In this document: positions 1-64,000 of the stretch, one piece after another | How the letters are laid out: each line of letters starts with the position of its first letter | How positions within the stretch are numbered: the first letter of the stretch is position 1 | From: a virus | Taxonomy: Duplodnaviria; Caudoviricetes | Length of the DNA: 64,000 nt | Reading direction: 5' to 3' (one strand) | Virus record (IMG/VR): IMGVR_UViG_2645728028_000002 | Coordinates: 32,001-96,000 of that record | Program-made: the position numbers and the translations under genes | The notes under the pieces: generated by a model | Told to the model about the DNA's origin: nothing | The model's database searches: none | What the model saw: the letters and a program-made list of their open reading frames with translations, nothing else

Positions 1-1164
1 TTGTTCAATATCTTCAAGCATAACTCCTAGACGTTTGTATACAGTGTCAAGGTTTAACTTAGCACTGGCAAAGTTTCCACCAGTACCATTTAATAAAGAT
101 CCTGATAAACCATATGCAGACTGAATATCTCCATTGATATGCTCAAACTTTTTACCATCTAACCCATCAGTCTGGATATCTGGGAACTCTAATTTTGCGA
201 AGTCAGGAATTGTTACAACAGTTACACCTTTTTGATTACTCTTTTCTAACGCTGTCTTGACTCCTGTGTGAATTTTTTGTTTTACGGGTTTAGGTAATTT
301 TAGATTTGTTAAAGAGTCATATTTTTCATTTCCGTTTACACCGACAGTTAACACCGCAACTGCATTTATGATCTTATTTGCAATTGAGTGCTCCACATCT
401 TTTAGTTTCTTTTTATGTAGTACATCATATAAACCTGCAGTTACCCATGAAGTGCCTAAGCCTTGGTTTCGTTTTAAAGTTCCAGTCCTTAAAACAAATG
501 TCCTGTCTTGAGGCAGATATTTCAATTTATACTTATCAGGGTCACTAACAAAATTATCATAGTCTTTTTGAGTAATATGAGGTGATAGGTTATCCAATTG
601 CATTTTACGGTAATCATCCGACATCTTCTTAAACCAATTCATATCAATTACACATAACCATTCTCCGTTTTTTCTGTCAGCTGGGAAAATGTGTTGTATA
701 TCATCAAAGATGTAAGGGTAAGCATTGGTTTTATCTCCTAACCAAATACCAACCAAAGTTCCTGCCGTAGAAGTTTGTTTTAATAAGTCACGGGTTAATC
801 GCTTATGCTTAACTCTATGTAAAGTCTTATTAATAGTACCAATGTGTTTATCACCAGTCTTACTCTTTTCAAAGGAATCAAGTTTATAATTTAGGGTTGG
901 AAGTGATTCGATTAACTCAAAAAGCTGATGAACTTCTCCTGAAGAAATGTAGTAATACTGTGCTAAATCTTCAATTTCCTTCTGAAATTTATCAGGGTTA
1001 GCAAAGTATTCCTTGAGTTTTTCTTTTTCAACTTCATCAATAATTCCATGAGAGAACATTTGAGTAATATAGCCAGAAGCGAATGTTGAAACATAATCTG
1101 AATAGTCATTTACCATCCTTTGGTATTCTTCTGAATCTTGATCAATTTTCACTATATCTGTCAT
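1..1164 (-). CDS. Portal protein, SPbeta YonE-like (runs off the window start)
   Basis: Read manually: RBS AGGAGGTG then ATG at 1164, MTDIVKIDQDSEEYQRMVNDYSDYVSTF...; lies directly downstream of the large terminase. Confidence 0.75.
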   Translation of the reverse strand, partial: MTDIVKIDQDSEEYQRMVNDYSDYVSTFASGYITQMFSHGIIDEVEKEKLKEYFANPDKFQKEIEDLAQYYYISSGEVHQLFELIESLPTLNYKLDSFEKSKTGDKHIGTINKTLHRVKHKRLTRDLLKQTSTAGTLVGIWLGDKTNAYPYIFDDIQHIFPADRKNGEWLCVIDMNWFKKMSDDYRKMQLDNLSPHITQKDYDNFVSDPDKYKLKYLPQDRTFVLRTGTLKRNQGLGTSWVTAGLYDVLHKKKLKDVEHSIANKIINAVAVLTVGVNGNEKYDSLTNLKLPKPVKQKIHTGVKTALEKSNQKGVTVVTIPDFAKLEFPDIQTDGLDGKKFEHINGDIQSAYGLSGSLLNGTGGNFASAKLNLDTVYKRLGVMLEDIEQ

Positions 1165-1196
1165 TATTTCACCTCCTGTTTGTTAGATTATATTAT

Positions 1197-2990
1197 TTAG
1201 AAATAAACTAGTGAATCATCCTCATCATATACTTCCTCAACTTCCTCTTTCTCAAGAAATAGAAAGATATAATACAATGCATATGCTAATGCAGAGTATC
1301 TATCTTTATCGATTTTCTTTAAAACTTGCTTAACTGTTATAGATTTTTGAGTTGATTCTAATTTTAAATTTGAGATTTCGTCAATTAGATATTGAGTGTG
1401 GATTCTAGCTTTATCTTCTTCTAAATTTACATTTGAATTGACTGACTTTCCTTTAATTTCATCATTGATTTTAAGTAATTTTAATTTTTCTGTTTCTACA
1501 TAATCGATAAATGTACGGATGATCTCACCGTTGATACCTTGTGCAGTTAAATCATAGACTACTTCTATCGCTGGAGTTACATCTGGTTTTTGATCGGTAT
1601 TAATTGTATCAAAACAACCAAGTTCCTCATTCGTATCAGGGTCAGTCAAATCTTCCAGTAGCCTGTCTATTAAGCCTTTACCTATAACGTTACCATCCAC
1701 AACGATAGCTTTAACCCTTGATTTAAGGATGTCTGAATGTCCACCATAAGCATAAAACAATCTTTTGACAATTAAACTTTGTTCCTTAAAGCTAAGACCA
1801 TTAGGTGGCTCAACAATGTTTACAGCTTGAATTTGTCTTATTGTCCCAGTTTTATTCCTAATTATCTTCAAAACGACAATAGCTGTTTTATTATTGCTTT
1901 GAGAGTTACTTCTAGCAACGTCAACTCCGAATATATACTCATTTAGTTCGAAGTTGCCACGTTTGTCTTTAGGACAGTTTAATTCAGGCTTATCTAAAGT
2001 TCTTATCTTTAGCAACTTTGATATATTAACAAGTGCACCATCAGTTGCACCAACCCACTTACTTTCATAGTTCATGGCAAAAGCAGTGGCAGATGTAGTA
2101 GGATCATTCTTCTTAGCTAATAACTGATTTCTTGTCTCTCCACGACCATAGTGACAAGGTAATTCCCAACTTGCACCTAGAACCATTTTACCTTTTAGGT
2201 TAGCTGTTTCTTTGATCATGTTCAGAATTCTGTTAAATTCATCTGAACCTCTGTAGCCTGATGTGGTTACGAAGTTAATCATCCCGTTCAGTTCAAATGG
2301 ACTTATTACCGACATTTCCCCAATAGTTCTTCGTGGTACGTTTACTACAGGCTCAAGAGCATCTTTAAATAATTCATTATTTAATAATGCAGATTCTTCA
2401 ATATTTAATCTGTGTCTACGTTGACCTTTGGTGCTTTGTGCATTTGCTAAGATCGAATAAGTAGCTCCTGATTTAAAAATTACTTCAGCATTATCTTTAG
2501 AGAAACTGGCTTTGACTATTTCGTTTTGAAGTAGTGGGAATTTTTTAACCAGTTCTTTATGTTTATCCTCGCTTATTGATGCAGCGTTTTCTTTAGTCTG
2601 AGCTGACATAGCAATGTTAATGTCCGCAAAAAAGATACAAGAGTGATAAATAGACATTAATTCAATCATGGTTTTACCAAATCCACGAGGGAAAACTCCA
2701 TATGTGCTTATGAATCTACTCATACATCGTAAAAAGACTCGCTGATCCAAATCTAATCTCATTCCACCTTTTTCTGGCTTAATGAGGTCATAAAATAAAT
2801 CAGGAAACCATCTAGCCCATTGTAAAAACTCAACCCATGATTCAAAATTTTCATCAAAACTATCCTTTTTTAAATCACTTACCTTTACTTGACTATTAAA
2901 TGCTGGATTATCGGCTATCGTTCTCGAAGATTCCCTTGAGTATTTGAAATTGTCATCTTGAAAATGTTTATAACTACTCATCTTCTTCAA
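1197..2990 (-). CDS. Terminase large subunit (YonF-like)
   Basis: Walker A-like PRGFGKT, Walker B-like LNIEE, RNase H-fold nuclease GVDVAR and C-terminal KDRYSAL. Confidence 0.9.
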   Translation of the reverse strand: MKKMSSYKHFQDDNFKYSRESSRTIADNPAFNSQVKVSDLKKDSFDENFESWVEFLQWARWFPDLFYDLIKPEKGGMRLDLDQRVFLRCMSRFISTYGVFPRGFGKTMIELMSIYHSCIFFADINIAMSAQTKENAASISEDKHKELVKKFPLLQNEIVKASFSKDNAEVIFKSGATYSILANAQSTKGQRRHRLNIEESALLNNELFKDALEPVVNVPRRTIGEMSVISPFELNGMINFVTTSGYRGSDEFNRILNMIKETANLKGKMVLGASWELPCHYGRGETRNQLLAKKNDPTTSATAFAMNYESKWVGATDGALVNISKLLKIRTLDKPELNCPKDKRGNFELNEYIFGVDVARSNSQSNNKTAIVVLKIIRNKTGTIRQIQAVNIVEPPNGLSFKEQSLIVKRLFYAYGGHSDILKSRVKAIVVDGNVIGKGLIDRLLEDLTDPDTNEELGCFDTINTDQKPDVTPAIEVVYDLTAQGINGEIIRTFIDYVETEKLKLLKINDEIKGKSVNSNVNLEEDKARIHTQYLIDEISNLKLESTQKSITVKQVLKKIDKDRYSALAYALYYIFLFLEKEEVEEVYDEDDSLVYF

Positions 2991-3900
2991 TCACCTGCAT
3001 CTCAGGAGATGAGTCTAATTCTTGGGACTCATAATCTTGTTTTCTCACTTCATAAAAGTTATAAATATCTTTATACTCTGCTTTGGGTAATCCTTCAAGA
3101 TCACGTATGTAGTTAACGTAAAGCCATAAAGTAACATCAACTTTATCTTTGGGTTGCTCTGTAAACTTTGGTAGTAGAGGAATTATATCTCGATGTTCTT
3201 CAACCATTCTGGACAATTGACCAAAACCATCTAAGCCTTTTGATAAGTCAGCTTTACTCATTTGAGAAGGTTTTAATTTTCCTGCTTCTGCAGCTTCTTT
3301 TGCCATTATCGACCATTCTTTTGCCTCTTTGAATTCACCTTTTGATTTGGCTAATGTCTCTTTAACTTTATTAACGCAATACTCACGTAAATATTCTTCA
3401 TGCATTGTTGTTGGAAGCTGAAAACTTGGTTTTAACTTCCTGAATTTCTTTTCAAAAAGTATATATTCTTCATCAGGATAACCATGCCCATATATTTCTT
3501 TTAACTCTTTCAATTCATCTAAGGGAACATCGATATTTACATTATTAGTGTTAGAAATAGGTTCTTTTATTTCTAATGATTGTTTCGATTCATTTTCAAA
3601 CATACTATCTGCCCATGTCATGTGTCTGAAATCTTTCATACTGATTAACTTAAAATATTCACCTACAGGATTACTGTGGCTTAACGCAGTATCCCAAAGG
3701 TGAGAAACAAAAGCCTTATCCAGCATTCGCAGCGTATTTTTTACACTTTCTAAATCCCTGATGTCAGTCATATCTCTTACACAGAGTTTGCAAACTCTTA
3801 ATCTTTCATCAGCGTCTAATATTGCATATGACTTATAGAAATCTTCAAGTCTTTTTTCTTTTTGACATTTAGAACAGATCTTTTTCGTTACTTTAGTCAT
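2974..3900 (-). CDS. YonG-like protein, probable terminase small subunit or packaging partner
   Basis: N-terminal CxxC...CxxC zinc motif; overlaps the terL start. Confidence 0.65.
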   Translation of the reverse strand: MTKVTKKICSKCQKEKRLEDFYKSYAILDADERLRVCKLCVRDMTDIRDLESVKNTLRMLDKAFVSHLWDTALSHSNPVGEYFKLISMKDFRHMTWADSMFENESKQSLEIKEPISNTNNVNIDVPLDELKELKEIYGHGYPDEEYILFEKKFRKLKPSFQLPTTMHEEYLREYCVNKVKETLAKSKGEFKEAKEWSIMAKEAAEAGKLKPSQMSKADLSKGLDGFGQLSRMVEEHRDIIPLLPKFTEQPKDKVDVTLWLYVNYIRDLEGLPKAEYKDIYNFYEVRKQDYESQELDSSPEMQVIEEDE

Positions 3901-4015
3901 TATGATTCACCTCATTGTTTTTTCGACATTGAAAAAACCTCTTATTCAACGCTCACTTAATCTTAGAAAAAGTGAACGCTGTGTAAGAAGTTCTTGATAA
4001 AATCAGTATTTTAAA

Positions 4016-4279
4016 TTACTCTTCATCTTCAAAATCAGAAGCTTCGGACATTTCCATTTCATGAAGATTCTCTAATTCTTGTAGACTCTGTTTAGCAGAA
4101 TCAATTAGGAATTGTTTACATGACCAACGATTAATCTCTGTGAAGAAGTCCCAAAGAATTTCCTCTAACGGGATATTTCTTTCGAGGTTGTAGTGGATCA
4201 TCTCAACATAGTCCTCAATCATTTCTTCTGGAGTTTCATCGTTTTCTGGCACAATCATTACATTTGGATAATTTTCCAT
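4016..4279 (-). CDS. Acidic hypothetical protein
   Basis: 87 aa ORF with GGGAGG RBS, in operon orientation. Confidence 0.65.
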   Translation of the reverse strand: MENYPNVMIVPENDETPEEMIEDYVEMIHYNLERNIPLEEILWDFFTEINRWSCKQFLIDSAKQSLQELENLHEMEMSEASDFEDEE

Positions 4280-4346
4280 TTAATAACCTCCCATATTTGG
4301 AAGGAAGCGCATGGTTAAACCATGATACCCGCTGTATAATATTTGA

Positions 4347-5570
4347 TTATTTTAGTTTAAAATCAAAAACAGTTGTTCTTCCTAATCCTCTTTCAAATAC
4401 CATCATGTTTGCACCAGCATTAGCTGTCTTTTTCAACTTAACGCTATACTCATCAATTCCACAAATTGAAGGGGCTTGATAGAACTCAACATTTTGCAAA
4501 CCGTCCATTCCAATTGTTTTATTATGTGTGTTATGCAAGTGACCTGTTTTAAGCATATGTATTTGTTTACCATAAACATTAACATAATCTTTAATTGAGT
4601 TTTCAAGGTTCTTTTCATCTTGCCCATGTGTGGCAAGAATTTTAGTACCAACAACATCTACATAAACAAATGCTTTATTATCATGAATAGTGATATTTGG
4701 GTTATCTTTAAGATCTTTCTTAAGAAGCAATGTGATAATTCTCTCCATGTTTTCATGAGGGAAATCACCTTTACTTGAACCTAAAGGTCTAATTTCCATG
4801 TGATTACCTTGGCAAGAATGGTAATCAATATATGTATAATTAGATAGTTCATTTAACCAAGTAGCCATGAAATCCGCATATCCAACGGCTGAATCAAGTA
4901 TGCCAAGTTGAAGTATTTGTAATTGAGACATTCTTAAAATTCCATCAATACTATCCGATAAATTGAAGAGATGTAAATGTTTAATTTTTTCTTTTTCGAT
5001 TCTTGTGATTAATTGATTTAATAGATTCCACATACGTCTTTCAAAGATTTCAACGCTGTACTCATTGATAATTTCATCATCAAAACCACGAATAACCACT
5101 TTCTTACCATAGTGACTATCTGCAATGTCAACAGTATACCCAATATCGCTTACAGTTCTTTCAATTCGATACTTTGGAACTTGAATTCTTGGACGATTCT
5201 CAACTGCTAAAATAAGTTTTTCATAGAAATTCTCTGAACGACCTTGTTCACGAATCCATCTATTAATCTCATTTTTCTCTGCTTGAAGTTTAACTCTTTC
5301 TTTCTGCAGTTCTAATTTTTTCTGAGTTAACTTATCTAGGAATTCATCATCCTCAACAGACTCCAATTGTTTATTATCAATGTTCTCAGACATTTCTTTA
5401 TATGCATAAGATAATTTCCTTAGATGATCAGGCGAACACTCAAGCTTCAGTAAGTCGATTATCTCCGACCAATCTAAATCAATTTCTTTATTTAATTTTG
5501 CAATACAGAGTCTAACCTTATAGTCGAATTCGGATTCACTGTCACGTTTAGTTAGAATAGGGTTAGTCAT
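4347..5570 (-). CDS. Calcineurin-like metallophosphoesterase (YonJ-like)
   Basis: DSH, GNH, THG and GHLH metal-binding motifs after an N-terminal coiled coil. Confidence 0.8.
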   Translation of the reverse strand: MTNPILTKRDSESEFDYKVRLCIAKLNKEIDLDWSEIIDLLKLECSPDHLRKLSYAYKEMSENIDNKQLESVEDDEFLDKLTQKKLELQKERVKLQAEKNEINRWIREQGRSENFYEKLILAVENRPRIQVPKYRIERTVSDIGYTVDIADSHYGKKVVIRGFDDEIINEYSVEIFERRMWNLLNQLITRIEKEKIKHLHLFNLSDSIDGILRMSQLQILQLGILDSAVGYADFMATWLNELSNYTYIDYHSCQGNHMEIRPLGSSKGDFPHENMERIITLLLKKDLKDNPNITIHDNKAFVYVDVVGTKILATHGQDEKNLENSIKDYVNVYGKQIHMLKTGHLHNTHNKTIGMDGLQNVEFYQAPSICGIDEYSVKLKKTANAGANMMVFERGLGRTTVFDFKLK

Positions 5571-5578
5571 TCAATCAC

Positions 5579-5788
5579 CTACTCTTGTACAGAAGGAGTC
5601 AGGTTAACAGATTCTTTAATTGTGATACTAAAGCGTCTATCTTCTCCTTGTAACTGTTCAATAATATCAGAAAGAGTATAAGTTTTAATTTCTTCATCGT
5701 TCTTTTTGGTCGGGTACTCTACAATCTCGTTGTCCTCTAATGAAATTGTGCAATTGCTAAATGAAATAGAAAAATCTTTCTTAGCCAT
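5579..5788 (-). CDS. yonK: YonK family protein
   Basis: 69 aa, MAKK...YTLSDII...FSITIKE pattern; upstream of the yonJ-like gene. Confidence 0.75.
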   Translation of the reverse strand: MAKKDFSISFSNCTISLEDNEIVEYPTKKNDEEIKTYTLSDIIEQLQGEDRRFSITIKESVNLTPSVQE

Positions 5789-5815
5789 ATTGTAAATCTC
5801 CTCCTTGAATTCCTT

Positions 5816-5953
5816 TTATCCTTTTTTTATTCCTAGTTCACTTTCAATTGAAAAGATGGCTGCTGCTATTTCTTTATGATAATTTCCTTCTAGTCTAGAA
5901 AGAGTGCTCAAGTAATCAACTAAAATTCTCAATTTGTCTTCATTCATCTTCAT
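5816..5953 (-). CDS. Small hypothetical protein (45 aa, not in ORF track)
   Basis: GGAGG RBS, MKMNEDKLRILVDYL...GIKKG. Confidence 0.5.
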   Translation of the reverse strand: MKMNEDKLRILVDYLSTLSRLEGNYHKEIAAAIFSIESELGIKKG

Positions 5954-6026
5954 CGTCATCGTCCTCCAAAATTTTTATTGTGAGAGTATGACGCTGCTAT
6001 GTGGTATAGTGTTTGTCATACCATCC

Positions 6027-7247
6027 TTACATTTTATCTGCAATATCTGCCAAACGACTTCGCCATACATTTTGCAGTTCAATTTCACCGTACAATTCAG
6101 TTCCTCTGAAAACCTCGCTCATTCGCTTCATTCCATTGTCAGTGATATATACATCTTTATCTACTTGTTGGTGATAGTCACCGTCCACTATTACTTTTGA
6201 ACCTTCTCCAACCCTCTGCAAACCTAGTTTCATGAGTTCTTTTGTTAAGTTTTGGGCTTCCAATATCCAAGCGATTGTTTTATCACCTGTGTCAAAACCA
6301 CGTAAATCCACAAATGGCAATATATCCAATGTTCCATCTTGAATTTGTCTTGTAATTTCAACTTCATCGCCAAATTTTGCTTTTAACATTGTTCCTACTG
6401 ATGATTGAAGTAATTTTTCTAACTTATCTCCTTTGTAGAAACCTAACTCTTGCGCATGTAGTGATGGTACTGGATTAACGAAGATTACTAATTTATAACC
6501 TTTCTTTTCTACTAAATACCATGCAGTATTCAATGCAATTAATGATTTTCCACTGCCAGCCCGACCTCGAAGAGAAGTGATCTGATTATTTAATATACTA
6601 TCTACTGCCATTATCTGCTGTTCATCACGAGGGACAAAATCATCAAATTGAAATGTTTTAAAGCCTCTCCCTAATTTTCCCTTACTATCACGAAGAGACA
6701 CTAAAAACTCACCATTCCATTTTAAGATATCAAGTAATTCACCATTATCCTTATCATTAAGGATAATGTACTCATTTGTAATTAAATTAAACTGATTCAC
6801 TCCAAGATTTTGATGAATAATTTGCAATTCATCCTTAGAAATTGACTTTTCTAAGAAACCTTTGTAGTCAGTGAAATTTGATTGTTCAATATTTTTAAAA
6901 GGAATATTAAATTGACGACATTTTCTTCTAAGTAGTCTATCATTAGTTATAATGCCTAATCCCTCATCATGCGCAACTTGCAATAAAATGTTGTCAGTGT
7001 ATTGAGGATCAAGTTCATCATCTAAGGTGAATTTATAGTCTTTGAGATTCACATAGGTATTATTAGTTTCATCACATTTCTTTTTAAATCTTCTAATTTG
7101 CCACTGCAAAGTTCTATCTTGTTTCCGAGTCAATTCTAAATGTTCAATTTCTCTATTTACGTGAGAAGGTATTATCACATCATATTCATCTAATACTTCA
7201 GGATTATTTAGAAGTACATTAGTATCGACAATCCATTTATTAGTCAT
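6027..7247 (-). CDS. phoH: PIN-domain + PhoH ATPase (PhoH2-like)
   Basis: PIN motifs IVDTNVL, DNILL, TND; PhoH Walker A GRAGSGKS, LRG, EAQN, DGDYHQ, RS; start moved to MTNKW at 7247 because of the AAGGGG RBS. Confidence 0.88.
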   Translation of the reverse strand: MTNKWIVDTNVLLNNPEVLDEYDVIIPSHVNREIEHLELTRKQDRTLQWQIRRFKKKCDETNNTYVNLKDYKFTLDDELDPQYTDNILLQVAHDEGLGIITNDRLLRRKCRQFNIPFKNIEQSNFTDYKGFLEKSISKDELQIIHQNLGVNQFNLITNEYIILNDKDNGELLDILKWNGEFLVSLRDSKGKLGRGFKTFQFDDFVPRDEQQIMAVDSILNNQITSLRGRAGSGKSLIALNTAWYLVEKKGYKLVIFVNPVPSLHAQELGFYKGDKLEKLLQSSVGTMLKAKFGDEVEITRQIQDGTLDILPFVDLRGFDTGDKTIAWILEAQNLTKELMKLGLQRVGEGSKVIVDGDYHQQVDKDVYITDNGMKRMSEVFRGTELYGEIELQNVWRSRLADIADKM

Positions 7248-7378
7248 ATAATATCCCCTTAATTTATATTTGGTACTTCCAAGACAGGGAGTGATGCGAG
7301 GGGTAGTGATGACCTGTCTTTTATTGCAAAAAAATAGAGCAGAATAAACCACTCTTAAATTTATGTATATTAGATTAA

Positions 7379-7498
7379 TTATTCTTTAATAAAATATTTA
7401 TTGGAGGTAGTGTGAACAACTCCAGATTTGTCAAAGTATATGTAAACTTTCTGATTATCCTTTTCAGTTAACTCCTTGTGGTTTTCCTTTTGATTCAT
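7379..7498 (-). CDS. Small hypothetical protein (39 aa)
   Basis: GAGGAGG RBS, MNQKENHKELTEK... Confidence 0.4.
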   Translation of the reverse strand: MNQKENHKELTEKDNQKVYIYFDKSGVVHTTSNKYFIKE

Positions 7499-7682
7499 GA
7501 CACACTCATTCCTCCTCGATATCCTTTTGTTTGATTATTTAATAAATAAAGAGGGGGAGGTCAACTCTTAAACTTGTACATTAGTATTTTCCTTCCTTAA
7601 GTGGGGATTAACGTTTTTAGAATTTAAAACCTTAATAACCCCTTATATACCAACACTTTCAGAAGATTTTACTGAGAAAATG

Positions 7683-10205
7683 TCACGCTGAATACGATCT
7701 TTCTCTCTGTTTTTGCTTCCTCATTCTTGCATTTTCTCTGTCTTTAATTTTCTGACATGAGGCGCACCTTGTTTTGTTTTTGGTTTTTCTGAATTTGCTT
7801 TCACAGTTTTCACAGCTTAATGAGTCATTTATATTTTCTTTAAGGTTCCGCGTTATTACTTCACCGAAGCAATCCCACAGAGTATCTTTATTTTTGCTAT
7901 CTTTAATATTATAAAGATATTCAACTAGCACATCAGTTATATAGGTTTCATCTGGATTAATCTTTAAAAGTTCTTTTTTAATAATTTCATATATGTAAAG
8001 CTTACTTTTTTTCTTTGTGTCATTATATTTTCCAATTAGAATTTTCTTCTTTTTTTCAAATTCCATGTATTTCGAGATAATAGAGTCGTCTATCTTCACT
8101 TTTTTAGAATTCATTAGCATTTTGTAGTCAAAGGTTCCAGCAACTTGTTTAAAATGGATTCTCTTATTAGGTATTATATACTCAAGCCTATTAACTACAC
8201 TATTGTTAACCTCTTCTACTTGCTTTTTTTCCTTATCTTTAGCGTATATGAAAAAGTGTGGCAATTTTGATTTAGTATATTTTTGTATTTCCGCTTTTAC
8301 GTGCTCAGGAAATTCAGGTAGAAATAATGTCTTAGCATAATCGATCACAAAATTATTATATAATGTTAAAAAACTAATTGCCTTTAAAGAAACATTACTA
8401 CTATTCCATATTTTTGTAATGTCGTTGCTTATTATCCCAATATTAGCCTTATATGCGAGGGTTAAGCTTCTGTAGATATTTTTACTATTGATTTCCTCAG
8501 CTTCTGCTTTAGCCATCTCATAATACAAAGGAACTATACCTTTCATGTTTCTTTCTGCCGCAGTAACCAATGTTTGATCTGCTACAACTAAAGCCTTATC
8601 ACCGTCCACATCGAATTGGAGTATTTTACTAATGGTGTCATAAATACTAGTGTAAACCCCCTTTGTTATAAACCATTTACTCTTTTCCTCATCCACGGTA
8701 TTCTGTCGTATAGCATGTTCACGGTACAAGTGGGGGGAACGTAAACAGTCCAGCTTTATATTGTCGAATAAACTACAATATATTTCCTTATCCTTAAGCA
8801 GACCTTTTGGATTAGTTCTCCCTAAAAACAAGAATTCACAAAAGGCGAATAAGTCAGGAATAATAAAGGTGTATTTACCATTTATTTTGAATTTTGCCGC
8901 TTTAGCATCTCTAACCATACTCTTCTTTTTTGCTTTAATTACCTCTTTCGCATGGGCGTCATTTAAAAGTTCCGGATATATTTCTAATGATTGCTGAAAT
9001 AGATTCTTATATCTGTTATCTTCGGTTGCACCTAAAATCCTCAGCATTGTTTCTTCATCGCTACCAACTCTTATGATATCATCAATGGTTTCTTGGCTAA
9101 TTATTTGCAATTCTTCATCACTCATATCCGTCAGAGATTGAAGCATTTGATAGTTCAAATATGAGTCAAGAGATACGTCTTCTTCATTTAATCTAGCAGC
9201 TTGACAATTGAATTTAATAAATCTACTTTGATAGTCTTTCCAGTCATTATAATATTTGTGCATTTTGAATTGGGATTTAGTAAAAATTATTTCGATTTTA
9301 TCTTTTTTTATATCCCATTCCTTACCATAGATGTCTTTAACAACGTAAGATTTGTTTTCTTCTGCAAACTTATCATAAGGAAACGGGACTAATAGCCCCT
9401 TCACAAATGGCAGCCTGCACATAAAAGCTTTATCAGAAACAGACTCAAGGATCATTCCGCACCCATCAGTGTGCTCTATTGGAATGTTCATTTTCTTCCT
9501 TTCAATTTCAAATGTATCACGATCTATAAAATCGACTTCTGAGAATACATTAGTTTCTAAGTCATTTACTACAATGGCACGATTAATATCAAAATTACTC
9601 CATTCATCTGATGCACTATTAGATAAAGCAAGATAAGCTTGGTATTTATTAATGTTTATACCACCCTTGCTATTTATCTCATCGACACTAAGTCCACATG
9701 TTAAAGTGTTTTTATGTTTTTCCCAAACAGATTCCTTCAAAAACACGGATTTTTTCGTGCGTATTTGTCCAGCACTCGAAGAGAAATAAATATACTTTTC
9801 TCCATTGTAAATAAACCCATTATGTATTATATCCTCTAGAACCTCGAAGAAAAATGCTTGAACAACTATTATGTCCTTAGATAATTGATCCTGTTCGGCT
9901 CCAATTGTTCGTGTAAGAGTGGAGTCAAAAAGTGCTATAACCTTATTGTCCCTCAGACTAACATTTCTTAAAATCCTTGTTTCCTCGTTTTTATCAAATA
10001 AACTATACAATTCATCTTTTAATAAATTTATCTTAGTATTTATCTTCTTTTTATATTTCGGATAATCTTTTTTCATCTTTTTAAGATAGTTTCTGTATTT
10101 ATAATACTTTAGAAGTTTATTATGTATTTTCTGTTCCTTTTCATTGTAAAAACATGAAGTATCTACAGAGTAAATATAGATTTGACGATTTAACTTAGTT
10201 ACCAT
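7683..10205 (-). CDS. yonO: Single-subunit DNA-dependent RNA polymerase YonO
   Basis: 840 aa; TDGCG, KG, LRSPH and catalytic FDVDGD motifs of the two-barrel family; C-terminal zinc ribbon; SPbeta synteny. Confidence 0.92.
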   Translation of the reverse strand: MVTKLNRQIYIYSVDTSCFYNEKEQKIHNKLLKYYKYRNYLKKMKKDYPKYKKKINTKINLLKDELYSLFDKNEETRILRNVSLRDNKVIALFDSTLTRTIGAEQDQLSKDIIVVQAFFFEVLEDIIHNGFIYNGEKYIYFSSSAGQIRTKKSVFLKESVWEKHKNTLTCGLSVDEINSKGGININKYQAYLALSNSASDEWSNFDINRAIVVNDLETNVFSEVDFIDRDTFEIERKKMNIPIEHTDGCGMILESVSDKAFMCRLPFVKGLLVPFPYDKFAEENKSYVVKDIYGKEWDIKKDKIEIIFTKSQFKMHKYYNDWKDYQSRFIKFNCQAARLNEEDVSLDSYLNYQMLQSLTDMSDEELQIISQETIDDIIRVGSDEETMLRILGATEDNRYKNLFQQSLEIYPELLNDAHAKEVIKAKKKSMVRDAKAAKFKINGKYTFIIPDLFAFCEFLFLGRTNPKGLLKDKEIYCSLFDNIKLDCLRSPHLYREHAIRQNTVDEEKSKWFITKGVYTSIYDTISKILQFDVDGDKALVVADQTLVTAAERNMKGIVPLYYEMAKAEAEEINSKNIYRSLTLAYKANIGIISNDITKIWNSSNVSLKAISFLTLYNNFVIDYAKTLFLPEFPEHVKAEIQKYTKSKLPHFFIYAKDKEKKQVEEVNNSVVNRLEYIIPNKRIHFKQVAGTFDYKMLMNSKKVKIDDSIISKYMEFEKKKKILIGKYNDTKKKSKLYIYEIIKKELLKINPDETYITDVLVEYLYNIKDSKNKDTLWDCFGEVITRNLKENINDSLSCENCESKFRKTKNKTRCASCQKIKDRENARMRKQKQRERSYSA

Positions 10206-11435
10206 TTAACCCCTCCTCATGATGAACTTCTCATATTCTTCTTCATCGATTGACTTAAATTTATATCCACCGTAAAACTTATCACTATCTAGCAGACTGT
10301 TAAACTGTGAAGTTGAAAACCTAGTCGTCATAGTTAATCCGCTATCCACTAACCACTCTCTTGCCTCATACTTATATTTAAAAACATTTATTAACTCATT
10401 TTTTTCATTTACAGCCGAACAGTAATGTTCAATTTTATTACTAACCGAATTGTTCCTTTTTATTTTATAACCCCATTCAGTTAGTGCTTTTTTTAAAACT
10501 TCATTAGTAACTCCTTCTATATTTATTAGTTTTACTATATTACTTATCGAAATTTTATCCTTGGTGTAATGTTTGATTATTTCATCTTTTAGATCAATGA
10601 GTTGACTAATTTTATCTTTGGTACATTTTCTAGGTTTATATGTTTTCTTTTTCCTTTTACATATTTTAGCTGATTCCTTCGGTGGCTTTTTAATTTCTTT
10701 CTTACCGAATTCTTTTAACTTATCTTTAGTCCATTTATCGTTTACTTCATAGTGATGTATCCCTTTTTTCTCGCTTTTTATGAAATCATGATTTAGAATT
10801 AATATAAGGTCATCTTCGCTCTTCTTATTTAAACACCTCTTACACATTATTTGCTTACTCCGTAATCGTTCAAAGTTATTTCCACAAATGCAGCAAAGTT
10901 TCCTGCGTAACTTCAAGTGACTTAGCGGACGAAAGATTAATTTTTCATGTGGATTATTAAACTTATGTTTTTTAGAGAAACTTTTACTAATAGTTAAAGC
11001 CGTATATCCTGACCAGATAGAAGCATCGGCAATTGATTTAAAGACAAAGTTATTGTCTATACATATAACTGGCACAGAATTTCTTTTGGATAAAGAATCC
11101 TGCACATTTCCACCTTCAATCATATTATAAAAATCCTCATTATTAACTGCATCATAGAAACTTATCCAATATTCCTCTTTTTCATTTAACTCAACTTCAG
11201 AAGATGATAGGTCAATAATTCTCCTCCTGAAATTCTCTTTTCCATACTTTTTTATTGCATTATTTAAATGGTGTCCGCTACCTAAGTATGATTTCCATCT
11301 TGATCCATTGTCAATTTTTTTCTGACCTATGTATTTCTTATTATTTATCATGTTAGTTGTAATATAAATAAAGCCATATGCACCATTAAAATCTTCAATA
11401 CAATTGTAGTTCGTTTCTTCTAAGAATGTTGCCAT
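10206..11435 (-). CDS. Free-standing GIY-YIG homing endonuclease
   Basis: GFIYITTN...KKYIGQ, YLGSG, FYN; NUMOD-like FKSIADAS segment. Confidence 0.85.
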   Translation of the reverse strand: MATFLEETNYNCIEDFNGAYGFIYITTNMINNKKYIGQKKIDNGSRWKSYLGSGHHLNNAIKKYGKENFRRRIIDLSSSEVELNEKEEYWISFYDAVNNEDFYNMIEGGNVQDSLSKRNSVPVICIDNNFVFKSIADASIWSGYTALTISKSFSKKHKFNNPHEKLIFRPLSHLKLRRKLCCICGNNFERLRSKQIMCKRCLNKKSEDDLILILNHDFIKSEKKGIHHYEVNDKWTKDKLKEFGKKEIKKPPKESAKICKRKKKTYKPRKCTKDKISQLIDLKDEIIKHYTKDKISISNIVKLINIEGVTNEVLKKALTEWGYKIKRNNSVSNKIEHYCSAVNEKNELINVFKYKYEAREWLVDSGLTMTTRFSTSQFNSLLDSDKFYGGYKFKSIDEEEYEKFIMRRG

Positions 11436-11439
11436 TTAA

Positions 11440-11649
11440 TCAACTCCCATCATATACTCTCCTCATCTTTCTCAAAGCTAGTTTATATGTATTAAAATAT
11501 TTTATTTTATTAAACTTTTGATTCCATATGTAATCTTGGTACATTTCAATCTCCATATCACTTGCTTCCTCTGAACTTATCATATCTTCAAGGAACGCAA
11601 CGACCTCCTCAACTGTCCAATGCAACTTCTCCATACACTTCACCTCCAT
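11440..11649 (-). CDS. Small protein in the SPbeta yonP position
   Basis: Short ORF heading the yonO operon. Confidence 0.55.
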   Translation of the reverse strand: MEVKCMEKLHWTVEEVVAFLEDMISSEEASDMEIEMYQDYIWNQKFNKIKYFNTYKLALRKMRRVYDGS

Positions 11650-11906
11650 TCTATGATGTTATTAATTTATTTAAACTGGTACAAATATGTAATTTGTATA
11701 TATGTATTATATTAAATTATTTTATATTAAGCAATAGGTTTTTTAAAGAATAATAATTTTTCTTTTTATTTTTTAATTGTGGACTTGCAAACAATTGTTC
11801 TGTCATACATAGATATGACTATGGTAATAAAACCTCAGTAAAATATCTTGTCTGTCTACAACTGTATGACAACTGCATGACACCAGTAATAAGAGGAGGG
11901 AATTGC

Positions 11907-12740
11907 GTGAAGCTTGGAGTCGATTCTGGAAATTATCGTGTGAAAATTTGTTCTGAGGACGGACTAATGGACTTTCATTCAGCAATAGGGGAGGGGAGGG
12001 AGTTAAAACTTCAGCAAGTTCATGGGGAAGATGATATGTGGTTTGAGTATGAGAGCGAGTATGGATTTGCTGGATCACTTGCGCTTTATGAATCAGAGTT
12101 TGGAGGAAGTATACTTGGTGACAATAAAGCCCACAGAGACACACTACTCAGAGTTCTTATTGGTATCAACAGATATTGTCAAAGGTATCAAATAGAAGAA
12201 ACCGTATTTGACATAGTTATTGGTCAGCCTATCTCAAGCCACACTATAGAAGCAAAAGAAAAATTAAAGAAGATGATAAAAGGTCAGCATACAATTTCAG
12301 TGAATGGGATTGAAAAGACTTTTAGTATTAATAAGTGTGAGGTAGCTGCAGAAGGAGTTTCTTCTTATTGGAGTGGTAATAGACCAGAGGGCTTAATAAG
12401 AATCTTAGATATTGGTTCAGGAACAGTAAATTTCTCAACTGTTCTAAATGGAAAGTTTATAGATAAGGACTCAGGTACATTACCTTTCGGTGTCAATACA
12501 AATAAATCAAATAACCTTAACGCCCTATGTAGGGGAATAGTAACTCACACATCAAAGAAATGGAATTCCAGCGATAAGGTATTTATTGTTGGAGGTATTG
12601 CAGAAACCATCCTTCCACTTCTAAAAGAATACTTCCCACAAGCTGAAATACTTTATCCAATATTTAATCAGCAATATGTATCCCCAATTTATGCAAATGC
12701 AATTGCATTCCATATGATTGCGGTGAACATCTATGAGTAG
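11907..12740 (+). CDS. parM: ParM/StbA-family actin-like ATPase
   Basis: GVDSGN phosphate-1, AEG, LDIGSGT phosphate-2, VGG adenosine motif; GTG start after AGGAGG. Confidence 0.85.
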   Translation: MKLGVDSGNYRVKICSEDGLMDFHSAIGEGRELKLQQVHGEDDMWFEYESEYGFAGSLALYESEFGGSILGDNKAHRDTLLRVLIGINRYCQRYQIEETVFDIVIGQPISSHTIEAKEKLKKMIKGQHTISVNGIEKTFSINKCEVAAEGVSSYWSGNRPEGLIRILDIGSGTVNFSTVLNGKFIDKDSGTLPFGVNTNKSNNLNALCRGIVTHTSKKWNSSDKVFIVGGIAETILPLLKEYFPQAEILYPIFNQQYVSPIYANAIAFHMIAVNIYE

Positions 12741-12960
12741 AAAAGTTAAGTCCGTTTCTTTCAACTTAAATGACCCTTGGGAATTGGAGATATATGAATA
12801 CACATTAAAGTATCCCAACTTTTCGTCCTTTGTTAAGAGGCTGATTCAGAGTTCAGTCGGTGGAGTTGCACCTCAGAAGACAAGTGCTAATACGCCATCT
12901 AATCATAACTCAATTATACAACCAGAAGTAAACAAAGACTATATGAGACAACTAATCTAA
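12733..12960 (+). CDS. Putative ParR-like ribbon-helix-helix adaptor
   Basis: Overlaps the parM stop; KSVSFNL beta strand followed by NFSSFVKRLI helix. Confidence 0.6.
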   Translation: MSRKVKSVSFNLNDPWELEIYEYTLKYPNFSSFVKRLIQSSVGGVAPQKTSANTPSNHNSIIQPEVNKDYMRQLI

Positions 12961-12985
12961 ATTATATTTCTATATCATTTTATTA

Positions 12986-13122
12986 TTACCCGATTCTTAC
13001 CCGTTCGTTACCACATGATTGTCTAAATCGTTACCCAGATGATTACCCGACTGATTTTACGCCTTGGGTAATTACCCGATTCAATGGGTAAGCAAGAAAT
13101 GGATGGTTTGATATTTGGGTAA
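12986..13122. repeat. TTACCC iteron cluster (parC-like)
   Basis: TTACCC or close variant at 12986, 12997, 13008, 13031, 13043, 13057, 13072; inverted GGGTAA at 13066, 13086, 13117. Confidence 0.75.
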
Positions 13123-13165
13123 CGAAACAAAATTTAATTTTACTAAAAAAGTGAGTTGAGATTAC

Positions 13166-13735
13166 GTGTATAAAATTACATCTAGATATCTGCAGCAAGA
13201 ATCTTTCCGTTCTTCTCCACATAAAGGAATAGATTTTAAAATGGAAATTGGTGAGCCGATTCGATCAATTAAATCTGGTCAAATTCATCTTGCTGATTAT
13301 GGCAATACGAATGCAGGGAAAACGGTTTTTGTAGAGTGGGAAGATGGAAGAACTGCAATATATGGTCATTTGAATGAGTTTGCGGTAAAAGAAGGTCAAC
13401 ATGTAAATGCGGGAGATTTAATTGGATATGCAGGAAATACAGGCTTTTCAACTGGCAGTCATCTTCATTTTTCAGTAAAAGAAGGATCTAAACATATAGA
13501 CCCTTCTCCATATATGAACGATATCCAGCATATGAATGATCCGTCTTATTTTGCGCAAGTATCTTCAGATGTCAAAGTTTCATTCTTTGATTATTTTCAG
13601 CAGCATATGGACTTAATTGGAACTCAACTAACTGACCTTAAAGTAAACTTTGTTCACTTTCTAGCCTTATCTGATTACTCTCCAATCATAAAGTTGCTGC
13701 AAAATGTCATACAATTTATCTTTTTCAATATTTAA
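13166..13735 (+). CDS. M23 family peptidase
   Basis: HKGID, YGHL, GNTGFSTGSHLHF. Confidence 0.9.
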   Translation: MYKITSRYLQQESFRSSPHKGIDFKMEIGEPIRSIKSGQIHLADYGNTNAGKTVFVEWEDGRTAIYGHLNEFAVKEGQHVNAGDLIGYAGNTGFSTGSHLHFSVKEGSKHIDPSPYMNDIQHMNDPSYFAQVSSDVKVSFFDYFQQHMDLIGTQLTDLKVNFVHFLALSDYSPIIKLLQNVIQFIFFNI

Positions 13736-13970
13736 ACGGTCAAAGTCAACCTTTGTTAATTTATCAAATTCAACTTGCCAAGCTAGTCTATCATCAGTTG
13801 TCCATCCAAACATTATGCTCACCTCTTAGGATTTCTGTTGTCATTTGCACTTTCAATTATTTCATCATAAAGTTCATCTGCTTCATCTTTTTTTGTAACG
13901 TATATGAGCATTTGTAGTCCTCCTGTGAGTTATTTACTCATATCATTTACTAAAGGGGTGATTTGTATAC

Positions 13971-14393
13971 ATGGAAAAACATAACGAAGTTGTCATTTAC
14001 CTAAAAGACAGTGTTATCACTGATATAACTAATTATATCGAGTATCAGAAGTTAAAAAAACTGAATTTCGATGGAAACTACAATCATACAAACATGGAAG
14101 AATTTATTGTTGGTTGCGTTTGTCATTATCTAAGACAACTAAAGTATCAGATTGATCTTTCTGGTATTAATGACCTTGGCAAACCTTACCGACTTAAAAA
14201 CCGATTTAAGGAGTATATGGATAAACATGGAATAATACCTGCAGACTTAGCGAAGCAGACAGGGATTGGAGCTTCCAATATTAGTTTGATATTAAAAAAT
14301 AAAAATCAGCCAAGTCTTGATTACTTCCTTCGCATATGGATGGCTTTAAAATGCCCACCCTTAGATAAGATTCTCTATCGTGAAGAGGAATAA
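13971..14393 (+). CDS. XRE-family HTH regulator
   Basis: C-terminal LKNRFKE...DLAKQTGI...NQPSL HTH. Confidence 0.8.
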   Translation: MEKHNEVVIYLKDSVITDITNYIEYQKLKKLNFDGNYNHTNMEEFIVGCVCHYLRQLKYQIDLSGINDLGKPYRLKNRFKEYMDKHGIIPADLAKQTGIGASNISLILKNKNQPSLDYFLRIWMALKCPPLDKILYREEE

Positions 14394-14487
14394 AAAGAAA
14401 AGTTTTTAAAACTGCATAGGACAATTTTCAACGAGAATATCATCTGAATACAATACAACATACACAACAAACAAGGAGGAATACAGC

Positions 14488-14670
14488 ATGGGAACAACGT
14501 TGATTGTAGTGTCTGCTTTGAAGATTGCTGGAGCATGTGGGGTGGGGTTAGGTGCTTCTGCATTAATGAAAGCTTTTCATGAGTATGAGTTCAATTTTAA
14601 AAAGAAAGGTGATAAAAATGACAACAATATCGGTAAATCTCTGCGTGAAAGAGCCGAAGGATTACGTTAA
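14488..14670 (+). CDS. Small membrane protein
   Basis: AAGGAGG RBS, hydrophobic N-terminus. Confidence 0.55.
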   Translation: MGTTLIVVSALKIAGACGVGLGASALMKAFHEYEFNFKKKGDKNDNNIGKSLRERAEGLR

Positions 14671-15136
14671 TTATCACCTTTCTTCTTTTAAGGTGAATGA
14701 AAATTTTCCGAATCAAATTGTAAGGGAGGTGATGAATCTTTCTCAAAAAGAAAAGAGGAAATTTGGGAAGGTAGTAAAGGTATTTGTTGCAACAACAATA
14801 AGTTTTCTGAAATTGTCATCCGTATCAATGGCAAATGCATTGAACAATACTCAATCTCAAACAGTAATTACATCAGGAATCCCCACAGACCTGCTCGAAC
14901 CAATAATGGAATTAATCAAACTGGCTTTAGGAGGATCATTACTGCTTTCAGTAATACTTTTAATAGCAGCAGGAACAATGAGACAGTTCAGGAAGAAGAA
15001 GGAAGCAAGCGAATGGACGACAGATATAATCAAGGGTTTTCTGCAAGTTCTAATCGCAACGCCTTTAATATTTCTTCTATATTACGTAGTTACTTTACTC
15101 CTCGGAAACTTCACTCAATTTCTAAAGCCATTCTAA
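14618..15136 (+). CDS. Membrane protein, TrbC/VirB2 pilin-like topology
   Basis: Signal-like segment, then two hydrophobic helices separated by RQFRKKKE; start at MTTIS after AAAGGTGA. Confidence 0.5.
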   Translation: MTTISVNLCVKEPKDYVNYHLSSFKVNENFPNQIVREVMNLSQKEKRKFGKVVKVFVATTISFLKLSSVSMANALNNTQSQTVITSGIPTDLLEPIMELIKLALGGSLLLSVILLIAAGTMRQFRKKKEASEWTTDIIKGFLQVLIATPLIFLLYYVVTLLLGNFTQFLKPF

Positions 15137-16263
15137 TTCCAGTTACAGCAATTTCATCAACATTCTTGTTTACTAAATTAGCACATGCAGAGTCATTAAA
15201 AGATATTGTATTCCAAAAGAAAGGTGTCCTCACAAATGATTTTTCCGGTGCAGATCAAACTACATGGTTTGGAATAGGAGAAATAGTAAAAAATATGTTA
15301 GCAGCAATAGAATGGTTAAAAGATATTAAACAACATATTTATGACTTTTCAATTGATATATTTTCATTTGTTTTTGAAATGCTAATGCTAGTTGGATTAC
15401 AGACGCCCAGTTTTTTATTCAACAATAGTTACACAGTCAATACCACCATGACATTCTCAATGATTTCAATAAGCATTGTCATTTTACTTACAATTTATGA
15501 ATCTATTATGCAAATGTTAAATAAAGTATCTAAGCAAAGATATACTAAGTTTTCTGATATTATTAAACGTTTTCCTATTGCAGTAGGAATAACTGGATTT
15601 ACGCCATTTTTATTTCAACAAGGTTTTCGATTAATAAATAAACTAACAAGAGGGATTACTAGTCTAGGTGGGAATTTATTTAAAGAAAACAATTTAAACC
15701 AAGTCATTTCATTGAGTGGTATTGATGTATTGGGAATGATTCTGTTTGATGTTGTGGCATTGGGATTGCTTATTCCTATTTTGCTACAGGGAGGGCGCAG
15801 GTGGTTCGATCTATTTGCATTGTGTACGGCTGCCCCTTTAGCGCTTACAGCATGGATATTTGACCGCCACAGACATTTACATGCTCAATGGTGGAGTAAT
15901 GTCAAAAGACTTTCTATTATTCAACTGGTAATAGCAACTTTCATTGTACTGATGGGTATTTTCTTATATGGAGCAAGATTTATATCAGCAGAAATGTGGG
16001 CTTATAAAGTCTTGGTGATCCTCGGAGCACTTTTCCGCATCGCAAATCCTCCAAATTTTGTTAAGTCTTATACAAGAGGAGAAGAAGATGTTGTTGGAAT
16101 GTTCGACACTTATAAGAAAACATTTGCAGGAGTATACAATACAATTTCATTAAATAATTTCAAACCACTCAATTTTTATAGGAGTCAAAAAGCAGTGAAC
16201 ATCCAAAGAACAGCTTTAAGAGCAAAGCATGGTAAAAGATTCGTAGATAATTTATTAAAGTAG
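15013..16263 (+). CDS. Polytopic membrane protein, VirB6/TrbL-like
   Basis: About 7 hydrophobic segments; RRWFDL...APLAL...W pattern reminiscent of Gram-positive VirB6-like proteins. Confidence 0.5.
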   Translation: MDDRYNQGFSASSNRNAFNISSILRSYFTPRKLHSISKAILIPVTAISSTFLFTKLAHAESLKDIVFQKKGVLTNDFSGADQTTWFGIGEIVKNMLAAIEWLKDIKQHIYDFSIDIFSFVFEMLMLVGLQTPSFLFNNSYTVNTTMTFSMISISIVILLTIYESIMQMLNKVSKQRYTKFSDIIKRFPIAVGITGFTPFLFQQGFRLINKLTRGITSLGGNLFKENNLNQVISLSGIDVLGMILFDVVALGLLIPILLQGGRRWFDLFALCTAAPLALTAWIFDRHRHLHAQWWSNVKRLSIIQLVIATFIVLMGIFLYGARFISAEMWAYKVLVILGALFRIANPPNFVKSYTRGEEDVVGMFDTYKKTFAGVYNTISLNNFKPLNFYRSQKAVNIQRTALRAKHGKRFVDNLLK

Positions 16264-16271
16264 GTGAAGGA

Positions 16272-18518
16272 ATGTCGTTCAGCAGGATTATAAATAAGAC
16301 TCCTTTAAAAAATGAAAAGTCGAATGTTTACTATGTGGATGAAATCAATTCTAAGGTGATTAACGAAGTCATACAGTCGAGATTTATCTCAGAAGGGGTT
16401 TACACTTTAGAACAATTATCTCTATCAGAATACAGCGAAAGATATGTCATATCACCTTCTTTTGATAAACTTCCACTAACAAAATCTGAAAAAGATTGGC
16501 AGTTTGATTATAAGGAGGTGACTGCCTATGAGTTAGAATTATCTAAGCCTTTCTTTCATCCATTAGATACTAAACAAGTTGTTAATCTATTCGAGTTTAT
16601 ATCTAACTTAAAAAATATAACCGTATTAACTCAGGCATTAATATGCAAAAGATGTGATAACTGGCGTGAAATAGCAATCTCAATGTATGAGGATTTCTTA
16701 AAAGGAAATAGCACAGTATCAGAAATCAAATTAATTAGAAATATCCAAGCTAAAACATTGAGCGTGTTGAATAAAATCAGCAATTATGCTATTCAAAAAG
16801 ATCCAATTGAGGAAGTTGAAAATAAAATACTGCAGAACGCATACAGGTTTGAGTGCAGATTTTTATTGCCAGAAGAAAAGCATAGCAATTACTTTGAGAA
16901 AGAGTTGAACAAACAGTTAGATAAAATTGGATTATTTAATGAATTAGTTTTAAGAAAGGTGAACAATAAGAAGCAATTTGTCAAATTTATTGAATATAGA
17001 GAATTTCAGACAGAACTGGTAAATCAATTATTGAGTGAAAGTGAGATATTCAGTTTACTATGCGATACACAAACTAACCCTGTAGCTATAAATGCAAATC
17101 TCAAGCAATCTAAACCAACAAGTATCATTAAAACAATCCAAAAAAATCATTATCTTAATTCAGCCATATCCTTAATGCCAACAAAGCAAAGAGAGGAGGA
17201 GAATGTAAATTCAGAAACACTTGATCAGTTACAGTTTGCTTTTAAGCGTGTAAAGATTACGGATAAGAAATTAAAGATATTAGATGTGTTTCAGGGAACA
17301 ACTTTAATTAAGGTGCAAATGACCATTCCCCAAGATGTGAACTATTCCAGTATTCAAAAAAACCTAAAGAACATTCAGGCTGCATTAGGCAATGAGAATA
17401 TTAGCTTGGAAATTGGGGATAAACCAGACACAATTAACTTTTATCTTCCTAGAGAGAAACGAGATATTTTGTGGCTTAGGAATATTTTAGAGTCAGAGCA
17501 ATTCCAAAAGCATTGTGAGAATGTGGAATTACCATTCATTATTGGTGAGAATACGCATGGGGAATTGTTGTTAGGTTGTCTTGCTGATTTGAAACATATA
17601 TTAGTAGCTGGTGCAACAGGATCAGGAAAAAGCGTATTCCTAAATATATTGTTGATTTGCTTATTAACGTCAGTGCCTCCTGAATTATTAAATATTGTAT
17701 TAGTTGATCCTAAACAAGTTGAATTTACTCAATATGAAGGTTTTCCACAGGTAAGTAAGATTGTTACAAATCCGAATAAAGCAGTTGAGTTAGTTCATTC
17801 TTTATGCGAAGAAATGGAAAAGCGATATAAAATATTGGCAGAGGCAAAGGTGAAGAATATTATCCAATACAATAATAAAAATGAAACTAAGATGCCCTAT
17901 GTAATTTGCATTATAGATGAGTATGCTGACTTGATGATGACAAATAACGAAGTGGAGAATTATGTAGTTAGGCTGAGTCAGAAAGCGAGAGCTGCAGGAA
18001 TTCACTTGGTATTAGCAACACAGAAACCACTGAGCACAATTGTAACCAGTGTATTGAAAGGAAACTTACCCTCAGCAATTAGTTTCAGGTTGAAAACTTC
18101 ATCTGACTATACAACAGTATTTGGTAAGGGGATTCCTTACACATTATTAGGAAAAGGAGATGGGGTGTGTAAGCTAGAAGGGCAACAAAGAGAATATGAA
18201 CGTTTCCAAACTCCTGTAATGACATTAGATGAAAATGAAGAAGAGGAAATTTATGAAAAGCTGAAGGATATGTTTAAAGATGCTCCTGTAATGGATTTTG
18301 AAATTATCAAGGAGGAAAGTCAGATTGATCAATTGAAGAGAATCATTGCTACTCATAATGAAGCCAGAATATCCGAGCTGCAAAAACTAATGGGTATAAG
18401 AATCAATGCCGTATCTGATTTAGTGAAAGAACTGGTTGAAGAAGGCTGGCTTGAGAAACAGGGGAAGCGATATGAAATTGTAGCAGGTGAAGATGAGTTA
18501 TCCAAGTGGAGAGAGTGA
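16272..18518 (+). CDS. FtsK/SpoIIIE-family DNA translocase
   Basis: HILVAGATGSGKS, DPK, IIDEYADL, RAAGIHLVLATQ, LLGKGD; C-terminal wHTH; no N-terminal membrane domain. Confidence 0.9.
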   Translation: MSFSRIINKTPLKNEKSNVYYVDEINSKVINEVIQSRFISEGVYTLEQLSLSEYSERYVISPSFDKLPLTKSEKDWQFDYKEVTAYELELSKPFFHPLDTKQVVNLFEFISNLKNITVLTQALICKRCDNWREIAISMYEDFLKGNSTVSEIKLIRNIQAKTLSVLNKISNYAIQKDPIEEVENKILQNAYRFECRFLLPEEKHSNYFEKELNKQLDKIGLFNELVLRKVNNKKQFVKFIEYREFQTELVNQLLSESEIFSLLCDTQTNPVAINANLKQSKPTSIIKTIQKNHYLNSAISLMPTKQREEENVNSETLDQLQFAFKRVKITDKKLKILDVFQGTTLIKVQMTIPQDVNYSSIQKNLKNIQAALGNENISLEIGDKPDTINFYLPREKRDILWLRNILESEQFQKHCENVELPFIIGENTHGELLLGCLADLKHILVAGATGSGKSVFLNILLICLLTSVPPELLNIVLVDPKQVEFTQYEGFPQVSKIVTNPNKAVELVHSLCEEMEKRYKILAEAKVKNIIQYNNKNETKMPYVICIIDEYADLMMTNNEVENYVVRLSQKARAAGIHLVLATQKPLSTIVTSVLKGNLPSAISFRLKTSSDYTTVFGKGIPYTLLGKGDGVCKLEGQQREYERFQTPVMTLDENEEEEIYEKLKDMFKDAPVMDFEIIKEESQIDQLKRIIATHNEARISELQKLMGIRINAVSDLVKELVEEGWLEKQGKRYEIVAGEDELSKWRE

Positions 18519-18745
18519 TGCAGATTTAACGTGTCACTCTTTTCTGTTTTAAGATGTCTTATGGTTCGATACAGTAGAGTTTTAGAGTTGCGAGTGTATT
18601 TGTTAGGGTTGATGGGAAAACACTTAATTTCGTATTATATGGAGTTAAAATAATTATATTAAATTATTAACTTTTATATTGACTTATAATATTAAATAAT
18701 TTAATATAAAAGTAAGTTAAAATTTTAACGGAAGGAGGGGATAAA

Positions 18746-18919
18746 GTGTTGAGTGGAATGGAATTAAAGTTGAAGCGAATTATGAAAGGCATCAAAGCCT
18801 CAGAGATAGCCAAGCTGTTAGGAGTATCAAATGCTTTTGTTACATATATGGAGCAGGGAGAAAGAAAAATACCTAATGATAAATACATACAATGGGTAAA
18901 TTATTTAGAAGTTAAATAA
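18746..18919 (+). CDS. Small XRE HTH protein (57 aa, not in ORF track)
   Basis: GGAGGGG RBS, GTG start, LKLKRIMKGIKASEIAKLLGVSNAFVTYMEQGER. Confidence 0.75.
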   Translation: MLSGMELKLKRIMKGIKASEIAKLLGVSNAFVTYMEQGERKIPNDKYIQWVNYLEVK

Positions 18920-18937
18920 AAATAGGAGAGTGAGAGA

Positions 18938-21121
18938 ATGGAAGAAATTATTGAATTGAAAATTGTCCCTGTCAGAGAGTTTTTCCACAACAATGATTAT
19001 GGTATTTATGTTTGCGAAACTGATGAGCCGAATAAAGTAATGCTTAATAAATTCCATAATAATTTTTCAATGAAGGGCAATACATTCAAGTTAAAGTTAG
19101 ATAAAGAATATAATGCAAAATTGGTTGAGCGTGAGGATAAAAAATACGGCACATATTATGAAATTGTATCTATCTTTGAGAATATGCCAACAGGCAAGGA
19201 TCAGCAAAGAGGATATTTGTTAAGTGTCCTAACTGAGAAACAGGTTAATGCTATTTATAAAGCATATCCAGACGAGGATATTATTGAACTATTCAAGACA
19301 GACAAGTTTGATGTGAACAGGGTAAAAGGAATTGGAGAAAAATCTTATGTGAAGGTTAGGGATAAGATTATTGAAAACTTGGAGTTTCAGCAAGCTTTTG
19401 AATTCCTCAGTCAATATGGAGTTACGAATAACCTGATTATCAAACTGGTAAAACATTTTAAATCTGCAGGATTGTTAATAAAAAAGATGAAAGAGAATCC
19501 TTATTCGATTACTGATATATCGGGAATTGGATATAAAAAAGCTGACACTATAGCAATGAGCATGGGTTACGATCCAAGTGGTGAATTCAGAATTGACGCT
19601 GCTATCGAATATGTAGTTGAAGAAGAAAGCAATAAAGGTAACACTTATGTAACTACAGACAAATTAGTTTTCCAAGTAGAGGACTTGATCAGTGTTGCGG
19701 AGTCATTAATAAATAATCAAATAAAAAATACTTCTAATCTAATTGTATCAGGTGATAGAGTTGCATTAAAGAAAAATTACGATGCGGAAAAGTTTATCTC
19801 TAAGAAATTGAAATCAATTTTAAAAAACAGCTCTTCTCTTAATTTTGATGTTGAGAAATTCATCTTAGATCAAGAAGAGAAAAGAGGTATAAAATTAACA
19901 GACCAGCAAAAATCGTTTTTCTATAATATTAAGGATCATAATGTTAACTTACTTGTTGGTTACGCTGGAACTGGTAAAAGCCAATTAACTGCCTTACTTA
20001 TTGACTTATTAGAGCAATTGAAAATTGGTTATAAGCTCACAAGTCCAACCGGAAAAGCAGCTAAGGTAGTTAGCAATTATACAAATAGAACGGCTGAAAC
20101 CCTTCACAGAGCAATAGGCTTAGGGCGTGAAGGAAGAGAAGATGAAATTAAGTATATTGAAGAAGAATTTGTAATTGTTGATGAAACATCAATGGTTGAT
20201 GTCCAATTGTGCTCAAAACTATTAAAAAAATGTAATAATGAAAATTTAAGAATTTTGTTTATTGGGGATGATTTTCAAATCGCTTCAATTGGGGCAGGCA
20301 GGTTACTATATGATCTGATACAAAGCAACAGGATTCCAACTACCAAAATTGATATCGTTTTCCGTCAAAAAGAAAATAGCATACTCGATATAGCAACAAA
20401 AATCAGACAAGGTAAGAAGTTTCTTAATAATAGTGATGAAGGAATATTTAAGTTTAGTGAAAATTGCATAGTAGCAAGTGTGCCACAAGATAAAATGGAG
20501 GGCGGATATAAGTACTATCTTAAAGAGATGCTAAATTCTTTCTCCAGTGATGAGATTACTATTACTACCCCTACTAAAAAGTCAAAGTTGGGTACAGTTG
20601 AAATAAATAAGCATACTCAGGAATCTGTAAATCCGAATGATGGATCTAAGATAGAAAAACAATTTGGATATGATGGTGTTGTGTTTAGAGAAGGAGACTT
20701 GGTTATTAATGCAAAGAATACCTATAGAATACAAGATATTCACTCAAATGAAATTGATATAGTTAACGGTGATGTTGGAAAAATAATAAAGATTGATCTA
20801 GAAGAAGAGGAAATATGGGTTGATTTTGATTTTGCTACAATCCCATTTGACTACGCCATGTTAGGGCAATTGCTTCATTGTTGGTCTATGACGATACACA
20901 AAATGCAGGGATCTTCTAATAAAGCCATCTGTGTAATTGCGGATAAGGCGCATAAATTTCAATTAAATGCAAACCTACTTTACACTGCTGTCACAAGAAG
21001 CGTTGATTATCTTGTAATATTAAGTCAAGCATCCACTATCAATTTCGCATTAAAGAAGATTGCTAGTTTACAAAGAGATACATTTTTAGGTGAATTTTTA
21101 AGGGAGGATGGAGATGCCTAA
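18938..21121 (+). CDS. recD2: RecD2-like SF1B helicase
   Basis: HhH repeats, GYAGTGKS, PTGKAA, VDETSM, GDDFQ, FRQ, TIHKMQGS, YTAVTR. Confidence 0.92.
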   Translation: MEEIIELKIVPVREFFHNNDYGIYVCETDEPNKVMLNKFHNNFSMKGNTFKLKLDKEYNAKLVEREDKKYGTYYEIVSIFENMPTGKDQQRGYLLSVLTEKQVNAIYKAYPDEDIIELFKTDKFDVNRVKGIGEKSYVKVRDKIIENLEFQQAFEFLSQYGVTNNLIIKLVKHFKSAGLLIKKMKENPYSITDISGIGYKKADTIAMSMGYDPSGEFRIDAAIEYVVEEESNKGNTYVTTDKLVFQVEDLISVAESLINNQIKNTSNLIVSGDRVALKKNYDAEKFISKKLKSILKNSSSLNFDVEKFILDQEEKRGIKLTDQQKSFFYNIKDHNVNLLVGYAGTGKSQLTALLIDLLEQLKIGYKLTSPTGKAAKVVSNYTNRTAETLHRAIGLGREGREDEIKYIEEEFVIVDETSMVDVQLCSKLLKKCNNENLRILFIGDDFQIASIGAGRLLYDLIQSNRIPTTKIDIVFRQKENSILDIATKIRQGKKFLNNSDEGIFKFSENCIVASVPQDKMEGGYKYYLKEMLNSFSSDEITITTPTKKSKLGTVEINKHTQESVNPNDGSKIEKQFGYDGVVFREGDLVINAKNTYRIQDIHSNEIDIVNGDVGKIIKIDLEEEEIWVDFDFATIPFDYAMLGQLLHCWSMTIHKMQGSSNKAICVIADKAHKFQLNANLLYTAVTRSVDYLVILSQASTINFALKKIASLQRDTFLGEFLREDGDA

Positions 21122-21905
21122 ATTTATTGATTTGACTGGAGAAAAGTTTGGGAAACTGACGGTGAAATACAAAATTGATACTGACTCGAACCGCACGTTC
21201 TGGTTCTGTGAGTGTGATTGCGGTGGAAAGAAAGAGGCTAGGTCAGATGCATTAAGGAATGGAACAACTACTCATTGTGGATGTGTTGGTTTAGGTACAC
21301 ACAATAAAACGGGTCATAGGTTGTTTAATATTTGGCAAGGTATGAAGGATCGTTGCTACAATACAAACAGTAAAGATTACAACAGATACGGTGGTAGAGG
21401 AATTGAAGTGTGTCAAGAATGGATAGATGACTTTATGAACTTTTACAATTGGGCAATGGAGAATGGTTATAATCACTCTTTGTCTATAGACCGAGTTAAT
21501 GTCAATAGAAATTACGAACCTAACAATTGTAAATGGGCTACTCCAGAAGAACAAGCAAACAACACAAGAAAAAATAATTTAATCAAGGTAAACGGAGAGG
21601 TTAAATCAGTATCTCAATGGGCAAGAATTTCAGGTGTTTCAAGATATGTAATTAAGAAAAGGTATGCTGAAGGTGTTAGAGGTAGTGATTTGTTTCTCCC
21701 AGTTGAGGAAATAAAAGCTCAATATCAATCGGGAGTACCTTATATTAAGTGGGATAAGAAAAAGGAGAGATGGAGAACAGAAGTTAAATATAATGGGAAA
21801 AAGCATTTTGTTGGAAATATTAAAGACCTAGATGATGCAATTAATAAGCAAAATGAATTCAAAGAAAGATTAATTAAACAAAGGGAGGAGGGAGAGGTTG
21901 AATGA
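21108..21905 (+). CDS. HNH homing endonuclease with C-terminal AP2 domain
   Basis: DLTGEKFGKL, WFCECDCG, YGGRGI, SIDRVN..YEPNNCKWAT..QANN; AP2-like C-terminus. Confidence 0.85.
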   Translation: MEMPKFIDLTGEKFGKLTVKYKIDTDSNRTFWFCECDCGGKKEARSDALRNGTTTHCGCVGLGTHNKTGHRLFNIWQGMKDRCYNTNSKDYNRYGGRGIEVCQEWIDDFMNFYNWAMENGYNHSLSIDRVNVNRNYEPNNCKWATPEEQANNTRKNNLIKVNGEVKSVSQWARISGVSRYVIKKRYAEGVRGSDLFLPVEEIKAQYQSGVPYIKWDKKKERWRTEVKYNGKKHFVGNIKDLDDAINKQNEFKERLIKQREEGEVE

Positions 21906-22683
21906 TTTTAGAAAATACCTTCAGGTAAATGAATATCAAAATAAAATATACATACCTAATGAAATATTCAATGATCTAAGAGTGCTGCATAATAAAGGAA
22001 GTAGTCATGTAGCATTTACTTACTCATATTATTATTTGATCAGTTGGCTGTATAGGTATGCTAAGTATGGTGAATTGAATATTGATGTGAAAATGATTAA
22101 GCAATTGTTAGGATATAGTCCAGAAAATAAAAAGGTTAACTATTTGATAAAGAAAAATGGATTCCTTGATGAGATTGGCTATACCTGCACAGATACAGAT
22201 TATCCTTTAAGTTGGAATTTTAATGGTGGAGATATTAATTTTATGATGCTTAGTGATATGGATGAGGATGTAAGGAATCTCCTGATTAAGCAGAAGGGTA
22301 AAAATTATAAAGTTAAAGTTCCAGTTAAAGGATTATGGAGAACAGTAGATAGTGAGAAAGAGAATGTATGGGATGGAACATTCTATGATATTGAATATAC
22401 ACATGAGTTGAACTTTGATGTATTTGTAAAATGTATAGAGAATGATCAGTTAGGAGTAAGTGGGTTTTACCTTTATGGTTATTTGAAATACAGGTGTGAT
22501 AAATTTAATGAGTATCATGCTTCAATTGAACGAATTTCGGAAGAGGTAGGAATGAGTAAAAATACTGCAGATAAATATTTAACTAAACTATGCTTATCTG
22601 GATTATTAAAATATAAAGAGAATGATTGTGTAAAGGTTGAAGGTGAGTATAAGAAACAGGCTAATAGTTATTCTATTGCCTGA
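21898..22683 (+). CDS. Winged-helix DNA-binding protein, possibly replication-related
   Basis: C-terminal ASIERISEEVGMSKNTADKYLTKL wHTH. Confidence 0.55.
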   Translation: MNDFRKYLQVNEYQNKIYIPNEIFNDLRVLHNKGSSHVAFTYSYYYLISWLYRYAKYGELNIDVKMIKQLLGYSPENKKVNYLIKKNGFLDEIGYTCTDTDYPLSWNFNGGDINFMMLSDMDEDVRNLLIKQKGKNYKVKVPVKGLWRTVDSEKENVWDGTFYDIEYTHELNFDVFVKCIENDQLGVSGFYLYGYLKYRCDKFNEYHASIERISEEVGMSKNTADKYLTKLCLSGLLKYKENDCVKVEGEYKKQANSYSIA

Positions 22684-22689
22684 TTTATT

Positions 22690-23930
22690 TTATGAAAATT
22701 AAAAAGGTTATCTTTTTGGGTGATTAAAGAATATAGTTAATAATAAATATATTAATAGTTATATAAATTATATTATAAGATATCCCAAATTGTTAACCTT
22801 TTTGAAAATTGAATTATGAGCGTAAAAAAAATAAGGGTAATTTTTGGGTAAGAGGTAGCTAATATGCTGCCTTTTTTGTTTTGGATTAAAAATATGCCCC
22901 CTATAGGCATGTGGGAGGGCAAATTAGGGTGAAATTTGTGTAGTCGTAGTGTGAATTTTGAGGTTGGATGATAAAAGTGTACGATTGCTGGATTGTCGTG
23001 AGAGTGTGTAGGAGATTGATATAAGGGTGTGAAAATAGGGGATAGAATTAGATGTATCAAGGGATTGGAAGGTGTTATATGGATTGATATGGGAGTGTGA
23101 TGATGTGTGTAGGGTAGGTGTAATCGTGTAAATGTAGATGGGATAAGGGATTGAGGGATGGTAAGGATGGATTATAGGTATTATTGAGTGAAAATGAGTA
23201 TGAATAGGATAAGGAGAGGAATCCAGTATTATCAAGGGATTGAGTCGTGTCGGGACGATTGATCAGACGAGTGAAAATTAGTGAGAAAATGGAATATATG
23301 GATAATCCATTATCGGGAAAAATACTGTGGTGTGGAAATGGAAGTGCTAGGCTTCAGAATGAGAACGGGTGTACGCATTTAGATGTAAAATAACCCCCCC
23401 CTTAATTGCCTATATAAGATTCATTCCACCGTTTTAGTTTGTAATTACTGCTATTTTTACCTATTTCTACCCAATACACTAGCAATCCAGCCAATTAAGC
23501 AGCTATTCAAAAATTTAAACTATAATTTATCCATATTTTAACCAGTGTTTACCGTTCCTTCCTGCTTAATCATTAGATAACATAACATTATGACACGATG
23601 TCATTATATAAGTATTTGATTATATGTTTATCATTATCACTTTACATAGTTTTTAATACTACATGTAACTATGCAAGATTCTTCATACTGTCCAATATAG
23701 TCCTATTCATACCATGCAATATTTTTCATACTCATTCAGTTGCTCATAATTATTTTATATTCACCTAATCACACCAATACAAATTAATCAATCATTCCTA
23801 CTTATCCACAACTTACTAACAATTGTTAACAACTATCTGCTCACTATCTACCCTAATCATTTATATTTAATCCTATACACTCATATATTAGCGGATAAAA
23901 TAAACTTGTATTTCTCCAAATTATTTTACA
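22690..23930. other. Long non-coding region with G-rich to C-rich strand switch
   Basis: G/purine-rich about 22900-23370, C8 tract at 23394-23401, then C/A-rich. Confidence 0.75.
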
Positions 23931-23938
23931 TATTTATA

Positions 23939-23967
23939 TTGAATTATTTCATATTGTGTGCTATAAT
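23939..23967 (+). promoter_or_regulatory. sigma-A promoter with extended -10
   Basis: TTGAAT-17-TATAAT with TG. Confidence 0.75.
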
Positions 23968-24001
23968 TAACTTAATCAAATAAATACATATACTTTAAGG
24001 A

Positions 24002-24490
24002 GTGAATACAATGTATAAAATACCTTGTAAAAACTGCAAAGGACATGGGGTACTAAACAACTTTAAACATGTTCAAGACGGTATTTGTTTCAAATGTTCT
24101 GGGTCAGGTTATCAGGAAGCAAGCAAAGAAGAATATGAGAACTATAAACAGTTTGAAGAAATGCAGAAACAAGGAAAATACATTGTATTCAATAATGGTA
24201 AAACTGAATTATTCCAAAATGAAAAGAAAATTTTCGCACAATATGGAAACTTTTTCACTGGTGAATATGGTAACTATTCAGTAAAAATTAATTACAAAAA
24301 TGAAAACATTATCTATACAAGACATACAATAAATTCAGATGAATTTATAAGAGCAGTAAAGAATGAATACAACAATAAGTTAAATAAAAAGATAATTAAA
24401 TTTAAAAAACAATTAGAAGATGAGTTAGATCAAGAATGGATTGAATTATTAAATAAAAAAATAAAGCAGCTTGAAAGCCAGCTAATATAA
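24002..24490 (+). CDS. Hypothetical protein with DnaJ-type CxxCxGxG zinc motifs
   Basis: CKNCKGHG ... CFKCSGSG. Confidence 0.75.
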   Translation: MNTMYKIPCKNCKGHGVLNNFKHVQDGICFKCSGSGYQEASKEEYENYKQFEEMQKQGKYIVFNNGKTELFQNEKKIFAQYGNFFTGEYGNYSVKINYKNENIIYTRHTINSDEFIRAVKNEYNNKLNKKIIKFKKQLEDELDQEWIELLNKKIKQLESQLI

Positions 24491-24538
24491 ATTAGTTAGG
24501 CTTTTATTTTTTCTTTATATATATTTATCGTTTTTTTA

Positions 24539-24567
24539 TTGAATTATTTTATATTAAATGTTATAAT
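24539..24567 (+). promoter_or_regulatory. sigma-A promoter
   Basis: TTGAAT-17-TATAAT with TG; near copy of the 23939 and 28147 promoters. Confidence 0.75.
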
Positions 24568-24617
24568 GAGTGTAACGATAAGTTAATCAAATAAGCAACT
24601 TTAAAGGAGCGGATATC

Positions 24618-25889
24618 ATGACAACTTCAACACCTGTTTACAACCTTTCAACAGTCACTTTCACTCAGGACTCTAACCAGCCATACATACTAAACATTAC
24701 AGCGTTAAACGACTTTTATAATACTATTAAGATAGGATCTTTCAACTTTTATCACAAAGCTGGTTATATCAAGTTACCAAACGGCACAACAAAGGAATAT
24801 AAACAATTCAACTCTTTACTAAACGCATTCTTTAAAATTGATCCTATGTTTGGCTACACTATTACAGGTATAGAGGCAGCAAAGGCAGCAGGAAATAAAA
24901 TGATTAAAGAAGAAAAGAAGCAAGCTGAAAAGGATTTTAAAGAACTTCAAATAAATAAAGCAAATGATTACTTAAACAAAGTAACTAATAAAGATAAAAC
25001 AACTTTAAAGAACTTAAGGATCTTTGCAGATAAAACAGACTCCGAACTATTAGAAGTAATTAATAATACATTTAAAAATGCTATTTCTAAAAAGTTAGCT
25101 GCAGATATCCTAAACGCAATCAAAGAAGCATTACAACCAGTTGAGGAAAATATTCCTGCTGAAACAACTAACACAATAGAAAATAATCAAACAACTGAAC
25201 AAAAAGAATCTTATGTAGTTGCTAACCGTTCATTCACTTCTTATGATGCAGCTTATCAGTATTGTATAGAATCAGACTTCGAACCAGAAACAATGATAAT
25301 AAAGGAGGTTGCTACTCAGCAACCTTCCCAAACTAAACCAGATCAAACAAATAAACCTGCTGAGCCTGTAACATACCATTTCTACAAACAAACGTTTAAT
25401 ACTTACATGGAGGCTTATAATTACGCTTTAAATAATATGTCACCTGTAACTATGGTTATTGCTTCAGTTCATCCATACATGACTAATGAGAGGCTTCAGC
25501 AGCTGGAAAAAGAATATATCTTTAGTAAAATGAATATGTCTCTAGAGGACATGAAAGAGTATTTTAAATATATATCTGAATTACCCGATACACTTGATAA
25601 GGAAGACAGATATTATAAACTAAAGTCATGGATAGAGAGAAAAGAAAATAAAATAAAATCAATTGTAGCAACTAAACAGAGGCAAAAAGAACAAGCAATA
25701 GAAATAGATAACATGTTCAATGATTTGTATTCAATAGGAATGAATAAGAAAGAGTATTCAGATCTAGTTGTTTACACTTTAAACGGTGAAAAAATATATA
25801 GCTGGTCTTCAGGTATAGCAATAGAGAAAATGTACAATGAGCTATTAGAAGTACATTCTAAACACTTTAAAAAGCCCGCAACGGCTTAA
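24618..25889 (+). CDS. Hypothetical early protein
   Basis: 423 aa ORF with AAGGAG RBS; internal repeat FTSYDAAYQY / FNTYMEAYNY. Confidence 0.75.
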   Translation: MTTSTPVYNLSTVTFTQDSNQPYILNITALNDFYNTIKIGSFNFYHKAGYIKLPNGTTKEYKQFNSLLNAFFKIDPMFGYTITGIEAAKAAGNKMIKEEKKQAEKDFKELQINKANDYLNKVTNKDKTTLKNLRIFADKTDSELLEVINNTFKNAISKKLAADILNAIKEALQPVEENIPAETTNTIENNQTTEQKESYVVANRSFTSYDAAYQYCIESDFEPETMIIKEVATQQPSQTKPDQTNKPAEPVTYHFYKQTFNTYMEAYNYALNNMSPVTMVIASVHPYMTNERLQQLEKEYIFSKMNMSLEDMKEYFKYISELPDTLDKEDRYYKLKSWIERKENKIKSIVATKQRQKEQAIEIDNMFNDLYSIGMNKKEYSDLVVYTLNGEKIYSWSSGIAIEKMYNELLEVHSKHFKKPATA

Positions 25890-25975
25890 AATAACCAAAC
25901 TAATACAATTATATAGAGGAGGTTGTAAAGCCTTCTCTATATCCTAAACAACTAATAAGAAAGGAGACACATCAC

Positions 25976-26068
25976 ATGTTAAAACAACTCATCCAACAAA
26001 ATACATACACTTTCACTATTGCAGCTCTAGCCATTGCAGCCCAAACATTCCTATATTTCACACTGTAA
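25976..26068 (+). CDS. 30-aa hydrophobic peptide (not in ORF track)
   Basis: AAAGGAG RBS; MLKQLIQQNTYTFTIAALAIAAQTFLYFTL. Confidence 0.5.
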   Translation: MLKQLIQQNTYTFTIAALAIAAQTFLYFTL

Positions 26069-26206
26069 TATTAACCTTATCCATATCAAAATAAATTAAT
26101 CAAACAACACAAAAATACTATACAAATTATTCTAACCATGTTATAATAAAGATAGTTAAAAGGTAGCCAAAATTACATACCCTTTGAGGGTTCGGGAGGA
26201 ATTCAC

Positions 26207-26437
26207 ATGTTAACTATTAAAGGTTTATCACCTAAACAAAATGAATTAGTAAATGCATCTCTAAACTTTAAAGAATCTGATCAACCTAAAAGAATTTTCC
26301 CTTATTGCCTTGGTACTGTAATTATTGAAACTAATAGCGAAAAATATTTCACAATTAAATATGACGGAACTATTAATAATACTACAAGTAAAATCTTAGC
26401 TGACTTTCATGATTTACCTTTATATACATTCTGCTAA
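26207..26437 (+). CDS. Hypothetical protein
   Basis: GGAGG RBS, upstream TG-TATAAT. Confidence 0.65.
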   Translation: MLTIKGLSPKQNELVNASLNFKESDQPKRIFPYCLGTVIIETNSEKYFTIKYDGTINNTTSKILADFHDLPLYTFC

Positions 26438-26830
26438 AGATAAGAAAGGAGTAAAATTTTTAATGAGTTACTATAACGATATTCACTGTTCTGAATGTGG
26501 TCAACAAGTTTGCTATTCATGTGGATGCTGCTGTAATGAATCATGTGATAATAAAAGTTGTCCAGAATCCTAGTATGTTTTACGAATAAAGGAGGCTATC
26601 CAAATGATTAACCTTAAAACGCTTTACAACCAGTTAGAAGTAGCACAAACAACTTCAGAACGTTTTGATATCTGGAAACAAATTAAGCAATTAGAAAAGG
26701 AAATAGAAAACGCTATTGACCACGATACACCAGCATTTTAAACTAATTTAATAATAATTTTTTGATCAGCATTTTCGCTGGTCTTTTTCCCTTTTCTGCT
26801 CACTCACAAATTAAGGAGGAATATATTTAA

Positions 26831-27940
26831 ATGAATTTATCTAATATTGAAGTAGGAAACATATATAAAAATTATAAGGCTTTATGTGAAATACTAGAGG
26901 AAAAGAATAAGACAGGTAACGCAAAAAAGGCACAACTTAAAGAATGGGAAAGGTTTTTCAAATATGAAAAGGAAGGGAATAAATTTATAATTACTCATGT
27001 ATATGCTATTCCTTTACCCGAAAACAACAATAAGACTAAATACATACCAACAATTGAAAAATTAATACTTGATAAAGTTGTTCAATTCGGCAATAAAGGA
27101 AAGGTTTTTATTTCAAAAAGCCAGCTAATGCAAGAATTAAAAATGATCAATGAAAATTATACTTTTGCAAAATATAAGCAATTAAGATTAGCAAAGCATA
27201 TGAATATATCATTAGAAGAAGTTGAAGAATTTTATATGACTTCTGACGACTTACTGAAAAGAAATATAGAAGCAGCTTTAAACAGTTTGCGTAATCAATC
27301 ATTAATATTCTGGACTAATGCAATGACTTTATGCTTTATTGAAACCCATGCAGAGACAAATAATACAAACAATATTAAAGCAACTAAAGAGGAAAGAACA
27401 AACGAATACAACGAAAATACAGTATCATTTTCTGCAATTAAACCAGTAAGCTATCAAACATATAGGAAAGCCACAGAAGAGGAAATAGAGTATATTTTGC
27501 AAGTTGAAAAGGAAGTATTAAATAAATATAATTGTGATAAAATTAGTGAAACATTTAAAAAAGGACTAAATAATAAATTTTACAAAGAAGTAAAAGAAAT
27601 ACTTTTTGATACTGCGAATATTTATTATTATTTTAATTCCTATGAGATAATAGCAAATGAAAAATATATTTATTCTAAATGGGAAGAATTAGAGGAATTA
27701 CAGTTAGAACTTGATGAAAGAGAAACATATAAAAATACTTTAAATTATGATGTTATAGATAGAATTAATCATAATGCAGAAAGAAGGCATTTAAAAGCAA
27801 TTGAAACTCTAAATGATGATGCACCAGAAAGAATAAAAAACAGATCAAACGAAAACTATTTAAGCAATAGTTATAAATTAACTGATACACTTATTAATAA
27901 AAATGCATTATCTTTAAAAAGAGAATTCAATATAAAATAA
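26831..27940 (+). CDS. Hypothetical phage DNA-binding protein
   Basis: 369 aa, AAGGAGG RBS; followed by long inverted repeats. Confidence 0.7.
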   Translation: MNLSNIEVGNIYKNYKALCEILEEKNKTGNAKKAQLKEWERFFKYEKEGNKFIITHVYAIPLPENNNKTKYIPTIEKLILDKVVQFGNKGKVFISKSQLMQELKMINENYTFAKYKQLRLAKHMNISLEEVEEFYMTSDDLLKRNIEAALNSLRNQSLIFWTNAMTLCFIETHAETNNTNNIKATKEERTNEYNENTVSFSAIKPVSYQTYRKATEEEIEYILQVEKEVLNKYNCDKISETFKKGLNNKFYKEVKEILFDTANIYYYFNSYEIIANEKYIYSKWEELEELQLELDERETYKNTLNYDVIDRINHNAERRHLKAIETLNDDAPERIKNRSNENYLSNSYKLTDTLINKNALSLKREFNIK

Positions 27941-28146
27941 TTAAAAGTTGTCCGTTTGTTCCTATATAATATATTAATACTTATATATGGGAAGATATGG
28001 ACAACTTTTTAAATTTCATTTCAAAACGGTTTATCTTGAAATGAAGCCAAGGAACTTTTGCGTTCTTTGCAAAAGTGGGCTGGCAAGCCAAATCATTTAA
28101 TCTTTTGCTATTTTAAATAAAATTGTACATTTATTTAAACTTATTA

Positions 28147-28175
28147 TTGAATTATTTTGTATTAAATGTTATACT
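28147..28175 (+). promoter_or_regulatory. sigma-A promoter
   Basis: TTGAAT-17-TATACT with TG. Confidence 0.7.
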
Positions 28176-28221
28176 TTAGTTAATCAGTTAAATACATATT
28201 CACTTTAGGAGGAAAATAAAA

Positions 28222-28797
28222 ATGACTAACTTAATCGGCTTAAAATTAAAAGGTACTCAGGGATCAGAAATTGAAGTTGTTTCATTCTTTGAAAAGTTTA
28301 ATATGTACCAGTGTAAAGAAACTAAAAATAATATTATTACTTCTCCTTTGCTTTCAGAATCAGAAATAAATGAATTAATTAAAAGTCAATCTAAAATAAT
28401 CGAATCTGAAAAAGTTGTTTCTTCATTAAAGGAAAGTCAGGATCAGGAGCAAAAAGAAATTAAAGACGCTGAAAGCATTGGAGAATTTAAAAAGCATGAT
28501 CCAAAACAACATGCAAAAGCTAAAGCAGCATTAAATAAACAATTTAAATACAATGATAAATGGTACACTAGAAAAGAATATGTATTAGAAATTCTAAATA
28601 ATGAAGACATTCAGCCACTATTCCATAAAAAGAAATGGTACTTTGAAAACATCAAAAAGAGTACTGCAGTTCAGGCAACAAAAACAGAAATTGAATTTTA
28701 TATTTATCTTAAAGCTAATTATCATCATGATAATATTTTACCTGAAGCAACTAAACAACAATTAATTAAACAATATATTGAAGAGTTAGCAGCCTAA
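28222..28797 (+). CDS. Hypothetical protein
   Basis: AGGAGG RBS; followed by AGCAGC...GCTGCT-T terminator. Confidence 0.7.
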   Translation: MTNLIGLKLKGTQGSEIEVVSFFEKFNMYQCKETKNNIITSPLLSESEINELIKSQSKIIESEKVVSSLKESQDQEQKEIKDAESIGEFKKHDPKQHAKAKAALNKQFKYNDKWYTRKEYVLEILNNEDIQPLFHKKKWYFENIKKSTAVQATKTEIEFYIYLKANYHHDNILPEATKQQLIKQYIEELAA

Positions 28798-29080
28798 TAA
28801 GCTGCTTTTCTTTTTGTTCTTGCATTTCCTTATACATTCCCTTTATATGCGTTTGTTCTTCCCTTCCTACCTTTACACCAGATAAGCAGCTAAAAGCCTT
28901 ATATAGCCATTCTGAACGGTTTAAACGATTGTTAATGTGATTGATCTAATACACGATAAAACTGGTATTTTAAGCTGATATACAGAGTGAAAATGTTTAA
29001 TAAATTATTGCCAAAATTAGTTGTAATATTAATTAATTTAATGTAGAATAAAGATAGTTAATAAATATTAATTAATTGGA

Positions 29081-29431
29081 GTGATTATTATGTCTAAGCG
29101 TTTATCATTCTCAACAATTGAAACTAAGTTTAAAGAACTAAACCCATTCGGGCAGATCACTAAACAATCAAATAATACTTATTGGATATATTTTGATGCT
29201 AGAGACAACAGGAGCGAAGCAGAAAAAGAGCTTGAAACATGGGGAACAAAAACAGACAAAAGGAAAATATACACTTATAAAGCAAGTAGTTTAATCCAGT
29301 TAGCGCATAAATTAAAACTAGATATATCAGAGTATGAAGAATATAAACTAAGCAAAGTGAATCAGGAATGGGAAGAAATGCTAAAAATTCCATATATAGA
29401 AAATGATGAAGATCCTTTATTCTTTGAATGA
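29081..29431 (+). CDS. Hypothetical protein
   Basis: ORF with upstream promoter TTGTAA-17-TAGAAT. Confidence 0.65.
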   Translation: MIIMSKRLSFSTIETKFKELNPFGQITKQSNNTYWIYFDARDNRSEAEKELETWGTKTDKRKIYTYKASSLIQLAHKLKLDISEYEEYKLSKVNQEWEEMLKIPYIENDEDPLFFE

Positions 29432-29537
29432 GGGTTCTTTTTTTTTTTGCTTTTTACCGGACATATTAACATTTACTCATTGTATTATGAATTAATTTAT
29501 TATATAATTTAAGTACAATTAATTAGGAGTTGTTAAC

Positions 29538-29837
29538 ATGATAACTATTAATAAAGTCTTGTTACATGATAAGAAGCGTTTAAAACACTTTTCTCAAGTT
29601 CTTTTGTATTATAAGGATATACACTGCAATTCAATTGTAGAAACGAATTTAAAGACATTAGAAAGCAAAATCAATTATGTAATGGTACTTCATGGAGGAT
29701 CAGAAGAAGCAGACAAGGAAATAAGAGCAAAGGGATATAAACCAGATCAGAACATATTAGACGAATTGCAGCAGGAAGAAAAAGAAATGATTTTAGAAAC
29801 TATTAGACAATCAGAAATATTAAAGAAATACCTTTGA
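29538..29837 (+). CDS. Hypothetical protein
   Basis: AGGAG RBS, promoter TTGTAT-17-TATAAT at 29480. Confidence 0.65.
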   Translation: MITINKVLLHDKKRLKHFSQVLLYYKDIHCNSIVETNLKTLESKINYVMVLHGGSEEADKEIRAKGYKPDQNILDELQQEEKEMILETIRQSEILKKYL

Positions 29838-30001
29838 GCAGCTTATAATAGGCTGTTTTTCTTTTCTCTGGGAGCTGCTCAGCAACGGTAAAAAAAAAAT
29901 TTAAAATAAATTAATTAAATGTATTGCAATATTAAATAATTTAGCATATAATAACATTAAGAGTTAAGCAATTACATAAAACCTTTAAGGAGTGTTTAAT
30001 T

Positions 30002-31885
30002 ATGACAGTAGCAATGAAACTTAATGAAGAACTAAACGGGATCGAATTATATTTTAACACTAAGCCTCAACAAACGGTATTAAGTGAATTAAAATCAAAT
30101 GGTTTCCGTTGGTCTAACTTTAAAAAATGCTGGTATACTAAACAATCTGAAAAAGCTTTTAAAGTTGCTAACAGTCTAACGAACGGGGAAGAATTAACCG
30201 TAGCACCTGAAGCGGCAACTAAAGTTAAAAAAGCAAGATCCGAAAAGAAAAAAGAATCTGCTTTGAGCCTTTGGGACGCTGCACAATGGGAAGGTTTAAC
30301 AGTAAATCAAAACACAAAAGATCAAGATTGCAAGGAAATTGCAAAGGAAATACGCTCACACATTAAGAAGCGTTTTCCACAATGTAAATTTTCCGTAAGA
30401 GTTCCTTACTATGGAAAAATCAACTTTGAAATAAAATCAAGTCCGTTTGAAAAAGGATCTTTATACTTAAATGCAATTAAAGGGTATTGCGAAAGCCTTC
30501 TAAACGCTTATAAGCATACTTATAGTGAAGCTGATCCATATACAGACTATGCAGGAGTTCATAATTTTTATGGTTATGTCGAGATTGATTGGGAATACAC
30601 ACAAACAGAATTAACAGAAGAAATGAAAAAAGACTTACTTATTTTTGATTCTAAATTCGCTGAAGCTGAAAAAGCAGAAGAAGAACGCAAAGAGAAAGAA
30701 TATCAGGAATATGTAAAGGAACAAGAGGCAAGAAATGCAGAATATAAAAAGCAGCAGGAAGAAGAAAAGAAACAAATTGAAAACATTTACAACAGTATTG
30801 AAGTTAAAGAGCTAGACGAAAATGGTCAATATTTTGTAACAGACGCAGAGTTTGCAGACTTAAACAAAAATAACACAATAGAGCAGTACATGGAAGAAGT
30901 AGAAAAAGGTAAATACTCTTTAGAAAATGTAAAAATCACTAAAGAGGTGCATTTCAGCAGTCTAGAGGCATTAACAAACTTTTCTAATATGCTGCTAAAT
31001 GACTTTGATTTTCTTACTAATACTGGCGGCAGCTTCACAGAAGACAATAGAATCAATTCAATGACTGACTTCTATAACATGGATGAAGATAAACAAACAG
31101 TACAATGGAATCGTTACGGGGTAGCAATATACTTTAATAACGAACTACAATTTGTTGCGGATGCTCAGGGATATTCTTATGCTCGCTATGTAGGCTTAAC
31201 AGATAATGCAAAGATTGAAAAGTCTATAACATTTGATCAAGTGATAAGCGAAGAGGAAATAAACGAATTAAAACATCAGGCAGACCGACTAGAGGATATT
31301 TCAACTAGTGTTATCAGTGAATTAGATATCTTTAGTACTTGGAGAAAAGAAAACTGGAAAGAGTATAAAACAGCTATTAAAGATAAATTAAGCAAATATA
31401 ACTATAAATTAACAAAAGAGATTATCCAGCAGCTAGACATTGAAGAACTAAAAGAATGTATGTATAAGATCTTACAGGAAGTTGACGGAATACAAGACCA
31501 GTTTACAAATGCGAATATACAACAAGGTGAAAAAGTTACACTGTTCTATATTTCTGATTGGGGATCAATCGTGACTAATCGCATTACTTTTGACAGTGTA
31601 ACTAATTCCAGTTATGCACAATATGACAATGCAGTTAAATTAACTTTTACACCAGAGAAGAAAAGGAAGCTGCATTATAAATATTTTTACTCAACAATGT
31701 TACTTTATAAAGGCTGGCACAGTCTACCGGAAACAGTTTTACACCATGTGGAAGAAAGAAACGGTATGAGAGTTACAAGAAGCAAATATCATTCATGCGA
31801 TAACAGACAATATGATGAGATTTTAAGCCATTTTGAGAAGCAGGACATAAAGCCTATTATCAATACCTATAAACCTAGATTTTAA
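30002..31885 (+). CDS. Large polyvalent-protein-associated (LPD29-like) protein
   Basis: GIELYF..KP...LK.NGFRWS...KCWY N-terminus and AKEIRSHIKKRFPQCKFSVR...DPYTDY segment. Confidence 0.65.
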   Translation: MTVAMKLNEELNGIELYFNTKPQQTVLSELKSNGFRWSNFKKCWYTKQSEKAFKVANSLTNGEELTVAPEAATKVKKARSEKKKESALSLWDAAQWEGLTVNQNTKDQDCKEIAKEIRSHIKKRFPQCKFSVRVPYYGKINFEIKSSPFEKGSLYLNAIKGYCESLLNAYKHTYSEADPYTDYAGVHNFYGYVEIDWEYTQTELTEEMKKDLLIFDSKFAEAEKAEEERKEKEYQEYVKEQEARNAEYKKQQEEEKKQIENIYNSIEVKELDENGQYFVTDAEFADLNKNNTIEQYMEEVEKGKYSLENVKITKEVHFSSLEALTNFSNMLLNDFDFLTNTGGSFTEDNRINSMTDFYNMDEDKQTVQWNRYGVAIYFNNELQFVADAQGYSYARYVGLTDNAKIEKSITFDQVISEEEINELKHQADRLEDISTSVISELDIFSTWRKENWKEYKTAIKDKLSKYNYKLTKEIIQQLDIEELKECMYKILQEVDGIQDQFTNANIQQGEKVTLFYISDWGSIVTNRITFDSVTNSSYAQYDNAVKLTFTPEKKRKLHYKYFYSTMLLYKGWHSLPETVLHHVEERNGMRVTRSKYHSCDNRQYDEILSHFEKQDIKPIINTYKPRF

Positions 31886-31993
31886 TTGTAAATAAATTAA
31901 CAGGTAAAGAGTGTATGAATAGACTCTATACTCTTTACCTTTCTAAAAAATCCCTATAACAAAAATTCTAAAATATCACTGGAGGTTTTACAC

Positions 31994-33601
31994 TTGTTTA
32001 ATAATAATCCTGATTTTTTCCCAACTCCAATAAAGTTAATTCATAAAATGTTATCTAAAATTGATTTTAGAACTATCAAAACAGTACTTGAGCCATCAGC
32101 AGGAAAAGGGGATCTTGTAGAGGCTATAACAAAAAAGTTTGATTATAGCCAGAACAGGCATTATAACAATAAGAAATACGACATTGACACAATAGAACTT
32201 GATAACAACCTACAATACATATTACAGGGTAAAAAACTTAGACTTGTACATGATGACTATTTAACATATAACACTTATAAAAAATACGATGCTATTATAA
32301 TGAATCCTCCTTTTAGTAATGGCGATAAACATTTATTAAAAGCAATTGAAATGCAGCAATCAGGCGGCAAAATTGTTTGTTTGTTAAACGCTGAAACTTT
32401 AAAGAATCCTTATAGTAACATAAGAAAAGAATTAATTAAACAATTACAGAAGTATAATGCTGAAGTAGAATATTTGGAGAATACATTTTTAGAAGCTGAG
32501 AGGAAAACTTTTGTTGAAATCGCTTTAATATATATTGATATTCCTAAAATTGAATATAACAGCGTTATTATAGACGAACTGAAGAAAGAGGAAATATATA
32601 AAACTAATAACCAGTATACAAGCGATAAATTAATCAATTCAGATTTTATAAAAGGGATAGTGGAACAATACAATTATGAAGTAAAGGCAGGTTTAAAACT
32701 GATAAATGAGTATAACAGCCTTAAGCCGTTAATGCTGAAAAGTTTTAAGGATAATTCTAATCCAGTGTTAAAGTTAGAACTTGAATATGAGGATGAAGAG
32801 GGAAGCAGTTTAGAGAATGCCTACATTAAACAGATCCGGTCAAAGTATTGGCAAGCGTTATTTTCAAATGATCAATTTATGGGATTGTTTACAAGCAACT
32901 TAAAGCAAAAGTATATGCAGCAGGTACAAGAATTAAAGGATTATGACTTTTCATTATATAACATTTACACTCTAAGAATTCAACTTAGTAAGGAAATGAC
33001 TCAAGGGGTAGAAGAAACAATTTTAAACTTGTTTGAAGAATTCAGCCACAAACATTATTATGACGAATCATCAAAAAACATTCATCTATATAACGGCTGG
33101 AAGACTAACAAGGCATACAAGATTAATAAGAAAGTTATTATACCTTTAAATGGTTTCAGGGACTTACAATATTCATGGGGAAGATATGAGCCTACAAATT
33201 ATAGGGTTTTAGACAAATTAAAAGACATTGAAAAAGTATTTAATTATTTAGATGGAGGCACAACAGAGGAAATTGATATAACAGACACCTTAAAAATGGC
33301 TGAGCATTATGGAGAGACTAGAAAAATAGATTTAAAGTATTTTTACATCACATTCTATAAAAAAGGCACATGTCATATAGAGTTTAAAAACATGGAATTG
33401 CTTCATAAATTTAATTTATTCGGCAGTCAGAAGAAAAATTGGCTTCCTCCTTCTTATGGGAAAGTTAAATATAGCGATATGACACCAGAGGAAAAAGCAA
33501 CAGTAAACGAATTTGAAGGAGAACAGTCATATAACAAGGTAATGCTTAATAAATCATACTACATTATGGATACAAGCGAATTATTGAAATTAACATCATA
33601 A
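31994..33601 (+). CDS. N6-adenine DNA methyltransferase-like protein with DUF4942-like C-terminus
   Basis: FFPTP, VLEPSAGKG (motif I), MNPPF (motif IV), FYKKGTCHIEF. Confidence 0.85.
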   Translation: MFNNNPDFFPTPIKLIHKMLSKIDFRTIKTVLEPSAGKGDLVEAITKKFDYSQNRHYNNKKYDIDTIELDNNLQYILQGKKLRLVHDDYLTYNTYKKYDAIIMNPPFSNGDKHLLKAIEMQQSGGKIVCLLNAETLKNPYSNIRKELIKQLQKYNAEVEYLENTFLEAERKTFVEIALIYIDIPKIEYNSVIIDELKKEEIYKTNNQYTSDKLINSDFIKGIVEQYNYEVKAGLKLINEYNSLKPLMLKSFKDNSNPVLKLELEYEDEEGSSLENAYIKQIRSKYWQALFSNDQFMGLFTSNLKQKYMQQVQELKDYDFSLYNIYTLRIQLSKEMTQGVEETILNLFEEFSHKHYYDESSKNIHLYNGWKTNKAYKINKKVIIPLNGFRDLQYSWGRYEPTNYRVLDKLKDIEKVFNYLDGGTTEEIDITDTLKMAEHYGETRKIDLKYFYITFYKKGTCHIEFKNMELLHKFNLFGSQKKNWLPPSYGKVKYSDMTPEEKATVNEFEGEQSYNKVMLNKSYYIMDTSELLKLTS

Positions 33602-33718
33602 TAAAAACAAATAATTATATAGGTATGGAGAGTTTTAAAAGGCTCTCTTAACCTTCCAGAAACTCATATAACAGTTATTAACTTAAATCACCAACTAAAT
33701 GAAAGGAGATAACCGAAA

Positions 33719-33952
33719 ATGAAAACATGCAAAGTATACGACTTTACAGCACACAGAGAAAGTAAAAAGAAAGAAGAGGAAAGCCAGCAGCAAGATAAAA
33801 GTTTATCTTTGTTCATTTCAGCGGTTATTCCTTTCATGGATAGAAAAGATCAGGAGCGACTAGCGCAACATAAAGAGGAATCAGAAGAATTTATGTATAT
33901 TATTAGCGATATTATGATGAAGGCTGCAGAGCAGAGATATAAACAGGGATAA
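33719..33952 (+). CDS. Hypothetical protein
   Basis: AAAGGAG RBS. Confidence 0.6.
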   Translation: MKTCKVYDFTAHRESKKKEEESQQQDKSLSLFISAVIPFMDRKDQERLAQHKEESEEFMYIISDIMMKAAEQRYKQG

Positions 33953-34107
33953 TGCTATAACAGCTGTATAAGGTGTGAACTGGACTATTTAAAGGGTTAG
34001 GGGTAATTACGATAATATGAACATTTTAGAGCAAATACAGAAGCAAATAGAGCAATCAGACTGGTCGAAAATAATTAAACAAGAAACAGATAAGGAGGAG
34101 AAGAAGA

Positions 34108-34419
34108 ATGATAAAGAAGATTAATATATTTCTATTGTTGTTACTGGCTGTATTGTTTGTGTATTTGAATAACAATTTAAACAATGAATTAGCATATTCT
34201 CAGGAACAGAGTGAATATATAACCTTTGAGTATGTCATAACTGATATAACAGCCAAAGGGGAATATTATGGCAGATCTACAAAGGATAATACAGGGATTT
34301 ACTTTACAGATGAGAACCTGCAGTCAGATCAAATTATAAGGAAAGGAGACAAGATACAGGCAACTTTTGAACGTGATTCTAGGATTGATGGCATAGTTTC
34401 TATAGAGGTTAAAAAGTAG
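34108..34419 (+). CDS. Secreted or membrane-anchored hypothetical protein
   Basis: N-terminal signal/TM segment, AAGGAGG RBS. Confidence 0.65.
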   Translation: MIKKINIFLLLLLAVLFVYLNNNLNNELAYSQEQSEYITFEYVITDITAKGEYYGRSTKDNTGIYFTDENLQSDQIIRKGDKIQATFERDSRIDGIVSIEVKK

Positions 34420-34575
34420 GAAAATCTGTATAACAGCAAGAGGTTTTCAGAGCTGAATCATTTTGGAAACTCATATAACAGCGAGACTAAAATATCACTA
34501 GGACTTTTTGAGACTAAATTTCTACATAACACAACTTACATTTTATCACTACGATTTTTAGGGAGGTAATATATT

Positions 34576-35289
34576 ATGAGACAAATAGAAAACATTTGGA
34601 CATTGGTTTATAAAGAAAAGAATGAAGATCCACATGCACACAGTTATACATCTGAAAGTGATGCACTTGAAGCTAAAGAATTTATTTTAGACGCTGACGG
34701 TGGAGAAACATTTGATGGTAGCATAGTTGAAATAGAATGGTGCTATTTGATTCAAGGTAAACTAATAATTAAATCAATTTAAAATTAACTTTTTAACGAG
34801 AAAAGGGGGTTACATATTGAATCAATATATTATTGAATTAACAAGGAATATCGGAATAGGTAAAGATATAATTAATTTCTTTACTAACAGAGGATATAAG
34901 GTTGTTTGGGAAGATCGGGATGCAATGCCTAAAACATTAATAATTGAATCATCACATCATTGTATTGAGGACATCAAGAATCTTAAATACGTATCAGATG
35001 TAAAGGAAGTAAGAACAGGTAGTATATTCGTATAAACTACACATTTTATTAGATATCTAAGGAGGAAAGTATGATAAAGAAACTACAGGCAGTTTTTGAA
35101 TATTTATGGTACTCATTATTTATACATATCCTGTTATTAGGATTTATTTATACGACAAATGAAGGCAAATTATATAACTTATGGACTATCTTTATTACAT
35201 TTCCTTTATTTGCGATTTGCCTTTATAAAATTAATACGCATTTTAAGAAAGGTATGGATCAAATGAAAGATTCTTTGAAGAATAATTAA
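34576..35289 (+). CDS. Three small hypothetical genes (34576-34782, 34817-35035, 35071-35289 membrane)
   Basis: Each has an RBS and is bounded by the 18-bp junction motif. Confidence 0.6.
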
Positions 35290-35460
35290 GATAAAAACTA
35301 ACTTTCATTAAGAGCCAGTAAAAGGCTCCTTCTTTCTGAAGGTGCGTTAAATTTTATTATAACTTTTTATAAAAATTTACCAAAACTCTATTGACCAAAG
35401 GAAAACTTTGTTATAACATCATTATTGTAAGAAATAGCAAAACAAACAAAATTTGGAGGT

Positions 35461-36156
35461 ATGTGGAAGATGGGATTGTTCACGAGTAAGATAGCTATTG
35501 GAGTTTTAGCAGGTGGATTTACATTAGCTGGTGCAGGGTTATTGTTCAACGGAAGTGAGACTTTAGAGAGAGCCAGTTCATTTGTTCAGGATGCCGGAAA
35601 TAAAATTACACAATTTGAAGTTGCAGAAAACGCACTCCTCGATAAAATTTCATTCTTGAAGAATGATGCTAACTCTAAAATTGAAGCAGCAAACGCAACT
35701 ATTGCAGATAAGAAAGCAGAAATTGAAGGATTGAATACACAGATCACTGATTTAACATCACAAAGAGATGCCTTAACTGCAGAAGTTGCTACACTAGAAA
35801 CAGAGATTACTAATTTAACAGCAAGCTTGAATGATGCTAATGCTAACCTTGAAGCTACTCAAGCAGCATTGGATGAAAAAACAGCTCAGTATAATGCGAA
35901 AGTCACTGAGTTACAAAAAGCCAACAACACAATTGCAGAACTTAATAACTTGCTAGTTTGGGCTAAGAACAAAGCACAAGAAGCTGATAGTCATGTGGCG
36001 CAACTTGAGGCTGAAGTCCAGAAGGCTAACGCTGAGGTAGCAGCTCACGGTGAGGTAGTTGAACAAGTCGAAACACAAACAGAAGGAGCAGATCCACTGA
36101 GTCAGGAAGAAGTTGATGCCGTTGATACAACTATTGCTGACGTTGATACAGAATAA
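35461..36156 (+). CDS. Membrane-anchored coiled-coil protein
   Basis: N-terminal TM helix then a long heptad-rich Ala/Glu/Thr region. Confidence 0.75.
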   Translation: MWKMGLFTSKIAIGVLAGGFTLAGAGLLFNGSETLERASSFVQDAGNKITQFEVAENALLDKISFLKNDANSKIEAANATIADKKAEIEGLNTQITDLTSQRDALTAEVATLETEITNLTASLNDANANLEATQAALDEKTAQYNAKVTELQKANNTIAELNNLLVWAKNKAQEADSHVAQLEAEVQKANAEVAAHGEVVEQVETQTEGADPLSQEEVDAVDTTIADVDTE

Positions 36157-36226
36157 TTCTCTAATGTATAATGAGGATAGGGTGAGGGTTATAACTTCAC
36201 TCTATTTTCTTATAAGGAGAGAGTTT

Positions 36227-36454
36227 ATGGAGGTCGAACGCAAAATAAGGAAGATTGGTAACTCATCTGGTATTATCCTCCCAACTGATTATTTAAGATA
36301 TATTGGAGTAGAGATCGGGGATACGGTATATATAACTATGGAAGAGAATGAGATCAGGATCAGAAGTGAAAAAGGAAAAGAAACCAATGACGAGTTTAAA
36401 GATAAAGTGTTAGCTATAATTGAAGAATACATGGGTAAAGAAGAGTCTAAATAG
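36227..36454 (+). CDS. AbrB/MazE-family DNA-binding protein
   Basis: KIRKIGNSSGIILP...IGVEIGDTV; start at MEVER after AAGGAG. Confidence 0.85.
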   Translation: MEVERKIRKIGNSSGIILPTDYLRYIGVEIGDTVYITMEENEIRIRSEKGKETNDEFKDKVLAIIEEYMGKEESK

Positions 36455-37025
36455 GCTCTTTTCTTTTTGGATTAATTTAGAAAAAGTTAAAAGTAAATGA
36501 AAATAATGGTTGATTAATATGAAATAATTTTATATAATTAAATTAAGAAGTAAAACAAAGGAGTGATCAAGATGACTTATGAAGAATATGTCTTAGATGT
36601 ATTTACGGAGCATCATTTATCTGTGGGGCAAGACTTAGAGGAAATTAAAGATGTTATTAGGGAAGCTTCTTTTAAAAAAATTGAGAAATGGTTAACTAAA
36701 ATAGGGTATGATCTTAATGAATACAATTCATTATAAAAATTTGATTTAAATGGTAAAATTATCTCAACTACAAGTGAAAGGATGATAAAAATGTATAAAG
36801 TGTATGCGTTGGATTTTGATCAAACAAGAGTGATTAACATTATTGATACTATTGAAGAAATTAAGGAATGGGCAGAGATTAATGGCTATACAATCACTAA
36901 AATTATCAATAGGAAATCAAAACAAATCATAAAATTATAGGGTAGGCTAATTGTATAACTTAGAATAAAATTTCCCTTTTATGGAGAATTATTTGGTAAA
37001 ATTTAATTAAAAAGGAGAGAAAAAA

Positions 37026-38584
37026 ATGGCTGCCGATTACTTAACACATATTAATGATGAGGATCTTATAAAACTTTACGAAGAAATTGGAGAAAGAAGA
37101 TCATGTGGAGACTTTAACCAGCGAGATGAAGATATTCTAGTTGTTTCTGCAATGTCAAAAAGAAAATTAATTCACTTGTCAAAATTCAATAGAGGCTTAC
37201 CTAAATCAGAGAAATGGCGTTAAAACCATTTTCCAATAAAACTTCTCTTTTAATGGGAAAAGGAGGAAAGAAAATGCTTGAAGGAAATACAATTAAATTT
37301 GGACATGGGACTGTACTGGTATATTCAAGTCAGTTAACAAGGAAGGTGATTTTAGAATTTATTCAACCACCAAAGCCAGTAGGAAAACTGATCAAAGAAG
37401 ATATTGAAGATGTTGTAGTTTTAGACTCAATTACATTTGATTATGGAAAAGATATGAAGCCATTTTATGAAGAATTGCAGCAAGTAAGTGAAAATAATAC
37501 TATCTTAGAATTTAGAGGATATGTATTTGATTTCTCTAACTACAATCCAGCATCAGTAGAGGTTTTAATGGGTGGATTTAAACGAGCAATTACAGGAAAT
37601 ACACTGACGTTAGCTTGTTAAATAAGGAGGGTATAAATGATTACAAGTGGAATGTTAGAAGAGCTTCTTGAGAACATCGATAAACCAAAGCAGCCAGATC
37701 TAATTGTAGAACAAAAGAAAAATAAATACATTGCCTACTTTAGAAAGAGTCCTCAAAGAATTGGGTTTGGAAATTCAGAAGTTAAAGCATTGGAGAATTT
37801 AAAGAGTTTATTAGGATAGGGAGGAAATTAAAAATGCATAAAAAGGTTAAGTTACATGGATGCGAGTTATATGAGATCACATTAGGAGAGAAGAAATATA
37901 TTTGCACAATTGAAAATGTAGATATGAATGAATATTACGCATATCATGAAAGAGGAGAAGGAACTTCAGTAGCTATGTTAAATACAGTGGATATTGTTGA
38001 ATTAATGACAACTGGAAGCATTGACAGAAAACATATGACTGTAAAGCCATATAATAAGTAAATAAAACAAGTCTCTTATCGCAATTTCACATCATTACGT
38101 GCAACTGCACGATATGATAATCACTATATAATAACTATTTTAAAGGGAGAGAGAATAATGAAAATCTTATTAATCGAAAATGAAATTGTTAACTTTCTAC
38201 ACGTAAATAACATTAGACCAGCACTGAATCCAAGTAGTAAAATGTATAAAATCAAGGTTGAAATGGTAAACGGATCTGCATTTGAAACATTAGATAATTA
38301 TACAAAAGGTGAAGCAGAAGAAAAAATCCTTGAGATTTCAGCTCTGTTAGCAAGTAGCCAAAATGAAGTAATTATACAGTAGGGGGGTGATTAGTGTGTT
38401 GTTAAATCCATGGGTATGGGACTCTGCAGCGCAAGAAAAGTATCCAGACAGGGTTACAGGTGAATCAGTACCATTAGAATATCTAAATGAAGGCTATTCA
38501 GAATATTATCCATATACAAGCTGGATTACTAAAGGGTACGTTAAACGAATTGAATTAAAGGAATATGCTACAGAGTTACTATAA
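37026..38584 (+). CDS. Cluster of small hypothetical genes (37026, about 37274, 37637, 37834, 38158, 38387)
   Basis: Consecutive plus-strand ORFs with RBSs. Confidence 0.6.
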
Positions 38585-38772
38585 GGAGGGTTAATGATGG
38601 GTGAGTTAATATTTGGAATAGTGTTTATCAGTTTGTTTTATGTGATTGCTGCAGTATGTACGATGTTTAAATTAGATCCAACAAAATTATTTAAAATAAA
38701 TTAATCAAATATAATATACAAATAAAAGTTAAAGTGGTATAATTTACATATCAAGTAAAGGGAGAGGATAAT

Positions 38773-39312
38773 ATGAAATTTAAGAAAGAATTTATTTTAA
38801 AAAGACAAGGATATGATCCAGTTAAGGTAGTTGTAAAAATTAACGACAACAACATTTACATAAGAACATTCGCAGAAATTCACTTTCTAGATCTTGCTCA
38901 CTTATTATGTGAAAAAACTCCACTATTAGAAGTAGTTTACGAGAGGTCAGCACCTTACAAACTTGTTAAAACTAAGCATAGAGAAGGGGATAAATTCTCT
39001 TACAAAGAATATGGCTTAACTTATTTGCTCATTAAAGATGGAATAATTAAAGAAGAAACCAAACATCTTATTAATTTACACACAGTTAATACAAAAGTAA
39101 AAGGAACTAGAAATATGTTTATTCCAGACTTATTGCTGGTTATGCAGGATTACGGATATGTAAAAGAAACTGGTAGTGGTAAATTTAAAGCAGCTAGAAA
39201 ATTCAGTGATCATGTTGTATTTGAAGATCTAACATTTAGTCCAGAAAATTTAAGAAATCAAGGATTTATTATTCCTAAAAAGTATGAGGAGAAATTTGCT
39301 TTAAAATTCTAA
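38773..39312 (+). CDS. Hypothetical protein
   Basis: 179 aa, RBS and upstream TG-TATAAT. Confidence 0.7.
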   Translation: MKFKKEFILKRQGYDPVKVVVKINDNNIYIRTFAEIHFLDLAHLLCEKTPLLEVVYERSAPYKLVKTKHREGDKFSYKEYGLTYLLIKDGIIKEETKHLINLHTVNTKVKGTRNMFIPDLLLVMQDYGYVKETGSGKFKAARKFSDHVVFEDLTFSPENLRNQGFIIPKKYEEKFALKF

Positions 39313-39337
39313 TTTTATACAGAATAGGGGAAGGTAT

Positions 39338-39795
39338 ATGAATAAATTTACATGGAAAAACGTAATTCATGGTGAACATGCATTGAGATTTGGACATATT
39401 GATAACTTCTTTAATCAAATTGTTGTACCTTCTGGTTATCCATACTTTATTTGGAACGATATAATTTATAGGGTTGAGGATAGATATAGTAAGAATCGCT
39501 TTACAGATACAGGTTGCACAATTAATGATATAGAAGGATAAAATGCTGATTGTATTATGAAAGGAGTATTCAAATGAGAATTATTAACGAACACTTTGAT
39601 CCGTTTATGTCATTAGTAAACTATGATTATACAACGGATGAATATATTATTGTTACACAGGAATGGGATAAACACGCAGGAAACTACTGGGGAAGAAGTG
39701 TAGAGGAATTTAAAAGTCAGGAAGAAGCCGAAAAGTGGTTGAAAGAATATAGAAAACAAATGGAAATTGAGGAGCACAACCAAATAAAAATCTGA
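39338..39795 (+). CDS. Two small hypothetical genes (39338-39541, about 39574-39795)
   Basis: RBSs; stop codons fall inside junction motifs. Confidence 0.6.
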
Positions 39796-40014
39796 TTTTA
39801 AGGGGAAAGGATGTGAAGATAATGGTCATGTTTGTACTTCATGAAGATGGCTCTGATTTCTTTAATTTTAATATTGAACCACGACAATATAAAAAAGGGG
39901 AAATCATTGAACATGAAAGACTTGAGGGCAAGTTTAAAGTTTTGCACACTGACTTAGTTACGGTAACGGTAAAGCCAGTCTAAATAATATATCCATTTTA
40001 AAGGGAGGAATTAA

Positions 40015-40674
40015 ATGAATATAGACCTGTTAATTGATGCAAAAGAAAAGAAGTGTACAGATTGTCTTGAAGCTTTCCCTGCAACGGAAGAATATTTTTA
40101 TAAACAAAAGACTCATACGAAAACTAAGGGTACATTTTATAAGTTAAGTTCTCATTGTAAGACTTGCACAAAGAAGCGAACACTAAAATATCAACAAGAA
40201 AATCCAGAGAAACATAATGAGGCACAAAAGAAATATCTGTACGGTACAGTAAAAGGAAGAGAAACAAGAAAAAGAAATTTGGATAAATGGGTTTTAAACG
40301 GAGGATATAAAGATTGGCAACAGAATAATAGAGATAAAATTGTAGAATATAACAAAGATAGAAGACATAAGAATCATGATATAACTGATCAAGAATGGTT
40401 TGAATGTCTCGATTTCTTTATGAATTCGTGTGCATATTGTGGAATATCTGAAAATGAAGCGTTAATCTTATATAATCAAAGATTAAACATGGAGCACGTA
40501 GATGATGACGGGGCTAATGACATAACTAATTGTGTTCCTGCTTGTAAGAGTTGCAATAGTAAGAAGTGGACTTTTGAATTGAATGAATGGTATAACACCG
40601 ACAATCCAGTGTATAGTAAAAGAAGATATAATAAAATAATCAAGTGGCTATTAAGTTTCACAAAGAAAGATTGA
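40015..40674 (+). CDS. HNH endonuclease
   Basis: CAYCG...MEHVD...NCVPACKSCNSKK plus N-terminal CxxC pairs. Confidence 0.85.
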   Translation: MNIDLLIDAKEKKCTDCLEAFPATEEYFYKQKTHTKTKGTFYKLSSHCKTCTKKRTLKYQQENPEKHNEAQKKYLYGTVKGRETRKRNLDKWVLNGGYKDWQQNNRDKIVEYNKDRRHKNHDITDQEWFECLDFFMNSCAYCGISENEALILYNQRLNMEHVDDDGANDITNCVPACKSCNSKKWTFELNEWYNTDNPVYSKRRYNKIIKWLLSFTKKD

Positions 40675-40705
40675 TTTCATTACAAATAAAAAGGAGTGAT
40701 TTACA

Positions 40706-41130
40706 ATGAATGGTGAATGGACGTATGCAAACTTAAATGGTGAATGGGAACATGAATCATATTACACAAAGGAAGACGCTGTTCAGGCAGGAAGACTGGA
40801 GTTTAATGGAGAATTTCTTGTTGGACAGTTGAATGGTGATGACGAGGAATTAGAATACTTGGTTGAAAATATTGAAGAAATAGAATAAAAAATATAATTT
40901 ATTTGAACTGTTGTCAGACTATTTTCAGAAAGGATGGCTTAAATTTGGCACTATGCGATGAATGTCAAATGAATAAGATTCCGAGTGGTTGTGGAGTTGG
41001 TGTTAAAGATTATGAAGTTGTTAAAGGTGTTGGGGTAGTATCCTGCAAATATTTCATGGAGATTAATGGGGACTTAGCAAAAGCTCAGAAAGTCAAAAAT
41101 GAAATTCACGTAAAAAGATATAGTTACTGA
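40706..41130 (+). CDS. Two small hypothetical genes (40706-40888, 40903-41130)
   Basis: ORFs between junction motifs. Confidence 0.5.
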
Positions 41131-41504
41131 ATAAAATGAAAGATATATAGTGACGCACTAGACATAAAATGTGCATTAAGGAGGAATTGAGATTGAATGA
41201 TTTCTTAAATACAGTATCTTTCATAATTTTTATGCTAATCGTTCTTGGAGTTATGAGTTATGCACTAAGTATTTAACTAAGAAGCACTCCAGATTGAAAA
41301 ATAAATTTGATTTAAAATCCATTTAGGATGTGATCCGATGAAAATAAATCAAAGGGTATTAGTTACTGAAGAAGAGAGTCCATTTCACAATAGGGAAGGG
41401 GTAATAACTCAGATTCAGAAATATTACATTACTGTGCAGCTTAATAACTTTCCTTGTGAAATGAAATTTACTGATGATGAATTAACTGTGTTAGAGGATT
41501 CCAC

Positions 41505-42009
41505 ATGTACGCTGTAATTATAAGAACAAAGCGAGGCTATGAACTACAATATAAAGATGATCTAGCAAGTGAGAATGTAACTGGGAAAGAGTATTCGAGC
41601 AATGATGAAATATTGAAACGATCACTGACTGCAGATTGGCAAGAAAGTAATGAAGAAAATGTACTTTGGGTGGCAAAATTGATTGACAATTAATATAAAA
41701 TAATCTAATATTATAAATAAGAACAAGTTGAAAAATAAAAACAAAAATTATTATCCTTAATCACCAATAGGCGAATCCCTCATATACTACAGTATAAACC
41801 ATGAGGGAGAGATTAATATGAAATTACAAGCATTGAACATTAAGAAGTTAAGAAAGAAAAGTATTGCAGCAATTAGAGATATCCTGAAGGCATATAACTT
41901 GAATTATTCTATTGCAGATGACAAAGATAAACTTCTCAGTAAGGTTGAAGAGATCCAGCATTACAGTAGGAAGATAAAAGTGTACTCACGGTATGAAATG
42001 TCCATGTAG
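41505..42009 (+). CDS. Two small hypothetical genes (41505-41693, 41818-42009)
   Basis: RBSs present. Confidence 0.55.
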
Positions 42010-42526
42010 TTGAAAAATAACAGCTTTAGTTATTAAAACAACAAAGGAGAGTTTCAAATGATTAGAGTTAGATATGATATCCCTATTGATGAGTATTATT
42101 TCATCCCTACTGGATCAGAAGTTAAATATCTGGGTACTGAGAAAGGATTCTCTGTAATAGAATATAATCAAATAAAGTATGTAGTGAATGAAGGGTATTT
42201 AGAGAAGGTTGAAGCGTTAGTTGGTTAGCTGCAAGGATTTATTCCTTGCGGTAAATCCATAAATGATTATGGGATTACTGGAAGGAATAAGGTAAAATAT
42301 AACTAAATAATATAATCATTTTAATGGGAGGTTTATAAATATGATACCCGATATCTATGTGGATGAATTATATTGTATAAACTGTGGAAGTGAGGAACTG
42401 TCTTGTGAAGGTTCTTTTCCAAGTGGAGATGAATTCATATGCAAAGAATGTAATGATGTCAACTGGGTAGTAAGAAGGAATGACTAAATAAAAGAATCGT
42501 TTTATAAGAATATAGAGGTGAGGAAT

Positions 42527-42720
42527 ATGGATAGTCAAATCAACGATTGTTTTGTTGATATTGTTGGTAGAAAGCCTACAATTAGGGAAATGTGGTACAT
42601 CACTAACAATCTACCTAAAGAAGTTTATCAACTTTCAAAGCAGTGGGGATCAAATGATACTGAAGTCGCAGTTTAATTTTTAGGTGGATAAAAGACAATA
42701 AAGATGTAATTTGCAATTAA
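42527..42720 (+). pseudogene. Probable frameshifted small gene
   Basis: MDSQIND...QWGSNDTEV stops early, while a shifted frame continues SLIFRWIKDNKDVICN-stop. Confidence 0.4.
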
Positions 42721-42738
42721 GAATTATTACATCGTAAA

Positions 42739-43086
42739 TTGGAGGCATTATCAATGAACACTGAAAATAAGCAATGTATTTTTGAAAATTGTAAAGAGGG
42801 GGTTAGATCAAAGGGACTTTGTAAAAACCATTATGCTAATTATATTTACACTAGGAAGACTAAGGGAATTGATTCAGTTGAAGATTATCTAAGGCTTAAG
42901 AAAAATGAAGAAAAAGAAACAAGCAGTAAATTAAGAGAGCAATACAAATCTCTTGAGAGATACGCTGCGGGAATAAACACAGGGACTAATGCGGGGAGAA
43001 GAGAAAGAGGTAATGCAGGTAAATACAAAAAGAGTGTGATTAATCCTGTGTCAATTAAGAAATCATTAGAACGATTGGATGATTAA
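42739..43086 (+). CDS. Hypothetical protein with C..C...GLC..HY zinc motif
   Basis: CIFENC...SKGLCKNHY, a motif often found N-terminal to HNH nucleases. Confidence 0.6.
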   Translation: MEALSMNTENKQCIFENCKEGVRSKGLCKNHYANYIYTRKTKGIDSVEDYLRLKKNEEKETSSKLREQYKSLERYAAGINTGTNAGRRERGNAGKYKKSVINPVSIKKSLERLDD

Positions 43087-43106
43087 AATAAAAGAAATCT
43101 TTCTTA

Positions 43107-43223
43107 GTGATTTGTACCTTCTAGGGAGGCTGTAGAGTCCTCCATCTGGTTTCATTTCTGAGTTTATAGTTTTGGTTTGAGCGATACTGGTCATATCGCT
43201 CCTGCCTAGAGGGTATGAATCGC
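43107..43223 (+). ncRNA. Putative structured RNA (multi-stem)
   Basis: 19-bp closing stem with G-U pairs enclosing two internal hairpins. Confidence 0.5.
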
Positions 43224-43448
43224 AATAAAATTTTAGATTGATTCGAAAAAGGAGTGAAATGAATGAGAATTGACTATAACCTTGATGTTAATTCTTTATT
43301 GGAAATGAGTCAAAGCAATGCATATTTAGAAAAAGGAGATTCTGTTATTATAATGGATAGAGAAACTGGCGAACGTGTAAAAGCAAAAATCATTAATATA
43401 AAAAAGGATGGAACTTATATTCTAAGTAGATATTAAAGAAGCCAATAA

Positions 43449-43622
43449 TTAAATCGACTTCTTCATCCCACAATTACTACACTCTCTAAGGAATTCACCA
43501 TTACCAGCTTTAGATTTAAAATGTGAGTTACCGCAGTTATCACAGCGTCCAGCTTGTTTATCAGGTAATTCCTTATAGGTGTAAACTTTATCAAGATCAA
43601 TATTATTGTAATCGTATTCCAT
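43449..43622 (-). CDS. 57-aa zinc-ribbon protein (not in ORF track)
   Basis: GGGGTGA RBS; MEYDYNN...RCDNCG...RECSNCGMKKSI. Confidence 0.7.
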   Translation of the reverse strand: MEYDYNNIDLDKVYTYKELPDKQAGRCDNCGNSHFKSKAGNGEFLRECSNCGMKKSI

Positions 43623-43688
43623 GATGTCACCCCAGAAGATAATATATCACATGAGATAAAGGAATAAAATATTTGTTTTATAAAGGAA

Positions 43689-43958
43689 GTGTTAGCTTTG
43701 AGAGAAACGATAGTAAATGACTGTGTGGACAATGAAAAGACTTGCTCATGTGGCAATAAGGCTGTTAAAGAAGTTAAAGATCCTGAAGACTTTATTACTG
43801 GTAAAATGGCAGCATATTATTGCTCCGATTGTTTTGAGAAATGGAAAGATAGTAAAGAACCCAATCCAGAAGAGGATTTAGATTTTCTTATAAGTAAAGG
43901 TATTGATCCAGTAGAAGCTGAGAAAATGATTAGTCTCATTCACAACAGAAACAAATAA
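43689..43958 (+). CDS. Hypothetical Cys-containing protein
   Basis: AAGGAAG RBS; CSC...CSDC. Confidence 0.55.
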   Translation: MLALRETIVNDCVDNEKTCSCGNKAVKEVKDPEDFITGKMAAYYCSDCFEKWKDSKEPNPEEDLDFLISKGIDPVEAEKMISLIHNRNK

Positions 43959-44005
43959 AACCTGCTTTAAGTGGCGACTCAAGGCAGGTAATATCTATTA
44001 AACAA

Positions 44006-44164
44006 TCAAGCTATTTCATCGTACCAATCAGTTTCAATGATATCCAGAACATCTAACTCTTTCTTAGATCCATCAGGGAATTCAAAAATTAACGTTCCTT
44101 TCACTGGTAAATTTTTATCAAAGACTTTTCCTACAGCGACAACTTTAATCTCGGCTACATCCAT
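44006..44164 (-). CDS. 52-aa hypothetical protein (not in ORF track)
   Basis: AAGGGAG RBS; MDVAEIKVVAVGK...; divergent from the XRE gene. Confidence 0.55.
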   Translation of the reverse strand: MDVAEIKVVAVGKVFDKNLPVKGTLIFEFPDGSKKELDVLDIIETDWYDEIA

Positions 44165-44291
44165 TGCTTAATCGCTCCCTTTTGCGTTAAAATACAATTA
44201 GTAAATCTTAGTAACACTATCTGTAACTAATTATAGGACGAATTGGAAATAAAAACAATCACAAATAGTTTAATATAGACACACAAAATGG

Positions 44292-45011
44292 GTGTATGGA
44301 GTTGAGAGCATGGAAGTATTAGCTAAAAGATTAAAGTGGCTGCGAAATAAGGAAAGGTATTCTCAAAAGGAAATGGCTGATAAGATTGGTATGACCCCAA
44401 GTGGATATCAGAAGATTGAGTTATCAGAGCGAGATCCTAAGCTCGATGTATTGGTAAAATTCTGCGACATATTTAATGTTAGTGCAGACTTTCTTTTAGG
44501 TAGGGAAGATGATTTTGACTCTTTATATTCTCAAAGGAATGCTTTTCATATGTTAGAGATGAAATTAGCAACATCACTAGTGGAGAAAAAGACTTATGAA
44601 AAGAAAATTAGCGACCTAAGAGACGATCTTATAACTTCTGCTAAAAAGAAAGGATTTGCAGATGAAGAGACATTAAGTATATCTCAGGTATTAGACGAAT
44701 GCATTGCAGTCCATAAAACTTTATCTGAAGAAATCAGTAGGATGAATGATAGGAAACTTGAATTACTTTCTGAGTATATAAAAGAGTTCTTAGAAATTCC
44801 AGATTCAAATGGGGTTGCTGACCGTATTATTTCTAAGTATGCTCCTTATACTGCCTATATTCAGATGACACTGTTTGATGAGAATGAAATACACTTACAT
44901 GGAACTGAAATAGGAAGCTTAGGGCATTTAGGATCGTTTATGTCTTATAAGGAAGCTGAAGATTATCAAATAGATATACTGAAGAGATTAAACGGTACTA
45001 TAAAACAGTGA
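44292..45011 (+). CDS. XRE HTH regulator fused to a Spo0E-like domain
   Basis: N-terminal HTH_3; internal ISDLRDDLITSAKKKGFADEETLSISQVLDECI resembles the Spo0E SQELD signature. Confidence 0.7.
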   Translation: MYGVESMEVLAKRLKWLRNKERYSQKEMADKIGMTPSGYQKIELSERDPKLDVLVKFCDIFNVSADFLLGREDDFDSLYSQRNAFHMLEMKLATSLVEKKTYEKKISDLRDDLITSAKKKGFADEETLSISQVLDECIAVHKTLSEEISRMNDRKLELLSEYIKEFLEIPDSNGVADRIISKYAPYTAYIQMTLFDENEIHLHGTEIGSLGHLGSFMSYKEAEDYQIDILKRLNGTIKQ

Positions 45012-45562
45012 TTTCATTTGGATTTTATAAGGAGTTTTAGCAGCATGAATACCTATTTTGTTAAAGTTTTTAACGGTTATAGGCTCATACATGACGAAGT
45101 TTATTGTGCAGCCAGTAAGAATGATGTTTTAAAAAGTCTGCTTATTGGCTGTGTAATAGATCAGTATACTAAGATTTTAATAGAAGAATGAATTATTGGA
45201 AAAACATTCTGTTTTTCCTTGCGTAATATAAAATAATTTGATAATATAAAGGAGAGGTTAGAAATGGAAAATAAAGATGTTAAACAAGGATTGATCATGG
45301 GCTGCATTCCCTTCCAGAGCTTTCAAGAGAAACGTAAAATTATTCATCAATTAAGGTCAGAGTTTCGCCCTAATCTGCGAATTTGGGAGGAAAATAATAT
45401 GATTACTTATGAATCCTTCACTTCTTATAACTAGACATTCATTTAAGAATAAATAGCAAAATACATAAATAATATAAAATAATTTAATAAAAACTGTTGA
45501 CTAGCACAAGTTATTGTTGTAAGATTAAGGTAACAAATTAACAATAAAAGGGTGACGAGGAA

Positions 45563-46732
45563 ATGGATCAGCGATTAACTATTAAACAATTTATCTTAAA
45601 TGAAATTGAAATTAATCCAAGAGGTTATGCTAAAACATTATCAAACATTGCTGGTTACGGTGATAACTCTGGTAACTTCACGAGAATTTTAAAAGAATCA
45701 AAAAAAGAGTTTGATAAGTTTCAAGGTTTGCTTGATTTAGTATCCTATGTGTTTAAAGATGATGAAATTGCCGCCATGATTCGTTACTCAAAAGAAATTG
45801 ATCCGAATAAGAAAACAGCAAGACAAATGTTAGAGTACTTAGCAATTAATAGGGAGTTTGAAGCATTTAATGAACTGTTAGCTTTGATGGAAAATTGCTC
45901 AAATAAGGAAAGTAGGGAATGGGCGAAAGTTTACAAATTGCAATACGAATATCAATTAAGTAGTACACCTGAGCAGTACAATGATCTAGTCAAAAAAGTT
46001 TCTGAAACAGTTGTTACAGTACCAGAACTAAAAGTGTATAAGAACTTACTATTAAATTATTGTTATAATCAAAAGCAAGATTATGTAATGACATTTTCAC
46101 TTGAAAAAGAAACTAGACAAATGATTAGTGATCTAGAAGAGGATTACATCTACAGAATGTATCAGCTAAGATTAAATGAAATAATGTCATATAATTATCT
46201 AAGAGTAATGAATAATCCAGAGTTAGCTAGAGAATATGCAATGAATGCGTTAAATGAAGAGGACTCGTCACCAGCGTTTAAAGCTTATGCATATTTTATA
46301 AAAGGCTATTCATACATGTTCATTTCATTAGAAAAATCAGAAAAATACTTACAACTGAGTAAGTCCCTGTACATTCAATTAAACAGAAAAAAAGACGTAG
46401 AAGATATTGAGAAGAAAATTGAGTTTATAAAGGTGTATTGGGGTAATTTCACTGGTGAAAACTGTGCGCACACAGTTAACGAAATTCTAAGAAAGATAAA
46501 AAATGGAATAGATGTTTCCAGTGACTTAACTGGAGTTACTGAAATTGATCCTGAGTTAAAACTATTTTTGGAAGGATTAAATAGCAACAGCACAAAAAAG
46601 CTAATGTTGTCTTTAATTAAATATACTAAAAAGAACGATTACTTTCTTGCCAATTTGTCTAAAATTGAATTATTAAAACGTGGGGAAGATCAAGATATAA
46701 TTGATGAATTAACCACCTTCAGATTGGCTTGA
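45563..46732 (+). CDS. aimR: Arbitrium receptor AimR
   Basis: 389 aa, N-terminal HTH then TPR-like helices (ARQMLEYL, SREWAKVY, KGYSYMF, DYFLANL); followed by a signal-peptide mini-gene. Confidence 0.88.
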   Translation: MDQRLTIKQFILNEIEINPRGYAKTLSNIAGYGDNSGNFTRILKESKKEFDKFQGLLDLVSYVFKDDEIAAMIRYSKEIDPNKKTARQMLEYLAINREFEAFNELLALMENCSNKESREWAKVYKLQYEYQLSSTPEQYNDLVKKVSETVVTVPELKVYKNLLLNYCYNQKQDYVMTFSLEKETRQMISDLEEDYIYRMYQLRLNEIMSYNYLRVMNNPELAREYAMNALNEEDSSPAFKAYAYFIKGYSYMFISLEKSEKYLQLSKSLYIQLNRKKDVEDIEKKIEFIKVYWGNFTGENCAHTVNEILRKIKNGIDVSSDLTGVTEIDPELKLFLEGLNSNSTKKLMLSLIKYTKKNDYFLANLSKIELLKRGEDQDIIDELTTFRLA

Positions 46733-46751
46733 AAGGGGGTGAAATAATAAT

Positions 46752-46871
46752 ATGAATAAACGTACTTTTATTTTCGCAATCGTATGTGTTGCTGCAGTTG
46801 TAGCAGGGTTTGCATTTGGTAGTGATTTAATGGGAGCTACATATTTGGCTGATCCTAAACCGGGTGGATGA
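46752..46871 (+). CDS. aimP: Arbitrium pro-peptide AimP (39 aa, not in ORF track)
   Basis: AAAGGGGGTG RBS; MNKRTFIFAIVCVAAVVAGFAFGSDLMGATYLA-DPKPGG. Confidence 0.88.
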   Translation: MNKRTFIFAIVCVAAVVAGFAFGSDLMGATYLADPKPGG

Positions 46872-46900
46872 TTTTTAAAATAAAATAATCAAATGTGTTT

Positions 46901-46933
46901 TAATGGGTGCTATCTTATAGATAGTGCCCATTA
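46901..46933 (+). terminator. Hairpin after aimP
   Basis: TAATGGGTGCTATC-TTATA-GATAGTGCCCATTA with G-U pairs, followed by GTATTTT. Confidence 0.7.
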
Positions 46934-46998
46934 GTATTTTATAAGAACTAATCCAAAAATTTAAAAATAAAAAATTGGACTAAAAGGGGAAATGAGAA

Positions 46999-47193
46999 AT
47001 GAAAAACACTGAGTACACTTTGAGAAAATTACAAGCAGCCTATTTAAAAGTTACTTTAAGAAAAGAAATGGGAAACAATGAAGAGACATGTATGTATTGC
47101 TGGAATTCTGGTTGTGGTTGCGATTCAAAAAGTAACGTAAAAACTGATTCATTTATCAGTCTAACTACAGCGAGTGAATTCAAATATGCATAA
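46999..47193 (+). CDS. Small Cys-rich protein in the aimX position
   Basis: First ORF after aimP; followed by a hairpin at 47198-47238. Confidence 0.5.
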   Translation: MKNTEYTLRKLQAAYLKVTLRKEMGNNEETCMYCWNSGCGCDSKSNVKTDSFISLTTASEFKYA

Positions 47194-47345
47194 GGGGTTT
47201 AGATGGTGTTAAGAAACTGATCTTAATTCCATCTAAACTTATTTTAGTTTTTATTAAAATTATTTAATTTAATACTAGACAATTGGAACTACAACTGATA
47301 AGATTAGAGTAGTTAATAAAACTATTTCTAAGGAGGTGTGTCTCA

Positions 47346-47573
47346 GTGTCTAGTACAGTAGTTTCATTGAGAATATATAAACTTGAGAAACAATATAAAG
47401 ATCATTATAGAACAACTTATGCAAGCTGCGCTAATTTTGGATCAGTAAAGGATGCAGGAGTATTTAAAGCTAAAGTAAAAAGAACACCAGAAGAGATTAA
47501 GAAAGAACTTACATTGGGTTACATGAAACTACTATCAAATAATCAAATAGGGAGTGTTGGTTGTGAAGGTTGA
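47346..47573 (+). CDS. Hypothetical protein
   Basis: AAGGAGGTG RBS. Confidence 0.55.
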   Translation: MSSTVVSLRIYKLEKQYKDHYRTTYASCANFGSVKDAGVFKAKVKRTPEEIKKELTLGYMKLLSNNQIGSVGCEG

Positions 47574-47762
47574 GATTAATGGGGAATTGATTGCACCTGA
47601 AGGAATGACACATGAAGAACTGTTAGATTTATTGTTTAGTGAGTTAAAAAGTAAGGGTGTGCATTTTCGAGGAGAGACTAAGCAGGGGAATTAATACATA
47701 AGAGTATAGATGGACTGTCTTAAAAATTATAATTTTATAAGGAAATGGGGTGAGAATTAACC

Positions 47763-47957
47763 ATGTCTGAATATGAAAAGTGTAAAAGTGACATTGTGTA
47801 CTTTGCTGAGAAGTTTTTAGATTGTACTTTAGCTGAATGGCAAAGAGATTTACTGAGAAGATTTCATAAAGGTGAAGAGTTTATTTTCTCTAGAACAGGA
47901 AAAGGTAAGAAGATGGTTATTTCTGCAATGAATCAGTACAACAAAGTATTTAAATAA
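47763..47957 (+). CDS. 64-aa protein resembling the N-terminal part of a terminase ATPase
   Basis: EYEKCKSDIVYFAEKF...LAEWQRDLL...SRTGKGK. Confidence 0.55.
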   Translation: MSEYEKCKSDIVYFAEKFLDCTLAEWQRDLLRRFHKGEEFIFSRTGKGKKMVISAMNQYNKVFK

Positions 47958-47971
47958 AAGGAGGTATTTAT

Positions 47972-49691
47972 ATGGAAGAGTACTATTTAATCTTTAATGA
48001 TGGAGAAGAAGAAATTCTTAAGTTACATGTTTACCATGAAGAACACTACGCTAAAGAAGAAATTTATACAATTGTAAAAAAAATTAGCAAAAAATGCTTT
48101 GAAAAGTATGGGGAAAATGTAGAGGAATGGCTTTATAAAAATTACATTCAATATGCCCTTACTCATGATTATGATTTTACTTATAATCAACCAGTAAATA
48201 TTTTTAAGTATGAAATGACAGATAAGTATTTGGATTCATTAAATTAGAATATAAGATTTTATAGGAAAGGAGAAAATCCAGTGGAGTCTTTATTTAAAGA
48301 AGAAAGTATAATTAAATCAAAAACTAAAAAAGTGGATTCAAAGGTGATTCTGCAGTTCAAGTCTTTAGGTTTAGATTTTCATCCAGACACATTTGAGCAT
48401 TTTAGGGGAAACGACTCAATTTATTTAGATGCGTTGAGGGAGATTGATACTCATATAAGAGCAACCAAAGATCCAGTTCCTTTTATTATTGATACATTGA
48501 AAAAGACTTTGCCAGAATATAATGATCAGCACACAAATAGGTTATAATCATTACGGGTGATTAGAATGAATAAAAACGACTTAGCAAATAATCTTACTAC
48601 ATTACTGAATACAAAATTAGACTATTCAGGTGAATTTAACACGCTATTCTTCATCGAAAAAGATCAAAATGGAACGGTAATTAAATTTCTAAATAAAGAC
48701 CACTATAACTACATATTGAAACACTTGAGAGGTGAGCTGGTTGATGTAATTGGTGGAGAAGTAAAAGTAACTCATTTAAATCTTGAAACATCTCCAGTCA
48801 CTATGAAGAACTTCGAGAATGCTAAAGGAATAACAGTTAGACCTATTAGCCCAATTAAGAAAGAAAAGGTTGAGTTGCCTACAATAAGGAATAGAACAAT
48901 TAAGGAAATAGAGAAATTTTTGTCTGATGAATTTCATGTGCTTATGGAAAAACAGCAAGAATTAAGAGATCAGCATGAAGACTATATTGAAAAATTGCAA
49001 TATGCATATAACTATGGGGAGGTTGGATTTCTTGTCAAACTAAATAGCTATCTGCAGAAAATTAAAGATTATGAGGAGGAGTGAAATATTGATAGCTAAA
49101 GATGAATATGTTTTGAAGAGAATCAAGTCGACTGTTAATCATCATATTGAGAAGAAATCAAAATTAAATCCAGATAGTCTAATGAATTATATCGAACAAT
49201 TAGAGTTTGACTATGATATGGAGAAAGCATACAGACCTGAAGTATTAATGAAGGAGAATGACAATGAGTAGAAAAGGAATGGATATCAAACAACTGAATG
49301 AATTTATGAAGAAATGCAGCGAGAAATATAATGTAAGATATGTAACTCCAACTATTCATCCAAAATTTAAATCAGCTGTTGCAGTCACAATACATACCAG
49401 TGATGAGAGTATGGAATTTACAATAACAAATAATCCTGATGAGAATTTTGATTTGAATCAATCAGTTAATAAGTATCTAGATAAGTTGAATTAATTAAAT
49501 GTAGGAGGTTTGTAATGTATAGGTGTTATTTAAACGGTAAATTTTACGGCACTGGAAACTTAAAGTATATGCAGGAGTTATTTGTTGATTATGTAGTTAC
49601 TTGTGAGATGTATGGAAAGAATCAGGCTGAATTTAAAATCATAAAGTTGTGGAATGAAGGCGAAGAACCAATAGGGACTACTGATGTCTAA
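47972..49691 (+). CDS. Cluster of small hypothetical genes (47972, 48281, 48557, 49071, 49258, 49515)
   Basis: Consecutive or overlapping plus-strand ORFs with RBSs. Confidence 0.6.
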
Positions 49692-49722
49692 ATAAATTAT
49701 CAGCTTTATAAGGAGTGATATT

Positions 49723-50433
49723 ATGAGGAAAGATTCATTTAAAGCATTGGTAGGATCACACAATTACAATCTGAACACGGATGATTCCGATAAAGACTAT
49801 AAGGTTTTCTTTTATCCATCATTCGATGACTTGTATTCAGGAGAGAAGTATTCTAAAGTAATGACTGGAGAAACAGAAGATGTTGAGTATCATGATATCA
49901 GGAAGCTGCCTGATATGCTGTGGAAGAGCAATGTGAATTTCTTAGAAGTTTTATTTTCAACTGAAATAATTGAATACGATGGGCTATTTAAAGAGATACA
50001 AAGCAAACGTGAGTATATCGCAAGTATGAATCTACCTTGTCTATACGATGCTTGCATGGGAATGTATTTTAAGAAAAAGAAAGAATATGAAAGAGATGTG
50101 TTAAAAGGTGAATGGAAGAAAGTATACAAGCATGTAATGTCAGCAGTAAGAATTGTGGATTTCTTACAAAGATATGAAAGTTCAAATTGGAACTTTTCTA
50201 AAGCTATTACATATCAAGATCATGAGTATATGAGAGGTACATTATTAAATATTAGAAATGGTCAATATCAATCTGACAATGAGTTGGATGTTTTTATTGA
50301 AGGATCAGAAAAACTTATGGCTGCCATTAAGGGTGTGTATAAGAACAAGAAAGAAGATTTAACAACTAAGGAATGGCTCTATAAGACTGTTAAATGGGAA
50401 GTTGAAGAGAAAATATTTATGGAATTGCAATAA
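49723..50433 (+). CDS. Pol-beta-superfamily nucleotidyltransferase (YcgL/NrdC.11-like)
   Basis: VGSHNYNLNTDDSDKDYK = GS...DxD motif; NVNFLEVLFS. Confidence 0.8.
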   Translation: MRKDSFKALVGSHNYNLNTDDSDKDYKVFFYPSFDDLYSGEKYSKVMTGETEDVEYHDIRKLPDMLWKSNVNFLEVLFSTEIIEYDGLFKEIQSKREYIASMNLPCLYDACMGMYFKKKKEYERDVLKGEWKKVYKHVMSAVRIVDFLQRYESSNWNFSKAITYQDHEYMRGTLLNIRNGQYQSDNELDVFIEGSEKLMAAIKGVYKNKKEDLTTKEWLYKTVKWEVEEKIFMELQ

Positions 50434-50467
50434 AACATTTATATTATCGTGAATTGGAGGATATAGG

Positions 50468-51817
50468 ATGAATTTTAAAAGTATTGATCTTGTATTGGAA
50501 AACTGTGAAGTAATAACAGTTGAACGTAAGTATATGGGGCATCTTTATATGTCGAACTTTAACACTACAATTTCTAGGCATGATAAAAAACTTTTGAGCA
50601 GCGAAGTGGTTAATGAGTTTGCAATAGAAATACACAGAAGTTTAGACGAAACTACAAATAAACAAGGATTGTTTGATAAGTATAGTCCAATTGAGAGGTT
50701 GAGAAAGTATTCTGACATAACGCAAATTGAAATTACATACGAAGATAATAGCAAGAAGCATGTCTATACTCATTGGCATGATGAAGACGAATATGATAAT
50801 AGGTATCAAAAAAGTAAATTAAATAATTTTGGAGATTTATATATTGTCATTTCTGAAGCTAAGGATATTGATTACTATTTTCAAGATGAGACAATAAACG
50901 ATTCAGATATGGTGGAATGGAACTGGGACAATTTTAAGGAGGGTAAGTTGTGACTGGTTATTATGTTTTGGCTTCCGTTGAGTGTAATATGATTTATGCT
51001 ATGCACAATAAAGTATACCTAACTGAAGGAATGGCTAGAGGCGCTTTGAAGTTACTATGTAAGTTTAATAGAAATAAATATGAAAATTATGAGGTTTGGG
51101 GAATAAGTGACTTAACAAAAATCACTAAGAAATGATCCATTTATAGGAGGAATATATAATGAGTAAAGAAACATGGAACAAAGGTTATCAAGAGGTCAGA
51201 AATGTTATTCATAACGAGATAGGTATAACAAAGGAAGAAGTATTGAAAGTATTTCAACAAGTAGCAAAAGACGAAATTCAAAAGATTGTTTCTGAGAAAA
51301 GTGGGTTTATCTATCAATCTATAAAGGAAATAATTAGTCACGAGATGATAAAGGCAATTCAAGATCACAAATATCCAAAACTAACAGGGAGCCTGTGGTA
51401 TTATGGGCATGAAGGAAGAGGTATAGACACATTTAAAGATTATGTGTCAGGTGTGATGAAAGAAGAGATAGTGAAAACTTTAAGTGAGCAATTTGAAATT
51501 AACCTAAATGTAAATAAAAAGTAGATTTCATGGTGAAATGAGGGGAAGAAATGAGTAAAGCAATTAACTCAATAAATAAAGTCATTGATGAGGTTAGAAT
51601 ACTTGAAGAAGAAATTAGAGAATTAAAAAGAGACAAAACACAGGCTGAGGCTTTTTGTGCAACTGTGATAAAGAAGTATGGAGAGAAAGTTGATATTGAG
51701 ATAAATTTACTTGAAATTTTTAAGAGTGATTTTGAAAAAGTCAAACTTTATCCGACTGTGGAAAGTAAATTGAATGTTAAAGTGAAATATATTGAAGAGA
51801 AAGATGAGACAAATTAA
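50468..51817 (+). CDS. Four hypothetical genes (50468, 50950, 51159, 51551)
   Basis: RBSs; separated by junction motifs. Confidence 0.6.
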
Positions 51818-52161
51818 TTTATCTCATCCATAAGTTTAATAATCAAATTCAATTGTTCATCAGATAGTTTCCTTGCCTTAAGTAATAATTCCTGTTCTGT
51901 CTCACTTAACACTTTATCAGCGCTATTATTAGAATTTACATAACCAGTTAACACCATCAACTCATCATAAGATACGTTAAGAAGATGCTGCGAAAGAGTT
52001 TTCAGTGTCTGAGGATCAGGTTTCTGAGTATTGTTTTCAATTCTAGTCACAGTTGCATTAGATATTCCAGATTTAATTGCAAGTTGTCTAGCACTTTTAT
52101 ACCCACTAGAGATTCGAATTTGTTTAAAGGATTCACCGAAAGTATTTTTCATATTTATCAC
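51814..52161 (-). CDS. XRE HTH regulator
   Basis: FGESFKQIR...SARQLAIKSGISNATVTRIEN...PDPQTL. Confidence 0.8.
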   Translation of the reverse strand: MINMKNTFGESFKQIRISSGYKSARQLAIKSGISNATVTRIENNTQKPDPQTLKTLSQHLLNVSYDELMVLTGYVNSNNSADKVLSETEQELLLKARKLSDEQLNLIIKLMDEIN

Positions 52162-52199
52162 CAGATTAATTTTAACATAATGGAAGGTGAGGTGAGAAC

Positions 52200-52553
52200 T
52201 TGTTTAAAGTTGTGGTTGCTGGAGGAAGAGATTTTAATGATTATGAGTTACTAAAAGAAACATTGAATCACCTATTACAAAAGAAATTACCTGATGTTGA
52301 AATTGTCTCTGGAGCAGCAAGAGGAGCAGATTCACTTGGAGAAAGATACGCACAAGAACTTGATTTAAGTTTACATAGAAAACCTGCATATTGGGAGAAA
52401 TTAGGCAAAAGTGATGGATACAGAAGAAATGCTGAAATGGCTAAATATGCAGATGCAGCAGTTTGTTTTTGGGATGGAAAAAGTAAGGGAACTAAACATA
52501 TGATTGACCTAGCTGAGAAAGAAGGATTGCAAATTAAAGTAATTAAATATTAG
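52200..52553 (+). CDS. SLOG-superfamily protein (YspA/DUF2493-like)
   Basis: VVVAGGRDF, IVSGAARGAD, RRNAEMA, FWDGKSKGT. Confidence 0.82.
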   Translation: MFKVVVAGGRDFNDYELLKETLNHLLQKKLPDVEIVSGAARGADSLGERYAQELDLSLHRKPAYWEKLGKSDGYRRNAEMAKYADAAVCFWDGKSKGTKHMIDLAEKEGLQIKVIKY

Positions 52554-52565
52554 GGGAGTGTAAAC

Positions 52566-52808
52566 ATGAAGTATGAGACTTATGAACAAGTAACAAGTGC
52601 CTTTAAGAATGAAGGGTATAAGATCTTGGCAGAGAGTAATGACTTATCTTGGGTTTATATGTATAAAATTGATCAGATTAGAAAAAATGTGACACTTGTT
52701 TCTTGGTATGAATCTGATGGAGAGGTGCAAAGAATTTCAAATATTGAAGACTTTTTATTAATGGATATATTAGATGAAATGGGTTATAAGGGATCTATTT
52801 CACTATAA
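52566..52808 (+). CDS. Hypothetical protein
   Basis: GGGGAG RBS. Confidence 0.55.
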   Translation: MKYETYEQVTSAFKNEGYKILAESNDLSWVYMYKIDQIRKNVTLVSWYESDGEVQRISNIEDFLLMDILDEMGYKGSISL

Positions 52809-52823
52809 TAGAACGATTTTATC

Positions 52824-53282
52824 TTGAAAGGAGAAGAAATGAAATTAATTTTTCTTGATATAGATGGAGTTATGAATAATTGGATCGAGAGTCAACCATC
52901 AAACAAGCACGAGAGTTTAGAGTTTGCTTCCAGTTGTGTGGAAAATCTCAAGTATATTTTAAAGGAAACCAACGCAAGAATAGTTGTTTCATCAACTTGG
53001 AGAATTGGTGAAACTGAAAAGACACTTAAGGATAAAGTATTTAAACATTATGATCTAGAAAAATACATACTTGATGTTACTCCAGTTTGTTGGGAAGAGC
53101 CAAGAGGCGTTGAGATTGCTTCATATTTAGCAAGTTTACATATCTGCAATGTCGAAGGAATAGTAATCTTAGATGATGATTCAGATATGGAGGATTTAAA
53201 GGATTATTTAGTGAGAACAGATCCAAAATACGGATTGACTAAAAAAGACGCTGAATTAGCAATTCAAATCTTAATCAAATAA
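52824..53282 (+). CDS. HAD-superfamily phosphatase (Swiss-army-knife RNA-repair-like)
   Basis: IFLDIDGV, VVSSTWR, RGVEI, ILDDD. Confidence 0.82.
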   Translation: MKGEEMKLIFLDIDGVMNNWIESQPSNKHESLEFASSCVENLKYILKETNARIVVSSTWRIGETEKTLKDKVFKHYDLEKYILDVTPVCWEEPRGVEIASYLASLHICNVEGIVILDDDSDMEDLKDYLVRTDPKYGLTKKDAELAIQILIK

Positions 53283-53419
53283 TGCTTTTAAAGGAAGGAG
53301 GAGATATATATTATGTGGCTAACATTTTGGGAAGCACTTTCTCAATCTAAAGAAGGTGATGTAATCGAGTGTGAAGCAATCTACAGTAACATAGTTAACA
53401 ATGGGGATTATACGTTCAT

Positions 53420-54420
53420 GTGGGAAGAAGAATGGAAACCAGTTGTTTTAAGAGGAGAATATATAGGAATGAAGTGGAGAATAAAATAATCAAACAAGGG
53501 AGCATACATATGAAGACGATGGATAAGAATCTGTTCATTAAATGGGCAACTAAGCGTATGGAGTTTCTAAAGGATAGAATTGATAGAGATTTTGGTGGAG
53601 GCTTGGTTGATGATTTAGGAAAGTTTAATGAGATTAAGATGATCAAGGAAGCTGCTGAACGTGGTGAGTTTGATATAAAGGTTTGGGAGTGATACATAGT
53701 GACGTTATGGTTCATGTTTATGGCTGGAATATTGTATTTGTTTAGACTTGATGAACTAGCAACTAATGGAGTAAATGAGTTAATAGGAAAGAAATTTACA
53801 ACATCAATTTACTGGTTAACATTTTTAGTTATCGGATTAGTGTTGGATATTGTTTATGGGATTGTGAATTTATTCAGTTAAAATCTTTATTTTACTTAGA
53901 AAGGAGTGAGAAAAATAATACATTTAGCTGCTATTTTAATAGGTATTGTAATTATAGGAGCGATAATTTATTTATTCAACAAACCAGAAATCTTGTTTTA
54001 CATAGTTATCGGTTGTTTTGCACTAGGATTTGCTTATATCTTGGGTGGATCAATACTAGGAATTTTATAGATAATAACAGTGTTTTATAAGGAGTTGATA
54101 TTATGACAAAAGAAGAATTATTAAATAGAAAAGAAGCATTAGAATTAGAAATTCAAAATATAGAAAAACAGCTAAGAGTAATGACCAACCTAGAAAAGCC
54201 ATATGTAGCAAATGTTTCAGCCTATAGCGGTCATTACTCTATGCAATACAAAACAGAAGCACAAGCTAGAAAGAAACTTAATGAATATGCAGCTAAAACA
54301 TATTTCAAAAATGGATTAAATTATGGAGTGTATCTGTATAAATGGAATGAAGATGGATCTAAAACGTTACTAGAGAGTATCCCATTAGGACGAAAGAACT
54401 TTGAGCCTAGTTTAGATTAA
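53420..54420 (+). CDS. Cluster of small hypothetical genes, some membrane (53420, 53699, 54103)
   Basis: ORFs between junction motifs. Confidence 0.55.
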
Positions 54421-54664
54421 GATAATATTCATGTTTTATAGTGAGGAGAGTGAAAAATGGTTAATATTCTATACAGTATAGTAGGAATATTTATTATCTA
54501 TATAGTTATTGCGATTTTGTGGCAGCTAGCAGAATTAAGACTTTATGGAAAAATAACTCCAAGAAAATTAGATGGTTTAGTAGCAATAATTCTGGCTGTG
54601 TCACTGTTCTTTAACTTAAAATAGTGATATGATACAAATAGTTACTAATCTGAGGTGATTATTT

Positions 54665-55018
54665 GTGACAAAGTTTAAAGATAATCTTTTAATACTTAGA
54701 AAAGATAAGGGTTTAACACAAGATGATGTTGCGCAATATTTGCAATTATCTAGACCTGCATATAGCAGGTATGAGACTGGTGGAGCAGAACCAACTATAG
54801 AAAATCTAATGCTGCTTGCTGATCTATATAATATATCTCTAGATGAATTAGTGGGTAGAGATTTTAAACAAGATAGTAAAGGGCTGCAAACCATACTTGT
54901 TAGAAAACAAATCGATATTCAGCTTAGAGGAATTCTACAAGAAACAATTAAAGAAATAGTTGATGAAAAAGAAAATGAAATTCGAGACACTGTTTTAAAG
55001 AAATTTGGGTTGCAATAA
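54665..55018 (+). CDS. XRE HTH regulator
   Basis: LRKDKGLTQDDVA...SRYETG..EP..E. Confidence 0.85.
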   Translation: MTKFKDNLLILRKDKGLTQDDVAQYLQLSRPAYSRYETGGAEPTIENLMLLADLYNISLDELVGRDFKQDSKGLQTILVRKQIDIQLRGILQETIKEIVDEKENEIRDTVLKKFGLQ

Positions 55019-55118
55019 AAGAAGACATTTATTAAGAATTTAAGATCTGCAGCAATGTGGATCTTTTTATTTTGGTTAAAATAAGTAAAAGTTTCTTAGA
55101 AAAACATTCCAATTTTGC

Positions 55119-55147
55119 TTTACAGAAATATTGGATTAGTGTATTAT
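55119..55147 (+). promoter_or_regulatory. sigma-A promoter of the yopP-Q-R-like operon, overlapped by a TCCAA-N18-TTGGA box
   Basis: TTTACA-17-TATTAT. Confidence 0.55.
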
Positions 55148-55264
55148 GTAACTATAAGATAAAATAATTTAATAAATTTGAATAAACGTGTTTAACCTGA
55201 GTATAATATAGGTATATAGACAGAGAGAAAATAAAACTATTTGGAGATTAAAGGAGAGACAATT

Positions 55265-55405
55265 ATGCTTGCAGACGTTTTTGGATACATTAGAAGGAAC
55301 ATTCACAACTGGAATTCTTACCAAATTAAGAAGTCATTAAAGGAAATTAATCAAACGAAGCTACTATTAGAGAAAAAATTAAAAGAACTGGAGGAGGCTG
55401 TTTAA
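55265..55405 (+). CDS. 46-aa hypothetical protein (not in ORF track)
   Basis: AAGGAG RBS; ends just before the recombinase start. Confidence 0.55.
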   Translation: MLADVFGYIRRNIHNWNSYQIKKSLKEINQTKLLLEKKLKELEEAV

Positions 55406-55406
55406 A

Positions 55407-56456
55407 ATGTTGGCTCAAAATGTAGTTAAACTTAATAACTCTAAGATATATGATCAGATACAGAAATACTTAGATAAACACAGTTATAATAGTGAAAGTA
55501 CAAAAACAGCATACTTAAATGACATTAAATTATTCTTTAGGATTATTAAAAACAAAGAAATTGAATACTTAACAATTGATGACGTACAAATAACCTTGGA
55601 TGATTTCGAAGACTTTATTAAGTACTTATATGACTGGAAAGACGAAGAGGGAAATAAGAAATATGTTAATAAAACAATTAACAGAAAAGTTTCTGCTGCT
55701 AAAGGATTAATTAAGTATTTATCAGCAAAAAAAATTAATGGAGAATATATTGTAAAAGATATTTCATACTTTCCAAATATAAATTCTTTACCTGAATCAA
55801 AGAACCAACACGGAGTTTTAGAGGCTAGTGAGGTATTTGAAATGGCTGAACTTGCTCTGGGAGAGAGGGAAAAGGGAGAAATAAAGCGATTAGCAATTTT
55901 GCTTTCATTAGATAGCTGCATAAGAAAATCAGCTTTGCTATCTCTTAAATGGTCTAATTTCATTGAGAAAGAAGATGGATACTTACTTCAAGGGGTAGAC
56001 AAAGGGAATAGTGATTTCAGACAATTAATATCTAAAGAATTATATAACGAATTGTTATCCATTAGGACTAAATCAGACTGTGTATTTGATATTAGCGCAG
56101 ATTCTTTGGATGGAATGTTCAAACGATTACGTGAAAAGATGAAGATTGAACCCAATAGAAGAATAGTGTGGCATTCTATACGTAAATCAGGAATAACTTA
56201 TAGATATAGATTAACTGGAGATATATTAGAGGCAAAAAGAGCAGCTAATCATGCGAATATTACCACAACCCAGATATACCTAGAAGAAGAGGATTATGGA
56301 GCAATGGGAGCTGTTTCATCTAAAGGATACCTTGACATGGATCTATATAAAAAAGTTGATCATGAAATATTACTTGAAGCAATTGAATTGATGAAGAAAG
56401 ATGCTAAGTTGATTCTAAATATGAAAATAAAGGAAATTTTAAAACAAAATAATTAA
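55407..56456 (+). CDS. yopP: Tyrosine recombinase, YopP (SroD)-like
   Basis: Core-binding domain plus R (SCIRK), K (DKG), HSIR, H (ANH) and Y (TQIY) catalytic set; synteny. Confidence 0.8.
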   Translation: MLAQNVVKLNNSKIYDQIQKYLDKHSYNSESTKTAYLNDIKLFFRIIKNKEIEYLTIDDVQITLDDFEDFIKYLYDWKDEEGNKKYVNKTINRKVSAAKGLIKYLSAKKINGEYIVKDISYFPNINSLPESKNQHGVLEASEVFEMAELALGEREKGEIKRLAILLSLDSCIRKSALLSLKWSNFIEKEDGYLLQGVDKGNSDFRQLISKELYNELLSIRTKSDCVFDISADSLDGMFKRLREKMKIEPNRRIVWHSIRKSGITYRYRLTGDILEAKRAANHANITTTQIYLEEEDYGAMGAVSSKGYLDMDLYKKVDHEILLEAIELMKKDAKLILNMKIKEILKQNN

Positions 56457-56548
56457 CAGAATGGTTTACATTCCTGTCTCATTAATTTAGAATTGAGATA
56501 TACGCTAACGCATAATGAGACAGGGAGTTAATTGGAAAGGAGATTACA

Positions 56549-57904
56549 ATGAAAACTGCTACAAATAGAACAGATTTAGAGCAAACTTTATCTGAAGTAA
56601 TTAAATCAGCAAAACTTAAAAGAAAGAACAATCGTGATACAGAGGATATTAAGGAATATTTAAATAAGAACTATGATATATTCTCTGGTGATATTCAAGG
56701 TTGGATTAATGATCCGGAAGGCGAATTACCTAATTTAGATATAAGAGAGTTATTTTTATTAACTGAGCAAGTTTATGCTAAAACAGGTAATTTATCAATC
56801 AACCCTGAAGACTACTTTACTGAGGCAGAAATTAAAGAAGCAAGACAATTTAGCGGAATAATGGAACAAAAAGAAAACGAAATTGATTTTCCAATAACTG
56901 TTCGGAACGCAACAATAGTTGGTAATAGTGCATATATGGTAACACTTGATATTAAGACAATTGATCAATTAATTGAAAATCAGTTACTTCATTATAACTA
57001 TGAACTACAACGTGAACATAAAATTGTAAAAAGAAAAGATAAAGTAATCATTGAACCTACATTAAATATGAAAAATGTTAAAGAGATCTCGCAGCATTTA
57101 ATTGAGGGAACATTAGTTCCTACAGTATTAGTATTTAATGCTGCTACTCGTTCAGCAGACAAAGGTACAGAATTAGTATTTGATCCTAAAAAACTAGAAT
57201 TAACTATCACTAAAGGAACAAAGATGGACATTGTAGATGGATATCACCGATGCAGAGCTTCACAAAATGCATTACAAGTTAATCCAGATTTGAATTTCAA
57301 TTTTGCAGTATTAATAACAAATTATTCAACAAAAAAAGCCCAGCAGTATCAGGCACAGCTTGCAAAGGCTACGCCTATATCTAAGACACGTATTCAAGAA
57401 CTAGAAGCTAATCGACTAAGTGATACTGTCGTTCAACAATTAAGAGAAGAAAGTGATCTGAGAGGAAAGATATCTCAAACAAACAGAATTCATACAATAG
57501 GTGATGAATTAGTTGCATATAATGTATTAGCAGATACAATTGATGAGCAATTTAAAATGGAAACAAGAGCTGATGCAGCAGATGTTGGAGATTATCTAAC
57601 TGAATATTTCAATTTTGTAATTGGATCTTATCCAGATGAATTTGTTAATAATCCTAATGAAACAAGAAAAGAATCTTTAATCAACGATAACAATATGTTT
57701 GTTGGATATATTGTTCTAGCAAGAAGAATGTTGGAAAAAGATATAAAACCTAAAGAAGTTAGAAAGTATTTAAAGAATATAGATTTCAATAGAGATAATC
57801 AATTGTGGCAAGAAATTGAAGTACTAAATAATAAAGGCAATATTGAGAATACAACCAAGGCTAGAAAAGCCATTAGAGAATATTTTGATCAATTAGATAT
57901 ATAA
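56549..57904 (+). CDS. yopQ: YopQ (SroE)-like ParB/DndB-fold protein
   Basis: IVDGYHR motif; lies between the two recombinase-fold genes. Confidence 0.75.
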   Translation: MKTATNRTDLEQTLSEVIKSAKLKRKNNRDTEDIKEYLNKNYDIFSGDIQGWINDPEGELPNLDIRELFLLTEQVYAKTGNLSINPEDYFTEAEIKEARQFSGIMEQKENEIDFPITVRNATIVGNSAYMVTLDIKTIDQLIENQLLHYNYELQREHKIVKRKDKVIIEPTLNMKNVKEISQHLIEGTLVPTVLVFNAATRSADKGTELVFDPKKLELTITKGTKMDIVDGYHRCRASQNALQVNPDLNFNFAVLITNYSTKKAQQYQAQLAKATPISKTRIQELEANRLSDTVVQQLREESDLRGKISQTNRIHTIGDELVAYNVLADTIDEQFKMETRADAADVGDYLTEYFNFVIGSYPDEFVNNPNETRKESLINDNNMFVGYIVLARRMLEKDIKPKEVRKYLKNIDFNRDNQLWQEIEVLNNKGNIENTTKARKAIREYFDQLDI

Positions 57905-57952
57905 GAACAAATAATGGAGATTTTTAAGACAAAAATATAGGGGTAATCTAAT

Positions 57953-58930
57953 ATGAGTAATAAAATATATAATTTAGATATTAAAGAGAAATTTCTATCC
58001 ACTTATGAAAATGAACAAACACAAAACACTTTGAAATATGTTTTTTACAGATCATATTCTGCAGAGGAATTATTAGAAAAAGACCTATATGATTTTACCA
58101 GCGATCAAATAAAAAAAGTAATAAAGAATACTAATCCACATTCATTAGTTACTGCAAAATCAACTACAAGATTTATTACACAGTATATCTCATGGGCAAT
58201 AGGAGAGGGTTTGAGAAGCAACCTAAATCCTTTAAAGGGTTTGGATGACTCATTTTATGAAGGATTAATCGATAAGACTAAGAAGATTCATTATAGCAAA
58301 GAAGAATTTATAGATCTTTTAGAGAAGTTACCTAATGCTCAGGATCAGGCTTTCTTAATGTTAATGTTCCATGGGATTATTGGTAATAAATTTGAAGAAC
58401 TTAGAGAGTTAAGCTATAACGATATTGATTGGAACAATAATAAAATAACATTAAGAAAACGTAATAACCAAATAATTGAAGTTGATGATGTAACTATGCG
58501 CTATCTTGAAAATGCTCATAAGCAGCAAGTTTATTTTACCTACAATGAAAAGAATGGTGAACATAGTGAGCGAGAACTATTACCTAATGAATATATCTTC
58601 AAAAGTTTAAAAAGCCCAAGAGCAAAAGAAGGAGAATCAGTTACACAAGCAGTACTGTATACTAGATTAACTAATATTAAGAAAGAATTTGATCTAGAAT
58701 ATTTAACACCAAATGCGGTTAAACAGTCGGGAATGATTTTTATGGCTGTTGAGCTATATAATGGGAAGCGGGATAAGTTAGAATATGAAGATTTTGAGAA
58801 AATAGGAAAGAAATTTGATTATTCAATGCTAAATAACAACGGCTACCAGTATTATAATACAACACTGATGAAGGAATTTTGCAATTCCAAAAATAGCAAA
58901 GAACTATACGACATAGAAATTGAATATTAA
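57953..58930 (+). CDS. yopR: YopR/MrpR (SroF)-like master repressor with degenerate tyrosine-recombinase fold
   Basis: 325 aa; catalytic R and HxxR replaced (GIIG, TPNAVKQSG); synteny. Confidence 0.8.
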   Translation: MSNKIYNLDIKEKFLSTYENEQTQNTLKYVFYRSYSAEELLEKDLYDFTSDQIKKVIKNTNPHSLVTAKSTTRFITQYISWAIGEGLRSNLNPLKGLDDSFYEGLIDKTKKIHYSKEEFIDLLEKLPNAQDQAFLMLMFHGIIGNKFEELRELSYNDIDWNNNKITLRKRNNQIIEVDDVTMRYLENAHKQQVYFTYNEKNGEHSERELLPNEYIFKSLKSPRAKEGESVTQAVLYTRLTNIKKEFDLEYLTPNAVKQSGMIFMAVELYNGKRDKLEYEDFEKIGKKFDYSMLNNNGYQYYNTTLMKEFCNSKNSKELYDIEIEY

Positions 58931-58942
58931 TTCTCAAAAAAT

Positions 58943-58966
58943 ATCCCTGATCCATTTTCAGGGATT
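58943..58966 (+). terminator. Hairpin after yopR
   Basis: ATCCCTGA-TCCATTT-TCAGGGAT. Confidence 0.6.
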
Positions 58967-59319
58967 ACATAAAACTTAATGCAAAATAATCAATTATAAG
59001 TTAATGGTGTTTAATTGTTTTTAAAACTTATTGAAAATAATTAAATGTTATTAACTAGGAAAGATATAATAACAGAAAATTACTTTCATTCCAATTTTAC
59101 AAAATTAAAAAATTGGATTTAAAATCAGAAGAGATATGAAATTGTCAATAAAAAAGTTTTACTTTAGACACATTTTTAACAAATTCGACAAAATAAGACA
59201 AAGACACAATGGAAAAACTGTAGTAATATGTAAATATTAGTTGGCTTTTCTAAATGGAAGTTCACTATTTAGTGAATGGTAGGAAAGGACTAGGCATAAA
59301 ACCTTAGCCCTGCTCACCC

Positions 59320-59577
59320 TTAGAGTTTCCATTCATACAGATCATCAATTGAACATCTTAATACATTGGCAATTATTTTAGCATTAAATAATGACATTGT
59401 TCTGGAATTGCTAATGTATTCATTGATTTGCTGCTTTGAAATACCAGTTAATTCTGAGAGTTCAATTTGAGACATATCTGCTCTTTTTATTAAATCTAGG
59501 AGTAAGCATTTTCCGATTATGTCTTTTGGCATCGGAAAATCCTCCCAATTAAGAAATTTTAAGGCAATTGTTATCAT
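59320..59577 (-). CDS. XRE HTH regulator (YopS-like)
   Basis: GKCLL..L...MSQIELSELTGISKQQINEY...CSIDDLYEW; convergent with yopR as in SPbeta. Confidence 0.8.
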   Translation of the reverse strand: MITIALKFLNWEDFPMPKDIIGKCLLLDLIKRADMSQIELSELTGISKQQINEYISNSRTMSLFNAKIIANVLRCSIDDLYEWKL

Positions 59578-59774
59578 ATCAGTTTATGGATTTAAAGACA
59601 ACTTTAAATATGTAATATTTTCTAATTTAACACATTGTGTTCTATTGCCGTTCGGTTTATAATAGAATTACGAACAAATAGCGAACATTTGTTCCTTGTA
59701 AATAGGAGGCGGATCAAAAATTTAACAAGGGTTTAAGTTACAATGGGGATAAGTTACTATTATTCATTAATATA

Positions 59775-60002
59775 ATGGGGGAAATAAAATTGAAAAACAC
59801 TGCTATTGTAAGGCTATCACTTGAGCTGCATATCGAGACGGACTTTGATTTAAGAACACTGGTAAATAAACTTCATCCATCAACGGTTGTAAACTTGAAG
59901 GTTGCAGAAATTCTTTCAGCAGATGGTAGCGTACATAATTCAGAAAATGCTACATTGCTGGAGTCCGAAATAATAGAGTTTGAGGATAATAGTGAAGAAT
60001 AA
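59775..60002 (+). CDS. Hypothetical protein
   Basis: Acidic ORF divergent from the yopS-like gene. Confidence 0.5.
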   Translation: MGEIKLKNTAIVRLSLELHIETDFDLRTLVNKLHPSTVVNLKVAEILSADGSVHNSENATLLESEIIEFEDNSEE

Positions 60003-60159
60003 AAAATAGTCACTAAGCTAGACACTCAGTGACAAAGTGGATATGTACCAGTTAATTGGCAGTTAACTGTTTATGTTAAAACAATATTAACATAAAAGTT
60101 AGTAAATTAGAATTACAATAATGTAACAAGTTGGTCAAAAAATTATTACATTATGTATA

Positions 60160-60189
60160 GAATATATGCATTTTTCTTTGTGCATAATA
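60160..60189 (+). promoter_or_regulatory. Putative sigma-G (forespore) promoter
   Basis: GAATA-N18-CATAATA matches consensus GHATA-N18-CATAHTA. Confidence 0.55.
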
Positions 60190-60223
60190 TCAATACACAA
60201 CGTAGTAAAGGGTTGATATATAT

Positions 60224-60700
60224 ATGCCTTGGGCTAAAAGAGCATACGAAATAACATTGAAGGTTTACAAAGAAGCACTGGCTGACTTTGTGACGCATCC
60301 AAGAAATGAAGATTTAATCATAAAGGAATGGCTTGTTAGAGCAGAAGTTCTTAAGCATAATTTTACAAAAAGACAATTTATCATTTTAAATTTTATTTAC
60401 ACATTATCATTTACGTATGGTAAAGAACATGCTATTATTCCGAAACTTCAGGACTTCGAACTGGCAGGAATATCTAAAAAGCACATTACTGAAGAATTAA
60501 GAAAACTGGAAGCAATGAATGTAATTTACTGCAATAGGAATGAAAAGCTGTATAAAATTGAAGAGCCTAGATTTTGGAATGTTCCATATAATGTTGGTTT
60601 TAACGATGACAGATCCAGAGAACTATTTCTTCTTAATTTAAAACATGCTGGTGTGGATATTCAGCCAATAGTTGAAAAGTTAAAAGAGATGGGTTACTGA
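60224..60700 (+). CDS. Phage replication protein O-like wHTH protein
   Basis: FTKRQFIILNFIYTLSFTYGK...FELAGISKKHITEELRKL. Confidence 0.65.
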   Translation: MPWAKRAYEITLKVYKEALADFVTHPRNEDLIIKEWLVRAEVLKHNFTKRQFIILNFIYTLSFTYGKEHAIIPKLQDFELAGISKKHITEELRKLEAMNVIYCNRNEKLYKIEEPRFWNVPYNVGFNDDRSRELFLLNLKHAGVDIQPIVEKLKEMGY

Positions 60701-60967
60701 TATTTTTTTTTACACAACGTCCCCAAAATAGGGACTCTGAAAATGGGAGTAACTTACGAACTAAGACAAATCTCACAATAATAATTAGCAGCTCATCAAT
60801 GTATCTACATCAATGTTTTATAGGTATATTTGGTGAGCTTTTATTATTGTAGTAAAATTAAATAATTATATAAAATCAGTGTTTTATCGGATGGGGGAAT
60901 TAAGTTATAAATAATTGGAAAAAGTTGTTGACTTCTAAAATAAAATAATTTAATATAAAGATAGTTA

Positions 60968-61195
60968 ATGAACGGGAGAGGTGATAAAGTGTTAGCGCTG
61001 AGATACATACAAACACTGATCAATAACGGACAACAAGCGTTCGATAAAGTAAACAAAGACAATAATGAAATTACTGAGTTGGATATTCAGCAAGCTTTAG
61101 GCTTACTTGATCTTGAGAGGGACTTAGAAGCAGCTAAGATATTGCTTAGGGAAGAATTGAAGGAAAGAAGATTAACAAAGGAGGATGGTTTATAA
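60968..61195 (+). CDS. Hypothetical protein
   Basis: Promoter TTGACT-17-TAATAT upstream; likely start at the GTG after GAGGTG. Confidence 0.6.
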   Translation: MNGRGDKVLALRYIQTLINNGQQAFDKVNKDNNEITELDIQQALGLLDLERDLEAAKILLREELKERRLTKEDGL

Positions 61196-61929
61196 TGAAA
61201 TATATGCATGATGTATGGGTAAACTTCTTTGAAAGAGAGGAAAATGGATATAACGTATGTGAATTTCATGAATGGAAAAAGGACGATAGTGTAGAATTAA
61301 TGGATCAAATACCGTTATTAAGAGTCGATAGTGAACTATATAACTATTTATTAAACAGTCTTCAACAAATTCCACAAGAAATACTAAACTTAGTAAGGAA
61401 TAAATCTTATCTTAGAAAGAATCACGAAAGAGTACGAGTGGAATATGGATTTATTATTACAGATGGTTTTGATGTATTGGCAATAGAAACTGAAGGATAT
61501 GATTTCCCACTTAAAAAGAGTAAATTGATTCCAAGGCAAAGTAGACTTGCTTTAGAATTGGCAGAAGTCAATGATTCAGTAATTAAGATGCCAGACAGTC
61601 TTTCTGTTAACAAGGAATATAACTTGCTCTCACCTGATCCAGCTACTATGCAGGGATTGACAAGAAAAGAGCGCTCACTAAAGCAATTACTTTTTATAGG
61701 CTTATGCGATCTTAAAGAAAGTAGAAACTTAGATAAGCTGAGATACGTGTATTCAGAATTTAATATTAATAATTATTCAAATGTAAAAGAATTTGATTTC
61801 GATGAATTGTTTAATGCGTTGATGGAAGAAGTGTCAGATGGATGGTCAGAATCGCATAATGAATTCTGCAAGTTAATTACATATGGTCAAATACATTTAG
61901 AAAAATTATATGAAATCCAATCAAAATAA
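61195..61929 (+). CDS. yjbA: YjbA/DUF3603 family protein
   Basis: MKYMHDVWVNFFEREENGYNVCEFHEW...KSKLIPRQ...GLTRKER closely resembles Bacillus YjbA. Confidence 0.8.
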   Translation: MKYMHDVWVNFFEREENGYNVCEFHEWKKDDSVELMDQIPLLRVDSELYNYLLNSLQQIPQEILNLVRNKSYLRKNHERVRVEYGFIITDGFDVLAIETEGYDFPLKKSKLIPRQSRLALELAEVNDSVIKMPDSLSVNKEYNLLSPDPATMQGLTRKERSLKQLLFIGLCDLKESRNLDKLRYVYSEFNINNYSNVKEFDFDELFNALMEEVSDGWSESHNEFCKLITYGQIHLEKLYEIQSK

Positions 61930-61968
61930 AATAAAAAGGCGATTTGATTTGAAAAAGGAGATGAAAAA

Positions 61969-62547
61969 ATGGCAGGTCATGAAAAGGTATTTAAAGGAGT
62001 TGCAATTGGTAGATATTTTGATGAACCAGAAAAGTTATCTAAGGATCTTCAGAAACATGTTAAAGGCGATGTTGTATTCTTCTGCGTAGGTACTGACAGA
62101 AATACAGGAGATTCATTTGCTCCATTTATAGGAACATTTCTAAAGGAAAAAGGATATGAGAATGTGATTGGTACAATTGATGATCCTGTACATGCTACTA
62201 ACCTTGATGAGAAGATTAAAGATATTCCAGAAGATAAAACAGTCCTAGCAATTGATGCTTGTATGGGAAGATTAAAAAGTGTTGGGAATATTGTTTTGAA
62301 CAGTGGAGCTTTACGTGCTGGAGCAGGAGTAGGGAAGGACTTAACACCTGTTGGAGATTTTCATATCCAAGGTATAGTAAATGTTGATGGAGGGTTTAGT
62401 GGGGAGTTAAGTGCGATGATTTTAGGTAGCACAAGATTGTCATTTGTATTAAATCTTGCTAAACAATGTGTAGCAGCAATTGAAGAATCATTTCCATTAC
62501 ATAATGAAGAAACTGATACTAAACCGTTAATGAAAATAATCAAATAA
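61969..62547 (+). CDS. yyaC: Spore protease YyaC family (DUF1256)
   Basis: CVGTDRNTGDS, GTIDDPVHA.NL, AIDACMG, GAGVGKDL..VGD. Confidence 0.88.
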   Translation: MAGHEKVFKGVAIGRYFDEPEKLSKDLQKHVKGDVVFFCVGTDRNTGDSFAPFIGTFLKEKGYENVIGTIDDPVHATNLDEKIKDIPEDKTVLAIDACMGRLKSVGNIVLNSGALRAGAGVGKDLTPVGDFHIQGIVNVDGGFSGELSAMILGSTRLSFVLNLAKQCVAAIEESFPLHNEETDTKPLMKIIK

Positions 62548-62562
62548 AGGAGGTTTGTTAGA

Positions 62563-63361
62563 ATGGTGGTGCAAAGCGAAAAAGGAAATAAGATTGGTAA
62601 AAAGATTGAGGATCTTATGGAATCTTTAATTTGTGGATTTGAAGAAGATGAGGAAATGTTGGAGCGTGAAATTAATAAGTTGCAGGAACAGTATTTCGCC
62701 ATTGAGGGAAGATACTTTAGATCAGTATTGGAAAACTAAATAATAAGATTGCTTATAGGAAGGATGGAAATATGAGAAAATTATTTAAGGAAGATGAATT
62801 TGACAGGATAAATGCAGAACTGGTAAACAGTATCATTCCTGCTGAATCCCTAAATGGTTATTTTAACTTAGGAGTAGCACAGACTTTAAGTACTCTAACT
62901 GATATCGCTAACCAATACATTAATGGACAATACAGCAAAGAACTAGATGCAGTAGACTTGAAGAAAATTATTGTTGAGTTAATGTGTCAAAATAAAGAGG
63001 CAAGGACTTACTTTGATAGATTAAGAAATGATGGTATTAAATTAAATCATGAGGATTTCAGTTAATAAGATTGTTTTATAAGGAGTGTATATAATTGAAT
63101 GAATTGAAGGTTGCGCTGGATAGTTATTTTGAATTTAGTCCTAAAGCAAAGGAAATAAAAGATTGGGCAGGCTGTAACTACTATGTTAATAGAGGCAATA
63201 ATGATTGTGAGCCAATAGGTACTGCTACATCAATGCATGATTGCTTAGATTGTGAAAGAATTGATTATTGTAAGATTAAGATGAGTGCTCCAATTTGGGA
63301 AATAAATGACGAAAGAGTTAAAGAGTTAAATAAAAAGTGGAGAGAAATGCACAGTAAATAA
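62563..63361 (+). CDS. Three small hypothetical genes (62563-62739, 62772-63065, 63095-63361)
   Basis: RBSs; junction motifs between them. Confidence 0.55.
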
Positions 63362-63404
63362 AACATACATTTTATAGTAAATAATTTAACAAAAAGGAGT
63401 GGAC

Positions 63405-64000
63405 ATGGTGCTAAATGAGACACTTGATAAATTAATACAGGAAGAAATAGATAAAGGTATTGAAGAAATTAAAGATGATTATTCGAGAGTAAAGAGCGAT
63501 TTTGATAATCTTAGGAAAAAATTAAGAGAAAAAACCAATGAAGTTAATGGTCTAAAAAGACTTGAAGATCAAATGAATGTGTTTAAAACTTTTCAAGACA
63601 CAATTAGCAAGGATAATATTGAGGAATTAATTCATCACTTAAACATGGAGCAGCAGGAAATTGACTTCAATGGTATGGATTCAGATAGAATTCCAGTTTG
63701 GTTTAAACTTTTATGTACATATTATCATGATAAAGAAAAAATATTTGAAATTATGGACTTGTTTAACATCACATATCCTAGCTGGGCGAAAACATTTAAA
63801 ATGCCATTCGATTATGGAAAAGAAGAATTAAATTTAGTATTTGAATATTTGGGTAAGATGTACGTGTGTAACGGACAAATTTTCAGTGGAAACATGGGAT
63901 TCTTCTTTACATATCAAAATAGATATAATGGTGATTTAGAAGCTTTATTTAGAAAAGAGTCTTACGTGGAAATTCCTTGGAATTTGTTATTGCAGAATCC
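63405..64000 (+). CDS. Hypothetical protein (runs off the window end)
   Basis: AAGGAG RBS, MVLNETLDKLIQEEI..., coiled-coil start. Confidence 0.6.
   Translation, partial: MVLNETLDKLIQEEIDKGIEEIKDDYSRVKSDFDNLRKKLREKTNEVNGLKRLEDQMNVFKTFQDTISKDNIEELIHHLNMEQQEIDFNGMDSDRIPVWFKLLCTYYHDKEKIFEIMDLFNITYPSWAKTFKMPFDYGKEELNLVFEYLGKMYVCNGQIFSGNMGFFFTYQNRYNGDLEALFRKESYVEIPWNLLLQN

Follow-up and report, generated by a model that had tools for sequence, protein, structure and literature searches.

The window, that is the whole 64,000-nucleotide stretch of DNA analysed here, carries at positions 13166-18518 a module encoded mostly on the plus strand, whose products are an M23 peptidase, a regulator of the XRE family, a 60-aa protein with a single helix, another protein with two helices, a polytopic membrane protein and an FtsK/SpoIIIE ATPase of 748 aa. 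All the genes described in the initial annotation are in place, but the strict co-orientation that it had given them fails, since a pair of very small ORFs on the minus strand (13667..13911; about 51 and 30 aa), seen in the ORF list and on reading the sequence, diverge from the regulator gene. Small minus-strand genes are called at the equivalent place, in the gap between peptidase and regulator, in two distant prophages (L015 and L016) whose modules show 31-36% identity to that of the window. The carrier had been read as a free phage genome; it is an SPbeta-like prophage of ~141 kb, integrated (C19, ~2216500-2358000) in a chromosome of 40.5% GC. In the same genome, the plasmid contig C20 holds a complete canonical Gram-positive T4SS and one copy of the module.

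Directly 5' of the module, the sequence and Pfam matches show a ParM cassette, where a ParMRC-like one had been proposed. Its genes, which we treat as context, encode a ParM-like actin (ALP) partition ATPase (11877..12740, plus strand; Pfam ALP_N 1.7e-17; phrog_691 partition protein 5e-46) and a 75-aa small adaptor (12733..12960, plus strand; phrog_8966), which overlaps the end of parM and whose position suggests a ParR-like role. They are followed by TTACCC(G) repeats arrayed in both direct and inverted orientation (12984..13124), a candidate centromere (parC) judging by its letters and, less likely, a translocase loading site; a search for a skewed recognition motif found none. Hoody T likewise has a ParM-like gene ahead of the module, as do the comparable loci of 0305phi8-36 and CampHawk, while a TubZ tubulin replaces it at the same position in L015 and L016. 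On the other side, a RecD2-type helicase gene (18938..21121, plus strand; Pfam AAA_30, HHH_RecD2, SH3_13) follows ftsK in the window as in L015 and L016, and is not found 3' of ftsK in phiNIT1 or Hoody T. It is syntenic in SPbeta-like prophages and probably opens the replication genes rather than belonging to the module. It should be noted that the regular company of partition (ParM/TubZ) and replication (RecD2) genes fits intracellular DNA handling as well as DNA transfer.

The first gene of the module encodes an M23 (LytM-type) peptidoglycan endopeptidase of 189 aa (13166..13735, plus strand; Pfam Peptidase_M23 4.5e-29; phrog_7767 2e-57), with a catalytic domain and a conserved hydrophobic C-terminal tail. 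Its catalytic residues H19, D23, H68, H99 and H101 are invariant in an alignment of four homologues. The gene is syntenic in phiNIT1, L015 and L016; given that the protein has no signal peptide and that the gene is absent beside the plasmid copies of the module (C20 and three plasmids) and from Hoody T, we regard it as accessory. The 140-aa XRE-family regulator (13971..14393, plus strand; Pfam HTH_26 7.7e-07, HTH_3 2.3e-05) carries its HTH in the C-terminal half, and homologues lie 5' of the module on C20, a B. paranthracis plasmid, a Niallia plasmid, L015 and L016. Next comes a putative operator/promoter (14414..14454, plus strand), in which the 14-mer GCATAGGACAATTT (14414-14427), common to the window and a Metabacillus prophage, overlaps a sigma-A-like promoter match (14425-14454).

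Three membrane proteins follow. The first, of 60 aa (14488..14670, plus strand), is preceded by a strong ribosome-binding site, and hydropathy shows a single transmembrane helix at its N-terminus, with a tail that is basic and charged; aligned homologues occupy the equivalent place in L015, L016, a further locus (L012), Hoody T and phiNIT1. The second (14618..15136, plus strand, start at 14579 or 14618; phrog_3528 8e-29) is a VirB2/TrbC-like propilin-type protein with a long leader, an A-x-A site and two hydrophobic helices joined by a conserved loop, EWTTDIIKG. Its C20 paralogue (34% identity, E 2e-13) passes Pfam TrbC/VirB2 with 35.7 bits against a cut-off of 27.9, and the Niallia copy, named TrbC/VirB2 by PGAP, scores 31 bits on the same family. 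The third is a VirB6/TrbL-like polytopic protein of 416 aa (15013..16263, plus strand; phrog_3750 2e-71; Pfam TrbL_4 3.9e-4), whose gene overlaps the preceding one by 124 nt, its start codon lying inside the conserved E-W codons. TrbL_4 matches 10 of 22 homologues of this protein (best 1.6e-9). With a structure model whose confidence is no more than moderate (pLDDT 63), all top five PDB matches in Foldseek were R388 TrwI/VirB6 (E 9e-3 to 9e-2), the only PDB matches of high probability, and the ESM Atlas neighbours were TrbL, TrbL_3 and CtnDOT_TraJ clusters. The VirB2-like and VirB6-like proteins of the window themselves stay below Pfam thresholds, and their assignment leans on homologues and the model; the pilin and VirB6 labels, which came from topology only, are now backed by homology, through the C20 paralogue for the former and through the TrbL_4 and TrwI/VirB6 matches for the latter.

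The last gene (16272..18518, plus strand) encodes a soluble FtsK/SpoIIIE-type translocase of 748 aa (Pfam FtsK_SpoIIIE 1.7e-42; phrog_3551 3e-198), composed of a DUF8128-like N-domain (residues 8-268), a disordered linker (269-289), an alpha/beta motor (294-680) and a winged helix (684-748). As initially annotated, it lacks its own membrane anchor: hydropathy shows no membrane helices, the sole hydrophobic stretch falling inside the ATPase core, after Walker A. In the AF2 model (mean pLDDT 84), the motor matches E. coli FtsK (2ius_A) with a Z score of 41.6, an rmsd of 2.8 and 27% identity over 368 residues, compared to Z scores of 27.7 for TcpA and 14.4 for TrwB, and the Walker A and Walker B residues are invariant in the homologue alignment. 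The winged helix gave no match to Pfam FtsK_gamma at E <= 0.01 and matched MarR/IclR-type HTH instead; FtsK_gamma is present in P0182, a distant member of the family. The N-domain has a confident fold (pLDDT about 90), matched by DUF8128 clusters at TM 0.72-0.76, and its HMM finds the DUF8128 ATPases P0195 (1e-9) and P0202 (2e-7), a link at the sequence level. DUF8128 is the N-terminal domain of membrane-helix-free TraG-D_C / TrwB_AAD_bind (coupling-protein) ATPases.

When the whole genome was searched with the families AAA_10, TraG-D_C, Relaxase, MobA_MobL, Replic_Relax and Rep_trans, no match fell within the prophage. The absence of VirB4 and relaxase, already noted from the window, thus holds at the sensitivity of these six VirB4, coupling-protein and relaxase families, and the AAA_10 search found no VirB4 of the prophage-bearing chromosome's own. 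Among 50,697 phage records, the N-domain is found in 158 and the VirB6-like protein in 162, with an identical breakdown by organism. An intact core cassette is shared by ~160 Bastillevirinae phages, by distant prophages and by several megaplasmids, where the minimal gene set recurs at 20-40% protein identity; gene order is conserved in phiNIT1, Hoody T, the C20 copy, three plasmids typed non-mobilizable, L015 and L016. Its carriers are large replicons, all >100 kb, found in spore-forming Bacillaceae, namely Bastillevirinae myophages, SPbeta-like prophages and megaplasmids. In the phages, plasmids and prophages compared, the close homologues of the module never sit in a cluster with VirB4 or relaxase. 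The neighbourhood comparison therefore identifies the module as a unit that phages and plasmids conserve intact, consistently without these two components.

A sister module, consisting of ParM, VirB2-like, VirB6-like, DUF8128 ATPase and Replic_Relax genes, was found in phage 0305phi8-36 and two metagenomic contigs, with homology of the VirB6-like proteins detected by hhalign (99.7-99.8%, the two metagenomic copies) and tblastn (1e-7, ORF203 of 0305phi8-36). In 0305phi8-36 (ORF200-204), as in the window, a ParM-like gene (ORF207) lies upstream, the VirB2-like and VirB6-like genes are homologous to those of the module, and a tiny ORF and an ATPase with a DUF8128-type N-domain come after them; unlike in the window, this ATPase is coupling-protein-like, not FtsK, and next to it comes a MobC-type Replic_Relax protein. 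As Replic_Relax is the MobC relaxase family (PMC5357655), the membrane pair is used here with conjugation-type DNA-processing partners. SPO1-like phages keep ParM, ATPase and Replic_Relax, with no VirB6-like gene seen, and the window N-domain profile does not match their ATPase. Core TrbL_4 proteins also occur in full relaxase and VirD4 clusters, with a VirB4-like or VirB11-like (T2SSE) ATPase, in two Bacillota genomes of a phylum-level sample, indicating that the membrane genes of the module came from such systems.

Streptomyces TraB has membrane helices of its own and is not known to use VirB2 or VirB6 homologues, whereas the window motor, a soluble protein with a DUF8128-like N-domain, is encoded beside VirB2-like and VirB6-like proteins; moreover, no clt-type repeat is assigned in the module, and its carriers are Bacillaceae phages and plasmids rather than actinomycete plasmids. 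The two share an FtsK-like alpha/beta hexameric motor (a hexamer being our proposal for the module) with a C-terminal winged helix, both lack relaxase and VirB4, and duplex DNA is the presumed substrate (PMC12857230). Minimal transfer systems of an FtsK motor and a membrane protein are described for Streptomyces and pELF2 (PMC12857230, PMC13492992). Canonical Gram-positive T4SSs (pCW3 Tcp, ICEBs1 Con and that of C20) share with the module a VirB6-family protein, a cell-wall hydrolase and small membrane proteins, and their TcpA is FtsK-like, as is the module ATPase. The module differs by lacking VirB4 (AAA_10), a TcpC/VirB8-like gene and a relaxase, by an M23 hydrolase in place of lysozyme-like and NlpC/P60 ones (C20), and by an ATPase that keeps the full FtsK alpha/beta motor with an added winged helix. 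It also contains a VirB2/TrbC homologue, while none is known in the canonical Gram-positive systems pCW3 Tcp and ICEBs1 Con. In known T4SSs, pilin extraction and channel assembly depend on VirB4, and VirB4 is the component that the module does without, which counts against reading it as a T4SS-derived transfer machine. PMC12857230 names VirB4 as the signature subunit of all T4SSs known to date. Since C20 holds a complete canonical T4SS in addition to the module, the latter is probably not just a substitute conjugation pore, and this arrangement argues against ordinary conjugation as its job.

FtsK/SpoIIIE chromosome translocases provide the best structural match for the motor and likewise have a C-terminal winged-helix DNA-reading domain, but the module ATPase is devoid of their N-terminal four-helix membrane domain. 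It belongs to the same family (36-39% identity) as the 'SpoIIIE homologue' reported near plasmid-segregation genes in 21 Bastille-like phages (Asare et al. 2015, PMC4528723), which that paper and genome announcements treat as a lone sporulation-related gene whose role is not known. Our literature searches found no paper tying this homologue to VirB2-like/VirB6-like genes or a DUF8128-like domain.

On balance, we lean towards reading the module as a self-contained T4SS-derived apparatus that moves double-stranded DNA across a membrane. The channel reading of the initial annotation is supported in part, its list of parts being correct. The XRE regulator would gate an operon that encodes the ATPase and all three membrane proteins (60-aa, VirB2-like and VirB6-like). 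After membrane insertion and processing of the VirB2-like protein at its A-x-A site, it would form a membrane platform or channel with the VirB6-like and small helix proteins. We infer that the helix-free ATPase docks on this platform via its DUF8128-like N-domain, and likewise the direction of pumping and the substrate: in a hexamer, the C-terminal winged helix would pick the element's DNA and the alpha/beta motor would pump the duplex, which would dispense with a relaxase or nick, as in Streptomyces TraB. In carriers that have it, the M23 endopeptidase may open peptidoglycan cross-links locally, and the upstream ParM (or TubZ) cassette may bring the DNA to this platform. Of the candidate destinations, the forespore (through the sporulation septum) and a sister cell (through a division septum) seem about equally likely.

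Alternatively, the module could handle DNA only inside the cell, which we judge unlikely although far from negligible. The membrane proteins would then tether the FtsK-type motor at the membrane or septum and, with ParM or TubZ, copies of a large replicon would be cleared, decatenated or positioned during growth, carrier state or lytic replication, no DNA being passed on. The siting between a partition cassette and replication genes, a motor closest to chromosomal FtsK, the size of all carriers and the conjugation T4SS already on C20 are consistent with such a role, as is the actin-dependent unstable lysogeny reportedly described by Yuan in 2015 in Bastillevirinae phages of B. pumilus. However, VirB2 and VirB6 form the translocation stalk and pilus base in T4SSs, and a simple tether leaves the recruitment of both homologues unexplained, together with the linked peptidoglycan endopeptidase and the sister module, in which the same membrane proteins accompany a coupling-protein-like ATPase and a MobC relaxase.

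It is improbable that the module is a mobilisation helper modelled on integrative mobilizable elements, in which the ATPase, as a TcpA-type coupling protein, would feed the element's DNA to a conjugative T4SS resident in the host, with the VirB2-like and VirB6-like proteins as adaptors. FtsK-related coupling proteins are indeed common in Firmicutes mobilizable elements (PMC5357655), the sister variant pairs its ATPase with a MobC relaxase, and T4SS and module lie together on C20; yet the module supplies its own VirB6 and VirB2 homologues, no relaxase accompanies its FtsK version, VirB4 is missing from the rest of the prophage-bearing chromosome too, and it is carried by about 160 virulent phages, whose hosts need not possess a T4SS. 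Very improbable, in our view, is an exclusion or defence device whose membrane proteins and ATPase would block or expel incoming phage or plasmid DNA rather than move the element's own genome: in PHROGs the family of the ATPase is classed as 'moron, auxiliary metabolic gene and host takeover' and the cassette is accessory, Psychrobacillus phage Perkons (terminase 77% identical) not being among the VirB6-like matches, but a place beside partition and replication genes is atypical for defence islands, and virulent phages, which benefit less from exclusion, keep it. Finally, a functionless decayed remnant of an ICE or conjugative-plasmid T4SS, to which the TrbL_4 proteins of complete clusters might point, is hardly credible and was rejected, since close homologues never adjoin VirB4 and relaxase, every gene is intact and the catalytic and Walker residues are invariant, the minimal set recurs intact in phages, prophages and 'non-mobilizable' megaplasmids, and the N-domain occurs in no more than 97 clusters of a set of 1.84 billion proteins, almost all of them with a length of about 750 aa.

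Given that T4SS-type membrane parts and a soluble FtsK pump, without VirB4 or relaxase, are common to about 160 large phages of Bacillus and several megaplasmids, the cassette looks like an unstudied minimal machine that moves double-stranded DNA across a membrane.

The window lies on a chromosome contig of a 5.67 Mb genome with 40.5% GC (G000:C19:2249609-2313608), where it is enclosed by a low-GC island (about 31–33%) of roughly 141 kb (~C19:2216500-2358000). Because this island carries phage portal and terminase genes, and its large terminase shares 53% identity with the SPbeta and SPR enzymes and 77% with the one from Psychrobacillus phage Perkons, the element is a giant SPbeta-like prophage, integrated rather than a free phage. 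No near-identical DNA turned up in the phage collection. All the genes that the initial annotation had placed in this stretch were recovered at their coordinates: an M23 peptidase (13166-13735), an XRE-type HTH regulator (13971-14393), a 60-aa protein that spans the membrane once (14488-14670), a two-helix protein (14618-15136) whose leader is long and which has an A-x-A site, a polytopic membrane protein (15013-16263) and a 748-aa FtsK/SpoIIIE protein without membrane helix (16272-18518), followed by a RecD2 helicase gene. Their strict co-orientation does not hold, since two tiny ORFs (13667-13911) are antisense.

As had been described, the module sits directly downstream of a ParM cassette: immediately 5' of the M23 gene are a ParM-like gene, the gene of a small adaptor and an array of TTACCC repeats. 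The array (12984-13124) consists of dense direct TTACCC(G) and inverted GGGTAA repeats between the adaptor gene and the M23 gene, and is most simply regarded as the candidate parC centromere of the adjoining ParM cassette, rather than as clt-type repeats. The region is flanked by homing-endonuclease-type genes (GIY-YIG-like and HNH; 10206-11435 and 21108-21905), which are typical of large phage genomes.

The structural model of the ATPase is confident (pLDDT 84). Its residues 294-680 superimpose on the E. coli FtsK motor (2ius_A) with a Z-score of 41.6 and an rmsd of 2.8 Å over 368 residues, the scores against other motors being 27.7 for TcpA, 17.9 for VirB4 and 14.4 for TrwB. The Pfam FtsK_SpoIIIE model matches at 1.7e-42 and the Walker A and B residues (G447, K453, S454, D549 and E550) are invariant across 31 homologues, so that the protein has the alpha/beta RecA-fold motor of the FtsK/SpoIIIE family. 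It does not have the N-terminal integral membrane domain of these translocases: residues 8-268 form a separate soluble alpha/beta domain (pLDDT about 90) and there is no hydrophobic helix outside the ATPase core, which bears out the view that this motor lacks an anchor of its own. Residues 684-748 form a winged helix that matches MarR/IclR-type HTH models, with no match to FtsK_gamma in Pfam at E <= 0.01. Counts of the B. subtilis SRS and of the E. coli and L. lactis KOPS, together with a scan for skewed 8-mers along the prophage arms, returned only purine-rich words of the coding strand; the SRS octamer occurs 2 times and once on the two strands of the prophage.

The N-terminal domain (residues 1-268) resembles DUF8128 structures, with TM-scores of 0.72–0.76 normalised by query. 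DUF8128 heads ATPases with TraG-D_C and TrwB_AAD_bind domains in candidate-phyla bacteria and Bacillota. An exhaustive search with an HMM of the domain retrieved no more than 97 clusters out of 1.84 billion proteins, nearly all being FtsK proteins of ~750 aa, and its weakest matches, the DUF8128 ATPases P0195 (1e-9) and P0202 (2e-7), carry precomputed PF26449. Neither Pfam nor the PDB gave a credible match when searched directly with the domain sequence, and PF26449 itself matched neither the window ATPase nor seven homologues in Pfam. By hhalign, the domain profile showed no similarity to the VirB4 of plasmid contig C20 from the same genome (probability 0.05%) or to the 906-aa ATPase of SPO1-like phages. 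It should be noted that tblastn with the domain found no plasmid match at 1e-3, though the plasmid ATPases do align with it in the multiple alignment.

The pilin and VirB6 labels, which initially rested on topology, gained independent support. The two-helix protein belongs to phrog_3528 and has no Pfam match on its own; it is 34% identical (E 2e-13) to its C20 paralogue, which scores 35.7 bits against Pfam TrbC/VirB2 (cut-off 27.9), and the copy on a Niallia plasmid reaches 31 bits, PGAP naming it TrbC/VirB2. The nine aligned members have one common layout of long leader, basic stretch, hydrophobic signal, A-x-A site, helix 1, a W-x-x-(D/E)-I-I-K-G loop and helix 2. From the Pfam scores of these homologues and this common architecture, the window protein fits a VirB2/TrbC-type pilin.

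The polytopic protein, a member of phrog_3750, scores 20.3 bits against Pfam TrbL_4, under the 27-bit cut-off, and its place in the VirB6/TrbL family comes from its homologues and its model. TrbL_4 is matched by 10 of 22 homologues (best 1.6e-9) and TrbL by one, and some are named "conjugal transfer protein TrbL family" by NCBI. The AF2 model has moderate confidence (pLDDT 63); its top five Foldseek matches in the PDB are all TrwI/VirB6 chains of the R388 T4SS (probability 0.96–1.0, E 9e-3 to 9e-2), all further matches having a probability of <=0.2, and its ESM Atlas neighbours fall in TrbL, TrbL_3 and CtnDOT_TraJ clusters. The C-terminal tail of the protein is basic and conserved. Moreover, the conserved Glu-Trp codons of the VirB2-like loop motif supply the start codon of the VirB6-like gene (overlap 15013-15136), with a Shine-Dalgarno-like run ahead of it. 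This would explain why, of the four loci that were compared, three (window, phiNIT1 and Hoody T, the latter two being Bastillevirinae phages) have an overlap of 124 nt; at the C20 locus the start codon is embedded likewise and the listed overlap is longer. Such an arrangement suggests translational coupling of the two genes, and a programmed -1 frameshift fusion is conceivable.

The M23 peptidase (Pfam 4.5e-29) keeps all catalytic residues, and the HxxxD and HxH motifs expected of an M23/LytM zinc site (H19, D23, H99 and H101) are invariant in the alignment, so that it is a predicted peptidoglycan endopeptidase. It has a conserved hydrophobic tail and no signal peptide. A reading of the module as a SpoIIQ/SpoIIIA "feeding tube" was rejected, since the peptidase scores 43.7 bits against the SpoIIQ model (cut-off 250), which reflects the shared domain only; Spore_III_AE did not match the polytopic protein. 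Upstream of the operon, no sporulation-sigma promoter pattern was matched consistently across ten homologous loci. The only element common to any of these upstream regions is the 14-mer GCATAGGACAATTT (window 14414-14427), present in two loci, the window and the homologous operon of a Metabacillus prophage (L016); it may be a candidate operator of the shared XRE regulator. Among public sequencing runs, none of RNA is listed as containing the stretch, and two metagenomic DNA runs cover small parts of it.

A sister module, found in phage 0305phi8-36 and on two large metagenomic contigs, consists of an upstream ParM-like gene, VirB2-like and VirB6-like genes, a tiny ORF, a DUF8128 ATPase and Replic_Relax. 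Its VirB2-like genes match ours by hhalign at 98.4% (0305phi8-36 ORF204) and 98.7% (metagenomic contig L018), and its VirB6-like genes at 99.7–99.8% for the two metagenomic copies; 0305phi8-36 ORF203, also VirB6-like, was matched by tblastn only (E 1e-7). Replic_Relax corresponds to the MobC relaxase superfamily, whose members partner VirD4-type coupling proteins (PMC5357655). Given that the sister module combines a coupling-protein-like ATPase with a relaxase, and ours an FtsK alpha/beta motor with a winged helix and no relaxase, two alternative motors appear to serve the same membrane pair and N-terminal domain. Among the comparative arguments, this pattern speaks most strongly for a cassette that would process and move DNA. 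SPO1-like phages retain ParM, a related ATPase and Replic_Relax; in CampHawk (L021:2935-8460), ParM is accompanied by a number of tiny ORFs, an ATPase of 906 aa that is akin to the DUF8128 ATPase of 0305phi8-36 and a protein annotated "plasmid replication-relaxation", a pair resembling a coupling protein and a MobC relaxase that appears to be unstudied in this classic virulent phage. In a phylum-level sample, the core TrbL_4 proteins of two other Bacillota genomes sit in clusters with relaxase and VirD4, one with a VirB4-like and the other with a VirB11-like (T2SSE) ATPase. The VirB6-like profile had no significant hhalign match to a single core TrbL_4 sequence, and the small protein encoded upstream of that gene reached just 20% probability against the VirB2-like profile.

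Taken as a whole, the cassette is best read as a membrane-docked translocon for duplex DNA, which we hold to be modestly probable; docking, substrate and direction are what we infer. The VirB2-like, VirB6-like and small helix proteins would form the platform, to which a soluble FtsK hexamer would dock through its DUF8128-like domain; the winged helix would choose the DNA, the M23 enzyme would open the wall, and ParM or its replacement TubZ would deliver the substrate. The module differs from Streptomyces TraB, where one FtsK-like protein, which anchors itself in the membrane and recognises clt repeats, suffices for transfer: here the ATPase has no anchor and dedicated membrane partners are encoded alongside. 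Reviews regard TraB as a coupling protein that acts by itself (PMC12857230), and minimal systems that combine an FtsK motor with membrane partners are coming to light, e.g., pELF2 (PMC13492992). More tentatively, it is possible that this is a T4SS descendant, independent of VirB4 and relaxase, whose VirB2-like/VirB6-like conduit and docked FtsK motor let large Bacillus phages and megaplasmids send their own dsDNA genomes through a septum with no need of virions; the destination could be the forespore (spore hitch-hiking) or the neighbouring cell of a chain. The main rival, intracellular segregation or septum clearance, accords with the adjoining ParM cassette and leaves the VirB2-like/VirB6-like pair unexplained; we regard it as rather unlikely.

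That the module has neither relaxase nor VirB4 was confirmed, as AAA_10, TraG-D_C, Relaxase, MobA_MobL, Replic_Relax and Rep_trans had no match in the prophage. By sequence criteria, then, it would not be a conjugative T4SS with a VirB4-family ATPase, and instead of a relaxase and VirD4-type coupling protein it has an FtsK-type ATPase. According to reviews, every T4SS so far described has VirB4 as its signature subunit (PMC12857230). Across the whole genome, AAA_10 was found on C20, with weak matches in chromosomal FtsK and SftA-like genes, and TraG-D_C on C20 only; Relaxase, MobA_MobL and Rep_trans matched nowhere. Replic_Relax was restricted to three chromosomal sites, all far from the prophage. 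At two of these (C19:1441886-1443074 and C19:4103294-4104533), a short FtsK-like gene (about 450 aa) adjoins the Replic_Relax (MobC-type) gene, and these pairs resemble the modules by which integrative mobilizable elements are mobilised.

Contig C20 (108 kb) contains a full Gram-positive conjugation cluster at C20:18000-37999, with a VirD4-like coupling protein, TcpC, TcpE, an AAA_10 VirB4 and a lysozyme-like + NlpC/P60 hydrolase. It also has a primase-type gene and, elsewhere, an integrase, and its module copy lies at about 60–65 kb, ~30 kb from the T4SS; C20 is a probable conjugative plasmid, with the module as further cargo. Because C20 holds a complete T4SS as well as the module, the latter is probably not a stand-in for the ordinary conjugation pore. 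Mobilisation through a resident T4SS would have such a system at hand in this genome, with the relaxase families listed lacking from the prophage, and we consider it improbable.

The order small helix protein, VirB2-like, VirB6-like and FtsK is kept in phiNIT1 and Hoody T, both virulent members of the Bastillevirinae, on C20, and on three plasmids typed as non-mobilizable (B. paranthracis, 293 kb; Niallia, 121 kb; and one of 250 kb labelled Arthrobacter citreus, which carries a spore-protein gene). It is also kept in two distant SPbeta-like prophages (L015 and L016; 31–36% identity), which retain the entire run of M23, antisense ORFs, HTH, small helix protein, VirB2-like, VirB6-like, FtsK and RecD2. 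Exactly where the window has its ParM cassette, these prophages have a TubZ-type tubulin cassette (L015:6863-7960 and L016:6544-7641), so that one partition motor stands in for another that is not homologous to it. Of the records in the phage collection, 158 contain the ATPase N-domain and 162 the VirB6-like protein, and both sets break down by organism in the same way. pXO16, whose tip locus was weighed as the same system, was not recognised among the 13 plasmid matches. Within the host family the module has a sparse and patchy distribution (9 of 269 genomes), which fits a mobile cassette, and all named carriers are replicons of spore-forming Bacillaceae; this would fit forespore entry and could equally reflect limited gene flow. 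An exclusion function is very improbable. A decayed ICE, despite the T4SS-like membrane genes, deserves almost no credence, the module being a conserved unit with the same order in phages, plasmids and distant prophages.

A "SpoIIIE homologue" near plasmid-segregation genes has been on record in Bastille-like phages since ~2013–2015, its role unexplained (PMC4528723; genome announcements), and some module homologues are already labelled TrbL or TrbC by automatic annotation. Our literature search found no paper tying the Bacillus-phage FtsK to VirB2/VirB6 homologues or DUF8128. A cassette so widely conserved, in which VirB2 and VirB6 homologues are kept and one FtsK-type duplex pump replaces VirB4, VirD4 and relaxase, would test the rule that VirB4 is indispensable and would link the T4SS world with that of TraB and SpoIIIE. 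Moreover, it gives a testable role to a protein annotated for a decade without explanation, and the module is experimentally tractable, being small (four or five genes) and present in B. subtilis phages such as phiNIT1 and vB_BsuM-Goe3. Bastille-like phages are under consideration for biocontrol, and the cassette may bear on the persistence of virulent phages and large plasmids through sporulation, or on their spread within cell chains. If passage across the septum were true, phages would have a third way to spread or persist, and the machine would define a new minimal class of DNA secretion apparatus.

Follow-up and report, generated by a model that had tools for sequence, protein, structure and literature searches.

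A palindrome with a position-specific six-base core at small-gene junctions of SPbeta-like prophages: candidate joints for in-register gene exchange

What is the role of the short palindrome TAAAA-N6-TTTTA that punctuates the small-gene boundaries of an SPbeta-like, Bacillus-type prophage? The window analyzed here, a stretch of 64,000 nucleotides, is an SPbeta-like prophage with AimR, YopP-like, YopQ-like, and MrpR-like genes:

45563..46732, + strand: AimR arbitrium receptor, marker of the SPbeta-like lineage (Pfam AimR, E 1.5e-54)
55407..56456, + strand: YopP-like XerC-type tyrosine recombinase, 349 aa (Pfam Phage_integrase and Phage_int_SAM_1)
56549..57904, + strand: YopQ-like DndB/ParB-type protein, alternative candidate site binder (Pfam DndB)
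57953..58930, + strand: MrpR/YopR-like master repressor, context gene (Pfam MrpR_N_CB and MrpR_C_cat)

The palindrome is a real, phage-specific element of the window. The consensus proposed in the first-pass annotation, WTAAWA-N6-TTTTAW, is indeed enriched: it has 32 strand matches at 21 positions, compared with 2.7 ± 2.1 in dinucleotide shuffles, and 0 of 100 shuffles reach 32. The enrichment is specific to the spacing; TAAAA-Nx-TTTTA occurs 13 times in the window at x = 6 and 0 to 2 times at each other x (x = 0 to 14), the ~120-kb prophage holds 34 copies at x = 6 versus 0 to 4 at other spacings, and the 160-kb region around it has 33 at x = 6 versus 1 to 7 elsewhere. The remaining 5.3 Mb of the host shows no peak at x = 6 (60 copies versus 34 to 76), and the swapped-arm control, TTTTA-Nx-TAAAA, has no spacing peak. 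The 18 bp originally assigned to the site are too few, because outer positions are conserved too, giving T-Y-N3-W-TAAAA-N6-TTTTA-W-N3-R-A (~28 bp) with half-site centers 11 bp apart. The strongly conserved arm spans just 5 to 6 bp, with the outer positions partly conserved, and is short for a recombinase-binding element.

Sites were scored with a 28-bp weight matrix at a cut-off of ≥9. Of 34 array coordinates listed in the first-pass annotation, 27 are recovered; the other seven (36733, 39538, 40663, 43954, 48245, 51127, and 54616) are not, and with two to three or more arm mismatches they are indistinguishable from background. Genuine sites that had escaped notice include 47954, 61931, 63062, 7964, and 28117. 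The matrix matches lie mostly between 33,600 and 64,000 (33 of 36), with just three in 1 to 33,600, in keeping with the earlier remark that none had been noticed in the long core operons. The catalogued sites, none of which is assigned a strand, are given below; L071, whose own coordinates are quoted, is a 21-kb metagenomic locus with an AimR 72% identical to that of the window, the closest relative found and the sole close relative available.

3997..4014: palindrome, late region, core TCAGTA; exact match; same core and adjacent bases in the G019 prophage
7964..7981: palindrome, core GTTCTT; exact match, both strands
28956..28973: palindrome, core CTGGTA; exact match; matrix 22.1
34779..34796: palindrome, core TTAACT; left arm holds the upstream stop; identical 18-mer in SPbeta at 82016
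35032..35049: degenerate site, left arm TAAAC; matrix 9.1; stop codon within site
35291..35308: degenerate site, right arm TTTCA; matrix 12.6
36965..36982: palindrome, core TTTCCC; matrix 24.4; core as at L071 3612, first collinear anchor
37236..37253: palindrome, core CTTCTC; matrix 23.7
38062..38079: degenerate site, core CAAGTC; matrix 13.9
38126..38143: degenerate site, left arm TATAA, immediately 5' of an RBS; matrix 16.9
39301..39318: palindrome, core TTCTAA; matrix 20.8; 16-mer plus 7 more bases present in SPbeta at 131162 and in its relatives, with unrelated flanks
39784..39801: palindrome, core ATCTGA; core as at L071 4599, also in G009; L071 blastn match begins exactly here
39984..40001: site, left arm TAATA, core TATCCA; core as at L071 4799, there with a perfect TAAAA arm
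40885..40902: degenerate site, core AATATA; 16-mer identical to L071 6299
41131..41148: degenerate site, core TGAAAG; core as at L071 6738
42307..42324: site, core TAATCA; core as at L071 8151; interval to next site without L071 similarity
42488..42505: palindrome, core GAATCG; 16-mer identical to L071 8365; both sides dissimilar
43088..43105: degenerate site, core GAAATC; L071 8604 has GAAATT, one mismatch
43664..43681: palindrome, core TATTTG; exact match; same core collinear in the G058 prophage
45000..45017: degenerate site, right arm TTTCA, core CAGTGA; matrix 11.8; stop codon within site
47721..47738: degenerate site, core TTATAA; L071 12580 core one base off
47954..47971: site missing from the first-pass annotation, core GGAGGT; matrix 16.1; core as at L071 12947; following 2.5 kb without similarity to L071
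50430..50447: site, core CATTTA; core as at L071 13430
51514..51531: degenerate site, right arm TTTCA; matrix 12.6
52805..52822: site, core GAACGA; core as at L071 15377
53274..53291: site, core TAATGC; core as at L071 15685
53878..53895: palindrome, core TCTTTA; matrix 18.4
54071..54088: site, core ACAGTG; L071 17034 has ACAGAG
54422..54439: site, core TTCATG; core as at L071 17296
55015..55032: last array site, core GAAGAC; 16-mer identical to L071 18632; isolated 40-bp blastn match
60870..60887: palindrome, core TCAGTG; exact match
61931..61948: degenerate site; matrix 12.1
63062..63079: site, core AGATTG; exact consensus match on the + strand
63358..63375: palindrome, core CATACA; exact match; matrix 19.9

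The motif recurs through the SPbeta-like phages. SPbeta, phi3T, Goe11, Goe13, Goe14, and SPbetaL8 have 30 to 37 copies each of TAAAA-N6-TTTTA and 0 to 4 copies at spacings N4, N5, N7, and N8; E3 has 30, vB_BcoS-136 23, G058 41, and G019 26, while Perkons has 17 together with 10 of a TGAAA/TTTCA variant. It is present but weak in KKP_3916 and absent from Sundance. The sites are placed in a regular manner relative to genes: at 15 of 33 the upstream stop codon lies within the 18-mer (TAA of the left arm), and the right arm is typically followed by the next start codon after 1 to 25 nt. Such constant placement between stop and RBS may point to a role in expression, either additional or alternative. 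Arm variants recur, namely, ATAATA on the left and TTTCAT or ATTTAT on the right. Sigma-A-like promoters are visible inside the array at ~35390, 36510, and 38740, so the units, earlier described as mostly promoterless, are not all without promoters.

The six-base core behaves as a label of genome position that is kept when the left, the right, or both neighboring genes are replaced. In each of 10 genomes all cores differ from one another, reverse complements counted, and none of 209 distinct cores is self-complementary (4.5 expected); an orientation-defining crossover region would need such cores. Shared cores are perfectly collinear in 10 of 10 genome pairs tested (19/19 to 30/30). Between the window and L071 there are 16 collinear site pairs, 13 of them with identical cores versus 0.45 expected by chance, and the 15 intervals between the paired sites comprise 8 with no similarity (blastn, tblastx), 6 with partial similarity, and 1 with full similarity. 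At 39984, 42307, 53274, and 54422, the arms differ from those of L071, yet the core is identical. Core sharing with distant relatives is slightly above chance (3 to 5 observed versus 0.7 to 0.9 expected). In the SPbeta family, where the comparisons are non-independent and the gene calls crude, identical cores are seen in 67 of 74 site pairs whose homology is confined to the left flank and in 70 of 82 whose homology is confined to the right flank, and 80 distinct pairs with neither flank homologous still have identical cores; identity is 1.0 across the 16-mer and ~0.3 beyond ±25 bp.

When relatives are aligned, the breakpoints of gene gain, loss, and replacement fall at the sites, as the first-pass annotation had envisaged, and in the SPbeta family homology stops at the 16-mer's edges. 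Of 1,418 HSP ends, 16% lie at strict sites, compared with 1.9% of random positions; relative to the site, HSP starts cluster at –9 to +2 and HSP ends at +13 to +25, indicating that both neighboring modules include the whole 16-mer. Same-strand gene junctions carry a breakpoint in 81 of 128 cases with a site versus 138 of 586 without (odds ratio, 5.6), and 12 of the 14 ends of perfectly identical modules of at least 400 bp coincide with site edges. In laboratory phi3Ts × SPbeta hybrids, crossovers lie inside tracts of 1.4 to 18 kb whose sequence the two parents share without a difference. Ordinary homologous recombination is enough there, so a site-specific step is neither needed nor revealed.

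We lean, with modest confidence, toward reading the sites as joints at which related phages exchange genes in register by heterospecific site-specific recombination. The palindromes would belong, as duplex DNA sites, to a recombination system of the SPbeta family, in which a phage protein dimer would bind the two invariant inverted arms (TAAAA/TTTTA, ~11 bp each with the outer bases) and the six bases between them would be the crossover region; we infer that crossovers are enzyme-catalyzed at the core. The arm-6 bp-arm layout is, as first recognized, that of the sites used by Xer-type tyrosine recombinases. A candidate for the enzyme is the YopP-like, XerC-type protein encoded at 55407..56456, to which the first-pass annotation had already pointed; its gene adjoins the array and is catalytically intact, retaining R173, K199, H256, R259, H282, and Y291, the full R-K-H-R-H-Y set. 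Homologues are found in every SPbeta-like phage examined, the second catalytic arginine being lysine in those of SPbeta, G058, and others. Sundance, a phage without the motif, and KKP_3916, with a weak motif, have YopP-like genes as well. Prophage integration would be left to a large serine recombinase (530 aa), which lies at the prophage end (window coordinate ~107,300).

The palindrome could instead be a duplex docking site for a dimeric phage regulator or nucleoid-type protein that silences, insulates, or organizes the early region, a serious possibility that we nevertheless consider rather unlikely. Binding could be by the YopQ-like ParB/DndB-type protein, by an HTH protein, or by the YopP-like protein in a purely binding role. 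Breakpoints would then be secondary: diverged modules retain no identity apart from these 16- to 28-bp islands, where relaxed homologous recombination (phage annealases) would resolve. The half-site spacing would fit an HTH dimer of any kind no less than a recombinase, and the fixed placement relative to stop codon and RBS and the hybrid crossovers in long identical tracts also agree with docking. MrpR sets a precedent in the SPbeta family for a recombinase fold serving as a pure DNA binder (PMC10516654), and lysogens transcribe yopQ and yopP, with deletion of yopQ giving a lysis phenotype (bioRxiv 10.1101/2021.11.22.469490). However, an unread spacer should be the least conserved part, yet between orthologous sites the core varies no more than the arms do and stays identical even with both flanks unrelated; at 16 to 28 bp, the islands would be very short substrates for homologous recombination, and pure docking offers no explanation for the lack of self-complementary cores. 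No YopQ-like gene turned up in vB_BcoS-136 or KKP_3916, two genomes with the motif. MrpR itself was rejected as the site binder, as its target in SPbeta is SPBRE, whose sequence differs (PMC10516654). An action in RNA, as an AU hairpin or protein-binding site for processing, stabilization, or translational coupling of a polycistronic early mRNA, placed between stop codon and RBS, would suit sites that lie in transcribed spacers just ahead of an RBS, and site 37236 folds better than shuffled sequence (–5.6 kcal/mol; z = –2.1). The other five of six hairpins are no stabler than shuffles (–0.9 to –2.7 kcal/mol), compensating changes were never found among arm variants and orthologous arm substitutions, an Rfam search of the sites gave no match, and some SPbeta sites are divergent or not transcript internal (e.g., 57148 and 39886). 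A hairpin is thus an unlikely function of the palindrome, and any RNA element, which would leave the positional conservation of the core unexplained, seems highly improbable.

The first-pass annotation had regarded the small-gene units as integron-like mobile cassettes, each with its own site, excised as circles and reinserted within and between genomes. Many sites do lie at boundaries of small, mostly unrelated genes, with a tyrosine recombinase gene beside the array, as in integrons with attC/attI and IntI. The core, however, belongs to the position and not to the cassette, being retained on replacement of either or both neighbors, and shared cores invariably keep the same order, so that integron-like insertion, excision, and shuffling are unsupported. 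Because all cores in a genome differ, recombination between different sites of one genome is not borne out; excision or reshuffling between neighboring sites is what such a design would prevent, unless the enzyme ignores the core. The suggested tolerance of nonidentical cores is likewise unneeded, since the likely exchange partners have identical ones. Integron attC sites are long (57 to 141 bp), recombine as folded single strands, and travel with cassettes that change position, whereas the phage sites are 18- to 28-bp simple, duplex-type palindromes fixed to positions; the promoters inside the array also argue against this model, which is disfavored and, in our judgment, has very little chance of being right. 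The earlier interpretation as a whole is partly supported.

In the heterospecific lox/FRT systems of Cre and Flp, inverted arms surround a short asymmetric spacer and only identical spacers recombine, and two different flanking spacers allow cassette exchange in register without deletion. The phage cores resemble these in being unique, asymmetric, and position specific, with cassette replacement between them. The lox/FRT exchange systems are man-made, with 13-bp arms, 8-bp spacers, and two or three site variants, whereas the phage genome is natural, with ~35 to 50 different addresses, 5- to 11-bp arms, and 6-bp cores. The pdif sites of Acinetobacter plasmids, 28-bp XerC/XerD sites (11-bp arms, 6-bp center) that bound dif modules, similarly punctuate an accessory region in numbers, delimit gene modules that differ between relatives, and have had movement by tyrosine recombination inferred from comparative data (PMC6449649). 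They use host XerC/XerD, two different arms, and alternating orientation, and dif modules take their sites along to other plasmids or positions (PMC6449649); in the phage, by contrast, the arms are inverted copies of one sequence, each core labels a fixed position, the order never varies, and the phage itself encodes the candidate enzyme. PeSLs (promoter-early stem-loops) of T4-type phages, promoter-plus-terminator composites of ~50 to 70 bp, are also short conserved intergenic motifs found beside the variable small early genes of hyperplastic regions, at the boundaries of insertions, deletions, and replacements that distinguish related phages, but they are thought to use homologous recombination of similar copies, also at different positions, giving mini-circles (PMC2839356, PMC4122927). 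The phage palindromes differ in having no promoter or terminator and a unique core per position. Within the family, SPBRE serves as operator for MrpR/YopR, the recombinase-fold repressor of SPbeta; it is likewise a dispersed, intergenic, inverted-repeat-like element, and the protein that binds it has a tyrosine-recombinase fold and is encoded in the same operon (PMC10516654). Identity with SPBRE was rejected: its sequence, derived from ten ChAP-seq promoters, is about ACAAAAAATATGTATA, it lies in ~10 promoters and is transcription oriented, versus ~35 stop-to-RBS junctions for the palindrome, and SPbeta holds both, which makes them separate systems.

If the sites are recombination joints, the unique and asymmetric core of each position would let a site pair productively only with the same-position site of a related phage, either coinfecting or resident as a prophage. 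One exchange would yield an in-register chimera, and two would swap whatever genes lie between the two addresses. Because the left-arm TAA serves as the upstream stop and the next RBS follows the right arm, any left module could be joined to any right one with expression unharmed. Gene order and genome length class would be kept, and deletions or inversions within one genome would be avoided.

A palindrome in which the arms TAAAA and TTTTA enclose six bases is a real, family-wide element, and its behavior across the genomes compared points to position-addressed recombination joints. Spacing is the strongest control for its reality. Within the window, TAAAA-Nx-TTTTA has 13 copies at x = 6 and 0 to 2 at each other spacing from x = 0 to 14; over the 160 kb surrounding the prophage, 33 copies compare with 1 to 7. 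The remaining host chromosome has no peak at x = 6, and a control with swapped arms has no spacing peak. The consensus on which the first-pass annotation based an integron-like gene-cassette array is likewise enriched (32 strand matches against 2.7 expected), and a 28-bp weight matrix recovers 27 of the 34 array coordinates listed there between 34779 and 55032, whereas the other seven are degenerate and inseparable from background. The conserved pattern exceeds 18 bp and reads T-Y-N3-W-TAAAA-N6-TTTTA-W-N3-R-A (11 + 6 + 11 bp), the outer T-Y and R-A positions lengthening each arm to about 11 bp. Of the 36 matrix hits, 33 are in the small-gene half of the window; in 15 of these 33 sites the left arm includes the TAA stop codon of the upstream gene, and the next start codon usually lies 1 to 25 nt past the right arm. 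Many units of the array have no obvious promoter, and sigma-A-like promoters are found inside it at about 35390, 36510, and 38740.

The palindromes are carried by a prophage. The host chromosome has 5.5 Mb and 40% G+C, and the window (positions 2,249,609 to 2,313,608 of contig C19) is set apart from it by a G+C content of about 31%. The gene order aimR ... yopP-yopQ-yopR matches Bacillus phage SPbeta, and so does the order of the Pfam domains.

Landmark genes of the prophage (window coordinates)
45563-46732: arbitrium receptor AimR (Pfam AimR)
55407-56456: XerC-type tyrosine recombinase, YopP-like (Pfam Phage_integrase and SAM-like N domain)
56549-57904: DndB/ParB-type protein (Pfam DndB)
57953-58930: MrpR-like protein with both MrpR domains (Pfam)
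about +107,300, past the window end: large serine recombinase of 530 aa, at the prophage end

Because amino-acid identity between the window proteins and those of SPbeta is only about 30%, the prophage is a distant SPbeta-like member from a different host genus. Motif copies extend from window coordinate about -11,900 to about +101,300, a span of about 113 kb, which together with the position of the serine recombinase indicates an SPbeta-like prophage of about 120 kb that exceeds the window. It thus combines the features of the genus Spbetavirus and its relatives, namely, AimR, a yopP-yopQ-yopR/MrpR operon, a length in the range of about 120 to 135 kb, and a serine integrase. Megablast with 8 kb of the window found no DNA relative in the phage collection, DNA comparison with species-representative genomes of the host genus gave only fragments of about 70% identity, and an exact-protein look-up of one window gene returned no record. 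Two further genes lie near the array and aimR. Just upstream of the small-gene array, 31994-33601 encodes a 535-aa protein with an N6-adenine methyltransferase-like N-terminal part, whose Dam and MTS hits are near threshold, and DUF4942. Immediately upstream of aimR, 44292-45011 encodes a 239-aa protein in which an Xre-type HTH domain is fused to a Spo0E-like sporulation-phosphatase motif, and which may couple the phage to the control of sporulation in its host.

The element recurs throughout the family. SPbeta has 34 copies of TAAAA-N6-TTTTA against 0 to 4 at other spacings, every one intergenic or overlapping a TAA stop codon, and counts for further phages are listed below; Brevibacillus phage Sundance has zero copies.

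Copies of the motif in other phages and prophages
phi3T, Goe11, Goe13, Goe14, and SPbetaL8: 30 to 37 each
Geobacillus virus E3: 30
Psychrobacillus phage Perkons: 17, plus 10 of the TGAAA/TTTCA arm variant
Bacillus phage vB_BcoS-136: 23
two prophages in the window's own genus: 26 and 41

The palindrome goes unmentioned in the SPbeta literature searched, a set that excludes the 1999 genome paper, and the annotations in the SPbeta GenBank record go no further than generic stem_loop and palindrome features. In two whole genomes the arm variant TGAAA-N6-TTTCA is frequent, with 10 copies in Perkons (MT325768) and 5 in KKP_3916 (OQ846916); TRAAA-N6-TTTYA occurs 52 and 14 times, respectively, against 3.8 and 1.0 at other spacings. 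The variant arm TTTCAT recurs in the window at 35291, 45000, and 51514, and such recurrence suggests a binding protein tolerant of A or G at arm position 2. In another species of the genus, a related element at about 2,061,900 to 2,069,900 of contig C11 in genome G009 (locus L056) has a frame-broken YopP-like fragment (residues 160 to 335) and no more than 6 strict palindromes, of which 5 cluster in the 2 kb immediately upstream of the fragment; it is probably a decaying prophage remnant.

The six-base centre, or core, of each palindrome behaves as a positional address. The closest relative found (L071) is a 21-kb locus on a 77-kb assembled contig, with an AimR 72% identical to that of the window. 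Window positions 36966-55016 and positions 3612-18632 of this relative share 16 collinear site pairs, 13 with identical cores (0.45 expected by chance) and 3 with cores one base apart. Consecutive shared addresses bound 15 intervals, of which 8 have no similarity by blastn or tblastx, including 47955-50431 (2.5 kb against 0.5 kb) and 50431-52806, 6 are partly similar, and 1 is fully similar. Several orthologous pairs (window 39984, 42307, 53274, and 54422) combine identical cores with an arm that is perfect in only one of the two genomes and degenerate in the other; the core is therefore at least as conserved as the arms. Collinear shared cores are modestly above chance in more distant relatives (3 with genome G058 and 5 with the SPbeta family, against 0.7 to 0.9 expected), and on this comparison the addresses appear to be common to exchange groups rather than universal.

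The same behavior is seen in six genomes of the SPbeta family, where genome comparisons are not independent and gene calls are crude. Strict sites account for 16% of 1418 unique blastn HSP ends, compared with 1.9% of random positions. Relative to the 16-mer of arms and core, HSP starts cluster at -9 to +2 and HSP ends at +13 to +25, so homology from either side takes in the whole site. Cores are identical in 67/74 site pairs when the left flank alone is homologous and in 70/82 when the right flank alone is; another 80 distinct pairs have an identical core with neither flank homologous, identity being 1.0 over the 16-mer and about 0.3, the random level, within 25 bp on either side. Addresses with unrelated DNA to the left and to the right in SPbeta and phi3T include 69424/62423 (core TGCATA), 88400/80190 (AGACTG), and 118470/109320 (GTTTTA). 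In each of the 10 genome pairs compared, the cores held in common follow one order without exception (19/19 to 30/30). A homology breakpoint occurs at 63% of same-strand gene junctions with a site against 24% of those without one (odds ratio, 5.6), and 12 of the 14 ends of perfectly identical modules of at least 400 bp coincide with site edges. In all ten genomes each core occurs only once per genome, reverse complements counted, and none of 209 distinct cores is self-complementary (4.5 expected). The only inverted address found is in phi3T (KY030782) at 89340, where the core is TTATCA against TGATAA in its relatives (SPbeta 99498, Goe13 90020, and Goe11 90554) and the left flank is homologous; it could have arisen by exchange with an inverted partner or by the flipping of a segment.

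Integron cassettes each bring their own attC, are promoterless, and are expressed from a common Pc promoter. The analogy drawn in the first-pass annotation implies that site identity follows the gene; here, the core is kept though the left, the right, or both neighbors are replaced, and shared cores are always collinear. Since the sites are tied to positions and not to cassettes, the integron reading fails at its defining point. attC sites are, moreover, imperfect palindromes of 57 to 141 bp recombined as folded single strands, in contrast to the 18 to 28 bp found here, where five of six hairpins are no more stable than shuffled sequences. This poor folding also counts against an RNA element, which is unlikely because arm variants are never compensated and an Rfam scan yielded no family at the gathering threshold. 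The PeSL of T4-type phages, a composite of early promoter and stem-loop terminator, was likewise rejected, as the palindromes have neither a -35/-10 pair nor a G+C-rich stem with a T-run. The main rival, which we rate as somewhat improbable, holds that the palindrome docks a ParB-like protein or a dimeric regulator and that recombination over short homology resolves at these islands. It leaves unexplained both why a spacer that no protein reads should be conserved equally with the arms and why self-complementary cores are avoided.

In Cre-, Flp-, and Xer-type sites, a protein-recognized inverted repeat encloses an asymmetric centre in which the partners must agree, and a unique centre at each position is what engineers term heterospecific sites, which serve cassette exchange. 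The palindrome has this design, with unique, partner-matched centres, and on that ground we propose site-specific exchange in register. The tyrosine-recombinase geometry recognized in the first-pass annotation holds: strict 6-bp spacing between arms of about 11 bp agrees with the inverted arms and 6- to 8-bp centre of Xer/Cre-type core sites. Comparative evidence indicates an asymmetric centre identical between partners, and 55407-56456 is predicted to encode a recombinase with a full active site, the candidate cognate enzyme. When related phages meet in one cell, they would exchange segments in register at joints with the same core, and the left-arm TAA with the RBS downstream of the right arm would render these joints expression neutral. 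It is quite possible, if still short of probable, that SPbeta-like phages practice a natural recombinase-mediated cassette exchange, in which the YopP-like recombinase would act as catalyst at about 35 to 50 heterospecific sites per genome, each with a unique 6-bp address, swapping any block of accessory genes, anti-defence genes included, in register while leaving the phage's own genome unscrambled.

The YopP-like protein, as the candidate enzyme acting on the palindromes, keeps the entire R-K-H-R-H/W-Y active-site set (R173, K199, H256, R259, H282, and Y291); these residues were read off the family alignment, since a PDB sequence search gave no hit at E <= 0.01. Its conservation extends to every SPbeta-like phage examined, and the SPbeta literature searched assigns YopP no function. 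The YopP-like recombinase is dispensable for integration, as SPbeta integrates via the serine recombinase SprA (PMC8612738); the prophage presumably integrates by its own serine recombinase. Several observations run against the assignment. The strongly conserved part of the arm is short, SPbeta and several other phages have Lys in place of the second catalytic Arg, and Sundance has a YopP-like gene and zero motif copies. Co-occurrence singles out no binder of the palindrome: YopP-like and MrpR-like genes are found in all lineages, motif-less Sundance included, and YopQ-like and AimR genes are missing from some motif-bearing phages. Four laboratory hybrids of phi3Ts and SPbeta are uninformative on site-specific versus homologous recombination, because all parental switches but one fall inside 1.4- to 18-kb tracts identical in both parents. 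In Hyb3phi3Ts-SPbeta (MT366948), a switch from SPbeta to phi3Ts at about 53,993 to 54,013 has neither a long shared tract nor a palindrome nearby.

MrpR is a recombinase-fold master repressor whose operator is SPBRE (PMC10516654). From ten published MrpR target promoters, we derived SPBRE as approximately ACAAAAAATATGTATA, a 15-bp motif located in promoters. Identity of the palindrome with this operator was rejected: its sequence is unrelated to ACAAAAAATATGTATA, both elements coexist in SPbeta, and the palindromes lie over stop codons or before an RBS, mostly without promoters, instead of having the SPBRE-type placement in promoter regions of early operons. Three SPbeta palindromes (76171, 99498, and 129297) are about 30 to 90 bp from SPBRE boxes (76204, 99589, and 129213/129286), and MrpR ChAP-seq peaks at aimR, yorE, and yosX would leave the two elements unseparated. 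A second dispersed repeat of the window, approximately TAAWATAAAWTAATYWAAT, has 45 matches with at most 3 mismatches, against 6 expected.

Copies of the second repeat (window coordinates)
29024, 29902, 38692, 41691, 45470, 46876, 55155, and 60936: + strand
4341, 11491, and 11711: - strand

These copies are co-oriented with transcription, lie in the spacer of sigma-A-like promoters (e.g., TTGACT-17 nt-TAATAT at 60921), and include ones upstream of aimR and of the yopP operon. This repeat probably corresponds to SPBRE and would be the operator of the prophage's MrpR-like repressor.

Phage genomes are mosaics, and the clean exchange of unrelated genes at their boundaries has long called for an explanation; it is usually attributed to homologous recombination at conserved linkers or to illegitimate recombination with subsequent selection. 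For this problem, SPbeta and phi3T in Bacillus subtilis 168 are a tractable model in which the palindrome permits direct tests: it is a defined site of 16 to 28 bp with a position-specific core, located at most accessory-gene junctions in several host genera; comparative data resolve breakpoints to single sites; and the lysogeny operon contains a conserved recombinase. Interest is high because standard SPbeta and phi3T genetics can settle the matter. If the palindrome proved to be a regulatory docking site, it would still be a family-wide element organizing the early region, undescribed in the SPbeta literature searched. If cassette exchange is true, yopP would gain a function, genome engineering could draw on the palindromes as a large, naturally occurring set of orthogonal recombination sites, and the renewal of accessory, counter-defence, and lysogenic-conversion genes in these 120- to 135-kb temperate phages would be explained, with gene order and packaging size kept.

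Follow-up and report, generated by a model that had tools for sequence, protein, structure and literature searches.

A YopP/SroD-like tyrosine recombinase with a conserved catalytic site and the gene-junction palindromes of an SPbeta-type prophage

The open reading frame at 55407-56456 on the plus strand of the window (the whole stretch of viral DNA analysed here, 64,000 nucleotides; G000:C19:2249609-2313608) encodes a 349-aa Xer-like tyrosine recombinase, which by sequence and gene order is a new member of the already known YopP/SroD group. Our reading as a whole, which we consider probable, is that the gene is the orthologue of SPbeta yopP/sroD, belongs to the lysogeny operon, and encodes a protein that most likely cleaves specific phage sites and is not an integron-type integrase. 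The SPbeta-type phages serve as a laboratory model, and their conserved recombinase-fold proteins are YopP, YomM, and the catalytically dead YopR. Among these three, only YopR has a known target.

Fold and Active Site of the YopP-like Protein

Pfam matched residues 157-294 to Phage_integrase (PF00589; E = 2.8e-10) with a score of 40.7 bits against a curated cut-off of 27.1, placing the protein in the tyrosine recombinase superfamily, and its N-terminal part (residues 20-108) to the SAM-like core-binding domain PF02899. In PHROGs, it was classed as an integrase (PHROG_1). The NCBIfam scores were below every curated Xer cut-off: 52 bits for XerA (cut-off 220), 42 for XerC (335), 40 for XerS (267), and 30 for XerD (330). 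Judged by these profiles, the protein is Xer-like in build and not a member of the Xer family. We used a fold search because a sequence search of solved structures returned no match. The AlphaFold2 model, computed with an input of 43 homologues, had a mean pLDDT of 88, and its top Foldseek matches were XerA, XerH bound to difH, Tn1549 Int, VchIntIA (2a3v), Cre, and lambda Int. The probability was 1.00 for XerA, XerH, Cre, and lambda Int, consistent with the two-domain fold of these enzymes, and the single-Xer recombinases were the closest structural relatives. The profile scores and fold matches therefore indicate a simple tyrosine recombinase of Xer-like build, with two domains and no arm-binding domain. 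The predicted parts are a core-binding domain (residues ~11-106), a catalytic domain (residues ~140-295), and a conserved helical C-terminal extension of ~55 residues past the catalytic Tyr291.

The catalytic columns were set by an alignment with the host's two XerC/XerD-type proteins and 25 other recombinases, in which the phage sequences came from 12 phages. We assigned R173 (in CIRKS), K199 (VDKG), H256 and R259 (WHSIRK), H282 (NHAN), and Y291 (QIY) as the catalytic set. In an alignment of 43 homologous sequences reaching down to 38% identity, R173, K199, H256, H282, and Y291 were invariant, and R259 was present in at least 90% of the sequences. The same columns of the YopR-like neighbour (57953-58930) showed the first Arg replaced by Lys, the second His by Asn, the second Arg by Lys, and the third His by a gap. 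The alignments thus bear out the sequence-only reading, in which the YopP-like protein, unlike its YopR-like neighbour, had been credited with a full R, K, HxxR, H, and Y set. Since the residues required for the chemistry have been kept over very deep divergence and lost in the paralogue YopR, the YopP-like protein has most likely retained the ability to cut and religate DNA at specific phage sites. The second catalytic Arg is conserved as Arg in the protein's own clade, in Geobacillus E3, and in Perkons; it is Lys (HSFK) in the YopP proteins of SPbeta, the Staphylococcus SPbeta-like phages, Tsamsa, FADO, BcoS-136, Lactococcus, and Alicyclobacillus. Because of this Lys in many homologues, the catalytic strength may vary across the YopP family.

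The Lysogeny Operon and Its Prophage

The window belongs to an AT-rich prophage of ~140 kb (~2,217,000 to 2,358,500), with a GC content of 31-33% compared with 40% for the chromosome. The left part of the prophage holds tail and lysis genes, and its right end encodes a 527-aa large serine recombinase with Resolvase, Recombinase, and Zn-ribbon domains. The latter is only 27% identical to SprA, which carries out the integration of SPbeta (PMC8612738; PMC10516654). As this separate enzyme lies at the prophage end, YopP would be unnecessary for integration, as the earlier reading had argued from the SPbeta precedent, and the YopP-like protein is probably not the prophage integrase.

In a maximum-likelihood tree, the protein fell into a clade of 18 rows that is monophyletic with SPbeta YopP (support 100/99) and separate from both the YomM clade and Xer. 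Besides SPbeta YopP, this clade includes proteins from Staphylococcus, Alicyclobacillus, Lactococcus 949-type, and Tsamsa/FADO/BcoS-136 phages. The yopP-yopQ-yopR order is common to SPbeta, E3, Perkons, and two metagenomic prophages whose YopP proteins are 87% and 64% identical to ours; in SPbeta and both of these prophages, aimR-aimP lies upstream of yopP. Likewise, the gene studied here lies downstream of aimR/aimP and upstream of a DndB-like yopQ and an MrpR-like yopR. The agreement with SPbeta and phi3T YopP (SroD) thus extends to the clade, the Xer-like domain pair, and the gene order, in which yopP precedes yopQ/sroE and yopR/mrpR/sroF. There are also differences from SPbeta: its YopP is only 29.5% identical and has the Lys described above where our protein has Arg; an 8-kb array of small genes separates aimP from the operon here; and yopO overlaps yopP there, whereas an unrelated small ORF abuts the yopP start here.

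The genes yopMNOPQR have been renamed sroABCDEF (PMC10769878). YopP is a core gene product of the SPbeta-like phages, and one of three data sets recorded yopP transcripts in lysogens (bioRxiv 10.1101/2021.11.22.469490; PMC10516654). Its XerC-type domain was noted by Brady et al. in 2021 (PMC8612738).

Upstream of the operon, a small-gene array ends with an Xre-type HTH gene in the yopO-like position (54665-55018, plus strand; PF01381, E = 8e-17). Its stop codon is overlapped by the last palindrome of the array, ATAAAA-gaagac-ATTTAT (55015-55032), which begins 392 nt ahead of the yopP start. A last junction site 0.4 kb from yopP, as previously proposed, therefore exists; it has one mismatch, in the right arm, and was not listed by an exact search with the degenerate pattern WTAAWA-N6-TTTTAW. 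The same palindrome with an identical centre is present in the relative L007, at 9607. A terminator-like hairpin with a T-run (55042-55065, plus strand) closes the array. It is followed on the plus strand by two sigma-A-like promoter matches (55119-55207), TTTACA-17-TATTAT at 55119-55147 and TTGAAT-18-TATAAT at 55178-55207, which are consensus matches only, at 10 of 12 positions each. A small ORF (55241-55405, plus strand; 54 aa from TTG or 46 aa from an internal ATG) stops 1 nt before the yopP ATG. It is a predicted coiled coil, had no family match in Pfam or PHROGs, and has counterparts in position in the relatives L007 (9859-9999) and L008 (9868-9999), where a small ORF likewise abuts yopP.

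Downstream on the plus strand are the yopQ/sroE-like gene (56549-57904), which encodes a ParB-like DndB/DGQHR protein (PF14072, E = 3.9e-18; phrog_5732, E = 2.7e-114), and the yopR/mrpR/sroF-like gene (57953-58930), which encodes a recombinase-fold repressor lacking the catalytic residues (PF22822 and PF22823). Motif searches placed the first palindrome of the downstream array at 60870-60887. Because this is the next site after 55015, the 5.8 kb between 55032 and 60870, including the yopP-Q-R operon, is free of palindromes. Among the long genes of the yopP-yopQ-yopR (sroD-E-F) lysogeny operon, the YopP-like gene comes first, with a putative promoter of its own, and the protein would be made alongside the repressors, both in lysogens and at early stages of infection. 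Brady et al. in 2023 reportedly assigned SroD/YopP the role of an auxiliary repressor in SPbeta and phi3T, working alongside SroE and SroF. Literature citing that study contained no mention of SroD.

An inverted repeat, TCCAAT-N16-ATTGGA, occurs at 55108-55135 and again at 59090-59117, overlapping the -35 region of the promoter-like matches that precede yopP and follow yopR. The repeat probably serves as an operator, and its spacing is wrong for the core site of a tyrosine recombinase. The YopP of L007 is 87% identical to the protein studied here. The blocks flanking the small-gene array, aimR and yopP-R, are 73-75% identical between L007 and the window, and the array itself (47618-53480, from aimP to the HTH gene) has no DNA similarity to L007 3052-6874. 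In the phage collection searched, no nearly identical DNA was found.

Palindromes at Gene Junctions

The pattern WTAAWA-N6-TTTTAW had 32 strand matches in the window, compared with 2.7 expected. A spacing scan from 0 to 14 gave these 32 matches at spacing 6 and 0-7 at each other spacing. Across the prophage, spacing 6 gave 19 perfect sites and 35 with one mismatch, compared with 0-1 and 1-22, respectively, for the other spacings. The prophage holds 45 of the 106 palindrome sites on the chromosome, and the host chromosome had no spacing-6 peak. The palindromes lie where small genes of the same orientation meet, at the 3' ends of the genes; the TAA of the left arm is often the stop codon, and the ribosome-binding site of the next gene follows the right arm. 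Arrays of these sites flank the yopP operon on both sides, up to ~50 kb away.

The symmetry of the palindrome runs into both flanks, as represented by the FADO consensus TGGATAAAA-N6-TTTTATCCA. Variants in one arm were not compensated in the other, and the forced arm hairpin, folded as RNA, had a mean energy of +0.4 kcal/mol. We rejected the RNA hairpin interpretation on account of the uncompensated variants, the unstable hairpin, and the flank symmetry, which is that of a duplex dimer site. The same three observations suggest that the palindrome is recognised as duplex DNA by a symmetric dimer. The inverted arms and variable 6-bp centre are arranged as in a simple core site of the Xer type.

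All 54 palindromes of the prophage differ in the 6-bp centre, and pairs of near-identical centres were not in excess (4 observed, 8.8 expected). Two sites of the same array are therefore unlikely to undergo canonical strand exchange, which also speaks against excision within an array. Between two related genomes, matching junctions could exchange.

The same motif was the top palindrome in SPbeta, Geobacillus E3, and Perkons. Clean spacing-6 peaks were obtained for Tsamsa (23), FADO (33), the Clostridium phage c-st (30, compared with 4-12 at other spacings), and the Clostridioides phage ES-S-0107-01 (23, compared with 3-11). Lactococcus PMBT69 had a weak spacing-6 peak of 8, and the Alicyclobacillus phage KKP_3916 had none. 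The palindrome was absent from SPO1, SPP1, phi105, AR9, and phage K. This absence indicates that the palindrome is a signal of the phage lineage and not of the host; a host-general signal, read by the ribosome, an RNase, or sigma-A, was rejected, as the motif is missing from the B. subtilis phages SPO1, SPP1, phi105, and AR9 and from phage K, and as the host chromosome lacks the peak.

In relatives (L007 at 3555 and 8271; E3, L011, at 11286), a longer repeat, GGTGAATT...TAGACACAAATTG, directly follows some of the palindromes. This element may be a repressor operator of this clade.

The sequence-only reading had compared the arrangement of recombinase and arrays with an integron. Like IntI and its attC sites, the recombinase gene lies beside arrays of co-oriented small genes with a repeated site at their 3' ends, and VchIntIA (2a3v) is among the fold matches. 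The comparison breaks down at the features that define an integron. The integron integrase model TIGR02249 scored 22.5 bits against a cut-off of 265 and matched only residues 228-304; the sites are 18-bp duplex palindromes without the imperfect stem of attC; no attI-like site lies beside yopP, as the site-free interval between 55032 and 60870 shows; and the arrays lie on both sides of the gene, up to about 50 kb off, with the motif occurring also in phages without yopP. We thus rejected an integron-type integrase identity of YopP.

Among known systems, XerA, XerH/difH, and XerS/difSL gave the best structural and NCBIfam matches and likewise have two domains and lack an arm-binding domain. Should the palindromes be the target, the inverted arms and 6-bp centre are a further likeness to these single-Xer systems. 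However, these use one chromosomal site, in contrast to about 50 sites with differing centres here, and our protein has the added C-terminal extension of ~55 aa and an XerA score far under the curated threshold (52 versus 220 bits). MrpR (YopR/SroF) shares the paralogous fold, the operon, and a DNA-binding role in lysogeny with YopP (PMC10516654). It differs in having lost the catalytic residues, all of which YopP keeps, and it binds SPBRE as a repressor (PMC10516654).

Candidate Readers of the Palindromes and Their Possible Role as Crossover Points

A YopP dimer bound to the two arms could cut at either border of the 6-bp centre and thereby exchange or insert cassettes in an integron-like manner; the earlier reading had suggested the palindromes as a possible substrate of YopP. 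We consider this unlikely. The geometry, with inverted, flank-extended arms and a variable 6-bp centre, suits a single Xer-like recombinase; XerA and XerH-difH are among the best fold matches of the model, and the catalytic site is conserved. The YopP clade and the motif occur together in this prophage, SPbeta, E3, Perkons, the Staphylococcus SPbeta-like phages, Tsamsa, FADO, and BcoS-136, and the motif-free SPO1, SPP1, phi105, K, and AR9 fall outside the groups in which the YopP search had matches. The ends of homology blocks between SPbeta and phi3T also coincide with palindromes more often than random positions do (see below). The distribution, however, runs against this proposal, as do several features of the sites. 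The motif-rich c-st and ES-S-0107-01 have no YopP-clade gene; conversely, KKP_3916 lacks the motif yet carries a gene of the YopP clade, and the Lactococcus 949-type phages have YopP and only about 8 sites. All 54 centres are different, no palindrome adjoins yopP or falls inside its operon, the integron-integrase model scored far below its cut-off, and the block-end excess over the gene-junction expectation is modest. Of the earlier proposal, the palindromes themselves, their place at the 3' ends of genes, and their Xer-type build were supported. Its expectation that motif-rich phages would carry an intact yopP held only in part, given c-st and ES-S-0107-01 and the converse case of KKP_3916. 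Among possible targets of YopP, ATAAAA-N6-TTTTAT is the most visible, and we rate the chance that YopP uses it below that of a YomM-type enzyme. Servicing of the palindromes by YopP is plausible on geometric grounds, though doubtful overall, since the distribution favours the YomM-type enzyme, if either.

The prophage encodes such a YomM-type tyrosine recombinase (328 aa; G000:C19:2238168-2239157, or L002:13168-14157, minus strand; PF00589, E = 4.5e-16) inside the tail (late) module, about 10.5 kb left of the window start. It may be this enzyme that uses the palindromes, with YopP serving the lysogeny module only; we regard this as a real, if minority, possibility. The YomM-type protein has the full R-K-H-R-H-Y set, and each of the seven genomes that bear the motif and were examined in full (this prophage, SPbeta, Tsamsa, FADO, PMBT69, c-st, and the Clostridioides phage) has an intact gene of the YomM clade or its sister clade. 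In c-st, the single catalytic tyrosine recombinase is in the sister group of YomM and outside the YopP clade. In KKP_3916 (OQ846916), the only palindrome-free genome among the eight compared in full, the YomM-type copy is split across two reading frames at about 26864-27815 (L053:6864-7815; 44% identical to the c-st recombinase), although the split could be a sequencing error. Across the eight genomes, a small and phylogenetically non-independent sample, the presence or absence of the motif was tracked by YopP in 5 of 8 and by the YomM-type gene in 8 of 8. The YomM-type protein is also better conserved toward the Tsamsa-type and Lactococcus phages (52-56% identity, compared with 26-30% for YopP), and its late expression would coincide with many genome copies per cell. 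Against these points, the tracking comes from eight related genomes only, and the Lactococcus 949-type phages have a 53%-identical YomM copy yet few palindromes. More distant YomM homologues, in Enterococcus, Lactobacillus, and Sextaecvirus phages, are accompanied by little or no motif excess; lacking a clear excess, they were uninformative as a test of the motif. When all prophage ORFs were compared with six genomes, none was present in all the motif-bearing genomes and absent from the motif-free one. If neither enzyme acts on the palindromes, YopP would still be a puzzling case of a complete, conserved catalytic site in a protein so far described only as a repression helper.

We give comparable, tentative weight to the palindromes being operators of a dimeric regulator or another phage protein, in which case neither recombinase would be involved and the joints would coincide with the sites through their intergenic position. 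The distance of 11 bp between the arm centres would fit an HTH dimer, and the modest block-end enrichment over the gene-junction expectation is compatible with such coincidence. In several c-st palindromes, a promoter-like word, ATTAAATTAAA, lies 11-12 nt downstream. The identical arms in phages whose regulators share less than 30% identity would nevertheless be unusual for immunity-type operators, and two regulators of the operon do not fit. YopQ/SroE was rejected as the universal reader because it is absent from the motif-rich Tsamsa, FADO, and BcoS-136. An MrpR/SroF operator was rejected because the MrpR-bound promoters of SPbeta (SPBRE) share another sequence, about ACAAAAAATATGTATA (PMC10516654). 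A last alternative assigns YopP a function unrelated to the palindromes, as a Cre/Xer-like multimer resolvase that acts at one dedicated site on the circular, replicating phage form. This appears quite improbable, and we kept it as a candidate because of the gene neighbours: in Tsamsa, BcoS-136, and FADO, the YopP-clade gene adjoins a gene that carries, in the first two, the annotation 'replication initiation by nicking'; in Lactococcus phiL47 and PMBT69, its neighbour at the genome start is a gene for a RecD-like helicase/exonuclease V. The simple Xer-like build of YopP and the ParB/DndB-like nature of its partner YopQ would also fit a resolvase. On the other side, no dedicated, longer dif- or lox-like site was found near yopP, where the repeat TCCAAT-N16-ATTGGA is wrongly spaced.

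In c-st (NC_007581), the fixed word ATTAAATTAAA follows palindromes such as those at 20282, 29637, 30745, 34304, and 41246. It looks like part of a phage-specific promoter, and the palindrome in c-st may have a transcriptional partner.

The inter-gene palindromes are real and, in genome comparisons, look like crossover sites. When SPbeta was compared with phi3T, 10 of the 25 ends of homology blocks lay within 45 nt of a palindrome, compared with 2.6% of random positions. Since about 22% of the SPbeta gene junctions carry a site, the excess over an 'any junction' expectation (about 5.6) is modest. The other 15 block ends had no palindrome, and one 720-bp insertion had a palindrome at one end only. 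A 100%-identical 3.2-kb block (SPbeta NC_001884, L010, 25000-28212; phi3T, L023, 23841-27053) runs exactly from palindrome to palindrome, with unrelated sequence outside. In five SPbeta/phi3T joints, the switch from unrelated to identical sequence was located at a palindrome arm or at the border between arm and centre.

Short conserved junction elements where relatives have swapped genes are known from the PeSL cassettes of T4-type phages and the boundary sequences of lambdoid phages. These elements are promoter plus stem-loop or coupling signals used by homologous recombination, in contrast to the strict palindrome with a fixed, variable 6-bp centre observed here. YopP, alone or with the YomM-type enzyme, might swap modules between co-infecting or resident SPbeta-type phages at the ~50 palindromes, each 'addressed' by its centre; we think this rather unlikely. 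Under such a swap, the unique centres would allow crossover only at matching junctions, and genes would therefore be exchanged without scrambling the gene order. If YopP or YomM does act on the palindromes, mosaicism in these phages would be driven by a dedicated site-specific system and not by chance recombination. In the comparison of the prophage with L007, homology resumed at 55010 and at 61930, both at palindromes, and a 58-bp island of homology surrounded the palindrome at 63358.
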